From NCBI GenBank assembly GCA_964016885.1, contig OZ024759.1:27714001-27778000 (forward strand): DNA of 64,000 bases, written 5' to 3'. Position 1 is the stretch's first letter; each line of letters starts with the position of its first letter. Source of the DNA: Eledone cirrhosa (lineage: Eukaryota). Under the pieces are notes generated by a model. The model ran no database searches. It was not told where the DNA came from and saw only the letters and a program-made list of their open reading frames with translations. Of the stretch, positions 1-64,000 are shown one piece after another. The position numbers and the translations under genes are program-made.

Positions 1-275
1 TCTACAAGATTTTGATATTTATTTTGAGAACAATATCTTAACATCAGTTTGAGTGACTGGTTACAGCCAGTTCCAACAGAAAGAGGTAGAGAATTCTGGC
101 CGGTTTTGGCCGGTTTGAACATTAAATGGTTAGAGGAAAGCCTTGTTTAATATAATTATCTGAACAAGAAAAAGGGTTAAATATAGGAATAAATTAGAAA
201 ATATAAGGGCTGCATCATTCATGTAATGTTTTCCAATGGTCCCACCATCTTTCTTTCGTCTGAAGACAAAACTAC

Positions 276-506
276 CTGCCTTATGTAAACATGTAACATT
301 CACCTGTGACCAAACTGTACCGGGGACACAGATTTGAATAAAACTAGCCCCCCATTCTGTACACCGAATAAATCTCATTGGATCTGAATGAGGGAAGAAA
401 TATATTTTAAGGGCAATTGCTTCTTTTGTACATGGTGTTTGGAACAAACAGTATGATTCTATTTCATTTCTCGTTGTGTTCTCAATTTTCCTACATTTGT
501 CTGGCA
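276..506 (-). CDS. Secreted lysozyme-like/chitin-binding protein, exon 3 (peritrophin-A/CBM14-like domain); 3' boundary uncertain
   Basis: Acceptor tttaattccag; phase 1 matches exon 2. Sequence C...PCTKEAIALKIYFFPHSDPMRFIRCTEWGASFIQICVPGTVWSQVNVTC. Possible donor CAG/GTAGT at 275; otherwise reads through to the stop at 130. Confidence 0.7.
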
Positions 507-1608
507 CTGGAATTAAAGACAAAACAAAATATATTAGCTTGATGCAAAATTAATGGCTGTTTTTATCTTCTTCTTCGCCCACTTATTTCTGAGAGGGCAG
601 TGGGGGCAGAGTTCTCAAACATTCCTTCTAGCGGGTACTGTCTGAAGTAACCATCCCCAACTGATCCAGCTGGATCCTCAAGCAAGTCCAGCCAAGCTCA
701 TGGATGTTATCCAACCATCTTGCTCGAGTTGTACCCCTTGGTCTCCAACCAGACGGTTTTGCCCGTAAAATCTGTCCAGCGATTATTTCCTGAGACATTC
801 TAACCACATGTCCACAGTATCAGAGCTGTGATCTCTCAATTTGCAGAAGTAGTGGCTCTACCTGGAGCAACTTTCCAGTGATTCTTTCCTGAGACATTCT
901 AACCACATGCCCCAGGAAAGAATCGCTGCTTTATTGATTCTAAAATTTCTTCTACAAAACAACACCAAACAACAATTAAATCATGATGAAATGATCATGT
1001 TTCACAGTCATGCTGGAGCACAACTGCATTGTTCTAGAAGGAATATATCATTATTCTGAACTCAGAAAGTAAAGAGCCAGAACAAATACTGTAATGGTAT
1101 TTTATCTGATGCCATACCTTTAACGTAGTTCTCAGGGAGATTCAGCAAGATACATCATATGACAAAACTAGCTCTTTGAATTACAAGTACAAACTCATTT
1201 TTGTCAGCTGGGTGAATGGAGAAATGTGAAATAAAGTATCTTGTTCAAGGACACGAAGCACAGGCCAGGCCAGGAATTGAATTCACAACCTCACAATCTT
1301 GAGTTAAACACCTTAACCACTAAATGATGAGCCTTCACTAGTTTCAGATCAATCAAATCAATCAACAAGATCCCAAACCTCATTCACGTATTGAGAGAGG
1401 TGGAACTAATCAAATCGGACCAAGGAAACAATGTTTCCATTGGTCTTTCCATTGCTGATACTAGCTTCCGGTCGTAATTCTTGGCAGAGTTTGAGATAAA
1501 CTTTGTCTAAAATCAATATATGATCTGTCTGCTTATAGGTCTGCCAGATGGGGGCTGGTCTGACCCAGGGCTAAATAACAACAACAACAACAAAAAATGT
1601 CCACTTGC

Positions 1609-1888
1609 CTTCTGGAATATTGGTGTTTTGTAGAAATTTGGTGGTATTTCCTTCAGGTTCAATGTATTTCTTCCAATATTCCGCTTGGTCAGTCACATTC
1701 ATGGGTATTGTGTCACTAATGGTCAGTAGATAGAGGGCCATAGCGTAGCCAGAATACAATGGCTTATCCAGTTCTGAATAATTAGATGAAGCTACATCAA
1801 TATCAAATCTTTCTTGACCAATACTGCAGTAGGACTGAAGATTTTTACCACAGGAGTCTTGGACAGTTTCCAGTTGATCAGAAGTAAC
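1609..1888 (-). CDS. Secreted lysozyme-like/chitin-binding protein, exon 2
   Basis: Acceptor tctcag; VTSDQL...ELDKPLYSGYAMALYL...IPMNVTDQAEYWKKY...KFL is open in frame with exon 1; ends at a GC donor (AAG/GCAAGT). Confidence 0.8.
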
Positions 1889-1908
1889 CTGAGATAATTA
1901 GAAGAAAT

Positions 1909-1949
<41 letters not shown>

Positions 1950-2017
1950 TAACTATTAAGCTCTGTTACCTACATAGAGCACTCTTTTTTCCTGGACTTT
2001 TCCGACGGAAATACTTA

Positions 2018-2062
<45 letters not shown>

Positions 2063-2103
2063 TTCAAAATATTAACAAAAATAGACATTCGTGTGATCAA
2101 GTA

Positions 2104-2170
2104 TATTTAATTATACATATTTCAGAGTTACTAAGCTATTTTCAACAGTACGTCCTCATCAGATAAAATA
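2104..2170 (-). ncRNA. Type I hammerhead ribozyme, same family as 12372-12437
   Basis: UAUUUUAU CUGAUGA GGACGUACU...AGUAACUCU GAAA UAUGUAUA^AUUAAAUA. Confidence 0.62.
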
Positions 2171-2361
2171 AGTTGATGCATGACATACCCTGACTTAGTA
2201 GATGGTTAAGATTCAGTCATGGTAGTCCACCATAACTGAATTTTATTTTTGTTAATATTTTGAATTAATATTAATAACTCCGGAAAACCATACTGGTTGA
2301 GTGCTCCCAATCTATTGTAAAACTCATTCTTTGATTTATTCATTGACCCTTGTTTAACCTT

Positions 2362-2399
<38 letters not shown>

Positions 2400-2805
2400 G
2401 GAGGTGAGTTTTATTGTAGCACAATAAAGCAATGCAAATATCGGATAAGTAGCACTCTACAGTTTGTAGGACTGGAGTATATATAATATAAGATAAAAAA
2501 ATGGTTAAAAGAGTTCCAAGTATTTTATTATGCGCATTTCAAAAACAAATATCATCATGGGATATTTGTTTTTGAAATGCGCATAATAAAATACTTGGAA
2601 CTCTTTTAACCATCTTTTGATCTTATTTTATATATATATATATATATATAAGTTATAAGAATCAAAGTTCTGTTCAAATCATTTATATGCTTACAATTGT
2701 TTCCTCCTTGTAATATATTACTGCCTATCACTATTTAGGGTTTGTAAAAATATATATAACTACAAAAGATTTTTGTATTTGCATAACCATAAATAGTATC
2801 CTTAA

Positions 2806-2859
<54 letters not shown>

Positions 2860-3169
2860 CGGCCACTTTAACCTACACAAGATGGACCTCCTCACAGCAT
2901 TGAGTAATTCAAATGGTGTGGCACCTGTAACTTTATATATATATACAAATATATATATGTATGTATGTAAAAGGTAAACAGAAATAACACAATCAGTACA
3001 GTATATGGAAGGGATATATTAGTTTAACGCTTGGTTCAGCAGGAAGAGGGTCTTAACGTTTCGGACGCTATATATACATATATCATCATCATATACATAC
3101 ATATATACATATATCATCATCATCGTTTAACATCCATTTTTCCATACTACCATGTGGGTACCTTTTCTT

Positions 3170-3810
3170 ATTATTCTTTGTCTACTTATTCCTGAGGAGG
3201 GTCATGGGGGTAGAGCCCTCAAGTACGTCTTCCAGCAGGTCCTGTCAGAAGCAACTATCACCAATTGATCTAGCTGGATCCCCAAGCAAGACGAGCCAAG
3301 CTCATGGTTGTTATCTAACCATCTTGCTCGTGGTCTACCCCTGAGTCTTTTGCTAGTTGATTTTGCCTGTAAAATCTGTCCACTGATTCTCTCTTGATAC
3401 ATTATTACCACATGTCCACCCACAGTATTGGAGCTATAATCTCTCAATTCAGAGACGTAACAGCTCTACCTGGAGTGACTCCCTGATTTCCAAGCTACAC
3501 ACTTTATCAAGTAACGTTACTCTAAAGAGCCTTCAGAGGAACCCCTGTTTGGCCACTCACATTCTTTGTTGTATTCTTTTGGTCATTACCCAAGATTCAT
3601 GACCATAGGTAACAGTTGATACAAATACCAGATTGAAGATATTAAGTTTGGCTTTTACACCTACCACCTTTCTTATGATTACCAAATGTTGAAGCTGGCG
3701 CATTACTGCATCTGCTCCTGCAATTGTTGCATTTAATTCGGCCTTTTGCCTTCCATTACTCATGAACATGGCCTGGCCCTGAGACAGTTGAACTTCTCCA
3801 CCATAAGAAA
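3170..3810 (-). mobile_element. RTE-clade LINE 3' fragment; smaller pieces of the same family at about 560-910, 4060-4150, 8310-8780 and 27390-27600
   Basis: VSTVTYGHESWVMTK, GHV..M, RGRPRARWLD motifs. Confidence 0.85.
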
Positions 3811-4217
3811 GGACAAAATGTCTAGTAGAAAAAATGCAGGACTGATTTTCATTATTACACCAGGTCGGTGAATTGGCAGTATCGGTGGAGGGTTGGACGT
3901 CATGCTTTCCAGCATAGTTACGTCCCTTTACGATCTGAGTTCAAATCCCGCCGAGGTTGACTTTGCCTTTCATCCTTACGGGGTCGATAAAATAAAGTAC
4001 CAGTAATGCACTGGGTAATTGCTGGCCTTGTGCCTAAAGTAGAAACAATTATTACACCAGGTCCTGCAATTCTTGCACTTAATTCAACCTCCTGTTATCT
4101 ATAACTCATGAATACAGCCCCAAGATATTTGAACTTCTCCACCACAAGGAAAGTCGTCAAAAAAGGTCAACTAGAAAAAAACCCCCAAAAATAACAAGAA
4201 AAGAAAAAGTATATTAC

Positions 4218-4484
4218 CCTCCAGATTCCACCTTTTTCAGGAATAAATGGTATCCCGTCATTACTTTGGACTGCAGCAAGTCTGCGAAGGAACGAATAAT
4301 CCTCCATTATAATATTCTGGGATTTTACAAGGATCACTACAGTTTCAACAATTTTACTGCCGACATTACCTTCTATGAGGGTGTGATCAATTGAGAACCC
4401 CCAACACAATGGTAACACGAGGAGACATGATATCAATTGGAAACATTTCGGAAGAGAACGAGACAAAGATGGCAGCAACTGCAT
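4218..4484 (-). CDS. Secreted lysozyme-like/chitin-binding protein, exon 1 (signal peptide plus start of the lysozyme-like domain)
   Basis: ATG at 4484; hydrophobic leader ...LISCLLVLPLCWG; DHTLIEGNVGSKIVETVV...FLRRLAAVQSNDG...GGIWR; donor gtaat at 4217. Confidence 0.8.
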
Positions 4485-4750
4485 GTTGTTGTTGTTGTTG
4501 TTGTTGTTGTTTCTGCTACAGTTGCTGTAGTTGTGGTTGTTGTTGAAATATTGGTTTTGTTGTTGTGGTTGTTGTTATTGTTGTTGTCGTTGATATTATT
4601 GCTGTTGTTGAGGATGTTGTTGATGTTGCTATTGTTCTTGTTGTTGAGGGTGATGTTGATGTTGTTGTTGAGGGTGTTGTTGGTGTTGATGTTGTTGTTG
4701 TTGTTGTTGAGGGTGTTGTTGTTGTTGAGGGTGTTGTTGATGTTGTTGAA
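4485..4750. repeat. (GTT)n tract immediately upstream of the minus-strand ATG
   Basis: Direct inspection. Confidence 0.9.
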
Positions 4751-5226
4751 TAGCTAGATAAGAGGTTGAGTATATCTAGTAAATAGCAGAACATGGAAGA
4801 CTTCAACCATTTGGTAATTCTTCTTTCTCTGATGGTTGCTTCCTTTATATTAACAAAACAATGGCCACAGTTTTATATTTTATATTTTGGTTATTTTGGG
4901 AAAATAACAAAACAACCAAAAATTTAAAAAAAATTTAAAAATTTGTGTAAAGGAATAAAAAAAATGAAAACAAATACACATACACACGTATATATACATA
5001 CATATATATGTGTGTGTTGTGTACATGTTTGTACACACATACATGCATATACATATCATATACATATATACACACACTCACACACACATATATATAATTG
5101 TCATCATCATCATCATCATTTAAAGTTAACTTTTGTATGATTGCATGGAATCATATATATGTATTATGTATGTATATATATATACACACACATACATACA
5201 TATACATACATACACATATATATATT

Positions 5227-5272
<46 letters not shown>

Positions 5273-5594
5273 AGGAAATGAAAACATGTAAAAGTATATG
5301 ATTAATGAGTCTTGTTATCCTAATTAGAATAATTATTCTAATTATAAGCGAGGAAAACATTGATATGCTCAGAATTATATTTCTATTTATATAAATATAC
5401 TTTAGTTGTGAGATTACCTGAATGATAAAGAGAAAATTATGAAGATTCTGCTGGAATCATTTCCATCTATATATAATTTTGAGTCACTTCCGTCTGTTCA
5501 TCCACCCGTCATACAATATATGTGTGTGTATGTATGTATGTATGGGTGTGTATATGTATGTGTGTATATATGTGTGTGTGTGTGTATGTATGTA

Positions 5595-6475
5595 TGAGGT
5601 GGATCAGAAAAGTTCCAGGACTGATGTCACAAAAGATTTATTTCAAACCCAAACTTCACACTAAGAGTTTTCTCTTTCAAAGTAATCCCCCTGGAGTCTA
5701 ATGCACTTTTCCATCCTTTTCTGCCACGCTTGCATGCACTCCTGGAAGGATTCTTCCGGGATCCTCCGCAATTCCGTCATCACGGCCTTTTTGATGTCAT
5801 CCACATCTTCAAAACCGGCCCCCTCCGGGTTGTACTCCAAGATCGTGATGACTGTCCCTAGCAAGTCTGGTTCAGTTTCAAGACGCTCGAGGATGTCCTG
5901 GCACACTTGCATGCGTCGACTCTTCTGGTCATCGTTCAGCAGTTTTGGCACCATCTTCACGCAGACTTTCCGCATGTCCAAATCTTCAGTGAGAATCTTC
6001 CAGACGCTGTCCCGATTTATGCCCAGCTCATTTGCCATCAGTCGAACAGTCAGCCGACGATCACTACGCACCATCTGCCTGACGCGCTCAACGTTGACCT
6101 CAGTCCTGGTTGTTGAGGGCCTTCCGCTCCTGGGGTCATCTTCCACGTCCTCGCGTCCTTCTTTAAACCTCTTGCACCACTCAAAAACACGTGAGCGTGA
6201 CATCGTCTCATCTCCATACACTTGCTGCAGCAATCCTACTGCTTCTGACGGACTTTTCAAGTTTGTCCGTTGCTCTGTGCTCATTGCTTGACGACCTGAA
6301 ACAGAGGACATGTATATATAATTATGAAGAAAAAAGTTTGATCACTGCAGAGAGCTAAGATTACAGTTACATACTCCAGGGGGATTACTTTGAAGGAGAA
6401 AACTCTTAGTGTGAAGTTTGGGTTTGAAATAAATCTTTTGTGACATCAGTCCTGGAACTTTTCTGATAGACCTCA
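5595..6475 (-). mobile_element. Mariner element, internally deleted, with 103-bp inverted ends
   Basis: TA flanks at 5593-5594 and 6476-6477. ORF 5661-6311 retains the HTH region (VFEWCKRFKEGR...RSGRP) and the C-terminal GDYFE but lacks the DD34D core. Confidence 0.92.
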
Positions 6476-7094
6476 TATGTGTGTAAAAGAAAGGGAGGGA
6501 ATGGTGAAAAAACTATAGCAAAACAGCAGTTGGTGTTCCATTTGCTATGCTGTGTATATGTATGTGTTTTTGTGTCAATGTATGTGCAAATATATGTGTG
6601 TGTTTGTGTAAATATGTGTGTGTTTGTGTAAATATATGAGTGTGTTTGTGTAAATGAGTGAATGTATGTGTGTTTGTGTGAATGTATGTGTGTGTGAATT
6701 TGTCTGTTTGTGTGAATGTATGTGTGTGTTTGTGTAAATGAGTGAATGTATGTGTGTGTTTGTATGAATGTATGTGTATTTGTGTGAATGTATGTCTGTG
6801 AGTGTGTATTTTCGGAAGTGTGTCTGTGTTTGCATGTTTATATTTATATACTCACATATAAATGTATGCTTATACACACATACACATATGGGTCAGCATG
6901 TTGAAAATAATTCTAGTAATTATAAATGACACATAAATATATTTTGCTTGCTGTTATGATTAAATTTCTTCAACTAAAAGACGCGAGAAAGCCTGTGGTT
7001 GATTCTGGCTTCATGCTTAAATCTTCTGAAAAGATAGTCATTTTTATCCAGCAATCCTTTGACTAAAAACCCAGTGTCCACATACTCCCTCCAC

Positions 7095-7802
7095 AACATT
7101 AATATCAAGAAGTCGTTTTGTGAACGTGACCTGGGCATTACTGTCAGCAGTGATTTGCGTTAGACGAAGCACGTCTCTAAAATTGTCAAGAAGGCCGAGG
7201 GTGTTTTAGCATCACTCAGCAAGACCTTTGTCAGCCGTTCTCCAGCTATCTATTTAAAGCTGTACATGGCTATGGTGCGGCCAAACTTAGAATTTGCATC
7301 ACCAGTCTGGAACCCCTATCTTGCTCAGAACATTGACCTCCTGGAAACTGTTCAGCGACATGCAACCACGTGAATACCCTCCATCAGGCATCTACCATAC
7401 TCTGAACGCTTTGTTTACCTGGGCATGGATGCATTGAAGCTCTGACATCTGGCAACTGATTTGGTAAACACCCACAAAATTATTAACCATCTTGCCAACA
7501 ACAATCCTGAGTACCATTTTGATTTCCATGTGTCTAACACAGCACAGCTCCCATGACTTTCGGAAACATTTTTTCACACTCAGAGTTGCTGAAGATGAGA
7601 CACTGCATCCTTTAAAACCGCCATGCTTCCTGAGATTCGCCAACACTGCACCTGATGTCCCCCCTTCATACACACACACACACACGCATGTATTTCATGA
7701 CTCATACACTGTTCATTTTCCTGACATTTGTACATTATTCTATGTACTATACATGCACCTTTGATGAGTTATAGTGCACTGTACACAATAATTTCATTAT
7801 TA
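7095..7802 (+). mobile_element. CR1-clade LINE 3' fragment (decayed)
   Basis: ERDLGITVSSDL*..LKLYMAMVRPNLEFASPVWNP, (ATT)n tail. Confidence 0.88.
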
Positions 7803-9764
7803 TGATGGTTAAACATTTTCACCTGGCACATGAGGGTAAGCTGAAAAGTTCATAGGCTAACACAGGGGTAAATGGTAAAAGCATCGAGTTTCTAACTATC
7901 CACTATTAATATTCCAGCTTTTCTAGTCGATACAAATGCTGTAAATGCATGTTATTATTAGTTTTAAAGGGTTTTAAACTGGTTCAGTACCTCTCAACAG
8001 ACGACATTTGTAATATACGACTTATTTTGATTATCTCCCCTTGACCATTTCTGAACGAAATATCCCCCCCCCCCCACTATCACGCATTTATCTTTCAACG
8101 TCCAGTTTTTCTTTCAAATCATCCGAGGTTCGTTGTTCAATTACTCTTACGTTATGAATCTAGAGAAGCATGTTCGATTCGTGTACACACGATTATATAA
8201 ATAATTTTACAAATAAAAAAACTAAAATAAAATAAACAGGTAATACACACACATCATGGACGAAATGCAATCGAAAGGGCTGGACAGAGAGACAGATAGA
8301 TAGAGACTCTTCTTGTTTTTCTTCGTCCATTTATTGCTTAGAGGGTCGTGGGAGTAGAGTCCTCAAATACTCCTCCAGAGGGTCTCCAATTTATCCGACT
8401 GGATCCCCAAGCGTGACCAGCCAAGCTCATATATGTTATCCAACCATCTTGCTCAGGGTCTACCCCTGGGTCTCATGTCGGTTTTGCCCATAAAATCTGT
8501 CTAGCGATTCTTTCCTGAGACATTCTAACCACATGCCTGAAGTATCAGAGTTGTGATCTCTCAATTCAGAGAAGTAGCGGCTCTACTTGGAGTGACTCCT
8601 GTGATTCTTTCCTGAGACATTCTAACTACATGCCTGTAATATCGGAGCTGTGATCTCTCAATTCAGAGAAGTAGCTTCTCTACTTGGAGTGAACTCTTGC
8701 GATTCTTTCCTGAGACATTCATACCATTGGAGCTGTGATTTCTCAATTCGGAGGAATAGAGGCTCTACCTGGAATGATTTCCTATATAATATAATTTAGT
8801 TGAGACAGAAATACAAAATACGCTTATTTTGTTAAGAATAAAAGCTTTATTTGTGACATTAGAATGTAAACTTTATCTATGAGGCCACATATGTCACCTT
8901 GCTGGTCGATTGATAGCATACAAGAAACTCTATTGAAAAGACTATTAAATTAATGCTACACACACTTATATATATATTTATATATATAATATGTAGGTTA
9001 CCGAGTTATGTCGGAGGGAGATCGGGCAACTACAGTTAAAAAATGGACTCAATACTTAGCCAGAGTATAGGCATCTTTATTATATATATAGAAATGACTT
9101 CTATAGGACTAGAACTGTTTCAATCGTATGAAATCATGGACATTTCTCATGATTTCATGCGAATGAAACAGTTCTAGTCCTGTAGAAGTCATTTCTCTCT
9201 CTCTCTCTCTCTCTCTCATAATCGCATATAATGCCACCGTAACTATTTTTACCAAAATTTACGAGCATTAAAAACATGCACAGGATATTTTTTAATATAC
9301 TGTAGTGTTAAAAAACACAGAAAAATGACTGAAGATAACTGCGTATCATCATCTACCACTTGTATTATATAACTATTTCGTCTAAAAATATAATTAGCGA
9401 ATCTTTTTTTTTTAAAGCTACCCCAGAAAACAACAAACGCATTTAGTGTTGAATTAATGTAAATTTTTTAATTTCATTTTGATTTTTATATTTCCGTGCC
9501 TTATATTTATAAGATTTCTATTAATAATTAATTGATTTCTAATTTCTATTTAATCATATATTTATATGCTAAACCCTTTTCTCTATCAACGTGTGATATA
9601 GATATATAACACAAACGAACGTTATTCTCTTTTAGTTTACTTCTCTCAACGTAATGAAAGTAAAAAGTAAAATAAACGTTAAGAAGATTTACAGGTGATA
9701 AACAATAAAATACGAAAGCCATTTGATCATATTTATTTCTCCCGCCTGGTTTTTATTTTTTTAC

Positions 9765-9891
9765 TAAACCGGAATGCACTTATTCGTGCGATCCCATAAT
9801 TCTAGAACCATGTGCTTCACTTTGCTGTCATCTCTCAAAGACATCGGTTTCTCCTCAACTAACGGCCAGTAATAACTACTTCATATTTCAG
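9765..9891 (+). promoter_or_regulatory. Candidate CTPS promoter and non-coding first exon
   Basis: CTPS coding exon 1 has an acceptor upstream of its ATG, so a 5' UTR exon should exist. This non-repetitive stretch has CCGGAA (ETS-like), TCCCATAAT (ZNF143/Staf-like) and a CAG/GTATT donor at 9891. Speculative. Confidence 0.3.
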
Positions 9892-10129
9892 GTATTTTAT
9901 TATATGTATTATAAAATTTCATTATGCATTGCCGATTACTTTCTTTTATTGCCGATTACTTTCATTTATTGCCGATTACTTTCATTTATTGCCGATTACT
10001 TTCTTTTTAAGCTCGATTTCTAATTACATAGCAGAAATATATGTATATATATATATATATATGAGTCCGGGTTCAATCGGGGGTAACCACAGTAAGGTAC
10101 TCATATATATATATATGTATATATATATG

Positions 10130-10188
<59 letters not shown>

Positions 10189-11731
10189 CACACACTTAAT
10201 TGTGGTAACTAGCCGAAACCGGCTCAGAGCGTGTCGTTTCTCTGCTTTACTACTATATGTATATATACACACATGTGCATATGTATGTATATATATATAT
10301 ATATATATACATGTTTGCATATGTATATGCATACATCTGTGTATATATATAATGATATATTAGGGAACAAAGAATCAGTGTTGTATCATATACATGTTTC
10401 CCTCCGATCAGCTCGAGGAACGATCGATTATGGAATCGAAAGCTCCTCAGATATGTGGTCTCACATGTAGAATCACGTCCAATATCTATTGCGGAAGTCG
10501 CGGAAGCAGAACCATGGAAGCAATCGAAGAAAATTAAACGATGAGGAAGTGTGTTAGGAATAAATTTTACCAAATCCTTATCGTTTCAGGCTTCATTCCA
10601 TTAGCTTTTCTTTTATCATTTTTTTTTCTATATATCTTATTGATATCTCATCAATATTTATGGCTATATGTTTATATCTATTTAATCATTTAATCAAATG
10701 TTATCATGCCGACCAGATGGAATATTTGCAGGGAAAAGTACTAGAAAAAAAAAATTCCCCTAAACGTCCAATTATTTAGCTAACTGTATGTATATATATA
10801 TATATATACGCGCATATGGTTGTCAGCTTAGTGAATAGTGCTCAATACCCAAGTAGAGTTTTAATATGGAATATATACATTTATAATTATCTGCTATATT
10901 ACGACTACAACTTCGATGTATAGCTATTATTATATATATAATGTTTAACCATACACACACATATATGTGTATATATAGATAGGATATCCATAGATAATTT
11001 GTAATTAAATTTGAGGCCAGGCTCCTCCACTATATAGTGGTGGCCATAACTGGATCCAGAAACCTTAGATCGCGTATACACGTTAAGAGCATGAAATTTT
11101 AATATATTTCTATTTAATCTTCACTCAATAATTATATATCCTCAAATTTATGGCGCGAAGTTTTCGCTAAATCTGTTTCATTTTTCTCGTCTTCATATAA
11201 AAATTTAGGAATCTCTTCTGGAAGAGAGGAAAATATTATATGTAATTTAAAGTAATGTAGTTTTTTTAGTTAGATGTTAGATGTTAAAGATGTCATTTAA
11301 ATAAAAATAAAAGGTAGTCTCATCTAACGTTTCGAGATGAATGGGAAAACGTGATCTAATGGAAATTTAGGAAGATTTGCAAAAATTAAATATAATAATT
11401 CTTTAATGTTGCTTTATTGATATTAAAAAATAAATCTCTTTAGAAGTATTGTAAATATTTTTTAATATGTATAATGTTAAATAATGTATTATTACATTGT
11501 TGTTATTTTTTGAGCTTCGTCAATGGAAAGAGAGAAAGAAGTTAAAATATATAAATATCTAATTGTGTAAATCTTTAAGTCGGTTATATTTAGAGGTTCC
11601 TTGATTATGTTTAGGGTCCCGAAATCTTCAAGGACAATCATAAATCGACAAAAATATGAAAATATGTCTCATGTACTCGGCTTCCTTTCACTACCACGTG
11701 TCAACCTGTGATATCGATATATATGTGTGTA

Positions 11732-11786
<55 letters not shown>

Positions 11787-11820
11787 TGTGTGTGTGGGTG
11801 TGTATATATATATATAGGTT

Positions 11821-11854
<34 letters not shown>

Positions 11855-12371
11855 GTGTGTGGGTGTATATTTATATATAAAAATACAAATAAAGATTCAG
11901 CGAGAACCGCATTTTGGCGGGCAGGAAAAGCGAAGCTAAACGCAAAGATCAGAAATGATACTGGCAAAGTGCTCAATAGTTAAAAACCAGAGCTAAACAA
12001 TGTGTGAAGAAGCCATACAAAACTGAAATATATATATATATGGGTGTGTGAGTGTATCCCCGGGGTCAATTGGGGGTAACCACAGCAAGGTACTCAATAC
12101 ATAGCAGAGTATAAATATCTAATATAGAAATGGCTTCTACAGGACGAGAACTGTTTCATTCGAAGGAAATAATCAGGAATGAAACAGTTCTAGACCCGTA
12201 GAAGTCATTTCTATTTAAAATAAATATGTATCTTTTTTACTATTTACTAATGCACTGAGTACCAGATTTAACTAGTTTTTTTGTGTTTTTCTGATCCTCA
12301 GAAAACCATCCTTTAATTATATATATATATATACAATAAACAAATGGAAACTATATTTATAAAACCATATT

Positions 12372-12437
12372 TATTTTATTATACATATTTCAAGGGCCAC
12401 CAAGGCAAATTATGGTGCGCTTTCATCAGATAAAATA
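12372..12437 (-). ncRNA. Type I hammerhead ribozyme
   Basis: Minus strand reads UAUUUUAU CUGAUGA AAGCGCACCA...UGGUGGCCCUU GAAA UAUGUAUA^AUAAAAUA: 8-bp stem I and self-complementary stem III. Confidence 0.72.
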
Positions 12438-12659
12438 CAATACAAATTAGTTTTATAAATAAATATTGACATACCCTGAAAAAAAGACAACCTTAACGGT
12501 TGGAGCTTCCTGGATAGTCAAAATAAATATGGTTTTATAAATATAGTTTCCATTTGTTAATATATTGTATATTTACTCCACTCTTTGTTGAGTGCTTTAT
12601 ATCAGTTATAAAAACTTTTTAAGCTTGTTGAATCCCAGCAAATTAAATATAACCTCTGC

Positions 12660-12724
12660 ATATATATATGTATATATTATATATATATATATATATATGT
12701 ATATATTATATATATATATGTATA

Positions 12725-12764
<40 letters not shown>

Positions 12765-13463
12765 TATATATGTATATGTATATATATATATGTATATATA
12801 TATATGTATATATTATATATATGTATATATTATATATATGTATATATTATATATATGTATATATTATATATATGTATATATTATATATATGTATATATTA
12901 TATATATGTATATATTATATATATGTATATATTATATATATGTATATATTATATATATATGTATATATTATATATATGTATATATTATATATATGTATAT
13001 ATTATATATATATGTATATATTATATATATGTATATATTATATATATGTATATATTATATATATGTATATATTATATGTATATATTATATGTATATATTA
13101 TATATGTATATATTATATATATGTATATATTATATATTATATATGTATATATTATATATATGTATATATTATATATATATATATATGTATATATTATATA
13201 TATATATATATGTATATATTATATATATATATATATGTATATATTATATATATATATATGTATATATTATATATGTATATATTATATATTATATATATAT
13301 ATATGTATATATTATATATATATATATGTATATATTATATATATATATATGTATATATTATATATTATATATGTATATATTATATATATATATATGTATA
13401 TATTATATATATATATATGTATATATTATATATATATATATGTATATATTATATATATATATA

Positions 13464-13503
<40 letters not shown>

Positions 13504-13775
13504 TATATATATGTATATATTATATATATATATATGTATATATTATATATATGTATATATTATATATATGTATATATTATATATGTATATATTATATATA
13601 TATATATGTATATATTATATATAAGTATATATTATATATATATATATGTATATATTATATATATATATATATGTATATATTATATATATATATATATGTA
13701 TATATTATATATGTATATATTATATATATATATATATATGTATATATTATATATGTATATATTATATATATAGAT
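12660..13775. repeat. Compound (TA)n minisatellite
   Basis: Repeated TATATGTATATATTA units. Confidence 0.95.
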
Positions 13776-14240
13776 ATATTGAGACGTCCGTAGAAATAAA
13801 GGAATAAATATAATTTAATCATTGCTTATCTTTTTTTGCTAATATTGCCTCTAAATGGGACAAACCTGTGCTAGCGTGGAAGATAGACGTTAATCGATGA
13901 TGATGATATATAAGATATATATATACACATATATATATATATATATAACTATACACAGTTCAAGAGTAACCAATCTTAAAGAGAGAGATTGAGATATGAA
14001 AGGAAAGATTGGTGAGTTAGTTAGAAGCCAAAGCGTAAGGGCATGTGCTCAATGTGCAATATACAGTAGAAAGCAGCTAGGTGGCTGGGTTCATGCAGAG
14101 GTTAGGTGCGCAGAGCTGGAAATATTCATTAGTTAAGCAAAACAAGACTACAAATTTCACAAGGAAGACATTATTAAAAGATTGTCAACATATTTAGTTT
14201 GATGTAAGGAATGTAGAGAATAATATTAATAATAATAATG

Positions 14241-14366
14241 CCCGGTTACAATTGTTTCGCTACTCCGTATAATATTTCTGGATCAGATGACTATGTATCA
14301 TAATTGATCTGGTTCAGTTGAAAATAATTAACATATTTAAAAAAACAGAGTGGCTCATCGGAACTC
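14241..14366 (-). ncRNA. Degenerate hammerhead motif with long stem II
   Basis: Minus strand reads CCGAUGA GCCACUCUG...CGGAGUAGC GAA ACAAUUGU A (palindromic stem III); U4C substitution and weak stem I. Confidence 0.4.
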
Positions 14367-14599
14367 AAAGGAATATAAATTAAAATAATGTTACATAATA
14401 TAATGTTCCATATATTAGTTTTTACTATTGTGCCCAATAGTAAAAACTAATATATATATTATATATATATATTACATATATATATATTATATATATATAT
14501 ATATATTACATATATATATATTAGTGAAAAATTGAATGGGAACAAAACAGAGAGGCAGTACGAACAAATGTTTATTAGTTTCACGCTATATTATATATA

Positions 14600-15440
14600 T
14601 ATATATATAATAGCTTTCACTGTATTTTTGACTAAAGGAATTTTAGCCTGATAATGGGGTTTAGAACCCTCAGATAAATGGAAAAAGATGAGTATATGGG
14701 AGTCGAACCCACATCTTTTTCCATGTATCTGGGTCTTGAAGTCACAAGCGGTTAATCCTCTATAAGCTTTGTTGGAGGTGTCCGTCCTCACGTTGCACTG
14801 GTAGATCACATTACGATCTTGGCATCTGTTGTTGAGGGGGCACATGGATCTATCAGGACAATTACACCTCCTGGTCGGCTCTCCACTGTTGTCTAGGTTA
14901 TTTCTTCCATAGGGGTTGAGTTTTTTGTTGTTAGAAGAGACAATGTTTTGTGCGAAGTTAGGTGTGGTGCTGTAGGAGAGTTTGATGGTGTTTTTGTTGA
15001 TTATGTTGTGGTAGCGGTATTGTAGTGGGAAGTGTTTTTCGAGAAGCCTAAAGAAGATTTTCCCGATAGGTGTTGTCACCTCGGCATTGTGGGGAGGATT
15101 GAACCACATTACGTTGCATGAGCGGCGGTGTCGCCTGCTGGTTCGGCTAATGGAAGCTTGATGATAGGATATTTCCTCCCGGAAGCCACTCCGCTTAATG
15201 GCCTGGTTGTAATAAGGCGCATGTTCATCGAATATCTGCTCATTAGCGGACAAACGAGATATGCAGAGGGAGATGTTTTTAACCAGGTTATTGGTGAGGT
15301 TTCTAGGATGGTTCGAGCGGCGGTGGATGTAGTGCAAGTTGTCGTTTGGTTTCCTGTATGGGTAGTACAGATCATTATGGAGGTTAAGGGTAACGTCCAG
15401 GAAGTTACTCGGGTTAGGGACGTTTGTAGGGTTATTTTAA
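14600..15440 (-). mobile_element. Penelope-like retroelement fragment (RT C-terminus to start of GIY-YIG)
   Basis: FLDVTLNL..YYPYRKPND..YIHRRSNHP, WFNPP, IKLSYS, CNC..CPL..C..NVIY; ends in (TA)n. Confidence 0.9.
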
Positions 15441-16679
15441 ATCCCCAGTCCCGGAAGAAGCTGATTAGTTATAGATTTCACTTTCAACGCTTGACTGGGT
15501 TTCCCCCACTCCCTCTTTGTTCTACCGGCAAGTTCAGCCACCCCTACCTCCCACCAAATGCCATGATAGATTTATCTGTCTTTACAACAAATTTTTGACC
15601 AATTCTCTTGACAATTACTATCTTCCCATATAAGGAAATACCCCCTGAGAAGTTTGGCTATTTATTTACCAGGCTAAAAATTCTTATTTAGTTAGCGAAC
15701 CCCGGTACTTCAGTTATGTTAAAGCGCCCTCTAGATGTTTTATTTTGATGAGTTTGTTGCGGCTGGCTGCCTTTCTTATACAGAGTGTACTTGGTGCATT
15801 TTATCATGTCACCAGTATTAAGGAGGTTGTCATCTTTGATATAACTGAAAAATCCTGTCAACCCATTTTTTGTTGGGCATGATTTCTATGGCTGGCTGTC
15901 CTCAATGCCAACCACTTTACAGAGTTTACTGGGTGTATATCTATTTTATCGTGGTAACCAGCACTAGGAAGGTTTTAACACAGCTGTAACAACATCTCAG
16001 CAATTTTGTCTGCCAGGTTTTTCTCTTTGTTCTTTTTTTATCTATTTAAACACAACGAAAACATTGTATTTTTCCTCCTCCTCTAACAAACTCGTTTTTT
16101 ATCTCCTGAGAACTGGTCCATGAACTCTAGGACAACAACCTACTTTTTGTTACACAATCAATATTTTAAATAATATAACTCAACTATTTCCTCCTTCCTT
16201 CCTTATCTACCTCTCTCTGTCTCTCTCTCTCTCTCTCTGTATATATATATTATATAAATTATCGAGAATCGGAATCTCGGCCCACGAAATAACGAAACAC
16301 AATCTTCGAAATGCGTGGCAAAGTGCTCAATAGTTTGGATAAACCAGAGCTATAACTAACATTTAAATACCAACACACTGAGACAATGCTTAAACAATCA
16401 TTCGCACAGCCGAAAAAACGACCAAGAAAATTCGGGTCAGACAAATAATAATACATATGAATGAAAAATCTTTACCCGGACCCACTAGAAAGATGGTAAA
16501 TTCCAGCATTTGGGTTTCTGCGGCTCCTAAATCAGTTACCGTCAGCTTACATAAAAAATATCCGGCTTCTGGTAGAATGATGAACGAGGAAACCACTTTT
16601 TCAACAGGCGTTTCGTTCAAATATACAAGGGAACCCGTTAGTAAATCCACGTGGGGTCTAGCAATATATATATATCTAG

Positions 16680-16719
<40 letters not shown>

Positions 16720-19700
16720 GAAAAAGTAGGACCCAGACGGCTGAGCTCAAGCCGTTTCGACGGCTAATTCTGGACTAAATTTAGTCCAGAATTAGCCGTC
16801 GAAACGGCTTGAGCTCAGCCGTCGGGGTCCTACTTGTTCCTACTACCCTAAGTATTGAGTACTTTGGTGCGTTATGGTCCATCTGGTTCCTTACCACATT
16901 TCCTTTGTTATATATATATATATATATATATATGTGTATATATATGCTCTAACCACTAAGCCATGTGCCTCCATATATATATATATATATAGGAGACAGT
17001 ATGACCCCGACGGCAGAGCTCAAGCCGTTTCGACAGCTATTTCTGGACTCGAGAAATAGCCGTCGAAAAACGGCTTGAGATCTGCCATCGGGGTCATACT
17101 CTCTCCTATTACCCACTCTACTACCCTAAATATTGAGTACTCTGGTGCGTTATGGTCCATCTGGTTCCTTACCACAATTCCTCCATTATATATATATATA
17201 TATATATGGAGCCACATGGCTTAGTGGTTAGAGCATTGGCCTTGCAATCGAAAGGTTGTGAGTTCAATTCTCAGACCGGGTGATGTGTTGTTTCCTTGAG
17301 CAAGACACTTTATTTCACATTGCTCCAGTTTACTCAGCTGTAGAAATGAGGGGATAGGGATTGGGGTCCATATTCCATTGCAAAGTGGTCGTGGAGGTGC
17401 CACGGCAAAAAGCACCCAGTACTCACTGTAAATGAGGTTGGTGTTAGGAAGGGCATCCAGCTGTAGAAATCAAGCCAGAATCAGTTCCAGTCCCGCCCTT
17501 GCAAGCAGGGAAAAGCAGACGTAAAGTGATGATGATGATGATATATATATATATTTGCTGGACACATTTAATCTTATTTACTAATCAGTTTCTGTGTATG
17601 TTATGCAATCTTTTGTGAGCTGCCGTTGTTGTAATTATCATCAACATCATGTCAAAATTTTCATGCTGGTGTAGTTGGACAGATCCTTTCCCGGGTTAAG
17701 GTTTATAACCAGATACCTTCCTGGGTCACCATGATTACTATGTCATTTCCATGCTGGTATGGGCTTGACAGGACCTTTCCAAGCAATGGTATATAACCTG
17801 AAAACCTTCCAGACACTAACCTATTTAGTTGTCTCTTATGTCATGCAGGGATATGATGTACTCTCATGTCTTAATACCACCCCCTTCCCCGCTTCTTAAA
17901 TTTGCTAATCTACCACAAAATTTTATTGTAAGTGATTCATATTGATAGGGGGGGGGGGTCTTGTAATAATTTTATTGTACATTTAAAAAAAAGATTATGA
18001 CAAAAAAAGTACATTACAAGAAATCCCATATTTATGAATGTGTTGATGGAAGCCATGGAGTGGGGAAACCCAAGAAGACCTGGGATGAGGTGTTAAAAGC
18101 AGACCTTGCCCAATTGCACCTCTCAACGGCAATGACACAGGACTGTGACCTCTGGTGTCATGCAGTAATACAGAAGACCTGATTTCCCACGGGAAAAAGC
18201 CGAAGCTGAAGCATATAGACAATATGCCCCCATCCCCTCCCACTGTAAAGTGGTCTTGTAGGCACCATGAAAAAAAAATACCCAGCACTCACTGTAAATG
18301 AGGTTGGTGTTAGGAAAGGCATCCAGCTGTAGAAATCAAGCCAGAATCAGTTCCCGTATGAGCATGACAAGGTCACCCGATCTAACATCACCCACAACAG
18401 GACAACCCATCTAACCCATGCTAGTGCGGAAGAATGGACGTAAAACGATGATGATACTATACAATTACTGACCCCCCCCCCCCCCTCCGTTTATAAGAAT
18501 TTAAGCAAATGTCCACCCCACCTCCATTATTTTGGACCCGAGAGTACCCACTAAAAAAGCCCCCCCCCCCCCCCCCCCCCCAGATACACACAACATAAGT
18601 CTGTCATTCCTACACAAACTATCATTTCATCATCATTTCATTTTATGTCTGCTTTTTCCCTGCTTGCAGGGGTGGGATGGGGACTGATTCTGGCTTGATT
18701 GCTACAGCTGGATGCCCTTCCTAACACCAACCTCATTTACAGTGAGTGCTGGGGGCTTTTTTGCCGTGGCACCTCCACGACCACTTTACAGTGGAATGAT
18801 AAGGACCCCAGTCCCTATCATCTCATTTCTACAGCTGAGTAAACTGGAGCAATGTGAAATAAAGTGTCTTGCTCAAGGAAACAACACATCACCCAGTCTG
18901 AGAATTGAACTCACAACCTTTCGATTGGCAACCACTAAGCCATGTGCCTCCATTACTATACCTATGTTATTTCATATGTAAGTGCTGTATGTGTGTAGCA
19001 TGAAATATATGTGTATATGCTTCGTTTGCATTATTTCTTGTGTGTGTGTGTGTGTGGTGACTGATAAAGTTGACCTGAATGTGGTTTTTAAAATAAACTG
19101 AAATCCTGGAACAATATATCACAAATTGTTTTAACGAATTTGTCGCATTGCCGCCATATATATGTGTGTCAATTCACTGCCATGTTATATGTGTGTGTGC
19201 ATATGTAATTATAATTATATATATATATATATTATGTCATCATCATCATTATCGTTTAACATCTATCTTCCATGCTAGCATGTATGTGTATATATATATA
19301 TATATATACATACATATATTATGTATATATATTCAATTATTCAACTACATTTCTTGCATGAACATATCTCAACATGGCAATTTATCTTTTGTATATATAT
19401 TTATATATATATATGTATATATGTGTGAATACATATCTATACAGACATACATATATATACACACATATATACATATATACACACATATACATACAGCAGT
19501 ATTTAAACATTGTGATTGCGATTAAATATTGTTTTCACATTTCAAGCTGTATCGTAAATATATTACACAAATACTTCATCACCATCATTGCGATTTGATG
19601 GTAATGGATTGGTGCTATTTCTAGTAGGTGGATTGACAATGTTGATTTCCACGTGTTTATGTAATCATGTGGTTGTTACTAAAACGTGAAGACTAACAGT

Positions 19701-19779
19701 AGAGACTGGGCGGAAGGTTTTAGAAGCATAGAGACCAGGAAGTTTGTTTGTATGTATATATATATAGATAAGAAATGTA

Positions 19780-20420
19780 TAATCTGTAAATTAAGCCGCC
19801 AACTAGAAATGTAGTATATAGCATAAGATGTACTGAAGGACAATGTAGAGATAAGAATATAGTGCACATAGGTGAGACAGCTCGTAGTGTAGGGGAACGG
19901 ATAAATGAACACTGGCGAGAGCTTCAAGATAGTAAAGAATCATCTGTACTCTACCAACATGCTAAAATAGAACCTACACACAGAAAAGACGCAATGTTTA
20001 GACAAATCACAGAGGCAATAAACATAAATGAACTCCAACCAAAATTAAATAGAAAACATGAATGGAACAGCAACATCACAACTTACAATTAAGGACAAAA
20101 TGAAAACACACACACACACACACACACACAGAACAAACAACCAACCAGTAACATGTAAATAAACAATTAAATAAACAAATATAAACACACACAGACACCT
20201 GGATGTAACACATGTGCAAACTAAGCACACAACACACACAAAAACAAGATGGTGTAGGACAGAACAAAGGAGAGGCACAAAAACAAAGAGAAGAATCCCA
20301 GTCACTGAAGAGGTCACAGAATGTGTGACGAAAGAACTTTGACAATATACGAACAATCATCTGGTTGTGGAACCAACCGGAAATTTATAAATTTATTATA
20401 ATAAATTGAAGTGAAAGCAA
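19780..20420 (+). mobile_element. Penelope-like GIY-YIG endonuclease 3' fragment
   Basis: VVYSIRC...HIGETARSVGERINEH...RQITEAININELQPKLNRKHEW. Confidence 0.85.
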
Positions 20421-20765
20421 CTGGTGTGTGTGTTTCTTATTGGCAACATGACCCTCCCAAAGTATAACAATATATATATACATATATGGAGGCACATGGC
20501 TTAGTGGTTAGAGCATTGGCTTTGCAATCGAAAGGTTGTGAGTTCAATTCTCAGACCGGGTGATGTGTTGTTTCCTTGAGCAAGACACTTTATTTCACAT
20601 TGCTCCAGTTTACTCAGCTGTAGAAATGAGATGATAGGGACTGGGGTCCCTACCATTCCACTGCAAAGTGGTCGTGGAGGTGCCACGGCAAAAAAGCACC
20701 CAGCACTCACTGTAAATGAAGTTGGTGTTAGGAAGGGCATCAGCCGTGGACCTAAATCTTTTCAT

Positions 20766-21665
20766 ATATATATTGTATATATGTATGTGTATATGTGTAT
20801 ATATGTATATATATTATATATATTATATATGTATATATGTATGTGTATATATGTATATGTATATATATTATATATATTATATATATGTATATGTATATAT
20901 ATTATATATATGTATATGTATATATATTATATATATGTATATGTATATATATTATATATATATGTATATGTATATATATTATATATATGTATATGTATAT
21001 ATATTATATGTATATATATTATATATATGTATATGTATATATATTATATATATGTATATGTATATATATTATATATATGTATGTGTATATATGTATATAT
21101 ATATTATATATATGTATGTGTATAGATGTATATGTATATATATTATGTATATGTATATATATTATGTATATGTATATATATTATGTATATGTATATATAT
21201 TATATATATGTATGTGTATATATGTATATTATATATATGTATGTGTATATATGTATATGTATTATATATATGTATATGTATATATATTATATATATGTAT
21301 ATGTATATATATTATATATATGTATATGTATATATATTATATATATGTATATATATTATATATATGTATATGTATGTGTATATATGTATGTGTATATATG
21401 TATATGTATGTATATATATGTATATGTATGTGTATATATGTATATGTATATATATTATATATATGTATATGTATATATATTATATATATGTATGTGTATA
21501 TATGTATATGTATTATATATATGTATGTGTATATATGTATATGTATATATATTATATATATGTATGTGTATATATGTATATGTATATATATTATATATAT
21601 GTATGTGTATATATGTATATGTATATATATTATATATATGTGTGTATATATATATATATATATAC
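20766..21665. repeat. Compound (TA)n/(TATG)n minisatellite
   Basis: Direct inspection. Confidence 0.95.
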
Positions 21666-21784
21666 ACATATGTATGTAATTGTGTGTGTCAATATGTTTG
21701 TATGTGGTGTGTGTTTGTATGTTTATAGTGTGTATATATACATGTGTGTGTAACAGTATGTATGTACACGTGGATGTGTGTTAT

Positions 21785-24700
21785 GTAACAATATATAAGT
21801 ATATAGTATGTAGTACTTGTATATGTAACAATATGTATGTGTATAGCATATAGTAATATGTATGTATGTATGTAGTACGTGTATGTAACAATATGTATGT
21901 GTTTAGCATATCGTAATATGTATGTATGTATGTAGTACTTGTATATGTAACAATATGTATGTGTATAGCATATAGTAATATGTATGTATGTATGTAGTAC
22001 TTGTGTATGTAACAATATGTATGTGTATATCATATAGTAATATGTATGTATGTATGTATGTAGTACGTGTATGTAACAATATGTATGTGTATAGCATATA
22101 GTAATATGTATGTATGTATGTATGTAGTACTTGTATATGTAACAATATGTATGTGTATAGCATATAGTAATATGTATGTATGTATGTAGTACTTGTATAT
22201 GTAACAATATGTATGTGTATAGCATATAGTAATATGTATGTATGTATGTAGTACTTGTGTATGTAACAATATGTATGTGTATATCATATAGTAATATGTA
22301 TGTATGTATGTATGTAGTACGTGTATGTAACAATATGTATGTGTATAGCATATAGTAATATGTATGTATGTATGTATGTAGTACTTGTATATGTAACAAT
22401 ATGTATGTGTATAGCATATAGTAATATGTATGTATGTATGTAGTACTTGTATATGTAACAATATGTATGTGTATAGCATATAGTAATATGTATGTGTGTA
22501 TGTAGTACTTGTATATGTAACAATATGTATGTGTATAGCATATAGTAATATGTATGTATGTAGTACTTGTATATGTAACAATATGTATGTGTATAGCATA
22601 TAGTAATATGTATGTATGTATGTAGTACTTGTGTATGTAACAATATGTATGTGTATATCATATAGTAATATGTATGTATGTATGTATGTAGTACGTGTAT
22701 GTGTATAGCATATAGTAATATGTATGTATGTATGTATGTAGTACTTGTGTATGTAACTATGTATGTGTTTAGCATATAGTAATATGTATGTATGTATGTA
22801 GTACGTGTATGTAACAATATGTATGTGTATAGCATATAGTAATATGTATGTATGTATGTATGTAGTACTTGTGTATGTAACAATATGTATGTGTATAGCA
22901 TATAGTAATATGTATGTATGTATGTATGTAGTACTTGTGTATGTAACTATGTATGTGTTTAGCATATAGTAATATGTATGTATGTATGTAGTACGTGTAT
23001 GTAACAATATGTATGTGTATAGCATATAGTAATATGTATGTATGTATGTAGTACTTGTATATGTAACAATATGTATGTGTATAGCATATCGTAATATGTA
23101 TGTATGTATGTAGTACTTGTATATGTAACAATATGTATGTGTATAGCATATAGTAATATGTATGTATGTATGTAGTACTTGTATATGTAACAATATGTAT
23201 GTGTATAGCATATAGTAATATGTATGTATGTATGTAGTACTTGTATATGTAACAATATGTATGTGTATAGCATATAGTAATATGTATGTATGTATGTAGT
23301 ACTTGTATATGTAACAATATGTATGTGTATAGCATATAGTAATATGTATGTATGTATGTATGTAGTACTTGTATATGTAACAATATGTATGTGTATAGCA
23401 TATCGTAATATGTATGTGTGTATGTAGTACTTGTATATGTAACAATATGTATGTGTATAGCATATCGTAATATGTATGTATGTATGTAGTACTTGTATAT
23501 GTAACAATATGTATGTGTATAGCATATCGTAATATGTATGTGTGTATGTAGTACTTGTATATGTAACAATATGTATGTGTATAGCATATAGTAATATGTA
23601 TGTATGTAGTACTTGTGTATGTAACAATATGTATGTGTATAGCATATCGTAATATGTATGTGTGTATGTAGTACTTGTATATGTAACAATATGTATGTGT
23701 ATAGCATATAGTAATATGTATGTATGTAGTACTTGTGTATGTAACAATATGTATGTGTATAGCATATCGTAATATGTATGTGTGTATGTAGTACTTGTAT
23801 ATGTAACAATATGTATGTGTATAGCATATCGTAATATGTATGTATGTATGTAGTACTTGTATATGTAACAATATGTATGTGTGTAGCATATAGTAATATG
23901 TATGTATGTAGTACTTGTGTATGTAACAATATGTATGTGTATAGCATATAGTAATATGTATGTGTGTATGTATGTAGTACGTGTATGTAACAATATGTAT
24001 GTGTATAGCATATAGTAATATGTATGTATGTAGTACTTGTATATGTAACAATATGTATGTGTATAGCATATAGTAATATGTATGTATGTATGTAGTACTT
24101 GTATATGTAACAATATGTATGTGTATAGCATATAGTAATATGTATGTATGTATGTATGTAGTACGTGTATGTAACAATATGTATGTGTATAGCATATAGT
24201 AATATGTATGTATGTAGTACTTGTATATGTAACAATATGTATGTGTATAGCATATAGTAATATGTATGTATGTATGTATGTAGTACGTGTATGTAACAAT
24301 ATGTATGTGTATAGCATATAGTAATATGTATGTATGTAGTACTTGTATATGTAACAATATGTATGTGTATAGCATATCGTAATATGTATGTATATATGTA
24401 GTACGTGTATGTAACAATATGTATGTGTATAGCATATAGTAATATGTATGTATGTATATATGTAGTACGTGTATGTAACAATATGTATGTGTATAGCATA
24501 TAGTAATATGTATGTGTGTATGTATGTAGTACGTGTATGTAACAATATGTATGTGTATAGCATATCGTAATATGTATGTATGTAGTACTTGTGTATGTAA
24601 CAATATGTATGTGTATAGCATATAGTAATATGTATGTATGTATGTATGTAGTACGTGTATGTAACAATATGTATGTGTTTAGCATATAGTAATATGTATG

Positions 24701-24965
24701 TATGTAGTACTTGTATATGTAACAATATGTATGTGTATAGCATATAGTAATATGTATGTATGTATATATGTAGTACGTGTATGTAACAATATGTATGTGT
24801 ATAGCATATCGTAATATGTATGTGTGTATGTATGTAGTACGTGTATGTAACAATATGTATGTGTATAGCATATAGTAATATGTATGTATGTATGTAGTAC
24901 TTGTATATGTAACAATATGTATGTGTATAGCATATAGTAATATGTATGTGTATAGCATATAGTAA
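21785..24965. repeat. ~56-64-bp satellite with a variable internal (TATG)n, roughly 50 copies
   Basis: Unit ATGTAACAATATGTATGTGTATAGCATATAGTAA(TATG)nTAGTAC(TTGT/GTGT). Confidence 0.95.
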
Positions 24966-25405
24966 TATGTATGTATGTATGAATGTAGTACGTGTATGTA
25001 TGAATGTAGTACGTGTATGTGTGTATGTAGTACGTGTATGTGTGTATGTATATGTGTGTGAAAGGAAATTTGAAAACAAAAAGCCAAATAATTACCAAAA
25101 AATGTAAATTTAAAAAGTATATTTTGTCTTAAATTTTACTGGCTTCTGCTCTTTCGTCACCTCTTCCCCCACTTCCACCTTTATTGACCTTAATCACTCT
25201 GTCAGTACTTGTAACAGCTGGTTACTGCTGCTGCTGCTGCTGTTGCTACTACTACTACTATTGCTGCTACTGTTACTATGAACCACCACTACTGCAACTA
25301 CTATCAATACCACCACTACTACTATTACTATTACTACTACTGCTAGTACTACTATTATTACTGTTGCTATTACCATTATTACTATCAATTGATGATGATG
25401 ATGAT

Positions 25406-25449
<44 letters not shown>

Positions 25450-25642
25450 CATATATATACATATATATATAGTATCGGTAGAGTGTCGGGCGCCATGCTT
25501 TGCAGCAAAGAGTTACGGCCTTTTATGGTCTGAGTTCAAATCCCGCCAAGGTTAACTTTGCCTTTTATCCTTACAGGGTTGATAAAATAAAGTACCAGTA
25601 ATACACTGGGTAATTGCTGGCCTTGTGCCAAAAGTAGAAACA

Positions 25643-26060
25643 ATTATTACTATCAATACTACTGCTATTACTATTACTACTATTACCACCACTACTACCA
25701 TTATTACTATCAATACTACTGCTATTACTATTACTACTATTACCACCACTACTACCATTATTACTATCAATACTACTGCTATTACTATTACTACTATTAC
25801 CACCACTACTACCATTATTACTACTATTACCACCAATATTACTATTACCACCACTACTACCATTATAACTATCAATACTACTACTATTACTACTATTACC
25901 ACCAATATTACTACCATTATTACTATCAATACTACTACTATTACCACCACTACTCTACCATTATAACTATCAATACTACTACTATTACCACCAATATTAC
26001 TATTACCACCACTACTACCATTATAACTATCAATACTACTACTACTACCAACACCACCAT
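25643..26060. repeat. (ACT/ATT/ACC)n tract with a higher-order period
   Basis: Direct inspection; follows a SINE tail. Confidence 0.9.
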
Positions 26061-26304
26061 TGTTACTCCAATTCTCTGTAATTGCTGCAACAGTTTTCTG
26101 TAATGGCTGAATGCATCAGCTGGTCACGGTAGACCGATCAATTGGTACATTCACTGCTTTTATATATATATACATATATGTTTTTACTTTTTACTTTGTA
26201 TGTCTGGAGAGTAAGATGCAGGCCTCCTGGCTACAAGCCAAATATCTTGCTGCTCCGTGCAGTAACATTACTAATGGAGTGGCAGAATTGTTAACCCTTT
26301 AGCA

Positions 26305-27067
26305 TTCAAACCGGCCGTACCCGGCCAGAAATGTCTCACCTCTTTCTGTTCAAACCGGCTGTATCCGGCCAGAAATGTCTCACCTCTTTCTGTTCAAACC
26401 GGCTGTATCCGGCCAGAAATGTCTCACCTCTTTCTGTTCAAACCGGCTGTATCCGGCCAGAAATGTCTCACCTCTTTCTGTTCAAACCGGCTGTATCCGG
26501 CCAGAAATGTCTCACCTCTTTCTGTTCAAACCGGCTGTATCCGGCCAGAAATGTCTCACCTCTTTCTGTTCAAACCGACTGTATCCGGCCAGAAATGTCT
26601 CACCTCTTTCTGTTCAAACCGGCTGTATCCGGCCAGAAATGTCTCACCTCTTTCTGTTCAAACCGGCTGTATCCGGCCAGAAATGTCTCACCTCTTTCTG
26701 TTCAAACCGGCTGTATCCGGCCAGAAATGTCTCACCTCTTTCTGTTCAAACCGGCCGTATCCGGCCAGAAATGTCTCACCTCTTTCTGTTCAAACCGGCT
26801 GTATCCGGCCAGAAATGTCTCACCTCTTTCTGTTCAAACCGGCTGTATCCGGCCAGAAATGTCTCACCTCTTTCTGTTCAAACCGGCCGTATCCGGCCAG
26901 AAATGTCTCACCTCTTTCTGTTCAAACCGGCTGTATCCGGCCAGAAATGTCTCACCTCTTTCTGTTCAAACCGGCTGTATCCGGCCAGAAATGTCTCACC
27001 TCTTTCTGTTCAAACCGGCTGTATCCGGCCAGAAATGTCTCACCTCTTTCTGTTCAAACCGGCTGTA
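26305..27067. repeat. 44-bp tandem array, about 17 near-identical copies
   Basis: Unit TTCAAACCGGCTGTATCCGGCCAGAAATGTCTCACCTCTTTCTG; no spacers. Confidence 0.97.
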
Positions 27068-27358
27068 ACTGGGCACTCATACTGACGTTGAGGTATTGTT
27101 CTCAAAATAAATAACATCAAAATCTCATAGATTCGATATTATGTGAGGTAATTATATAAGATAAAGTGTTTACTACAAAAATACAATAGTATATAGAGAG
27201 GAATGTGAATGCTAAAGGGTTAAACCATTGGACAAAATGTCATTGCAGTAATATTTGTTCTGGTTCTTTAATATGTTCTCTGGTTAAAATGATGCCATCG
27301 TTACCTTTGTCTTTCATTCTTCTGACATTGCAACTGTCTCCAAATGATCCTGCTGGAC

Positions 27359-27391
<33 letters not shown>

Positions 27392-27810
27392 CCAAGCGAA
27401 ACCAACTGAGCTCATGGATGTTATCCGGTCATCTTACTTGAAATCTATCTCTTAGTCTCCTGCCAATTGGCTTTGCCCATAAAATCTGTCCTGCGATTCA
27501 TATTCTTTCCTTAAACATTCTAACCACATGTCCAGTCCATAATATTGGAGCTGTGGTCTCTCGATTCGGAGAAGTACTAACTCTATTTGGAGCGACTTAT
27601 TCTCACAGTTTTATATATATATATATATATATATATTCAGTTTTATATAGATATATATTATATATATATATATAAATGTAATCTGAGTTTTTCGAATATT
27701 AATATTAATAATAATATTCGATTCATTTGCAATTATGCAAACAGCCTCTTTAAAGCCATGTCAGTAGAATGACTCCGTCATTCTTGCTCTTGTGTTGGCA
27801 TGTAAACAGA

Positions 27811-27857
27811 ACTGCAGACACTAATGTTTCTGGGTGATTACCCTTCATCAGTGCAGT
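27811..27857 (-). ncRNA. Type I hammerhead ribozyme (Penelope-associated minimal type)
   Basis: Minus strand reads ACUGCA CUGAUGA A-GGGU-AAUC-ACCC-A GAAA CA-UUAG-UGUC^UGCAGU: 6-bp stem I, full core, GUC triplet. Confidence 0.8.
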
Positions 27858-28334
27858 ATACTGCTTACCTGCCAACTGTCAGAGCTAGTGAAAATATATA
27901 TTTTCTAAAATATACAGTGAATGATCAGCCTGATTTACATATTAGCAAACTACCTGATCAGTCAGATCTGCATATTAGTAGACCCACTGATCAGTCAGAT
28001 TTGTTTGTTATTAGATATATATATATATTCAGTTTTATATATATCATCATCATTGTTTCACGTCTATCTTCCACGCTAGCAGGGGTTAAACGGGAATTGT
28101 CCCATTTGAGGCAAGATTGGTCAGGTGACCATGTCTCCCTTGTATAGGACTATCTGGCAGGTTTTCTATGGCTGGATGCCCTTTCTAACACCAACCACAT
28201 TTACAGTGTGGACTGGGAGCTTTTTACCGTGTTACCTACATGACCACTTTACAGAATGGACTGTATTTTTTTAATTAAATTTGTCTGTTCTCTTTTGCAG
28301 AGCTTCACGTCATTGTATACAGCCAAATCACATA

Positions 28335-28500
28335 ATGAAGTACATTCTTGTGACTGGCGGTGTGATCAGTGGAATCGGTAAAGGTGTCATTGCCAGTAGT
28401 ATCGGAACTTTGCTGAAAGCTTGCCATATAAGGGTTACTTCTATCAAGATTGACCCTTACATTAACATTGATGCCGGAACCTTTTCTCCCTATGAACATG
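28335..28500 (+). CDS. CTPS1: CTP synthase coding exon 1
   Basis: Acceptor ttgcag ends at 28300, ATG at 28335; [22 protein letters not shown]...FSPYEH; donor gtaag at 28501. Confidence 0.97.
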
Positions 28501-30909
28501 GTAAGAAACTAATCCTTTTTCTTTTTTTTCATTGCTTTAGTCCAGTATATCTGTTATTGTTACAGTTCACACCTGTGTAGATTTAACCCTTTAGCATTTA
28601 AACTGGCTGTATCCGACCAGAATTCTCTCGCCTCTTTCTGTTCAAACCGGCTGTAACTGGCCACTCATACTGATCTCAGATTTGATATTATGTGAGATAA
28701 AGCCTTTACTGTGAAAATACAATAGTAAATATAGAGTAACAGAAATGCTAAAGGGTTAACAGGGCTGTATCTGATAGGAGGTTTCTTGGGTGTTTTAATG
28801 ATAGGGACACTGACCGCCTATGTCGTATCTCATAAGAGGTTTCTTGGGTGTTTTAATGATAGGGGCCCCAGTCTTATCATGTTACAGTTCACACCTATGT
28901 AGGTCTAGTTGACCTCCCACAAGGTAGAATCTAATAAGAGGTTTCTTGGGTGTTTTAAATATAGGAGTTACTGCTCACACCCATGTAGATTTAGCAGGGT
29001 TGTATCTCATTGGAAGTTTCTTGGGGGTGTTTTAATGATAGGGGCTCCAGTTTTATTATTGTTGTTACAACTTACTCCTATGTAGGTTTAGCTGACCTCC
29101 AATGTGGTTATATTTCATAAGAGGTTTCTCTGGGGTTTTAATGAAAGGGGTCACGGTCTTGTCATGTTATTATTGCTTACCCATATGTAAGTTTAGTTGG
29201 CTCCCTACAAGGTTATATCTCATAATAGGTTTCTTAGGTGTTTTAATGATAGGTGTCACTGTCCTATCATAATAGGATCAATTAATGAAAGATAAGATGA
29301 TTATTGATTGTTGATCAAGTGATGGTTAGGATTTTGTGGGTGTCTTACCAGATAACCCACTCTCTCAAGTAGCATCTCTAGAATGTGGAATGATCAAGCT
29401 CATTGTGTTTCTGTATGTGTGTTGATTTTAATGGTGGCTGATAATGACAATGGTTGTGGTGGTGGTGGTAATGGTGATAGCTGTGGTGGTGGTGGTAATG
29501 GCGATAGTGGTGGTGGTTGTGGTGGTAATGGTGATAGCTGTGGTGGTGGTGGTAATGGCGATAGTGGTGGTGGTAAAGGTGATAGCTGTGGTGGTGGTGG
29601 TAATGGTGATAGCTGTGGTGGTGGTGGTGGTAATGGTGATAGCTGTGGTGGTGGTGGTAATGGCGATAGTGGTGGTGGTAAAGGTGATAGCTGTGGTGGT
29701 GGTGGTAATGGTGATAGCTGTGGTGGTCGTGGTGGTAATGGTGATAGTGGTGGTGGTAATGGTGATAGCTGTGGTGGTGGTAATGGTAATAGCTTTGGTG
29801 GTGGTAATGGTGGTGGTGGTGGCGGTAATGGTGATAGCTGTGGTGGTGGTGGTGGTAATGGTGATAGCTTTGGTGGTGGTGGTGGTAATGGTGGTGGTGG
29901 TGGCGGTAATGGTGATAGTGGTGGTGGTAATGGTGATAGCTGTGGTGGTGGTGGTAATGGTGATGGCTGTGGTGGTGGTAATGGTGATAGTGGTGGTGGT
30001 AATGGTGATAGCTGTGGTGGTGGTGGTAATGGTGATGGCTGTGGTGGTGGTAATGGTGATAGTGGTGGTGGTGGTGGTGATAGCTGTGGTGGTGGTGGTG
30101 GTAATGGTGGTGGTGGTGGTGGTAATGGTGATAGCTGTGGTGGTGGTGGTGGTGATGGTGATAGCTGTGGTGGTGGTGGTCCTAATGGTGATAGTGGTAA
30201 TGGTGATAGCTGTGGTGGTAATGGTGATAGCTGTGGTGGTGGTGGTCCTAATGGTGATAGTGGTAATGGTGATAGCTGTGGTGGTAATGGTGATAGCTGT
30301 GGTGGTGGTGGTCCTAATGGTGATAGTGGTAATGGTGATGCTGTGGTGGTGGTGGTGGTGGTGGTAATGGTGATAGCTGTGGTGGTGGTGGTCCTAATGG
30401 TGATAGCTGTGGTGGTAATGGTGATAGCTGTGGTGGTGGTGGTAATGGTGATTGTTATAGTGGTGGTAATGGTGATGGCTATGATGGTTGTGGGGGTTGT
30501 GATGATGATGGTTGTGGTGGTGGTAAGGATGATGATGGTGATAATGATGATAGTTATGGTAATGGTGGTGGTAATGGTGATGGCTATGATGACGATGGTA
30601 ATGATGGTTGTGGTGGTGTTGACTGTGATGGTTGTAAATGGCGGTAATAGTGATGATGATAGTAATGATAATGATGATGATGATGTACTGAAAACTAAAT
30701 ATGTTATCTCTCTTTTTCTTCCAATCCAGGTGAAGTGTTTGTCTTGGATGATGGCGGAGAGGTAGATCTCGATCTGGGGAACTATGAACGTTTCCTTAAC
30801 ATAACCCTTCATAAAGATAACAATATAACAACAGGCAAGATATACCAACAGGTTATAAACAGGGAAAGGACCGGAGATTACTTGGGGAAAACTGTACAAG
30901 GTAAGCTAC

Positions 30910-30946
<37 letters not shown>

Positions 30947-33900
30947 CTTCAATTGAAATCCTGTATTTTGTGACCATATTTCTGGTGAATTACTCTACCT
31001 ATAAGTTACATCATCATCACCATCATCATCATCATCATCACCGTCGTCGTCGTTATTTCTATGCCCACTTTCTTGATGTAGAAAACCTGCCAAACAATGA
31101 GTAAAGAGAACAGAACGATCTTCCCGGTGTCTGTGTCGTGATAAATTGCACCCAGTACACTGTAAAGTGGTTGGTGTTAGGGAGAGCAACCAGCCGATCT
31201 TCTTAGAGCCCGTGTCGTGATAAAATGCACCCAGTACACTCTGTAAAATGGTTGGTGTTAGGGAGAGCAACCAGATGATCTTCTTGGAGCCCGTGTCGTG
31301 ATAAAATGCACGCAGTACACTCTGTAAAATGGTTGGTGTCAGGGAGAGCAACCAGCTGATCTTCTTAGTGCCTGTGTCGTGATAAAATGCACCCAGTACA
31401 CTCTGTAAAATGGTTGGTGTCAGGGAGAGCAACCAGCTCATCTTCTTAGAGCCTGTGTCGTGATAAAATGCACCCACAATACACTCTGTAAAATAGTTGG
31501 TGTTAGGGAGAGCAACCAGCTGATCTTTCCAGTGCTAGTGTCGTGATAAAATGCACCCAGTACACTCTGAAAAGTGGTTGGTGTTAGGAAAACTTGCCAA
31601 ACAAAAGGTTTGGAGGACTTTTCAGTTATGTCAAGGGCATGACAACCTCCCTAGTGCTGGTACCATGATAAAATCCATATCATAGAATAGGTATACTGTG
31701 TCCCTGTTTTCTATAAGAGGCAACTAAAGGGGTCGGTGCCAGGGAGGGCAACCGAATATGAAACATTGCCTCAAAAAATCCTGTCCACCCCATGCCAGTA
31801 TGGGTCTCAAATAATTGTCCCCTCCTCTCTCTCCTTATTAAATTTTCCTAATCTATCTCCAGCAAAATTTTATATTAAGTGGTAGCATTTCTGTAACAAT
31901 TAATTTTCTTTATACATTAAGAGACATTATACATGATAAAAAAAGTATATTGTAAGAAATCTCGTACATAAAATAAATAGGATGGGTTAGGGGCCAGAAT
32001 ATGAAAACTAAACGACTAGTTCTGGTTAAAAAAAAAAATCAACGGAGACAACCTAGAAAAATTACCAATTTTCCAGGCCCCCAGCCCTATTATTTGGGAC
32101 CCGAGAGTACCTGTATATTTTTTTTTTAACCCTTTAGTATTTACATTCTGTGTTTACTGTTGTATTTTCACAGTAAAAGGCTTTACTCACATAATTATCT
32201 AACATAATATCGAAGTTACAAGATTTTGATGATAATATTTTGAGAAAAATACCTTAACATAAGTATGAGTAGCTGGTTACAGCCGGTTTGAACAAAAAGA
32301 GGTGAGAGAATTCTGGCCGGATATGGCCAGTTTCAAATTGGCCATATCCAGCTAGAATTCTCTCACCTTTTTCTGTTCAAACCGGCTGTAACTGACTGCT
32401 CATATTAATGTTACGGTTTTGTTCTCAAAATAAATATTAAAATCTCGTAATTTCGATATTATGTTAAATAAAGTGTTTACCGTGAAAATACAATAGTATG
32501 TGTAGAGTAATGTAAATGCTAAAGGCTTAAATGGTATCATTCTTGCAACAATTAATTTTCTTTATACATTAAGAAACATTATACATGATAAAAAAGTATA
32601 TTACAAGAAATCTCATACATTATAAAATAAATAGGATGGTTTGGGGGACTAATTCTGGTTTTTAAAAAAAATCAATGAAGACAACCTAGAAAAATTAGCG
32701 ATTTTCCAGTGGGTGGGGTTGGGGCATTATTTGGGTCCCTAGAGTATCTGTATATATATATATATTTTTTTAATAAAAAATTTTTTTTTATTTTGCTGCA
32801 GTGAAAATATAGTGTGACAATGAAGGCTTTAAAAAAAAATAGGAAAAATGTTCTGATATTTGAAGAGTAACTGCAGTACTGAGTTACATGGTATGGAAGA
32901 TATTTTTGACATTTCTGCTATAGAATATTAGAATAGGCAATGGCATTGTTACTTAGAATCCGCTTAGTGTTTGGTGTTTCTGTCCCATTGTCTGGCACTC
33001 TGTCTCATTTTGGTATCTTCTACCTAATAGTTTTTTGGGGAGGGTTGATTAATGTCTTCTGGGTGGAATTGCTAGATGCAAACTGTACAAAGGAGGAGAA
33101 AGCAGACTTATGTGTGTGTCTGTATATATATATTGCGTATGTGTGTGTCTATATATATATGTGTGTGTGTATATATATTGAGTATGTGTGTATTATATAT
33201 TGTGTGTGTGTGTGCGTACATATGTATATATATATATCATCATCATCATCGATTAACGTCCATCTTCCACGCTAGCATGGGTTAGACGGGTTCTATTTTG
33301 AGGCAAGTTGTGTCAGGTGACCATGTCTCACTCAAATAGGGGTGTTTCTGGCTGGTTTACTACGGATGGATGTCCTTCCTAATGCCGACCACATTTGCAG
33401 TGTTTCTACTATTGGCACAAGGCCAGCAATTACCCAGTACATTACTGGTACATTATTTTATCGACCCGTAAGGATGAAGGGCAAAGTTAACCTTGGCGGG
33501 ATTTGAACTCAGAATGGCAAGGGCCGTAACTCTATGCGTCAAAGCATGGCGTCCGACCCTCTACCGATATATATATATATATATATAATTGTTTCTTTTA
33601 GTATTCACATTTATTATTATTACTATATATATATATTTATTAAAATAGCAGATTAAAGTTTAAGCAAAGAATCGCTGCTTTCACCCTTCACAGGATCTTC
33701 TGAAGTTTCAGAAGATCCCGTTAAGGGTGAAAGCAGCGATTCTTCGCTTAAACTTTAATCTGCTATTTTAATAAATATTTGCTCTACGGTTCTTATATAT
33801 TTGATATATATTTATCCTTATCGAGCCCTCTTTGGATTTTAGTCTTCAAATTTATTATTATTACTATATATATATATATAAGGTTATAATATACTAGTTC

Positions 33901-35312
33901 ACTATTTTCATTGGTAAGATAAGTTAAACTCTATGCCCTGTTTTACCCTTTGTTCTTTAGGAGCGAATAGTTACAGTAGCAGAGCATTTATAATTCAAAA
34001 TTCAGTAAGACCAAGGATTATTTATTAAATAAACAACAATACTATTAATCCTTGGTTTTACTGAATTTTTATAAAATCTGACCATGCTCACTTACACCTC
34101 TCTAAAACAATGTCACTGGATCAAGACCTGTCTTGTAAATGTGGTTCGTGTTAGGAAGGGCATTCAGTTCTGTGTGCTAAATGTTATAGATATCTCTAGA
34201 TGGGTTTGGTGTCATGTGTGACAATGATGGCTTTAAAAGTGAACGTATTCTGATAACTGAAGAAAAATATTTTGCTGAGTCGCACCATACACCGTATTGT
34301 TTGACTATAGGACGAACTCTAAATTTAACTTGATTATCCAGGAAAAATAAAATGAAGAGGAAATAATACTATTAATGCTATTAAAATTTTAATCACTTTC
34401 AAATCTTAGAATATCATGACTACTGTCATCCTCATTGATTTCTTGGCTGTCACCCTCGTCTAGTTCCTGAAATTCATCATCTTCCTCACATTCCTCGGGG
34501 TCATTGCTGTTTTTAGAATCACTTGTGTCGCCATCATTATACAGAAAATCATCTTTCATGCTATCTTGAGCATTGCTGATGCCACATTTTTAAAGCTTTT
34601 ATAACTGTCTCAGTTTCACAGCACCCCATGAGTTTTTCACCCACTGGGTTACCTGGAAAAATGTGGGCCTCTTCATACTTCCTGTCGGTGTCAGTTCATA
34701 TTGAGACTCCTTCATCCAATTATCCCATTCCTCTCTCATGTGTGCCTTAAAAAGTTTGTTTAGTGAAACATCAAGGGGTTGTAATTGAGAAGTCAGTCCC
34801 CCAGGTATGACAGCTATTTCAGTGTTTAAGTTCTTTACCCTCGTTACTGTATTCTCAGCAGTATGTGCACGAAATTGGTCCCAAACAAGAAGGTATACTT
34901 GCGAAAATTTAGGCAAGTTGGGTCAGTTGATCGTGTCCTCGTACAGAACTGTTTCTGGCTAGATTTCTACAGCTAGATGCCTTTCCTAACACCAACCACA
35001 TTTACAGTGTGTACTGAGTGCTTTTTGCTACATGACCACTAAGATGTGATGTGTGACAATGATGACTTTAAAAGTGAACGTATTCTGATACCTGAAGTAG
35101 AATATTTTGTTGAGTCACACCATATATATTGTAAATGTGGTTGGTGTTAGGAAGGGTGTCCAGCTGTAAAAACTCCGGCCAAATTTACTGTCCCATCAGA
35201 GCAAGGTATGGTGTAGCCAATTCCAACCAGGCTTGTCTCTTGATGAGGACAGCCTGTCTAACCCATGCAACCATGGAAAATGGATGTTAAATGGTGATGA
35301 TGATGATATATA

Positions 35313-35370
<58 letters not shown>

Positions 35371-36777
35371 AGAAAAAAGAGAATCAGTGTTGCGGCAAAA
35401 GGAATTTATTGGATGTCCAATAAATTCCTTTCATCGCAACACTGATTCTCTTTTTTCTGTGATATCATACTCTGCTCTGCGAGGTCATCGAGTGCTCATA
35501 CGGCCTACCGCATACGGACGCTTTAAGCATCCAACACCAATTATATATATATATATATACACATACATACATACATACAGGGTGTCCCCCAAAAAATGTA
35601 TACACAAAAGTTGTGCATTCTAATAAATAATGCCTGTACAGATATTCAAAGTGTGTGTACATTTTGGGGGTACACCTTGTATATGTAGTATATGTGTGAA
35701 ATGTATCACTGTATGTTGTAAGAGGTAACTAAAAGGGTTGGTGTCAGGAAGGGCATTCCGTTAAAAGAATTTGATCCAAACCATCCCGTCAAACCCATGC
35801 CAGTATAGAAAAATGGACATTAAAACGCTAATGATGATGATAATGGTATGTTGGGATTGTGCAGTGTTAGTAGTGTAGATGTGTGTATATATAAATCTGT
35901 GTTCTAAATATAAATATCTCTAGACAGGATGTGATGTCATGTGTGACAATGATGGCTTTTAAAGTGAACGTATTCTGATATCTGAAGAAGAATATTTTGC
36001 TGAGTCACACCATATATATATATTGTAAATGTGGTTGGTGTTAAGAAGCGTGACCCGCTATAAAAACTCCGGCCAAATTTATCTCATCGGAGCAAGGTAC
36101 AGCATGGCCAATTCTGGCCAGACTTGTCTCTTGACGAGGACAGCCTGTCTAACCCATGCAAGCATGAAAAATAGATGTTAAACGGTGATGATATATATAT
36201 ATATATATAATAATAGTTGTAAATTGAAGTTTAGCTGTTGTACAGCAAATACTACTCGATTTGTTTGATGCAAACATTAAGTCTACAGTTAACACCACAG
36301 TTATAAAGTGTGACATCAAGAAAACCGACTGAAGGCACCAGCTATACATATAACATAACTACGATAGATACAGAAAGGTTTTACATACCTGTACCATCTC
36401 TGATTGATTAAAATCGATATAATTGATAAAATCTCAGATATATATATATATGTGTGTGTGTGTGTGCACTATATCTCTGCAGGTTGTAAGAGGTAACTAA
36501 AAGGGTTGGTGTCAGGAAGGGCATTCTGTTGAAAGAATTTCATCTAAACCATCCCGTCAAACCCATGCCAGTATGGAAAAATGGACATTAAAGCGCTAAT
36601 GATGATGATAATGGTATGTTGGGATTGTGCAGTGTTAGTAGTGTAGATGTGTGTATATATAAATCTGTGTTCTAAATATAGATATCTCTAGACAGGATGT
36701 GATGTCATGTGTGACAATGATGGCTTTTAAAGTGAACGTATTCTGATATCTGAAGAATAATATTTTGCTGAGTCACA

Positions 36778-36853
<76 letters not shown>

Positions 36854-39800
36854 GTAAGTTTGTTTTGAAACAGACAACGACGTTTAAAATTTAGTAGAAA
36901 TAGAAACTTTTGCCATATTTTGACTAAAGAAATATTAGCCTGATAGTGGGGTTTAAAACCCTCTGAATGGAAAGGGATGAGTATTGATGTACAGGTACAT
37001 CAATACTCATCCTTTTCCATTGTTTAGAGGGTCTTAGACCCAACTATCAAGCTAATATATATATATATATGTGTGTGTGTGTGCACTATATCTCTGCAGG
37101 TTGTAAGAGGTAACTAAAAGGGTTGGTGTCAGGAAGGGCATTCTGTTGAAAGAATTTCATCTAAACCGTCCCGTCAAACCCATGCCAGTATGGAAAAATG
37201 GACATAAAAACGCTAATGATTATGATAATGGTATGTTGGTATTGTGTAGTGTTAGTAGTGTAGATGTGTGTATATATAAATCTGTGTTCTAAATATAAAT
37301 ATCTCTAGACAGGATGTGATGTCATGTGTGACAATGATGGCTTTTAAAGTGAACGTATTCTGATATCTGAAGAATAATATTTTGCTGAGTCACACCATAT
37401 ATATATTGTAAATGTGGTTGGTGTTAGGAAGGGCATTCAGTTGTAAAAATCCAGTCAAACCAAGGTAAGTCATGGCCAATTCTGGCCAGACTTGACTCTT
37501 GACATGGACAACCTGTCTAACCCATGCAAGCATGAAAAATGGATGTTAAACAGTGATGATGATGATGGATATATATATATATACTAGTAAGTTTGTTTTG
37601 AAACCCATGCCAGTATGGAAAAGGGTACATAAAAATGATGATGTTGGTATTGTGTAGATGTGTGTATATATAAATCTGTGTCCTAAATGTTATAGATATC
37701 TCTAGATAGGATGAGATGTGTGACAATGATGGCTTTAAAAAGTGAACGTATTCTGATAACTGAAGAAGAATATTTTGCTGAGTCACCCCATATATATTGT
37801 AAATGTGGTTGGTGTTAGGAAGGGCATTCAGCTGTAAAATTCCAGTCAAACCAAGGTAAGTCATGGCCAATTCTGGCCAGACTTGACTCTAGACATGGAC
37901 AACCTGTCTAACCCATGCAAGCATGAAAAATGGATGTTAAACAGTGATGATGATATATATATATATTAGTAAGTTTGTTTTGAAACCCATGCCAGTATGG
38001 AAAATTGGACATAAAAATGATGATGGTATGTTGGTATTGTGTTGATGTGTGTATATATAAATCTGTGTCCTAAATGTTATAGATATCTAGATAGGATGAG
38101 ATGTGTGACAATGATGGCTTTAAAAAGTGAACGTATTCTGATAACTGAAGAAGAATATTTTGCTGAGTCACACCATATAGCATGGCAGACAATTAACCTG
38201 TCCCATCTTTACTCTTTGTTACCAAACTAGCCAAAACCAATTCTTTTAAAAGTTTCCTATTTAAACCGGCTGTATCTGGTCATTTATTTTCTCACCTCTT
38301 TCTGTTCAAACCGGCCATAACTGGTTTAAGGTATTGTTTTCAAAATAGATAATATCATCATCAAAATCTCGTAGATTTGATATTATGTGAGATAATTATG
38401 ACACAAAGCCATTACCACAAAAATACAATAGTAGAGTATTGTAAATGCTAAAGGGTTAAATTAAAATCTTCTAACATAATTTTATGTAAGAACCTTATAT
38501 TAAGTTACTATCTTAATGAAATAGTTGATAATTTTAGTAAATCCCACAAAATTCTTCATTAAGTAATTAGAAATATGGTCTGGTTCTTTGATACAAAACT
38601 GTTGATTTCAAAATGTTTATATTTATCTAGAAACCTTCTATCAGAATTTTATTTAAGAACCTTTAACATTTTAGATACCAAACCACCTGGAACTGCTTCT
38701 GGTTGTAGGATACATTTAAACCGGACGTATCCGGCCAGATTTCTCACCTCTTTCTATTCAAACCAGTTGCTCCTAGCCCCCCCCCCCCTCCCCCCATCAA
38801 ATGGACTTAATTTTCCCCCCACCAAATTTTCCTGACTTTCCCCATCAAGCACTCCTAACTTCTTGGTTTTCTCAATTCCATTTCCATGATTCCGTCTATT
38901 TATTCTTTCAGTTGTCCCCCACATAACAGACGCCATTCAAGAATGGGTTGAAAGAGTTGCCAAAATTCCTGTGAGTGAGGATAAAACGGAACCTGATGTT
39001 TGTATTATTGAGGTATGTTACTGCCCTCTATTCGCCCTTCTCACATTCCATCTTTTATCAACACCAACACCACAACCGCCACTAACACTATATCCACCAC
39101 CAGAATCTGTTATAGTAGTAAAAATAATTGCTTCTACTTTAGGCACAAGGGCAGCAATTTGAAGGTGAAAGTTGATTAAATCGATCCCAGGGCATTACTG
39201 GTACTTCATCTTACCAACCCTGTCAGTATGAATGAAAGGCAAGTTTAGCAACTGACCACTTGACCATGAAGCAAGTTATATTGGGTTACATGTTACCAGT
39301 AGCAGGCAGAAACTTGACCTGACCAGACTAAGGTCTCGTGGGGGAGCCAGTATAGCTACTAACCACTTGACCATCAAGCAAGTTATACTAGGTTACATGT
39401 TACCAGGAGCAGACAGAAGCCTATTAAAACTTGATATTGGCAAAACAAAATTTTTAATTGGAATTTTTTCTTTCATTCTTTCCCTATGAAGCTTGGTGGC
39501 ACGATTGGAGATATTGAAGGTATGCCGTTTGTTGAAGCTTTCCGTCAATTTCAGTTCCGTGTAAAGAGAGAGAATTTCTGCAGTGTCCATGTCAGCTTGA
39601 TTCCACAGGTAAGTTTTAATAATAAATAATAATAATGGCTTCTTATATAGTCACAAGGCCAGCAATTTTGGGGGAGGGGGAAGTCGATTAAATCGACTCC
39701 GTAAGGGTGAAAGGCAAAGTTAACTTCGGCAGGATTTGAACTCATATCATAAAGGGCCGTAACTGTTGCTACAAAGCATGGCGTCCAACCCTCTACCAAT

Positions 39801-41199
39801 ACTGCCAATTTACCGCCCTTATAATAATAATAATAATAATAATAATAATTAAATTATTGTGTACAGTGCTCAGGTGCACTATAACTCATCAAAGGTGCAT
39901 GTATAGTACATAGAATAATGTACAAATGTCGGGAAAATGAACAGTGTATGAGTCATGAAATACATGTGTGCGTGTGTATGGAGGGGGACATCAGGTGTAG
40001 TGTTGGCGAATCTCAGGAAGCGTGGAGGTTTTAAAGGATGCAGTGTCTCGACAGCTAACAACTGATGCAGGTAGTTTGTTCCATGGAGGTTTTAAAGGAT
40101 GCAGTGTCTCGACAGCTAACAACTGATGCAAGTAGTTTGTTCCATGGAGGTTTTAAAGGATGCAGTGTCTCGACAGCTAACAACTGATGCAGGTAGTTTG
40201 TTCCATGGAGGTTTTAAAGGATGCAGTGTCCCGACAGCTAACAACTGATGCAGGTTTGTTCCATGCTTCAGCAACTCTGAATGTGAAACAATGTTTCCAA
40301 AAGTCATGGGAGCTGTGCTGTTTTCTGACTTTGTAGGCATGTCCAGGTGTGTTAGACACATGGAATTCAAAAAGATGCTCAGGGTTGTTGTTGGTAAGAA
40401 GGTTAATGATTTTGTGGGTGTTTACCAAATCAGTTGCCAGACGTCGGAGCTTCAGTGTATCCATACCCAGGGAAGCAAGGTGTTCAGAGTACGGTAGATG
40501 TCTGATGGAGGGTATTCGGTCAATGTTCTGAACAAGATAGGAGTTCCAGACTGGTGAAGCACATACTAACATTATTTCTCCACAAGGTGGGTGGCAAATT
40601 GAATGAGTTAAGGTCTAGAATTATGAGGGTCGGATGAAAAGTTCATAGTCTAACTAAGATACTCATGGAATGACCAAATGAGGTTTATTTTTCAACAAAG
40701 AAACGATGCAGTTATTAATAAATAAGAAGAGTTGAAATTAAGATATGCAAGATTTCACAGCCTTAATCAGCCTATGAAGTTTTCATCATCATCATCATCA
40801 TCATCATCGTTTAACGTCTATCTTCCACGCTAGCATGGGTTTAGACGGGAATTGTCCGACATGAGGCAAGATTGGTTGTCTTGCTCGTATAGGACTGTCT
40901 GGCGGGTTGCCCTTCCTAGCACCAACCACGTTTACTGTGGACTGGGAGGTTTTTTACAACTGGTTGCCCTTCCTAGCACCAACCATGTTTACAGTGTGGA
41001 CTGGGAGGTTTTTACCCTGTTAATTACACGGCCACATTACAGCATGGACTGTGTGTTTTTTTTGACGTGACACCTACACAACCTCATTTATTTAGGAATG
41101 GATGTTGTGGCACCAACATAACTTTACAGAGAAAGGGGTGGTGTATGTTGGTGCCACAACATCCAGTCCTAAATAAAGAGGTTGTGTAGGTGTCACGAC

Positions 41200-41282
<83 letters not shown>

Positions 41283-42621
41283 CTGGCCAAGATACTCTCA
41301 TGGAATGACCAAATGAGATTTATTTTTCAACATAGTCCCTGGAAAGAAACAATGCAGTTATTAAATTAGAAGAGTTGTTATTAATGCATGCAAGATTTCA
41401 CAGCTCTAGCATCACTCCTTCATAGTCAGCCAAACCTCATAAAAATGCTTTCTGTATTTCTTCCAGCTCCCTGAGGCAGTTTCAGGTGGATTTGTTGATA
41501 AAAAAAAAAAAAAAAAAAAGAGGGGCTAATATTGAAGAGGTTAAATTACATATTTTAATTTTTTTTAATTTTTAGCCCAATGCTACTGGAGAACAGAAAA
41601 CGAAACCGACACAGGCCAGTGTTAGGGAGCTTCGAGGACTGGGTCTATCCCCAGATTTGGTAAGTAACTGGAGGGGGTTTGTATTTACAAAAGTGTTGTC
41701 TGTCCCCAAATTTAGTAACTGAAGGGCCATATATTGACTGTAAATGGTGGGGCTTATTGACAAAAGGGCTGGGGTCCCTTCTCCAGGTGTGGTAACTGGG
41801 GTGGGTGGGGTTTATACAGGTAAAATTCCATTATAACAAATTTTTCCGTATAAAATTTTTTTCAATCCCCAGCCACACATTCAATGTGTTTCGGTCGATC
41901 TCGTTATAAAGAATTTATTTTGTACCCCGTGAATTTCGTTATAACAGAATTTCACTGTATTGACAAAAGGGCTGGGTCTCTCCCTAGGTTTGGTAACTGG
42001 AGGGACTTATATTGACAAAAGGGGCTTTTGTACAATGTGGTTAGTCATATACTTTGTTCTATAACAGGTTTTAGTCATTAGACTGCAGCCATGCTGGGGC
42101 ACCACCTCGAAGGGATTTAAAATTTTTTTTTTATTTGTATGCCTCTCACACTTATTTTCACTGTAAGGATTTTTCCATATATGTGCTTAATTAATGTAGA
42201 GTATTAAAAATAACTAGGTATTTCTTACTACCATATATATGTGTGTGTATATATGTATATGTAATGTATAATATATATAACAAGGGTAAAAATATAGCTA
42301 TTTGTATGTAAAGCTATAGAAGGAAAGTAGTTCATTGTATATGTTTTCTGTCGGTTAACAACTTGTGTATGTTTCTCCTTAGATTGTTTGTCGGAGTGAA
42401 AGGAAGATCCCTGCTTCCGTCCGTGAAAAGATCTCTCTATTCTGCCATGTTCCACCAGATCAGGTAAGACCCCTCTTTTTCTTTTAAAACCCTTTATCAA
42501 GCTTCTTATGAGATGCAACTTCATAGCAAGCCAACTAAACTCGCTGAGGTCAACTTTGTCCTTCAATCTTTCAGGATCAGTAAAATAAATTTCCAGACAA
42601 ATACTGGGGTTGACATGTGTG

Positions 42622-42675
<54 letters not shown>

Positions 42676-42787
42676 TACACAACCGCAGTATTTGACCCCA
42701 AAAGGATGAAAGATAAAGTTGACCTCGTTCGTCTAGTTGGCTTGTTATGAAGTCTGTATGTATGTATATAAATGTGTGTGTGTGTGA

Positions 42788-42831
<44 letters not shown>

Positions 42832-45800
42832 TTTAGTACTCTCTGTACTTACTATTGTATTTTCACGGTAAACACATTAACTCACAATATCGAATTCATG
42901 ATATTTTGATATTACTTATTTTGAGAACAATACTTTAACATAAGTATGAGCAGCCAGTTTGAACAGAAAGAGGTGAGAGAATTCTGGCTGAATGCAGCCG
43001 GTTTAAATGCTGAAGGGTTATGGTATTCTCAAAATAAATAATATCAAAATCTCATGGATTCGATATTATGTAAGGTAAAACCTTTGCCACAAACATACAA
43101 TGGTAAATATAGAATAATGTAAATGCTAAAGTTTTAAATGATAGGGAATGAACTGACTTTATCCCTATTGATGTGACTTTGTTTTAGGTAATTGGTGTAC
43201 ATGATGTGACGTCTGTCTACCGAGTTCCTCTTCTTTTACAAGAAGAAAACGTTGTAGAATTTTTCCAAAAGCGATTGGACCTGGAAATGTCCCAGCGCCA
43301 ACATAAACACCTGTTGACAAACTGGAGAAATTTGGCAGACAGGTGAGTGAAAATATTTATTTGGTAATTTCGTTCTTGTCTTCTTTCTTTAGAACCCCCA
43401 CACTTTTTTTTTTCTCTACTGGTTGTGGTTCCAATTATGAAAGCGGTTAAAACATGACAGTTAAAATGCAATTACTGTATATAGTTGTCTCCCGGGTATT
43501 CGCGGAGGTTATGTTCCTAGGGCACCCGCGAAAAGTGAAAAACTGCGAATACTGACGCTGTCCATATAAATACCTATAAATGTCAAAATATAATTTTTAA
43601 AAAAGGGAGCGTTTAAAGGGCTGGCAAATATGGTATATTGTTATTAATAATTTAGCATTTAAAAAAAAATATATATTGCCATGAAAAACCATAAAAAAAA
43701 ACTGCGGAATATATTTACGATTCCGCAAATATGCAGTGGTTTCCACGAACAATTATTAGTTAGGTTCTAAGCAAAATTCCGCAAATACCGGGGGTACGCT
43801 TATATACTCGTATATAAGCTGACCCCAATATTTTATGTCTGAGAAATGGGCAAAAATCTAAACCTTATTTACATAGAATTTGAAGTTGGTGAAAATCGTC
43901 AAAATATTGACCTCGAATATAAGCTGAACCCCCCCCACCTTCTTACCTTTGATTAAAAAAAAAATTTTTTTGTCACATTCCTCATTTTATATTCAAATAT
44001 ATACAGTACCTAGCTCAGTCCACTTAGCTGAAAATAGGTACCATGTAGATCAAGTTCTTAATGTTATTTTTTTTGTGTACATTTTTTCTTTTAAATTCTA
44101 TGAGTTTTGTGTTCACATCATGGTTGTGTTTATATTACAGATACGATCGTTTATTAAAGGAAGTTACTATAGCTTTGGTTGGTAAATACACCCAGTTGGA
44201 GGACGCCTATGCATCTGTGATAAAGGCCCTGAAACATTCTTCACTTGCTGTAAACCATCGTCTTAATATAAGGGTAAGCTCTGACATTTGTAAACTACTT
44301 CTAAATAGGTGCAGGTATGGGCTGCTGAGTGGAATTTTTTCGTTACCGTATTTTTAATGAAAGACATTGCTTATGATTTTCAAAATATTTTGAAAGTAAT
44401 GAATTTAAATGCACTGTTTAACCCTTTAGCATTTACATTACTCTGTATATATATACTATTATATTTTCATAGTAAAGTAATTATCTCACATAATATTGAA
44501 TCTATGAGATTTTGATATTATTTATTTTGAAAACAATACCTTAACATCAGTATGAGCAGCCTGTTACAGCCGGTTTGAACTGAAAGAGGGGAGAGAATTC
44601 TGGTCGGATATAACTGGTTTAAAGGTGGCGAATTGGCAGTCATTAAATCATATTTCTAATGAAAGACACTGCCTATGATTTTCAAAATATTTTAGAAAAT
44701 AATGATGAATTTAAATGCAGTGCATTTCATTATAAATATGTCAGGGCAGTGGATTGGTTGAGATGTTAAAGGGTGTCAGATAAATACCTTATAGCGTTTG
44801 TTCCTAGTCTTTGCCTTTCAACCATCTGTGGGTCAATAAAATTAAGTACCAGTTACATACTGGGGTTGATTTACTTAATTTTTCTTTCCTCCAAAATATT
44901 GCTGGCCCTGTTCTTGCTCTTATTACATTCTGAGTTCAGATCCTGCTGGAGTTGATAAAATTATGTACCAGTTAAATACTGAGGTTGATTTAACCTTTTA
45001 TCATTTTCATTACTCTATATATATTATTGTATTTTTGTGTTAAAGGCTTTATTTCACATAATATCGGACCGATGAGATTTTGATATTATTTATTTTGAGA
45101 ACTATATCTTAACATCAGTATGAGCAGAAAGTTTGAGAGAATTTTGAATTTTGAGGTTTGAGCAGAAAGAGGTGAGAGAATTTTGGCCAGATATGGCTGG
45201 TTTAAATGCTAAAGTGTTAATTGATCCCATACAGTGTAACACATTATCATTATGCTAAGGAAAGGGTTAATGAGTCAGTCTGTCCTTCCAAATTCTTGAT
45301 TAATTAATCCCATACAATGTACCTCGTCGTTATGTTCATGGTGAGTAATTCACTTTACTTTGATTGCAGTACATTGAAGCAGATGATCTGGAATTAGATA
45401 CTCAGACAGACAACCCAAGTAAATATCACGAGGCCTGGCATCAGTTGGTTGGATCTAAGTGAGTAGTCTCCCCTTTTATTAGGTCTGTGGCTGTGTGTAG
45501 AGCAGGGTTTCCCAAACTTTTTTCAAAATCGAAACACATTTTGGTTCAGAAACTTTTACGGGAACCCCAAAGTCTAACACTGTTATATGGCCGTGTTATA
45601 AATATACTCCTCTACCTTTTTTCATGGAACCCTAGACACTCCTTTGTAGAACCCTTTGGGGATCACTGGTAAAGTTCACTCCCTCACTCTTACTTGTGCC
45701 GCCTGGTAATTGGCAGAGTAAACAAACATTAAATGACTAATGATGATTATTCTTTAGAACTTGAGTCGATTTAAGCAGGTTTAGTATTAACCCTTTAGCA

Positions 45801-46855
45801 TTTAAACCGGCCATATCCGGCCAGAATTCTCTCACCTCTTTCTGTTCAAACTGGCTGTAACTGGCCACTCATACTGATGTTAAGGTATTGTTCTCAAAAT
45901 AAATAATATCAAAATTTCATAGATTCGATATTATGTGAGATAAAGTGTTTACCATGAAAATACTACAATAAATATAGAGTAATGTAAATGCCAAAGGGTT
46001 AAAATGGTTGAAAACAAACAGATTTGTATCATAGAACAGGTGTCAGATGATGATAACGATGGTTTTTGATTTAGACACAAGGCCAACAATTTGGGGGGGG
46101 GGGGGAATCGATTAAATCGACTCCAGTACGTTACTGGTACTTTATTTTATTAACCCTGTGAGGATGAAAGGCAAAGCATGTCCAACACACTACCGAAACT
46201 GCCAATCCCACCACTCTCAGATGATGATGATGATGGTGAACAGGGTGGTGGTGGTGTTGGTGTACTATAAGTGTGTATATAGTTTATAATTAGAATAATT
46301 ATTGTTGCTTCTACATTACAGTGGAATATTGGTCCCTGGAGGTTTTGGCATTCGTGGAACTGAGGGTAAAATCCAGGCAGCTAAATGGGCTCGCATGAAC
46401 AAAGTACCATATTTGGGTATGTAAATTATCTTAAATATTTAAATTATTTCAAGGTTATTGTCTCCCCTCTCTCTTTCTCATACAACCAACCACTACTCTC
46501 CCTTTGGTTATTGTTTCCCTTCTCTTCTTAGCTTCCCCCTCTATGCTTTCTCCCACCAACATTCCTCTCTTTCTCTGATTGCTCTCTCCTCCCATCTCCA
46601 TCCACTCCATCTCTCTGCCTGGTTACTCTCTCCTTCCACCATTCACTTGTCTCATTGCTGTCTTCTCCCATCTCCATCCACTCCATCTCTCTGCCTGGTT
46701 ACTCTCTCCTTCCACCATTCACTTGTCTCATTGCTGTCTTCTCCCATCTCCATCCACTCCATCTCTCTGCCTGGTTACTCTCTCCTTCCACCATTCACTT
46801 GTCTCATTGCTGTCTTCTCCCATCACCCACTCCATCTCTCTCAAATTACTGTCAC

Positions 46856-46919
<64 letters not shown>

Positions 46920-48016
46920 GTATTAGTATTTATAAATAAATATGGAGGCACATGGCTTTGTGGTTAGAGCATTGGCCTTGCAATCGAAAGGTTGTGAGTT
47001 CAATTCTCAGACAGGGTGATGTGTTGTTTCCTTGAGCAAGACACTTTATTTCACATTGCTCCAGTTTACTCAGCTGTAGAAATGAGATGATAGGGACTGG
47101 GGTCCCTATCATTCCACGGCAAAAAAGCACCCAGCACTCACTGTAAATGAGGTTGGCGTTAGGAAGGGCATCCAGCTGTAGAAATCAAGCCAGAATCAGT
47201 TGCCGTCCCACCCTTGCAAGCAGGGAAAAGTGGACGTAAAATGATGATGATGATGTGTGTGTGTGTGTTGTGATGAAAAATAAACCTGTACTGCGTTGGT
47301 GAAATGGAGAAATTTCAATCATATTTTGTTGTCCAATTTTCTTGTAGGCATTTGTCTTGGCCTACAGTGTGCTGTTGTGGAGTTTGCACGCAACGTTTTG
47401 GGAAAGGAAGACGCTAGTTCTACAGAATTTAACCCTCATACTAGCTCACCTGTTGTAAGTTGACTTAACTAAATTATTATTATTATTATGATGATGATGT
47501 GTGTGTGTATATATAATATATATATATGTATATATGTATATATATATATATATAGGCATATGTTAAGACAGGCGTTCGGGAAAGTGAAAGTAAATATTTT
47601 GACTGAATTTGTTTGTTTGTTTTTTTACAGTTAAAGTTACGATACACACGCAATTGTATGGATTTCTTAATATGTGTGGGTGTATATATGTGTGTACACT
47701 GAATTTGTTTGTTTATTTACAACAGGTCTCTATAGTGATATGGTGTTAATTAGTATTGTGTGTGTGATTATTTTTTCTTTAGATAGACGTTAAACGATGA
47801 TGATGACACAAGCACACATATATATATATACATACAGACACACATATATATATACATACAGACACACATATATATACACACCCACACACATATATATATT
47901 AAGAAATCCATACAATTGCGTGTGTATCGTAACTTTCACTGTAAAAAAAAAACAAAAAACAAATTCACATTGTCAAAAAATTTACTTTTACTTTCCGGAA
48001 CGCCCGTCTTAACGTC

Positions 48017-48068
<52 letters not shown>

Positions 48069-50993
48069 AGGCACATGGCTTAGTGGTTAGAGCCTTGCAA
48101 TTGAAAGGTTGCGAGTTCAATTCTCAGACCGGGTGATGTGTTGTTTCCTTGAGCAAAACACTTTATTTCACATTGCTCTAGTTTACTCAGTTGTAAAAAT
48201 GAATTGTTAGGGACTGGGGTCCCTATCATTCCACTGCAAAGTCGTTGTGTAGGCGCCACGGAAAAAAAGCACCCAGCACTCACTGTAAATGAGGTTGGTG
48301 TTAGGAAGGGCATCTGGCTGTAGAAATCAAATTGTCAAGTCCCTAGTTGGACTAAAGAACCACATCCGTGATGCTCCTGCTTAAGTATCAAGTGATGGCA
48401 TTACTTGAAATTGAATTGCACACAGTCCACTCTGTAAAGTGGTAGTAGTGGTGACATCGGAAAATTAGCCTAGTCCACTCTGTAAAGTGGTAGTAGTGGT
48501 GACATCGGAAAATTAGCCTAGTCCACTCTGTAAAGTGGTAGTAGTGGTGACATGAGAAAATGGGCCTGGTACACACTGAAGTTGTTGGCTTTGAGGGTAT
48601 CCAGTTGTAGAAAGCATGTAGGACACAGTCATCTGACCTGTCTAATCTGAGAATGTGCTAATCCATCTGACCCATTTTAGCATGGAAAAGAGTCTTAAAA
48701 TGATGGTGGTGATTGTAAAATCAGGTGTGACTTTTAAGAGTCATTTTTTCTCTGGCGCCCTATTGCTTCTGCTGTCTAATCCCCCTATTTATTTGCTAAT
48801 ATCATTTGATTGTAAGGAAGGGCATCCAGCCGTAGACTGGATCAGTTGTGTGGGTGAAACACGTCCCTCCGACTTGAATCACTCACAAAGGGGCAGGTTG
48901 TCCTACCCATGCTAGCGTGGAAAATGGACGTTAAACGATGATGATTATGAGATTGAGGTTTGACTTATACACATCATTTTCTCTGGCGCCCTATTGCCTC
49001 TGTCACCTTATTGTCCTTAAATTTGTTATTTGCTAATATAATGATGATGATATCATTTCATTGTTAATTTTTTTTAGGTTATTGAAATGCCAGAACACAA
49101 TCCTGGTAAACTTGGAGGAACCATGCGTCTGGGGAAACGGAAAACAGTCTTCACGAGTGATAAATCAATCTCAAGTAAGTTGACTTTTCCTGTTGGTGGT
49201 TGTTTAGCCCTAGGCTTGAGTCTCACAATTTTGCTCCAGTACACTCAGCTGAGATGAATACCAGCAGTAACGGTGTGGTTTAATGCTGTGATAGATCGGA
49301 GTCAATAAAGTACCAGTTCAGTACTGGGGTCAAATCTTCCGTTCTCTCCGTTTCTGGGCGGCTCTGGAAGATATTCTCTGTGTTCAGATTTGGAGATGGG
49401 TTGGGCTCTGCCAAGTTTTTAAATGACCAAGATCTCTACATCTACATCAGGAGTTATGAGTCCCATCCATACATCCATAAATCCTACATACTACATACAC
49501 ACATATGTACAATGTCTATTTCTCTTTCAGAAAAATTATATGGAAATGTTGATTTTGTTGAGGAACGTCACCGGCATCGCTATGAGGTAAATACATTTGA
49601 AGCAATGAACCCTTTCCTTATATTCCTGATAAAAATATAACTAATAACTACTTGGTGAAGGCGCATGGCTTAGTGGTTAGAGAGTTGGTATTCGGCCAGA
49701 ATTCTCTCACTGCTTTCTGTTCAAACCAGCTGTAACCCACTGCTCGTACTAATGTTAAGGTATTGTTCTCAAAATAAATAATATCAAAATCTCCTAGATT
49801 TGATATTATGTGAGATAATAAGGGCGGTGGATTGGCAGTATCGGTAGAGTGTCGGACGCCATGCTTTCCAGCTAGTTACGTCCCTTTACGATCTGAGTTC
49901 AAATCCCGCTGAGGTTGACTTTGCCTTTCATCCTTACGGGGTCGATAAAATAAAGTACCAGTAATGCACTGGGTAATTGCTGGCCTTGTGCCTAAAGTAG
50001 AAACAATTATGTGAGATAATAATGTAAATGCTAAAGAGTTAAGGTGATGTTGTGTCCTTAATATTTCTTTCAGGTTAACCCTGCCTATGTGGAGGAATTG
50101 GAGAACAATGGAATGAAGTTCTGGGGTCGGAGTGAAGATGGAGAAAGAATGGAGATAATGGAACTTGAAGGTCAGTATCTTCTCTTTCACAACTTCACAT
50201 GACTTTTTATTAATTAGTATCAATAGGGCAGTGGATTGGCAGCATAGAGTTACTGCCCTTTATGATCTGAGTTCAAATCCTGTCGAAGTTAACTTTGCCT
50301 TTCATCCTTACAGGGTTAATAAAATAAAGTACCAGTCATGCACTGGGGTTGATTTAATCGACTTTCCCTTCCTCCCAAAATTGCTGGCCTTGTGCTTATA
50401 TAAGAAACCATTAATTAGTATCAATGGAAGTGTAGTAGATCGATGGTCAGTCGTGATTGAATAGGGTGAGATGGTTGGTTGGGAGGTGGGATATTGTCTA
50501 AATCAAAGGTTCTCAAAGTGAGCACTGCTGCCCTCATGGTGGGTGTTGAATAGGTCCAGGGTGTGCTGGGGTCTAAGGGGATGCTAGAGATGATATATAT
50601 TATATATTGAGGCACATGGCTTAGTGGTTAGAGCATTGGCCTTGCAATCGAAAGGTTGTGAGTTCAATTCTCAGACCGGGTGATGTGTTGTTTCCTTGAG
50701 CAAGACACTTTATTTCACATTGCTCCAGTTTACTCAGCTGTAGAAATGAGATGATAGGGACTGGGGTCCCTATCATTCCACTGCAAAGTGGTCGTGGAGG
50801 TGCCACGGCAAAAAAGCACCCAGCACTCACTGTAAATGAGGTTGGTGTTAGGAAGGGCATCCAGCTGTAGAAATCAAGCCAGAATCAGTTCCCGTCCCAC
50901 CCTTGCAAGCAAGGAAAAAGCGGACGTAAAATGATAATGATGATGATATAAATATAGTAAAATAAAAAATATAAAATATTTATACATAGTATA

Positions 50994-51031
<38 letters not shown>

Positions 51032-51883
51032 TAAGTACCTAGATATTTTATTAATAAAACTGTTTATGCAAAATCAAAACACACTATTAAAGGCATAGTT
51101 TCAAATAGCTTGACTGATAAAATGACAAATGATATTGGTGGCCTCCCCACAGCCTCGGTAGACAGAATGGAGAAGGCGTTTCCCCAGAGGACGGCAAGGG
51201 AGATGAGCTGGAAGAACCATTTCAACTCACGAGGCTCACACCTATGATGGTTAGTAGAGAGGTAGCCCTAGGGCCGAGGATACCAGAGGTCTCCACTGCC
51301 AAGGGTACGACCACAAACCTGTCGGAGATTATATTATTTACAATTTGTGTGTAGGCAGGTTTCTCTGGAAATAGTTTTGGGGGTCGCTGAGGGTATTATG
51401 TAGCCCCAAAAGTTTGAGAACCTCTGGCCTAGAGTGTGATTTGTTGACCAGTTATGGCTTAAAGTGGTTGGGGGTGTCTAAAATGTGATTTCCTCTTCTG
51501 ACCAGTTGACCTGTTTTCTTCTAGATCATCCTTTTTATGTGGCGGTGCAGTACCATCCAGAATATGTCTCACGTCCACTGAAACCCTCTCCGCCCTACCT
51601 CGGACTGTTGCTGGCGGCGACGGGCAAGCTGAAGAATTTCTGTAACCACGGCTACCAGCTCTCTCCACAGCTCTCCTACTCTGAAGGCGAATCTGATGAC
51701 GAACTCTGTGAGTCTTTGAGTATGAAGATCAACCGGAAACGTAATAGAAAACGGAACTATATTGGCAAACAGAATGGTGTTATCAAAGAGAATGGATTTC
51801 CGGAAAAGAATGACATTATCAAAGAAAATGGAGTTACACCTACCATAAATAGTTCTGTGAATGGCTGGGAGGAGAAAGACTAA
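28335..51883 (+). CDS. CTPS1: CTP synthase, full spliced gene span (15 coding exons, 635 aa)
   Basis: Exons 28335-28500, 30730-30900, 38912-39012, 39492-39608, 41576-41659, 42383-42463, 43188-43342, 44141-44273, 45370-45458, 46322-46416, 47348-47454, 49078-49174, 49531-49586, 50074-50170 and 51525-51883 are all GT-AG, phase-compatible and sum to 1908 nt. Motifs: [41 protein letters not shown] (catalytic Cys), [15 protein letters not shown] (His-Glu). Confidence 0.97.
29440..30685. repeat. Degenerate (GGT)n/(GAT)n trinucleotide tract in the CTPS intron after coding exon 1
   Basis: GGTGGTGGTAATGGTGATAGCTGT units. Confidence 0.95.
30730..30900 (+). CDS. CTPS1: CTP synthase coding exon 2
   Basis: (G)[21 protein letters not shown]...YLGKTVQ; flanked by ag and gtaag. 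Confidence 0.97.
31120..31590. repeat. ~61-bp tandem repeat, SINE-body derived
   Basis: Unit GTGTCGTGATAAAATGCACCCAGTACACTCTGTAAAATGGTTGGTGTTAGGGAGAGCAACCAG... Confidence 0.85.
33703..33755 (+). ncRNA. Hammerhead-like motif with U4A core variant, inside a 146-bp palindrome
   Basis: AAGUUU CAGAAGA UCCC-GUUAA-GGGU GAAAGC...GCUU^AAACUU; 6-bp stem I; mirrored copy on the - strand. Confidence 0.5.
34290..34916 (-). mobile_element. Pogo/Tigger-type DDE transposase 3' fragment
   Basis: LVWDQFRAH...[19 protein letters not shown] motif, acidic tail, terminal repeat-like ccgtattgtttgactataggacg near 34292. Confidence 0.88.
38912..39012 (+). CDS. CTPS1: CTP synthase coding exon 3
   Basis: [17 protein letters not shown]...PDVCIIE; ag/gtatg. 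Confidence 0.96.
39492..39608 (+). CDS. CTPS1: CTP synthase coding exon 4
   Basis: [22 protein letters not shown]...HVSLIPQ; ag/gtaag. Confidence 0.96.
39822..40560 (-). mobile_element. CR1-clade LINE 3' fragment, same family, with an internal ~55-bp tandem multiplication (40020-40260)
   Basis: ASPVWN..., LKLRRL..DL; same 3' UTR as the 7095 copy; (TAA)n tail. Confidence 0.88.
41576..41659 (+). CDS. CTPS1: CTP synthase coding exon 5
   Basis: [28 protein letters not shown]; ag/gtaag. Confidence 0.96.
41817..41957. mobile_element. Tigger-like MITE; second copy at about 55900-56054
   Basis: CAGGTAAAATTCCATTATAAC ... GTTATAACAGAATTTCACTG inverted ends with TA flanks. Confidence 0.7.
42383..42463 (+). 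CDS. CTPS1: CTP synthase coding exon 6
   Basis: [27 protein letters not shown]; ag/gtaag. Confidence 0.95.
43188..43342 (+). CDS. CTPS1: CTP synthase coding exon 7
   Basis: [20 protein letters not shown]...WRNLAD; ag/gtgag. Confidence 0.95.
44141..44273 (+). CDS. CTPS1: CTP synthase coding exon 8
   Basis: [33 protein letters not shown]...; ag/gtaag. Confidence 0.96.
45370..45458 (+). CDS. CTPS1: CTP synthase coding exon 9
   Basis: [29 protein letters not shown]; ag/gtgag. Confidence 0.95.
45791..45998. mobile_element. TTAA-flanked piggyBac-like MITE (~200 bp); more than 12 copies, e.g. 28587-28755, 26295-27219, 32127-32530, 38260-38459, 42826-43137, 44418-44620, 53600-53812, 59483-59856, 63058-63420
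   Basis: TTAA-CCCTTTAGCATTT ... AAATGC(T/C)AAAGGG-TTAA termini. Confidence 0.85.
46322..46416 (+). CDS. CTPS1: CTP synthase coding exon 10
   Basis: [31 protein letters not shown]; ag/gtatg. Confidence 0.96.
46575..46840. repeat. 76-bp CT-rich tandem repeat (about 3.5 copies) followed by (CT)n
   Basis: Direct inspection. Confidence 0.85.
47348..47454 (+). CDS. CTPS1: CTP synthase coding exon 11
   Basis: (G)[18 protein letters not shown]...[12 protein letters not shown]; ag/gtaag. Confidence 0.96.
49078..49174 (+). CDS. CTPS1: CTP synthase coding exon 12
   Basis: [25 protein letters not shown]; ag/gtaag. Confidence 0.96.
49531..49586 (+). CDS. CTPS1: CTP synthase coding exon 13
   Basis: [18 protein letters not shown]; ag/gtaaa. 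Confidence 0.96.
49820..50022 (+). mobile_element. Second tRNA-derived SINE family (Meta-domain-like); copies at 3861-4052, 25471-25650, 33409-33570 (-), 39640-39820 (-), 46065-46212 (-), 50226-50413, 55266-55452 (-), 63160-63345
   Basis: B box GAGTTCAAATC; GCCTTTCATCCTTACGGGGTCGATAAAATAAAGTACCAG core. Target-site duplications visible: attatgtgagataataa here, ttttcgaatattaataat at 55248/55453. Confidence 0.85.
50074..50170 (+). CDS. CTPS1: CTP synthase coding exon 14
   Basis: [32 protein letters not shown]; ag/gtcag. Confidence 0.95.
50609..50946 (+). mobile_element. tRNA-derived CORE-type SINE with (GAT)n tail; near-identical copies at 17208-17540, 20488-20745, 46944-47254, 48067-48330 (+) and 18630-18951 (-)
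   Basis: A box TGGCTTAGTGG, B box GAGTTCAATTC, CORE-like CCTTGAGCAAGACACTT, RTE-like tail; multiple copies in the window. Confidence 0.88.
51135..51332 (-). mobile_element. CRE-like (restriction-like endonuclease) non-LTR retroelement 3' fragment
   Basis: Minus strand reads [16 protein letters not shown]...[22 protein letters not shown], resembling the CRE C-terminal P.AVET.G..G...FQRIS.A.QRGNA pattern. Confidence 0.7.
51525..51883 (+). CDS. CTPS1: CTP synthase terminal coding exon 15
   Basis: [31 protein letters not shown]...; stop TAA at 51881-51883. Confidence 0.94.
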
Positions 51884-52869
51884 TGTAAATGATAATAATA
51901 ATAATAATAACTGTGTTTTTACAATTATATATATATGTATACATACACACACATATATATATGTATATATATATATGTGTGTGTGTGTATATTTATGTAT
52001 GTGTATATATTTATGTATGTCTGTATATGATATGTATATATATGTGTATGTGCATATATACACATGTGTATATATATATATATTTATATATATATGTACA
52101 AATTTTTTTCCCCTTGGTATGAAGGCAGGGAGAGAGACTAAGTTAGCCGTTTTAAAAAATCCATCAATAAATAAACATGTTCCTCTATTTCTGTGTTAAA
52201 ATTTCTATAAATTTTAAGTTTATCTAACTCTTAACATTCTGTACCACATGAAACCACATTTACTGCAAATTTTCACAACAATCTGTCTACCTGTAAAGAC
52301 ACTATAAACATTTGAATTAATAAACTATAAAATATTATCAAGACATTCTTGAGAATTACTAAATAGCTCACTATGACTGCATTGCATTGAAAATTAAATA
52401 TTTACTCTAAGATTGCAAATTTTCACAACAATCTGTCTGCCAATAAAGATACTATAAACATTTCTATTAACAAACCCTGTTTTTAGATATTTTCTATTAA
52501 ATCATAGTTAGATGTTAAAAGATAAGGCTGTATATTTTCATAATTATCTGTCCGCAAAATAAAGATACTATAAACATTTTGAGAAACAAACTTAGTTTTT
52601 AGATATTTTCTGCTAAATCATTACAGGATGTTAAGAGTTAATTTTTTTTTTTAAAGTGAAAGAGGGGATAAGATACCGGTAATTATACATGGATTGATAC
52701 TATTCTGTCCACTGATAATACCTTCTTCACCATCGGCTGGTCTCCTTCCCAGAAAATGATCTGCCTTTTGTCCTATTACTTGTGTTAATGCATTTTAAAT
52801 CTGTTTTACCTCCTGATTCAGACTTTGGTTAATTTCTAACATGGGTGTAGATGTGTGTGTATGTGTGTC

Positions 52870-53245
52870 TCACATTACTACATGTCAGATTGAACTGTGT
52901 GTAGCTACATATGAGATTGAATCTGTGTCATGTTACTACATGTGTGTGTAGCTACACATGAGATTGAATCAGTGTGTCATGATACTACATGTGTGTGTGT
53001 AGCTACACATGAGATTGAACCAGTGTCATGATACTACATGTGTGTGTGTTGCTACATGTGAGATTGAACCAGTGTGTCATGTTACTACATGTATGTGTGC
53101 GTGTGTGTTGCTACATGTGAGATTGAACCAGTGTGTCATGTTACTACATGTATGTGTGCGTGTGTGTTGCTACATGTGAGATTGAACTAGTGTGTCATGA
53201 TACTACATGTGTGTGTGTTGCTACATATGAGATTGAACTAGTGTG
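52870..53245. repeat. ~40-50-bp tandem repeat downstream of the CTPS stop
   Basis: CTACATGTGAGATTGAACCAGTGTGTCATG(T/A)TACTACATG(TG)n units. Confidence 0.85.
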
Positions 53246-56084
53246 TACCCATGTGGAGTTTGCACTAGAAGTGTGTGTGTGTTTTAACCTGTACTTTTCA
53301 AATACTCCATTTTCTCCCAACTCTGCTTATCAGATGTTATTTTCTTAATCTTTACTCAGGTAAGACAACAGTTGGCCACCCTTTGTCCCTTATGGTATTT
53401 TACCTGATTTTCTAAAGCTATTATTTTATATTTGTTGTTACAGTAATTTTCTTTGGGATTCTCATGTTTCATTCATATATATATATATGTCTCAAATAAA
53501 GCAACGGAGTAAAGGACTCCCATATAACTTTATATATGCATATAAAACTGAGGAATTGGGTTCCAGTGTCGTTTTTCATTCACCATAGGTCCATGTATTT
53601 TAACCCTTTAGTGTTTAAACCGGCCGTATCCGGCCAGAATTCTCTCGCTCCTTTCTGTTCAAACTGGTTATAACCAGCTGCTCATACTGATGTTAAAGTA
53701 TTGTTCTCAACATCGATAATATCAAAATCTCAGATTCAATATTATGGGAGATAAAGCCTTTACCATTAAAATACAATAGTAAATATAGAGTAATGGAAAT
53801 GATTAAGGTTTAATCTCTTTCTCTACTCTATATCAATCAACACTACACTACATACTCTTTTGAAAGGCTGGAGGTCTGTATGGCAGATTTCAGCAATCAA
53901 TTCAGATCTATTGATAGATAGGGTGTGTGTGAGGGGATGTATACCAGTTTACATCAAGCATCAGTCAACAGTGTGTGATCTATTGATAGACAGGGGAGCT
54001 GTGTACCAGGTTATATCAAACATGAGTCAACAATATGTGATCTATTGATAGGATAGGGGCGGGCTGTATACCAGGTTATATCAAGCATCAGTCAATACTA
54101 AAGGTTCTATTCATAACAGGGAGGGGGAGCCATGTGGCAGCTAAATTGGTTGTTATTGAGGTTAGATATAGGGCAAGGTATCTTATCAGTCACTGACTCC
54201 TCTTTACTCTATATATGGGTTGTGAATGTGTATAGTGTATGTATAAATGTTGGTTGTGTGTGTGTATATGTGTGCGTGTATATGTATGTAGATGCTGGTT
54301 GTGTGTGTATATTTGCTGTATACACTATTTCAGTATAAATGTGTAAATGTATAGATGCTGATCTATACATTATTTCAGTACTAATGTATATATAACTCTT
54401 ATTACAGTACAAATGTGTGATAGTTTGTCAGACCATCTTCCTAAATGAAGGAATTTGTTTAGGACAAACATTGAAAAAAAATATAAAACTAAAACCTTTA
54501 TATATCTTTTTGAAGTTGTTAAACCTTGTACATTTCTTCACGTAAATAAAGATGAATCACTTTCTAACAAACTTGATTATTCCAGTCACTTTTGTATATT
54601 GCATAACTTTCACCATTTAGTTGTGTCAAGAACAACCTCCCTAGTGATGGTGATCTACATGACAAGAGCACCCAGTACATGCTGTAAAGTGGACATCCAG
54701 CCATAGAAAGCTTGCTAAACAAAGGGTTGGGAGGACTCTTCAGTCATCTTAAGGACATGACAACCTTCCTAGTACTTGAGAACTATATGATAAAAGCACC
54801 CAGTACACACTGAATTACTTGATGTTGGGAAGGGCATCCAACTGATTGGTGGTTTGTTGTCCAAAAATAGATTGTTAAATATACATAAATAGAAAACTAT
54901 AGATTAACAGAAAGAGAGAGAGAAAGGTAAATATGTTTTTATTGTCCAAACTAATCTACAATCTATATTTCTATTTCTTCTTTCATTCTATTGTCTGATT
55001 AAGGACAAACATCTGAAATGGTAAGACTTTTTTTCTACTACAAGCTAATATATATTTTCCCTTAATATCTTTCTATTTCATCTTTTATTTTTGAAACATA
55101 AACTCTCTTTTCTTTTATATATCAAACGTTAAACTAATATATTTCTTCATTGTACTGTGTTATTTCCATTAACCTTTTGCATATATATATATATATATAT
55201 TAAAAATTTCGCTCTACATGGCTGAATACAATAAATGTAATCTGAGTTTTTCGAATATTAATAATTGTTTCTACTTTTGGCACAAAGTCAGCAATTACCC
55301 AGTGCATTACTGGTACATTATTTTATCGACCCCGTAAGGATGAAAGGCAAAGTTAACATTGGCGGAATATGAACTCAGACCATAAAGAGCTGTAACTCTT
55401 TGCTGTAAAGCATGGCGTCCAACCCTCTACCGATATTGCCAATCCACCGCCCTTTTCGAATATTAATAATAACATTCGATTCATTTGCAATTTTGCAAAC
55501 AAGTCTCAATTTTATAACCATGTCAGGAGAATGAACACTTCATTCTTGCTCTTATGTTGGCAGTTCTGTTTGCATGCCAACATAAGAGCAAGAATGAAGT
55601 GTTCATTCTCCTGACATGGTTATAAAATTGAGACTTGTTTGCAAAATTGCAAACGAATCGAATGTTATTATTAATATTTGAAAAACTCAGATTACATTTA
55701 TTATATATATATATATACACACACATATACCATATGTACTTGAATATAAGCTGAGGAATACGTGACCAAAAAATCAATGGTAGAAAGGGGTGGTGGTGGC
55801 TTATATTTAAGATCAAATATTTTGACAATTTCAAATTCTATGTAAATTAGGTGTGGATTTTTGCCCATTTAGTGGGGTCGGTTTATATTCATATATATAC
55901 AGGTAAATTCCGTTATAACAAATTTTTCAGTACAATGAAATATTTTTCAATCCCTGGCCACACACTTGATGTGTTAGATCGAGCTTGTTATAAAGAATTT
56001 TTTGTTACAAATTTTTTTTTAAACCCTGTGAATTTTGTAAACGGAATTTCACTGTATTCCATAACCTTTTATTGTGAAAATAAT

Positions 56085-56246
56085 TTACAGATCATTTTCG
56101 CTAAAAACATAACACAGTTTCTTGATAGCATCCTCAATGTCTTCTTCACTGAGATTACAATGAGTTACAAGTCGAATATTTTGACCCATATTTCCACAAC
56201 CCACATGGATCTCCTTCCCCAGCTCAGCCACTTCAGCATCTGTGGT
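56085..56246 (-). CDS. THA1: Threonine aldolase terminal exon (TTDAEV...IRLVTHCNLSEEDIEDAIKKL...stop)
   Basis: 162 nt, acceptor caacag, stop TAA; AATAAA on the - strand at 56073-56068. Confidence 0.9.
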   Translation of the reverse strand, partial: TTDAEVAELGKEIHVGCGNMGQNIRLVTHCNLSEEDIEDAIKKLCYVFSENDL

Positions 56247-59200
56247 CTGTTGAAGAGAGAAAAAAAAACAAACAAAAATATATCTTGAAAAAGCTTTTAA
56301 AAAATTCAATTGTAAATCAAAAAAAGGAACATTTACAAATAGCACATATTTTTTCTTCTCATTTTCTCCATTCCTTCCTCTCATTACTCTTTATTTTCTA
56401 TTTGTAACTCTATTTCTGATGAAGGACTAGTGTCCGAAACATTAAGAGTCTCTTCCTGTTATTTTAAGCGTTTTATTTCTAACTCATATATTTCTTCAAT
56501 GTACTGTGTTATTTTTGTTATCTGTTTACCTTTTACACACACAGACATTATATATATATATATCATTATCATCATCATCATTTTACGTCCGCTTTTCCCT
56601 GCTTGAAAGGGTGGGACGGGTCCTAATCAGCACAGCATCTCTCCACTTGTTACGGTCCTTCGTTATCTCTGTGAGTTTCAGCGATCTGAGGTCTGCTCTC
56701 ATCACCTCCGCCCATGTTTTTCATGGTCTTCCTTCTACTGGGATTTCTTGGCACTTCTTTACCCAGCGGTCATCCTCCATGCGCATCACATGTCCATACC
56801 ATCTCAGTCTTCTCTCCTGCACACCACAACTTGTATATATATATATATATTTAAGTTTGGTGGTTCACCACTGGGTAGAACAGGTTATTCCGCACTCCTA
56901 ACCCTGATGTAATAGTAGGAAAGCAACTCATCCATATTTGATGTTGAATCCTGTTGGTGGTGTGGGAATAGAGTTAAATAAAATAGAGTAAAATGACAAG
57001 AGGCCAGACAGATTAAATTCCTTCAAATTTTTTATTTCAGGAATAAAAATTTGAAGGAATCTAACCTGTCTGGCCTCTTGTCATTTTACACTATAATATA
57101 TATATATTGTTTCCGAAGAAGACGGTCTGATCGAACCTATATATGAGGTCTGATAGTATACAGTTATATAACTGCTATAGATCAGTCAATATATCAATAT
57201 GATCAGCCCTCCAAAACGATAGTAAAACAATGATATGAATAGGTAAAATAACGACTTTGTTGTTTTCATTGTTAATATATATACATACCGAGATCTTTGA
57301 TGCTACGCAGTAACACAGAAGACTCGCCTTGCCTATGTACATAGCGAAACCTACAGTCAGTAGGCACCTCTTAACCAAATAAACACCCCCATCCCACTAC
57401 CCCTACTCTACGCCCCACTCCCACCAACACCACCCTCTCTCTGTAAAGTTATGTTGGTACCACAACATCCAGTCCAAAATAAATGAGGTCGTGTAGGTGT
57501 CACTACAAAAAAACACACAGTCCACGCTGTAATGTTGCCATGTAGGTAACACGGTAAAAACCTCCCAGTCCACACTGTAAACGTGATTGGTGTTAGGAAC
57601 GGCATCCTGCCGTAGAAAACCTGCCAGACAGTCCTATACGAGTGAGACACGGTGACCCGACCAATCTTACCTCAAATTGGGACAACTCCCGTCTAACCCA
57701 TGCTAGCGTGGAAGATAGACGTTAAACGATGATGATGATGATATATATACACAGGGTGGCCTAAAAGTTGCAATACATAAAAACAATAATTGTTTTATGA
57801 GAAACAATTTATTCAAAATAAATGAATATGGAAACTTAAAAATTTCTTATGTATTGCAACTTTTGGGTCACCCTGTATATATATATATATATATATATAA
57901 AATAGCATAGTTGTGTTCAACACTTGTTCTTTGCTACCATTGGTTTCCAATCACACATAAGGTTTAGTTTGTGTTTACACTTTCTCATGTGAGACCTTCA
58001 TTCAGGCAACTATAAAAACAAAGCTTATACTATAATATCCAGATCTCTATTCTGTTCCTTGGAATCACTTAACACAGCCTAACAGGTTGAACTTGGTGCT
58101 TTTTTGTTGTGGCACCAGTAATACCACTTTACAGGTTGAACTAGGTGCTTTTTTGTTGTGGCACCAGTAATACCACTTTACAGGTTGAACTGGGTGCTTT
58201 CTTGTAGTGGCCTCAGGACGGCCATCTAACTGGGTGGACTGGCTGCATTTTTTGTTGTGGCACCAATATTGCCACCTTATAGGATGGACTGGGTGTATTT
58301 TTTGTTGTGGCACCAATATTACCACTTTACAGGGTGGACTGGGTGTATTTTTTGTTGTGGCACCAATATTACCACTTTACAGGGTCGACTAGGTGCTTTT
58401 TTGTAGTGGCACCAATATTACCACTTTACAGGGTCGACTAGGTGCTTTTTTGTAGTGGCACCAGACCTTCATTCAGGCAACTATAAAAACAAAGCTTATA
58501 CTATAATATCCAGATCTCTATTCTGTTCCTTGGAATCACTTAACACAGCCTAACGGGGTGGACTGGGTGCTTTTTTGTTGTGGTACCAGTATTACCATCT
58601 TACAGGGTGGACTGGGTACTCTTTTTGTCTTTTACAAACATCCATATTTAATCTGGTGGTATTGTTCTGTGGAGAGAGAAATGGTCAAATAAATCAAAGG
58701 ATGATCTTCATACCGTGCTTAAGCGCTTGGCAAACTTAGAAACGAAGGCAATTTCTTTTCTGATCTTAAGAAAAACTATGTTGGTTTGAACTTGGTCAGG
58801 GTCTATAGTCACAACTGAAGAGGAAAAATGTTTCAGACCTGAAAAACAACAAAATAAAAAACAGCTCAGAAAACAAAGAAAATGGTATTTTATTAGAAAG
58901 CTATCATGATGCAAATGGGACATTAATTGTTAAAAATATAATGATAACAAAAGGTGTTGGGATAGTACCTTGTTGTTTAACCCTTTAGCATTTAAACCAG
59001 CTATATCTGGCCAGAATTCTCAAATCCTGCTGAGGTTAACTTTGCCTTTCATCCATTTGAGATTGATGAAAACAAAAGTACCAGTCAAATCCTGGAGTCG
59101 ATTCTTGCTCTATATCTCTTTCTCACTTTCTCCCACTCTCTATCCTTCTATAAAAGAAATCTGCTGTATTCAGACATGGAGTGGAGATGGGCTTTGTCAG

Positions 59201-62200
59201 GTTTAAGAATGCCCTAGAAATGCTGTATCTCAATACAGCATCCCTACTACTCCCTTAGGAGTTACAGGGCCATTAATACATATATATTTCAGAATAGAAT
59301 CCCTTCATCATGATAACAAAGATGTAGGAATGTTACCTTGTTGTTGTTTAATGTACGTTATATTTCGAGATAGGATGCCCTCATCAAAAGAATAGCTACA
59401 TCAACCAACAACAGACGCCAATGTTTGAAATTTGACTAAAAACTTTCAATCTAGGAGTTAAACGATGACGATCATCGTTTAACCATTTAGCATTTACATT
59501 ATGCTATATTTACTATTGTATTGAATCTATGAGATTTTGATATTATTTTGAGAACAATAGCTTAACATCAGTGTGACCGGTTACAGCCAGTTTCAACAGG
59601 AAGAGGTAGAGAATTATGGTTAGAGGAAAGCCTTATTTAATATAATTGTCTGAACAAGAAAGGGTTAAATATAGGAATAAATTAGAAAATATAAGAGCTG
59701 CATCATTCATGTAATGTTTTCCAACAGTCCCACCATCTTTCTTTCGTCTGAAGACAAAACTACCTGCTTTATGTAAACATGTAACATTCACCTGTGACCA
59801 AACTGTACCAGGGACATAATTATGGCAGAGTTATCTCGTCTACAGCACTGAAGGGGTTAAAAACAACAATAACAATATAATATATTTACCATTGATTAGT
59901 TTCTTTGCATTAACATGGTCCCTAGCGATGGTTTCTGGGGCTCTGTCTAAACCATATATGGCAGCTGCAGCTAATATACCTGCTTGTCTCATTCCACCTC
60001 CTAGAGCTTTACGACATCGAATGGCTCTGGTTAAAAGAAATATGTATATATCAATGTTTTGGTCACATATTTTCTTGGCTTATATATAAGTATCATCAAC
60101 ATCATCATTTAATGTCCATCTACGCTATCATAGTTAGGACGGGCTGACCCTTTGGGAGAGAATCAGGTCAGAGGACCGTGTTTCGCTCACCTGTGGCTGA
60201 TTTTAACTACGTTTCTACAACTGGATGCCCTTCCTAATTCCAACCACATTTACAGTGTGCTAGGTGGTTTTTGCCGTGTCACCTACATGACCACTTTACA
60301 GCATGGACTGGGCACTTTTTGTTGTGTCACCTACATGACCGCTGTACAGCATAGACAAGGCACTTTTTGACGTGACACCTACACGACCACTACAGCATGG
60401 ACTGGGCACTTTTTGTCGTGTCACCTACATGACCACTTTACAGTGTGGACTGGGCACTTTTTGTCGTGTCACCTACACGACCACTTTACAGTGTGGACTG
60501 GGCACTTTTTGTCGTGTCACCTACACGACCACTTTACAGTGTGGACTGGGCACTTTTTGTCGTGTCACCTACACGACCACTTTACAGTGTGGACTGGGCA
60601 CTTTTTGTCGTGTCACCTACACGACCACTTTACAGTGTGGACTGGGCACTTTTTGTCGTGTCACCTACACGACCACTTTACAGTGTGGACTGGGCACTTT
60701 TTGTCGTGTCACCTACACGACCACTTTACAGTGTGGACTGGGCACTTTTTGTCGTGTCACCTACACGACCACTTTACAGTGTGGCCTGGGCACTTTTTGG
60801 CGTGTCACCTACACGACCACTTTACAGTGTGGACTGGGCACTTTTTGTCGTGTCACCTACACGACCACTTTACAGTGTGGACTGGGCACTTTTTGTCGTG
60901 TCACCTACACGACCACTTTACAGTGTGGACTGGGCACTTTTTGGCGTGTCACCTACATGACCACTTTACAGTGTGGACTGGGCACTTTTTGTCGTGTCAG
61001 CTACACGACCACTTTACAGTGTGGACTGGGAACTTTTTGTCGTGTCACCTACACGACCACTTTACAGCATGGACTGGGCACTTTTTGTCGTGTCACCTAC
61101 ACGACCACTTTACAGTGTGGACTGGGCACTTTTTGTCGTGTCAGCTACACGACCACTTTACAGTGTGGACTGGGCACTTTTTGTCGTGTCACCTACACGA
61201 CCACTTTACAGTGTGGACTGGGCACTTTTTGTCGTGTCACCTACACGACCACTTTACAGCATGGACTGGGCACTTTTTGTCATGTCACCTACACGACCAC
61301 TTTACAGTGTGGACTGGGCACTTTTTGTCGTGTCAGCTACACGACCACTTTACAGTGTGGACTGGGCACTTTTTGTCGTGTCACCTACACGACCACTTTA
61401 CAGTGTGGACTGGGCACTTTTTGTCGTGTCAGCTACACGACCACTTTACAGTGTGGACTGGGCACTTTTTGGCGTGTCACCTACACGACCACTACAGCAT
61501 GGACTGGGCACTTTTTGTCGTGTCACCTACACGACCACTTTACAGTGTGGACTGGGCACTTTTTGTCGTGTCAGCTACACGACCACTTTACAGTGTGGAC
61601 TGGGCACTTTTTGTCGTGTCACCTACACGACCACTGTACAGCATGGACTGGGCACTTTTTGTCGTGTCACCTACACGACCACTTTACAGTGTGGACTGGG
61701 CACTTTTTGTCGTGTCAGCTACACGACCACTTTACAGTGTGGACTGGGCACTTTTTGTCGTGTCACCTACACGACCACTTTACAGCATGGACTGGGCACT
61801 TTTTGTCGTGTCACCTACACGACCACTTTACAGTGTGGACTGGGCACTTTTTGTCGTGTCACCTACACGACCACTTTACAGTGTGGACTGGGCACTTTTT
61901 GGCGTGTCACCTACACGACCACTTTACAGTGTGGACTGGGGACTTTTTGTCGTGTCACCTACACGACCACTTTACAGTGTGGACTGGGCACTTTTTGTCG
62001 TGTCACCTACACGACCACTTTACAGTGTGGACTGGGCACTTTTTGTCGTGTCACCTACACGACCACTTTACAGTGTGGACTGGGCACTTTTTGGCGTGTC
62101 ACCTACACGACCACTTTACAGTGTGGACTGGGGACTTTTTGTCGTGTCACCTACACGACCACTTTACAGTGTGGACTGGGCACTTTTTGGCGTGTCACCT

Positions 62201-63877
62201 ACACGACCACTTTACAGTGTGGACTGGGCACTTTTTGTCGTGTCACCTACACGACCACTTTACAGTGTGGACTGGGCACTTTTTGGCGTGTCACCTACAT
62301 GACCATTTTACAGTGTGGACTGGGGACTTTTTGGCGTGTCAGCTACACGACCACTTTACAGTGTGGACTGGGCACTTTTTGGCGTGTCACCTACACGACC
62401 ACTTTACAGTGTGGACTGGGCACTTTTTGTCGTGTCACCTACACGACCACTTTACAGTGTGGACTGGGCACTTTTTGTCGTGTCACCTACACGACCACTT
62501 TACAGTGTGGACTGGGCACTTTTTGGCGTGTCACCTACACGACCACTTTACAGTGTGGACTGGGGACTTTTTGGCGTATCAGCTAGACGACCACTTTACA
62601 GTGTGGACTGGGCACTTTTTGGCATGTCACCTACACGACCACTCTACAGTGTGGACTGGGAAACTTTTTGGTGTGTCACCTACACGACCACTTTACAGTG
62701 TGGACTGGGGACTTTTTGGCGTGACATCTATGTGACCACTTTACAGCATTGACTGGGTGCTTTTGTCTTGACACATACATGACCACTATACAATGAGGAC
62801 TGGCCACTTTTGTTGTAGCTCCAGGGGGGGGGGGGGTCCACTTCATGGTGTGGGAGAGGATATAACAGTAAATATAACTTTCAGTTGATTCCATACCTCT
62901 TGATGAAGGACTCACTACCAGCCACAACAGAACCAACTGGAGCACCAATACCCTGCAATCAATTCAAAGAAAATGGTCATAAGTTTTAGAAATACAAAAG
63001 TAAATGTTTAATACAAGTGCATTTTACATCTAGAAATATATTTATTAATAAATGCATTTAACCCTTTAGCATTTACATTACTTTATCTATACTATTGTAT
63101 TTTTGCAGTACAGGCTTTATCTCACATAATATCGAATCTAAGATTTTAATATTATTTGTGGATTGGCAGTATCAGTAGAGAGTCGGACGCCATGCTTTCC
63201 AGCATACAGTTACATCCCTTCACGGACTGAGTTCAAATCCTGCCGAGGTTAACTTTGCCTTTCAGCCTTATGGGGGTCGATAAAACAAAGTACCAGTAAT
63301 GTACTGGGTAATTGCTGGCCTTGTGCCAAAAGTAGAAACAATTATTTATTTTAAGAACAATACCTTAATGTCGGTATGAGTGGCTAGTTACGGCTGGTTT
63401 AAACAGAGAGAGGTGAGAGAATGAAGTGTTTTGCTCAAGAACATACACAATTCAGTACAGGAATCAAACTCACAACATTATGATCATAAGTCCAACACCC
63501 TTACCATTAGGCCATGCACCTCCATGCATTGATTCCAACTCTTCTTATTAATAACTGCATTGTTTCTTTCCAGTGACTATGTTGAAAAATAAACCTCATT
63601 TAGTCATTCCATGAGAGTATCTTGGTCAGCCTATGAACTTTTCAGTTGACCCTTGTACAAATTATTCCTAGCATACTTTTAATTGATAATTATAGTTAAT
63701 TAATTAGGCAACAATAATAACAAGAAATATATAGCTTACCTTACTGAAACATAAAGTGACGGAATCACAGAACTTCGTTATCGCGGTAACAGGTACACCA
63801 AGGCCAACAGAAGCATTCAGGAGCCGTGCACCATCTATGTGTACTTTTACATCATTCTCTTGGGCTAAATTGTACAC
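56085..63877 (-). CDS. THA1: Low-specificity L-threonine aldolase (PLP enzyme), 3' five exons; 5' part lies outside the window
   Basis: Exons 63877-63740, 62952-62897, 60026-59890, 58838-58714 and 56246-56085 join in frame: HIDGARLLNA...DSVTLCFSK-GIGAPVGS (PLP lysine motif), RKALGGGMRQAGILAAA, VQTNIV, IRLVTH. Confidence 0.93.
56407..56449 (+). ncRNA. Degenerate hammerhead motif in a Penelope-type terminal fragment
   Basis: CUGAUGA A GGAC-UAGU-GUCC GAAAC; related decayed copies at about 54995-55030 (+) and 3010-3068 (-). Confidence 0.5.
57751..57875. mobile_element. Tc1/mariner-type MITE
   Basis: Terminal inverted repeats CAGGGTGGCCTAAAAGTTGCAATACATAA / TTATGTATTGCAACTTTTGGGTCACCCTG; similar small element at about 35578-35679. 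Confidence 0.8.
58714..58838 (-). CDS. THA1: Threonine aldolase exon (LKHFSS...QVQTNIVFL...RLST)
   Basis: 125 nt, phase 1-0, tttcag/gtatg on the - strand. Confidence 0.9.
59890..60026 (-). CDS. THA1: Threonine aldolase exon (AIRCRKALGGGMRQAG...DHVNAKKL)
   Basis: 137 nt, phase 2-1, ccag/gtaaa on the - strand. Confidence 0.93.
60270..62750. repeat. 48-bp tandem array, roughly 50 copies, in a threonine aldolase intron
   Basis: Unit TCACCTACACGACCACTTTACAGTGTGGACTGGGCACTTTTTGTCGTG. Confidence 0.97.
62897..62952 (-). CDS. THA1: Threonine aldolase exon (GIGAPVGSVVAGSESFIK)
   Basis: 56 nt, tgcag/gtatg on the - strand. Confidence 0.93.
63740..63877 (-). CDS. THA1: Threonine aldolase exon (VYNLAQ...HIDGAR...CFSK)
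   Basis: 138 nt, phase 0-0, ttttcag/gtaag on the - strand. Confidence 0.93.
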
Positions 63878-64000
63878 CTGAAAAAATGTTTTTAATAAAA
63901 TATTATTGGTTGGTGTTAGGAAAGACCTGGACCAGATTTACACTGTAGGGACCCAGGGCATTTCAAGTTTAGCTGGCCCCTCATATAACAACATATACAC

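Follow-up and report, generated by a model that had tools for sequence, protein, structure and literature searches.

Long inverted repeats in a 64,000-nt window of Eledone cirrhosa are mostly, it is likely, dead stumps of Penelope-like elements with ends near a repeated hairpin

The stretch of Eledone cirrhosa DNA analysed here, called the window throughout (64,000 nt; GCA_964016885.1, OZ024759.1, positions 27,714,001-27,778,000, forward strand), contains a series of palindromes beside (TA)n and raises the question of what made them: mobile units built around hammerhead ribozymes, or failed insertions of larger elements. We find that the palindromes themselves are ordinary by-products and that most of the inverted repeats are likely short dead stumps of Penelope-like elements (PLEs). 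One arm usually stops just ahead of a small hairpin and, judging from sequence, this hairpin is likely a signal that fixes where the copying enzyme begins; the ribozyme pieces are probably passengers.

The first-pass annotation had listed 13 long inverted repeats, and all 13 exist where it placed them or a few bases away. Arm identity ranges from 37/41 to 108/110 in local arm alignments, and the arms of 2058-2268 agree at 28/28 in a separate comparison; the ends of #1 and #12 were read outside the local alignment, in which the aligner mis-paired both. Binned local inverted self-matches number 24 in the window versus 0 in every one of 15 shuffles. The repeats had also been described as nearly all abutting (TA)n, and indeed 12/13 have (TA)3+ no more than 10 nt from an end, the exception being 12124-12214; random placement (n = 2000) gives 2.8 of 13 on average and never more than 8. 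A one-sided extension is likewise present in 12/13, here with 47555-48020 as the exception. These repeats (numbered) and the associated features are as follows.

1955-2020 (+): solo hairpin plus about 40 nt, flanked by two (TA)n runs
2056-2365: stub #1, head-to-head PLE; whole hammerhead 2106-2168 (-) in the short-ended arm, which stops about 5 nt ahead of the hairpin; hairpin 2277-2304 (+) in the tailed arm
2396-2636: stub #2; hammerhead stem II is the start of both arms; left-hand tail with hairpin 2452-2478 (-)
8989-9196: stub #3, same family as #4; centre is the hammerhead core; hairpin 9045-9066 (-); short arm stops 23 nt ahead of it, inside a (CT)n run
10808-10920 (-): solo stub with the 3' half of a degenerate hammerhead; hairpin 10838-10859, its start lying 51 nt from (TA)n
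11969-11993 (-): hairpin related to that of repeat 16240-16680
12041-12222: stub #4; hairpin 12090-12110 (-); short arm stops about 9 nt ahead; centre unlike that of #3
12326-12660: stub #5; intact type I hammerhead 12374-12435 (-), related to that of #1; second arm begins about 2 nt past the hammerhead cut site; hairpin 12575-12595 (+)
14720-15500 (-): decayed Hydra-clade PLE ORF fragment (RT end, thumb, CxCX5C linker, GIY-YIG start)
15630-15692 (+): 5' half of the #6/#7-family hammerhead, head to head with the preceding fragment
16240-16680 (-): multi-copy repeat without recognisable hammerhead; hairpin 16323-16350
16720-16908: stub #6; palindrome without loop, centred in the long stem II; lacks 12 nt that in family reads carry the hairpin's 5' strand
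16989-17186: stub #7, family of #6 with another centre; hairpin 17115-17140 (+); short arm stops 5 nt ahead
19790-20470 (+): second PLE, probably of a different clade, represented by its 3' end; GIY-YIG fragment plus hammerhead 20304-20339
27660-27857 (-): one single copy from the #12 family, without tail; its type I hammerhead is whole (27811-27857)
33633-33864: stub #8; nearly whole hammerhead 33703-33755 (+), identical core change in both arms; hairpin 33781-33828 (+) with long loop; short arm stops 2 nt ahead
35364-35541: stub #9; hairpin 35469-35495 (+), with the short arm stopping within 8 nt of it; no clear hammerhead
36932-37058: palindrome #10; extended on one side, with neither hairpin nor clear hammerhead; family member also at 14640-14695
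47555-48020: #11; spacer between long terminal inverted repeats, each end beside (TA)n; neither tail nor hammerhead
55200-55702: stub #12, probably of another PLE clade; arms begin at the cut site of the hammerhead that is whole at 27811-27857; about 30-nt tail without clear hairpin; left arm interrupted by a dispersed repeat, 55259-55453
56988-57088: palindrome #13; one-sided extension towards 56850; hammerhead and hairpin not found

Hammerhead sequence, said to be present whole or as a half in more than half of the repeats, occurs in 8/13: whole or nearly whole in three (2058, 12339, and 33633) and as a 3' half, judged partly by eye, in five (2488, 9090, 12124, 16724, and 16998), in keeping with the Hydra-clade PLE pattern of a sense-oriented type I hammerhead near the 3' end. 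Enrichment over shuffles had been suggested as a check, and a descriptor search found four whole hammerheads in the window versus none in 100 shuffles. Stub 55231-55702 keeps just the 3' strand of stem I, no recognisable hammerhead was found in 35364, 36932, 47555, or 56988, none of the 13 palindromes holds two whole copies, and Rfam gave no hammerhead match among the best 150 of 168 matches for the window. The idea of a single population built around hammerheads is not confirmed: 36932 and 56988 have neither hammerhead nor hairpin, and 47555-48020 looks like a MITE. The latter has terminal inverted repeats at both ends, a spacer and no tail, with no second copy within the window, and is likely a DNA-transposon MITE outside the PLE set; 36932 and 56988 were assigned to neither group, and 55231-55702 probably belongs to another PLE clade.

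What the families share is a hairpin in the tail, and the description "ribozyme-defined" is not supported on this point, since the hairpin is also found in the repeat at 16240-16680, where no hammerhead is recognisable. Nine of the 13 inverted repeats carry this bulged hairpin (RCTC-stem-loop-TH-GAGY-RC), partly deleted in one copy. It lies 25-55 nt past the hammerhead cut in the window stubs versus 38-56 nt in relatives, and the stubs probably contain hammerhead pieces because the ribozyme sits 25-56 nt upstream of this first hairpin. Strict hairpins number 10 in the window against a shuffle mean of 0.75; several of the window hairpins fold no better than shuffles.

The same motif is present in 53 of 77 Hydra-clade PLE loci (65 clusters), with a strong strand bias (97 sense versus 4 antisense; 0-2 hairpins in each of 20 shuffles). 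It occurs at 38-56 and 103-134 nt past the hammerhead cut, forms 30 tandem pairs in 24 clusters with a spacing of 55-83 nt, and in its second position lies 8-41 nt before the start codon, so that in these elements the hammerhead is followed by hairpin 1, then by hairpin 2 and then by the start codon. On account of this position between hammerhead and PLE start codon we dropped a Helitron-type end hairpin as a candidate; a tail encoding the ORF start, as in the Poseidon element PAc, was rejected since in relatives the start codon comes after hairpin 2. The two hairpin halves are 6 to 18 nt apart. When no stem was required (n = 78), the first inner pair was C-G in 56, T-A in 20, T-G in 1, and unpaired in 1, i.e., 76 Watson-Crick pairs versus 47 expected; covariation is confined to this pair, and the four outer base pairs hardly vary. 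Our covariance model, built from 19 hairpins with 8-nt interiors, is narrow because MAFFT left the 5' strand unaligned where loops were unequal, and it recovers 1/8 palindrome hairpins at E up to 1. Two of the six published Hydra consensi, the octopus consensus among them, show variants of the hairpin only. Rfam, run on 10 of the 77 loci, returned no match at E up to 1 for any of these 10, and nothing relevant among the best 150 of 168 matches for the window, and we did not find the hairpin in the literature.

Ends of copies fall close to these hairpins. Among 13 same-family 3' ends in relatives, picked by eye out of 33 rows, 10 lie 0-4 nt ahead of a hairpin (hairpin 1 in four cases, hairpin 2 in six) and the remaining three at -27, -62, and -83. 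In the window, the short arm ends within 10 nt of hairpin 1 in 7/9 stubs, the exceptions being #3 (23 nt) and #6, which ends early. The long ends lie 68-89 nt from hairpin 1, a little farther than the 55-83 nt that separate paired hairpins in relatives, and are tied to hairpin 2 by length alone, hairpin 2 being in no window copy. A coding relative, L005, consists of (TA)n, an inverted copy ending 4 nt ahead of hairpin 2, and a sense copy that begins at stem I and continues through both hairpins into the ORF. Relatives also have sense copies downstream of ORFs that terminate, tail-less, ahead of hairpin 1 (L026, L032, L036, and L046). At the other end, few 5' boundaries in relatives are informative: in the four copies that have real flanks, they lie at -8, -10, -11, and -165 from the core.

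Both PLE ORF fragments reported earlier for the window are present. The one at 14720-15500 is multi-copy in the genome; its translation includes the CxCX5C linker, and it aligns to homologues into the start of a GIY-YIG endonuclease in C-terminal position. The RWK, DKT, CxxC, and CxH motifs (the last two replacing CCHH) are seen in a consensus of 42 homologues, in parts absent from the fragment. Pfam gave no match within the fragment, a profile search of PDB sequences none, and viral contigs no relative. For the second fragment, a word-index search found no homologue and Atlas gave a GIY-YIG look-alike only; from its hammerhead, this PLE (19790-20470) continues for about 130 nt to (TA)n without a hairpin. 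No window stub family is joined to an intact ORF. The #6/#7 family's upstream part and the first fragment lie head to head, both pieces broken; in other genomic copies 15630-15692 continues into 16779 onward (joint 15685-16779). The stubs likely belong to the Hydra clade, an assignment based on the shared hairpin and its spacing, and insertion in (TA)n is seen for 12/13 repeats.

Our main reading, to which we give a probability of about two in three, is that most palindromes are dead head-to-head Hydra-clade PLE insertions whose outer ends are two copy-start sites, each just upstream of one hairpin. The RT-endonuclease, probably a dimer, would bind both hairpins and nick both (TA)n strands, priming one cDNA per strand. 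The cDNA begun ahead of hairpin 1 would become the tail-less arm and that begun ahead of hairpin 2 the tailed arm, with a tail about as long as the hairpin spacing. Both would halt after 40-180 nt, mostly at or within the hammerhead, where the RNA may start, be cut, or fold strongly, and, after joining head to head via short complementarity, would be filled in. In published descriptions, PLE insertions in (TA)n have this anatomy, with copies meeting head to head and a tail on one side (PMC8557442, PMC3846280), and to that extent the earlier suggestion of abortive PLE integrations into TA microsatellites stands. Its second half, simple fold-back priming, is insufficient alone because the short arm stops at the site where thousands of family reads end in (TA)n: for the #6/#7 family, 3916, 3561, and 3628 reads in three other samples do so at 16842.

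A fold-back model, with a single cDNA started ahead of hairpin 2 that folds at the hammerhead and copies itself until stalled or trimmed at hairpin 1, the hairpin being a stop or trimming mark for the second arm instead of a start signal, seems unlikely to us. Centres do sit in self-complementary hammerhead parts, #12 retains its native loop, the ends of which match over 3-4 nt, both arms have subfamily changes in common in #6, #7, and #8, and Arkhipova et al. read junction palindromes as self-priming (PMC3846280). However, the ends at hairpin 1 that close sense copies downstream of ORFs involve no fold-back, and in vitro a Poseidon element has an RT start at each of its two tail boundaries (PMC11167929). 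Moreover, the centres of #6, #8, and #9, loopless or with a 2-nt loop, are hard to form within one strand, and two cDNAs fit better than one folding back because the centre of #6 is loopless.

Somewhat less probable still is that the motif acts as DNA, recognised in a new copy or intermediate by the GIY-YIG endonuclease, which would cut a few bases upstream so that the ends are cut sites. The near-invariant sequence of the outer stem and flanking bases agrees with this, as do the tail requirement for recognition by the Drosophila virilis endonuclease (cited in PMC11167929) and the attribution of the tail to endonuclease resolution by Craig et al. (PMC8557442). Inner-pair covariation and a half spacing of 6-18 nt nevertheless misfit double-stranded DNA, an argument that leaves a hairpin in single-stranded cDNA unaffected.

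The first option of the earlier annotation, ORF-less ribozyme-defined hairpin elements mobile as units, we consider very improbable. Read coverage of the #6/#7 family is far above that of the ORF fragment, and some of its opposite-strand joints occur at the same places in three other samples, but recurring joints can be the same inherited loci. The family's joints are scattered over eight places across 16779-16793, and no palindrome has two whole ribozymes. Identical whole palindromes were the proposed sign of unit movement; within the window, the centres are unlike in 3/3 pairs of family mates. Target-site duplications are hidden by (TA)n, and no empty-site allele is among the joints listed. 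Assembly or amplification fold-back artefacts can practically be dismissed: although no read or contig among those listed spans the exact palindrome loci, the arms show several differences, one arm carries an inserted repeat, the one-sided tails have defined end sites, and opposite-strand family joints recur in reads of the three other samples.

The main reading, with two starts on two strands, has a close counterpart in Poseidon PAc of Anolis (Frangieh et al. 2024, PMC11167929), whose protein, a predicted dimer, nicks and extends both strands from two internal start sites bounding the tail and, in vitro, works without the hammerhead being cleaved. The PAc starts fall within the ORF, 111-118 nt in, at an AC-rich stem loop, whereas the Hydra ends lie in the 5' UTR, just ahead of a sequence-conserved hairpin present twice; the cited parts of the PAc study report no cross-family signal. 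Tentatively, and by analogy with the telomerase template boundary, Hydra-clade PLEs may use a clade-wide RNA signal of two sites in the 5' UTR, on which a protein dimer docks and by which two internal template starts are set. Both target strands would be primed, short run-off cDNAs would leave stubs, and full copies would arise only if the enzyme jumped to the 3' end of an RNA in tandem or circular form; we regard this wider model as possible rather than probable. If it is true, insertion into (TA)n would be open to any RNA with both hairpins, whether or not it has a hammerhead.

In L1 twin priming, cDNA is primed by both target strands, giving 5' inversions, and the internal site at which the second primer anneals varies, leaving parts that overlap little. 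Here, in contrast, the starts are fixed on both sides and the arms duplicate the same stretch. With the C-terminal EN+ PLEs of the Hydra clade (Craig et al. 2021, PMC8557442) the window sequences share (TA)n targeting, a canonical type I hammerhead, the CxCX5C linker, an inverted 5'-truncated copy at the 5' end and a tail at one end. The stubs differ in lacking any coding sequence and in tail length (30-40 bp there, about 70-100 nt including hairpin 1 here), and the cited sections of that paper describe no tandem hairpin. Penelope of Adineta vaga (PMC3846280) likewise has head-to-head repeats, an optional 3' tail on one inverted pLTR, and junction palindromes, but the copies described there are attached to ORFs and have target-site duplications, whereas here both arms are stubs and duplications are invisible in (TA)n. 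Non-LTR retrozymes, as described in PMC7229834 and bioRxiv 10.64898/2026.07.22.740005, are also non-coding, with type I hammerheads derived from PLE pseudo-LTRs. They are head-to-tail tandems with a hammerhead per unit, in contrast to the single inverted pairs with mostly broken ribozymes seen here, and no tandem array in the window overlaps a hammerhead.

The choice of start point, the one-sided tail, and the inverted copy are named as open questions for PLEs (PMC8557442) and have been partly answered for one element (PMC11167929). A motif of 20-30 nt that is present twice and conserved across many families allows a direct test of start choice. The hairpin is also a simple marker for annotating non-coding Hydra-clade debris. 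Such debris is very abundant in the Eledone cirrhosa genome.

All 13 inverted repeats reported by the first-pass annotation (here IR1 to IR13) are real. The window is animal DNA with abundant (TA)n and many dispersed repeats, of a make-up that may be octopus-like, and it has 24 local inverted self-matches where none of 15 shuffles has any. The claim that nearly all abut (TA)n also holds, 12 of the 13 having an end at most 10 nt from (TA)3 or longer (mean 2.8 over 2000 random placements), as does the claim that over half carry a hammerhead or its 3' half (8/13, three whole or nearly whole and five as the 3' half).

Inverted repeats (start positions) and host exons in the window; hammerheads were assigned by descriptors, covariance model and eye.
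IR1 (2058), IR5 (12339), IR8 (33633): hammerhead whole or nearly whole
IR2 (2488), IR3 (9090), IR4 (12124), IR6 (16724), IR7 (16998): hammerhead 3' half
IR12 (55231): stem I 3' strand only
IR9 (35364), IR10 (36932), IR11 (47555), IR13 (56988): no recognisable hammerhead
28275-51880, + strand: CTP synthase exons, span including IR8 to IR11
about 56000-60000, - strand: exons of a beta-eliminating lyase family gene, around IR13

The arms of the ribozyme-bearing cases run outward in the hammerhead sense and are therefore joined at their 5' ends. A one-sided extension, or tail, is found in 12 of the 13 repeats; IR11, without any, looks like a MITE. The centres are unlike between family mates in all three pairs (IR6/IR7, IR3/IR4 and IR1/IR5). 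This layout is known from Penelope-like elements (PLEs): one account describes an inverted 5'-truncated copy with a tail at one end and, for the Hydra clade, hammerheads of canonical form and targeting of (TA)n (PMC8557442), and another describes palindromes at the junctions of Adineta PLE insertions (PMC3846280). The palindromes are known in kind, and the finding as first posed, that of ribozyme-defined hairpin retroelements or abortive PLE integrations, is ordinary PLE debris; its observations were mostly right and its interpretation half right. None among the pieces listed spans the exact loci of the palindromes.

Just past the point where arm homology stops, unrelated families have a bulged hairpin in common: RCTC, then a short stem and loop, a bulge of two bases of which the first is T, GAGY and RC. 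The strict pattern has 10 sites in the window (shuffle mean 0.75, maximum 3), looser patterns gain the hairpins of IR3 and IR8, and the hairpin is present in 8 of the 13 listed repeats. The short, tail-less arm stops at most 10 nt from it in seven of nine cases (IR1, IR2, IR4, IR5, IR7, IR8 and IR9), with a few bases' doubt where TA matches run on; the exceptions are IR3, ending 23 nt before the hairpin, and IR6, whose short arm ends early. IR6 is without the hairpin 5' strand, which is kept in 2907, 3201 and 3927 family reads. Several window hairpins fold no better than shuffles, and a narrow hairpin model recovers just one of the eight in palindromes. The hairpin is absent from IR10, IR12 and IR13, which are possibly of other clades.

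In relatives the hairpin usually comes as a tandem pair, hairpin 1 and hairpin 2, between hammerhead and start codon. A scan of metagenome contigs, taking the best 80 of 515 confirmed relatives, gave 77 loci in 65 clusters. Among these, the hairpin occurs 97 times in the ORF sense and four times antisense (0-2 in 20 shuffles) and is carried by 53 of the 77 loci, many of the others being cut short. Measured downstream from the hammerhead cut, it is found at 38-56 nt and a second time at 103-134 nt, forming 30 tandem pairs in 24 clusters at a spacing of 55-83 nt, with the start codon 8-41 nt past hairpin 2. Tails in the window, from hairpin 1 to (TA)n, measure 68-89 nt, near this spacing, and none of the window copies has hairpin 2. 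Pairing is seen at sites anchored on sequence alone, 78 of 90 having the GCTC partner; the first inner pair of those 78 is C-G in 56, T-A in 20, T-G in one and unpaired in one, giving 76 Watson-Crick pairs against 47 expected, while slid controls paired in 10-37. When 88 distinct hits are aligned by fitting to the model, the inner pair has 10 two-sided changes and the four outer pairs barely vary.

Rfam gave no match in 10 tested loci. Among six published new Hydra consensi inspected by eye, three have the exact motif, one of these starting 2 nt before hairpin 1 and having both hairpins, two have variants alone and one stops before the motif. In Naiad and Chlamys consensi, five 8-mers gave 18 matches, one with a partner strand, though line breaks may hide others; in the PMC8557442 supplement, the Naiad_Mmer consensus has a single hairpin-like match in its 3' UTR, by chance or as a captured piece. 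Searches of the text of open-access papers did not turn up the hairpin pair. Within that scope the twin hairpin is new, and it adds a detail that can be tested to a mechanism only partly understood.

Element ends in relatives also mostly fall at the hairpins. Of 33 alignments stopping inside the hairpin-pair region, 20 were set aside because they matched between families, matched in TA alone or were a self-match, and 10 of the 13 same-family 3' ends kept lie 0-4 nt before a hairpin (four at hairpin 1, six at hairpin 2), with three elsewhere. At one locus (L005) the complete form is seen on a coding element. In this genome, the IR6/IR7 family runs into (TA)n at 16842, which in family coordinates is about 6 nt short of the hairpin; three other samples gave 3916, 3561 and 3628 reads with this end. 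Of the family's 15 listed joints, 14 change strand, 12 of these at eight positions within 16779-16793, which we read as further fold-back copies with varied centres. At 16835-16836 and matching sites the arms differ within IR6 and within IR7, a weak hint of two RNA templates at a hypervariable site where both letters are common among family reads. At another locus (L002:394-500), (TA)9 separates hairpin 1 from hairpin 2 and directly precedes the latter. The arrangement looks like insertion of one copy at the long-end site of another, which could be how partial tandems arise.

The inner ends concentrate on the hammerhead, lying in stem II for IR2, IR6 and IR7, at the core for IR3 and IR4, at stem I for IR8, and at the cut site for one arm of IR5 and for IR12. 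In relatives, three of four informative 5' boundaries lie 8-11 nt before the hammerhead core, a thin fit to centres that may mark the RNA start or the ribozyme cut. A similar distribution of inner ends would come from stalling on RNA folds or from unspecific short truncation.

PMC11167929 reports that the purified protein of PAc, a Poseidon PLE of Anolis, nicked and extended both strands, that two internal starts bound the tail, and that the protein is a predicted dimer for which ribozyme cleavage was not needed. Taken together with the observed ends, this biochemistry has as its simplest model that each target strand, and each hairpin, would give one cDNA, and that the two cDNAs, truncated early, would be joined head to head; for the Hydra clade we infer the whole of it. 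Snap-back of a single cDNA, by which one strand would supply both arms, is an unlikely source of these structures. A DNA-level endonuclease signal is more improbable still.

A strict descriptor finds one whole hammerhead in the window and a looser one four (0 in 100 shuffles), two of the four being in none of the listed repeats. Under a covariance model of 23 related hammerheads, the best-ranked sites are 27811-27857, 12374-12435 and 33703-33755; IR1 and IR3 score weakly. In the IR10 family (36940-36990 and 14650-14700), a hammerhead-like core with stem II faces inward, opposite to the other stubs, has no stem I partner and scores at chance level. Another degenerate core with stem II (56416-56455) is not within any inverted repeat.

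For the PLE ORF fragment at 14720-15500, 328 homologues were found, and these carry the Hydra motifs. A second, at 19790-20089, looks like the GIY-YIG of a different clade and is followed by a hammerhead downstream; no window family was tied to an intact ORF. If the host genes are transcribed, the palindromes within them would give long intronic RNA hairpins; the lyase gene is presumably threonine aldolase-like.

Other fold-backs and repeats accompany these. An unlisted multi-copy fold-back at 14200-14464 has an inverted arm of about 33 nt that stops within the element, where the sequence is TA-rich, and does not mark an element end; some 150 nt beyond, on the minus strand, is a degenerate sequence resembling a hammerhead 3' half. 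Another, at 41056-41207, occupies an end of a SINE-like repeat (mate 57427-57742) and ends in an A-run and (TA)n; neither hammerhead nor hairpin was found in it, and fold-backs are not confined to ribozyme-bearing families. A small element at 57741-57886, with terminal inverted repeats of about 40 nt and TA at both ends, resembles what we take to be a Tc1/mariner MITE. Inverted pairs of a dispersed family with many window copies lie at 32125-32531 and 42518-42753, a Mariner-like element at 5593-6477 whose inverted repeats are 105 nt long and whose transposase is deleted, and a DDE_1 transposase fragment with terminal repeats at 34134-35172.
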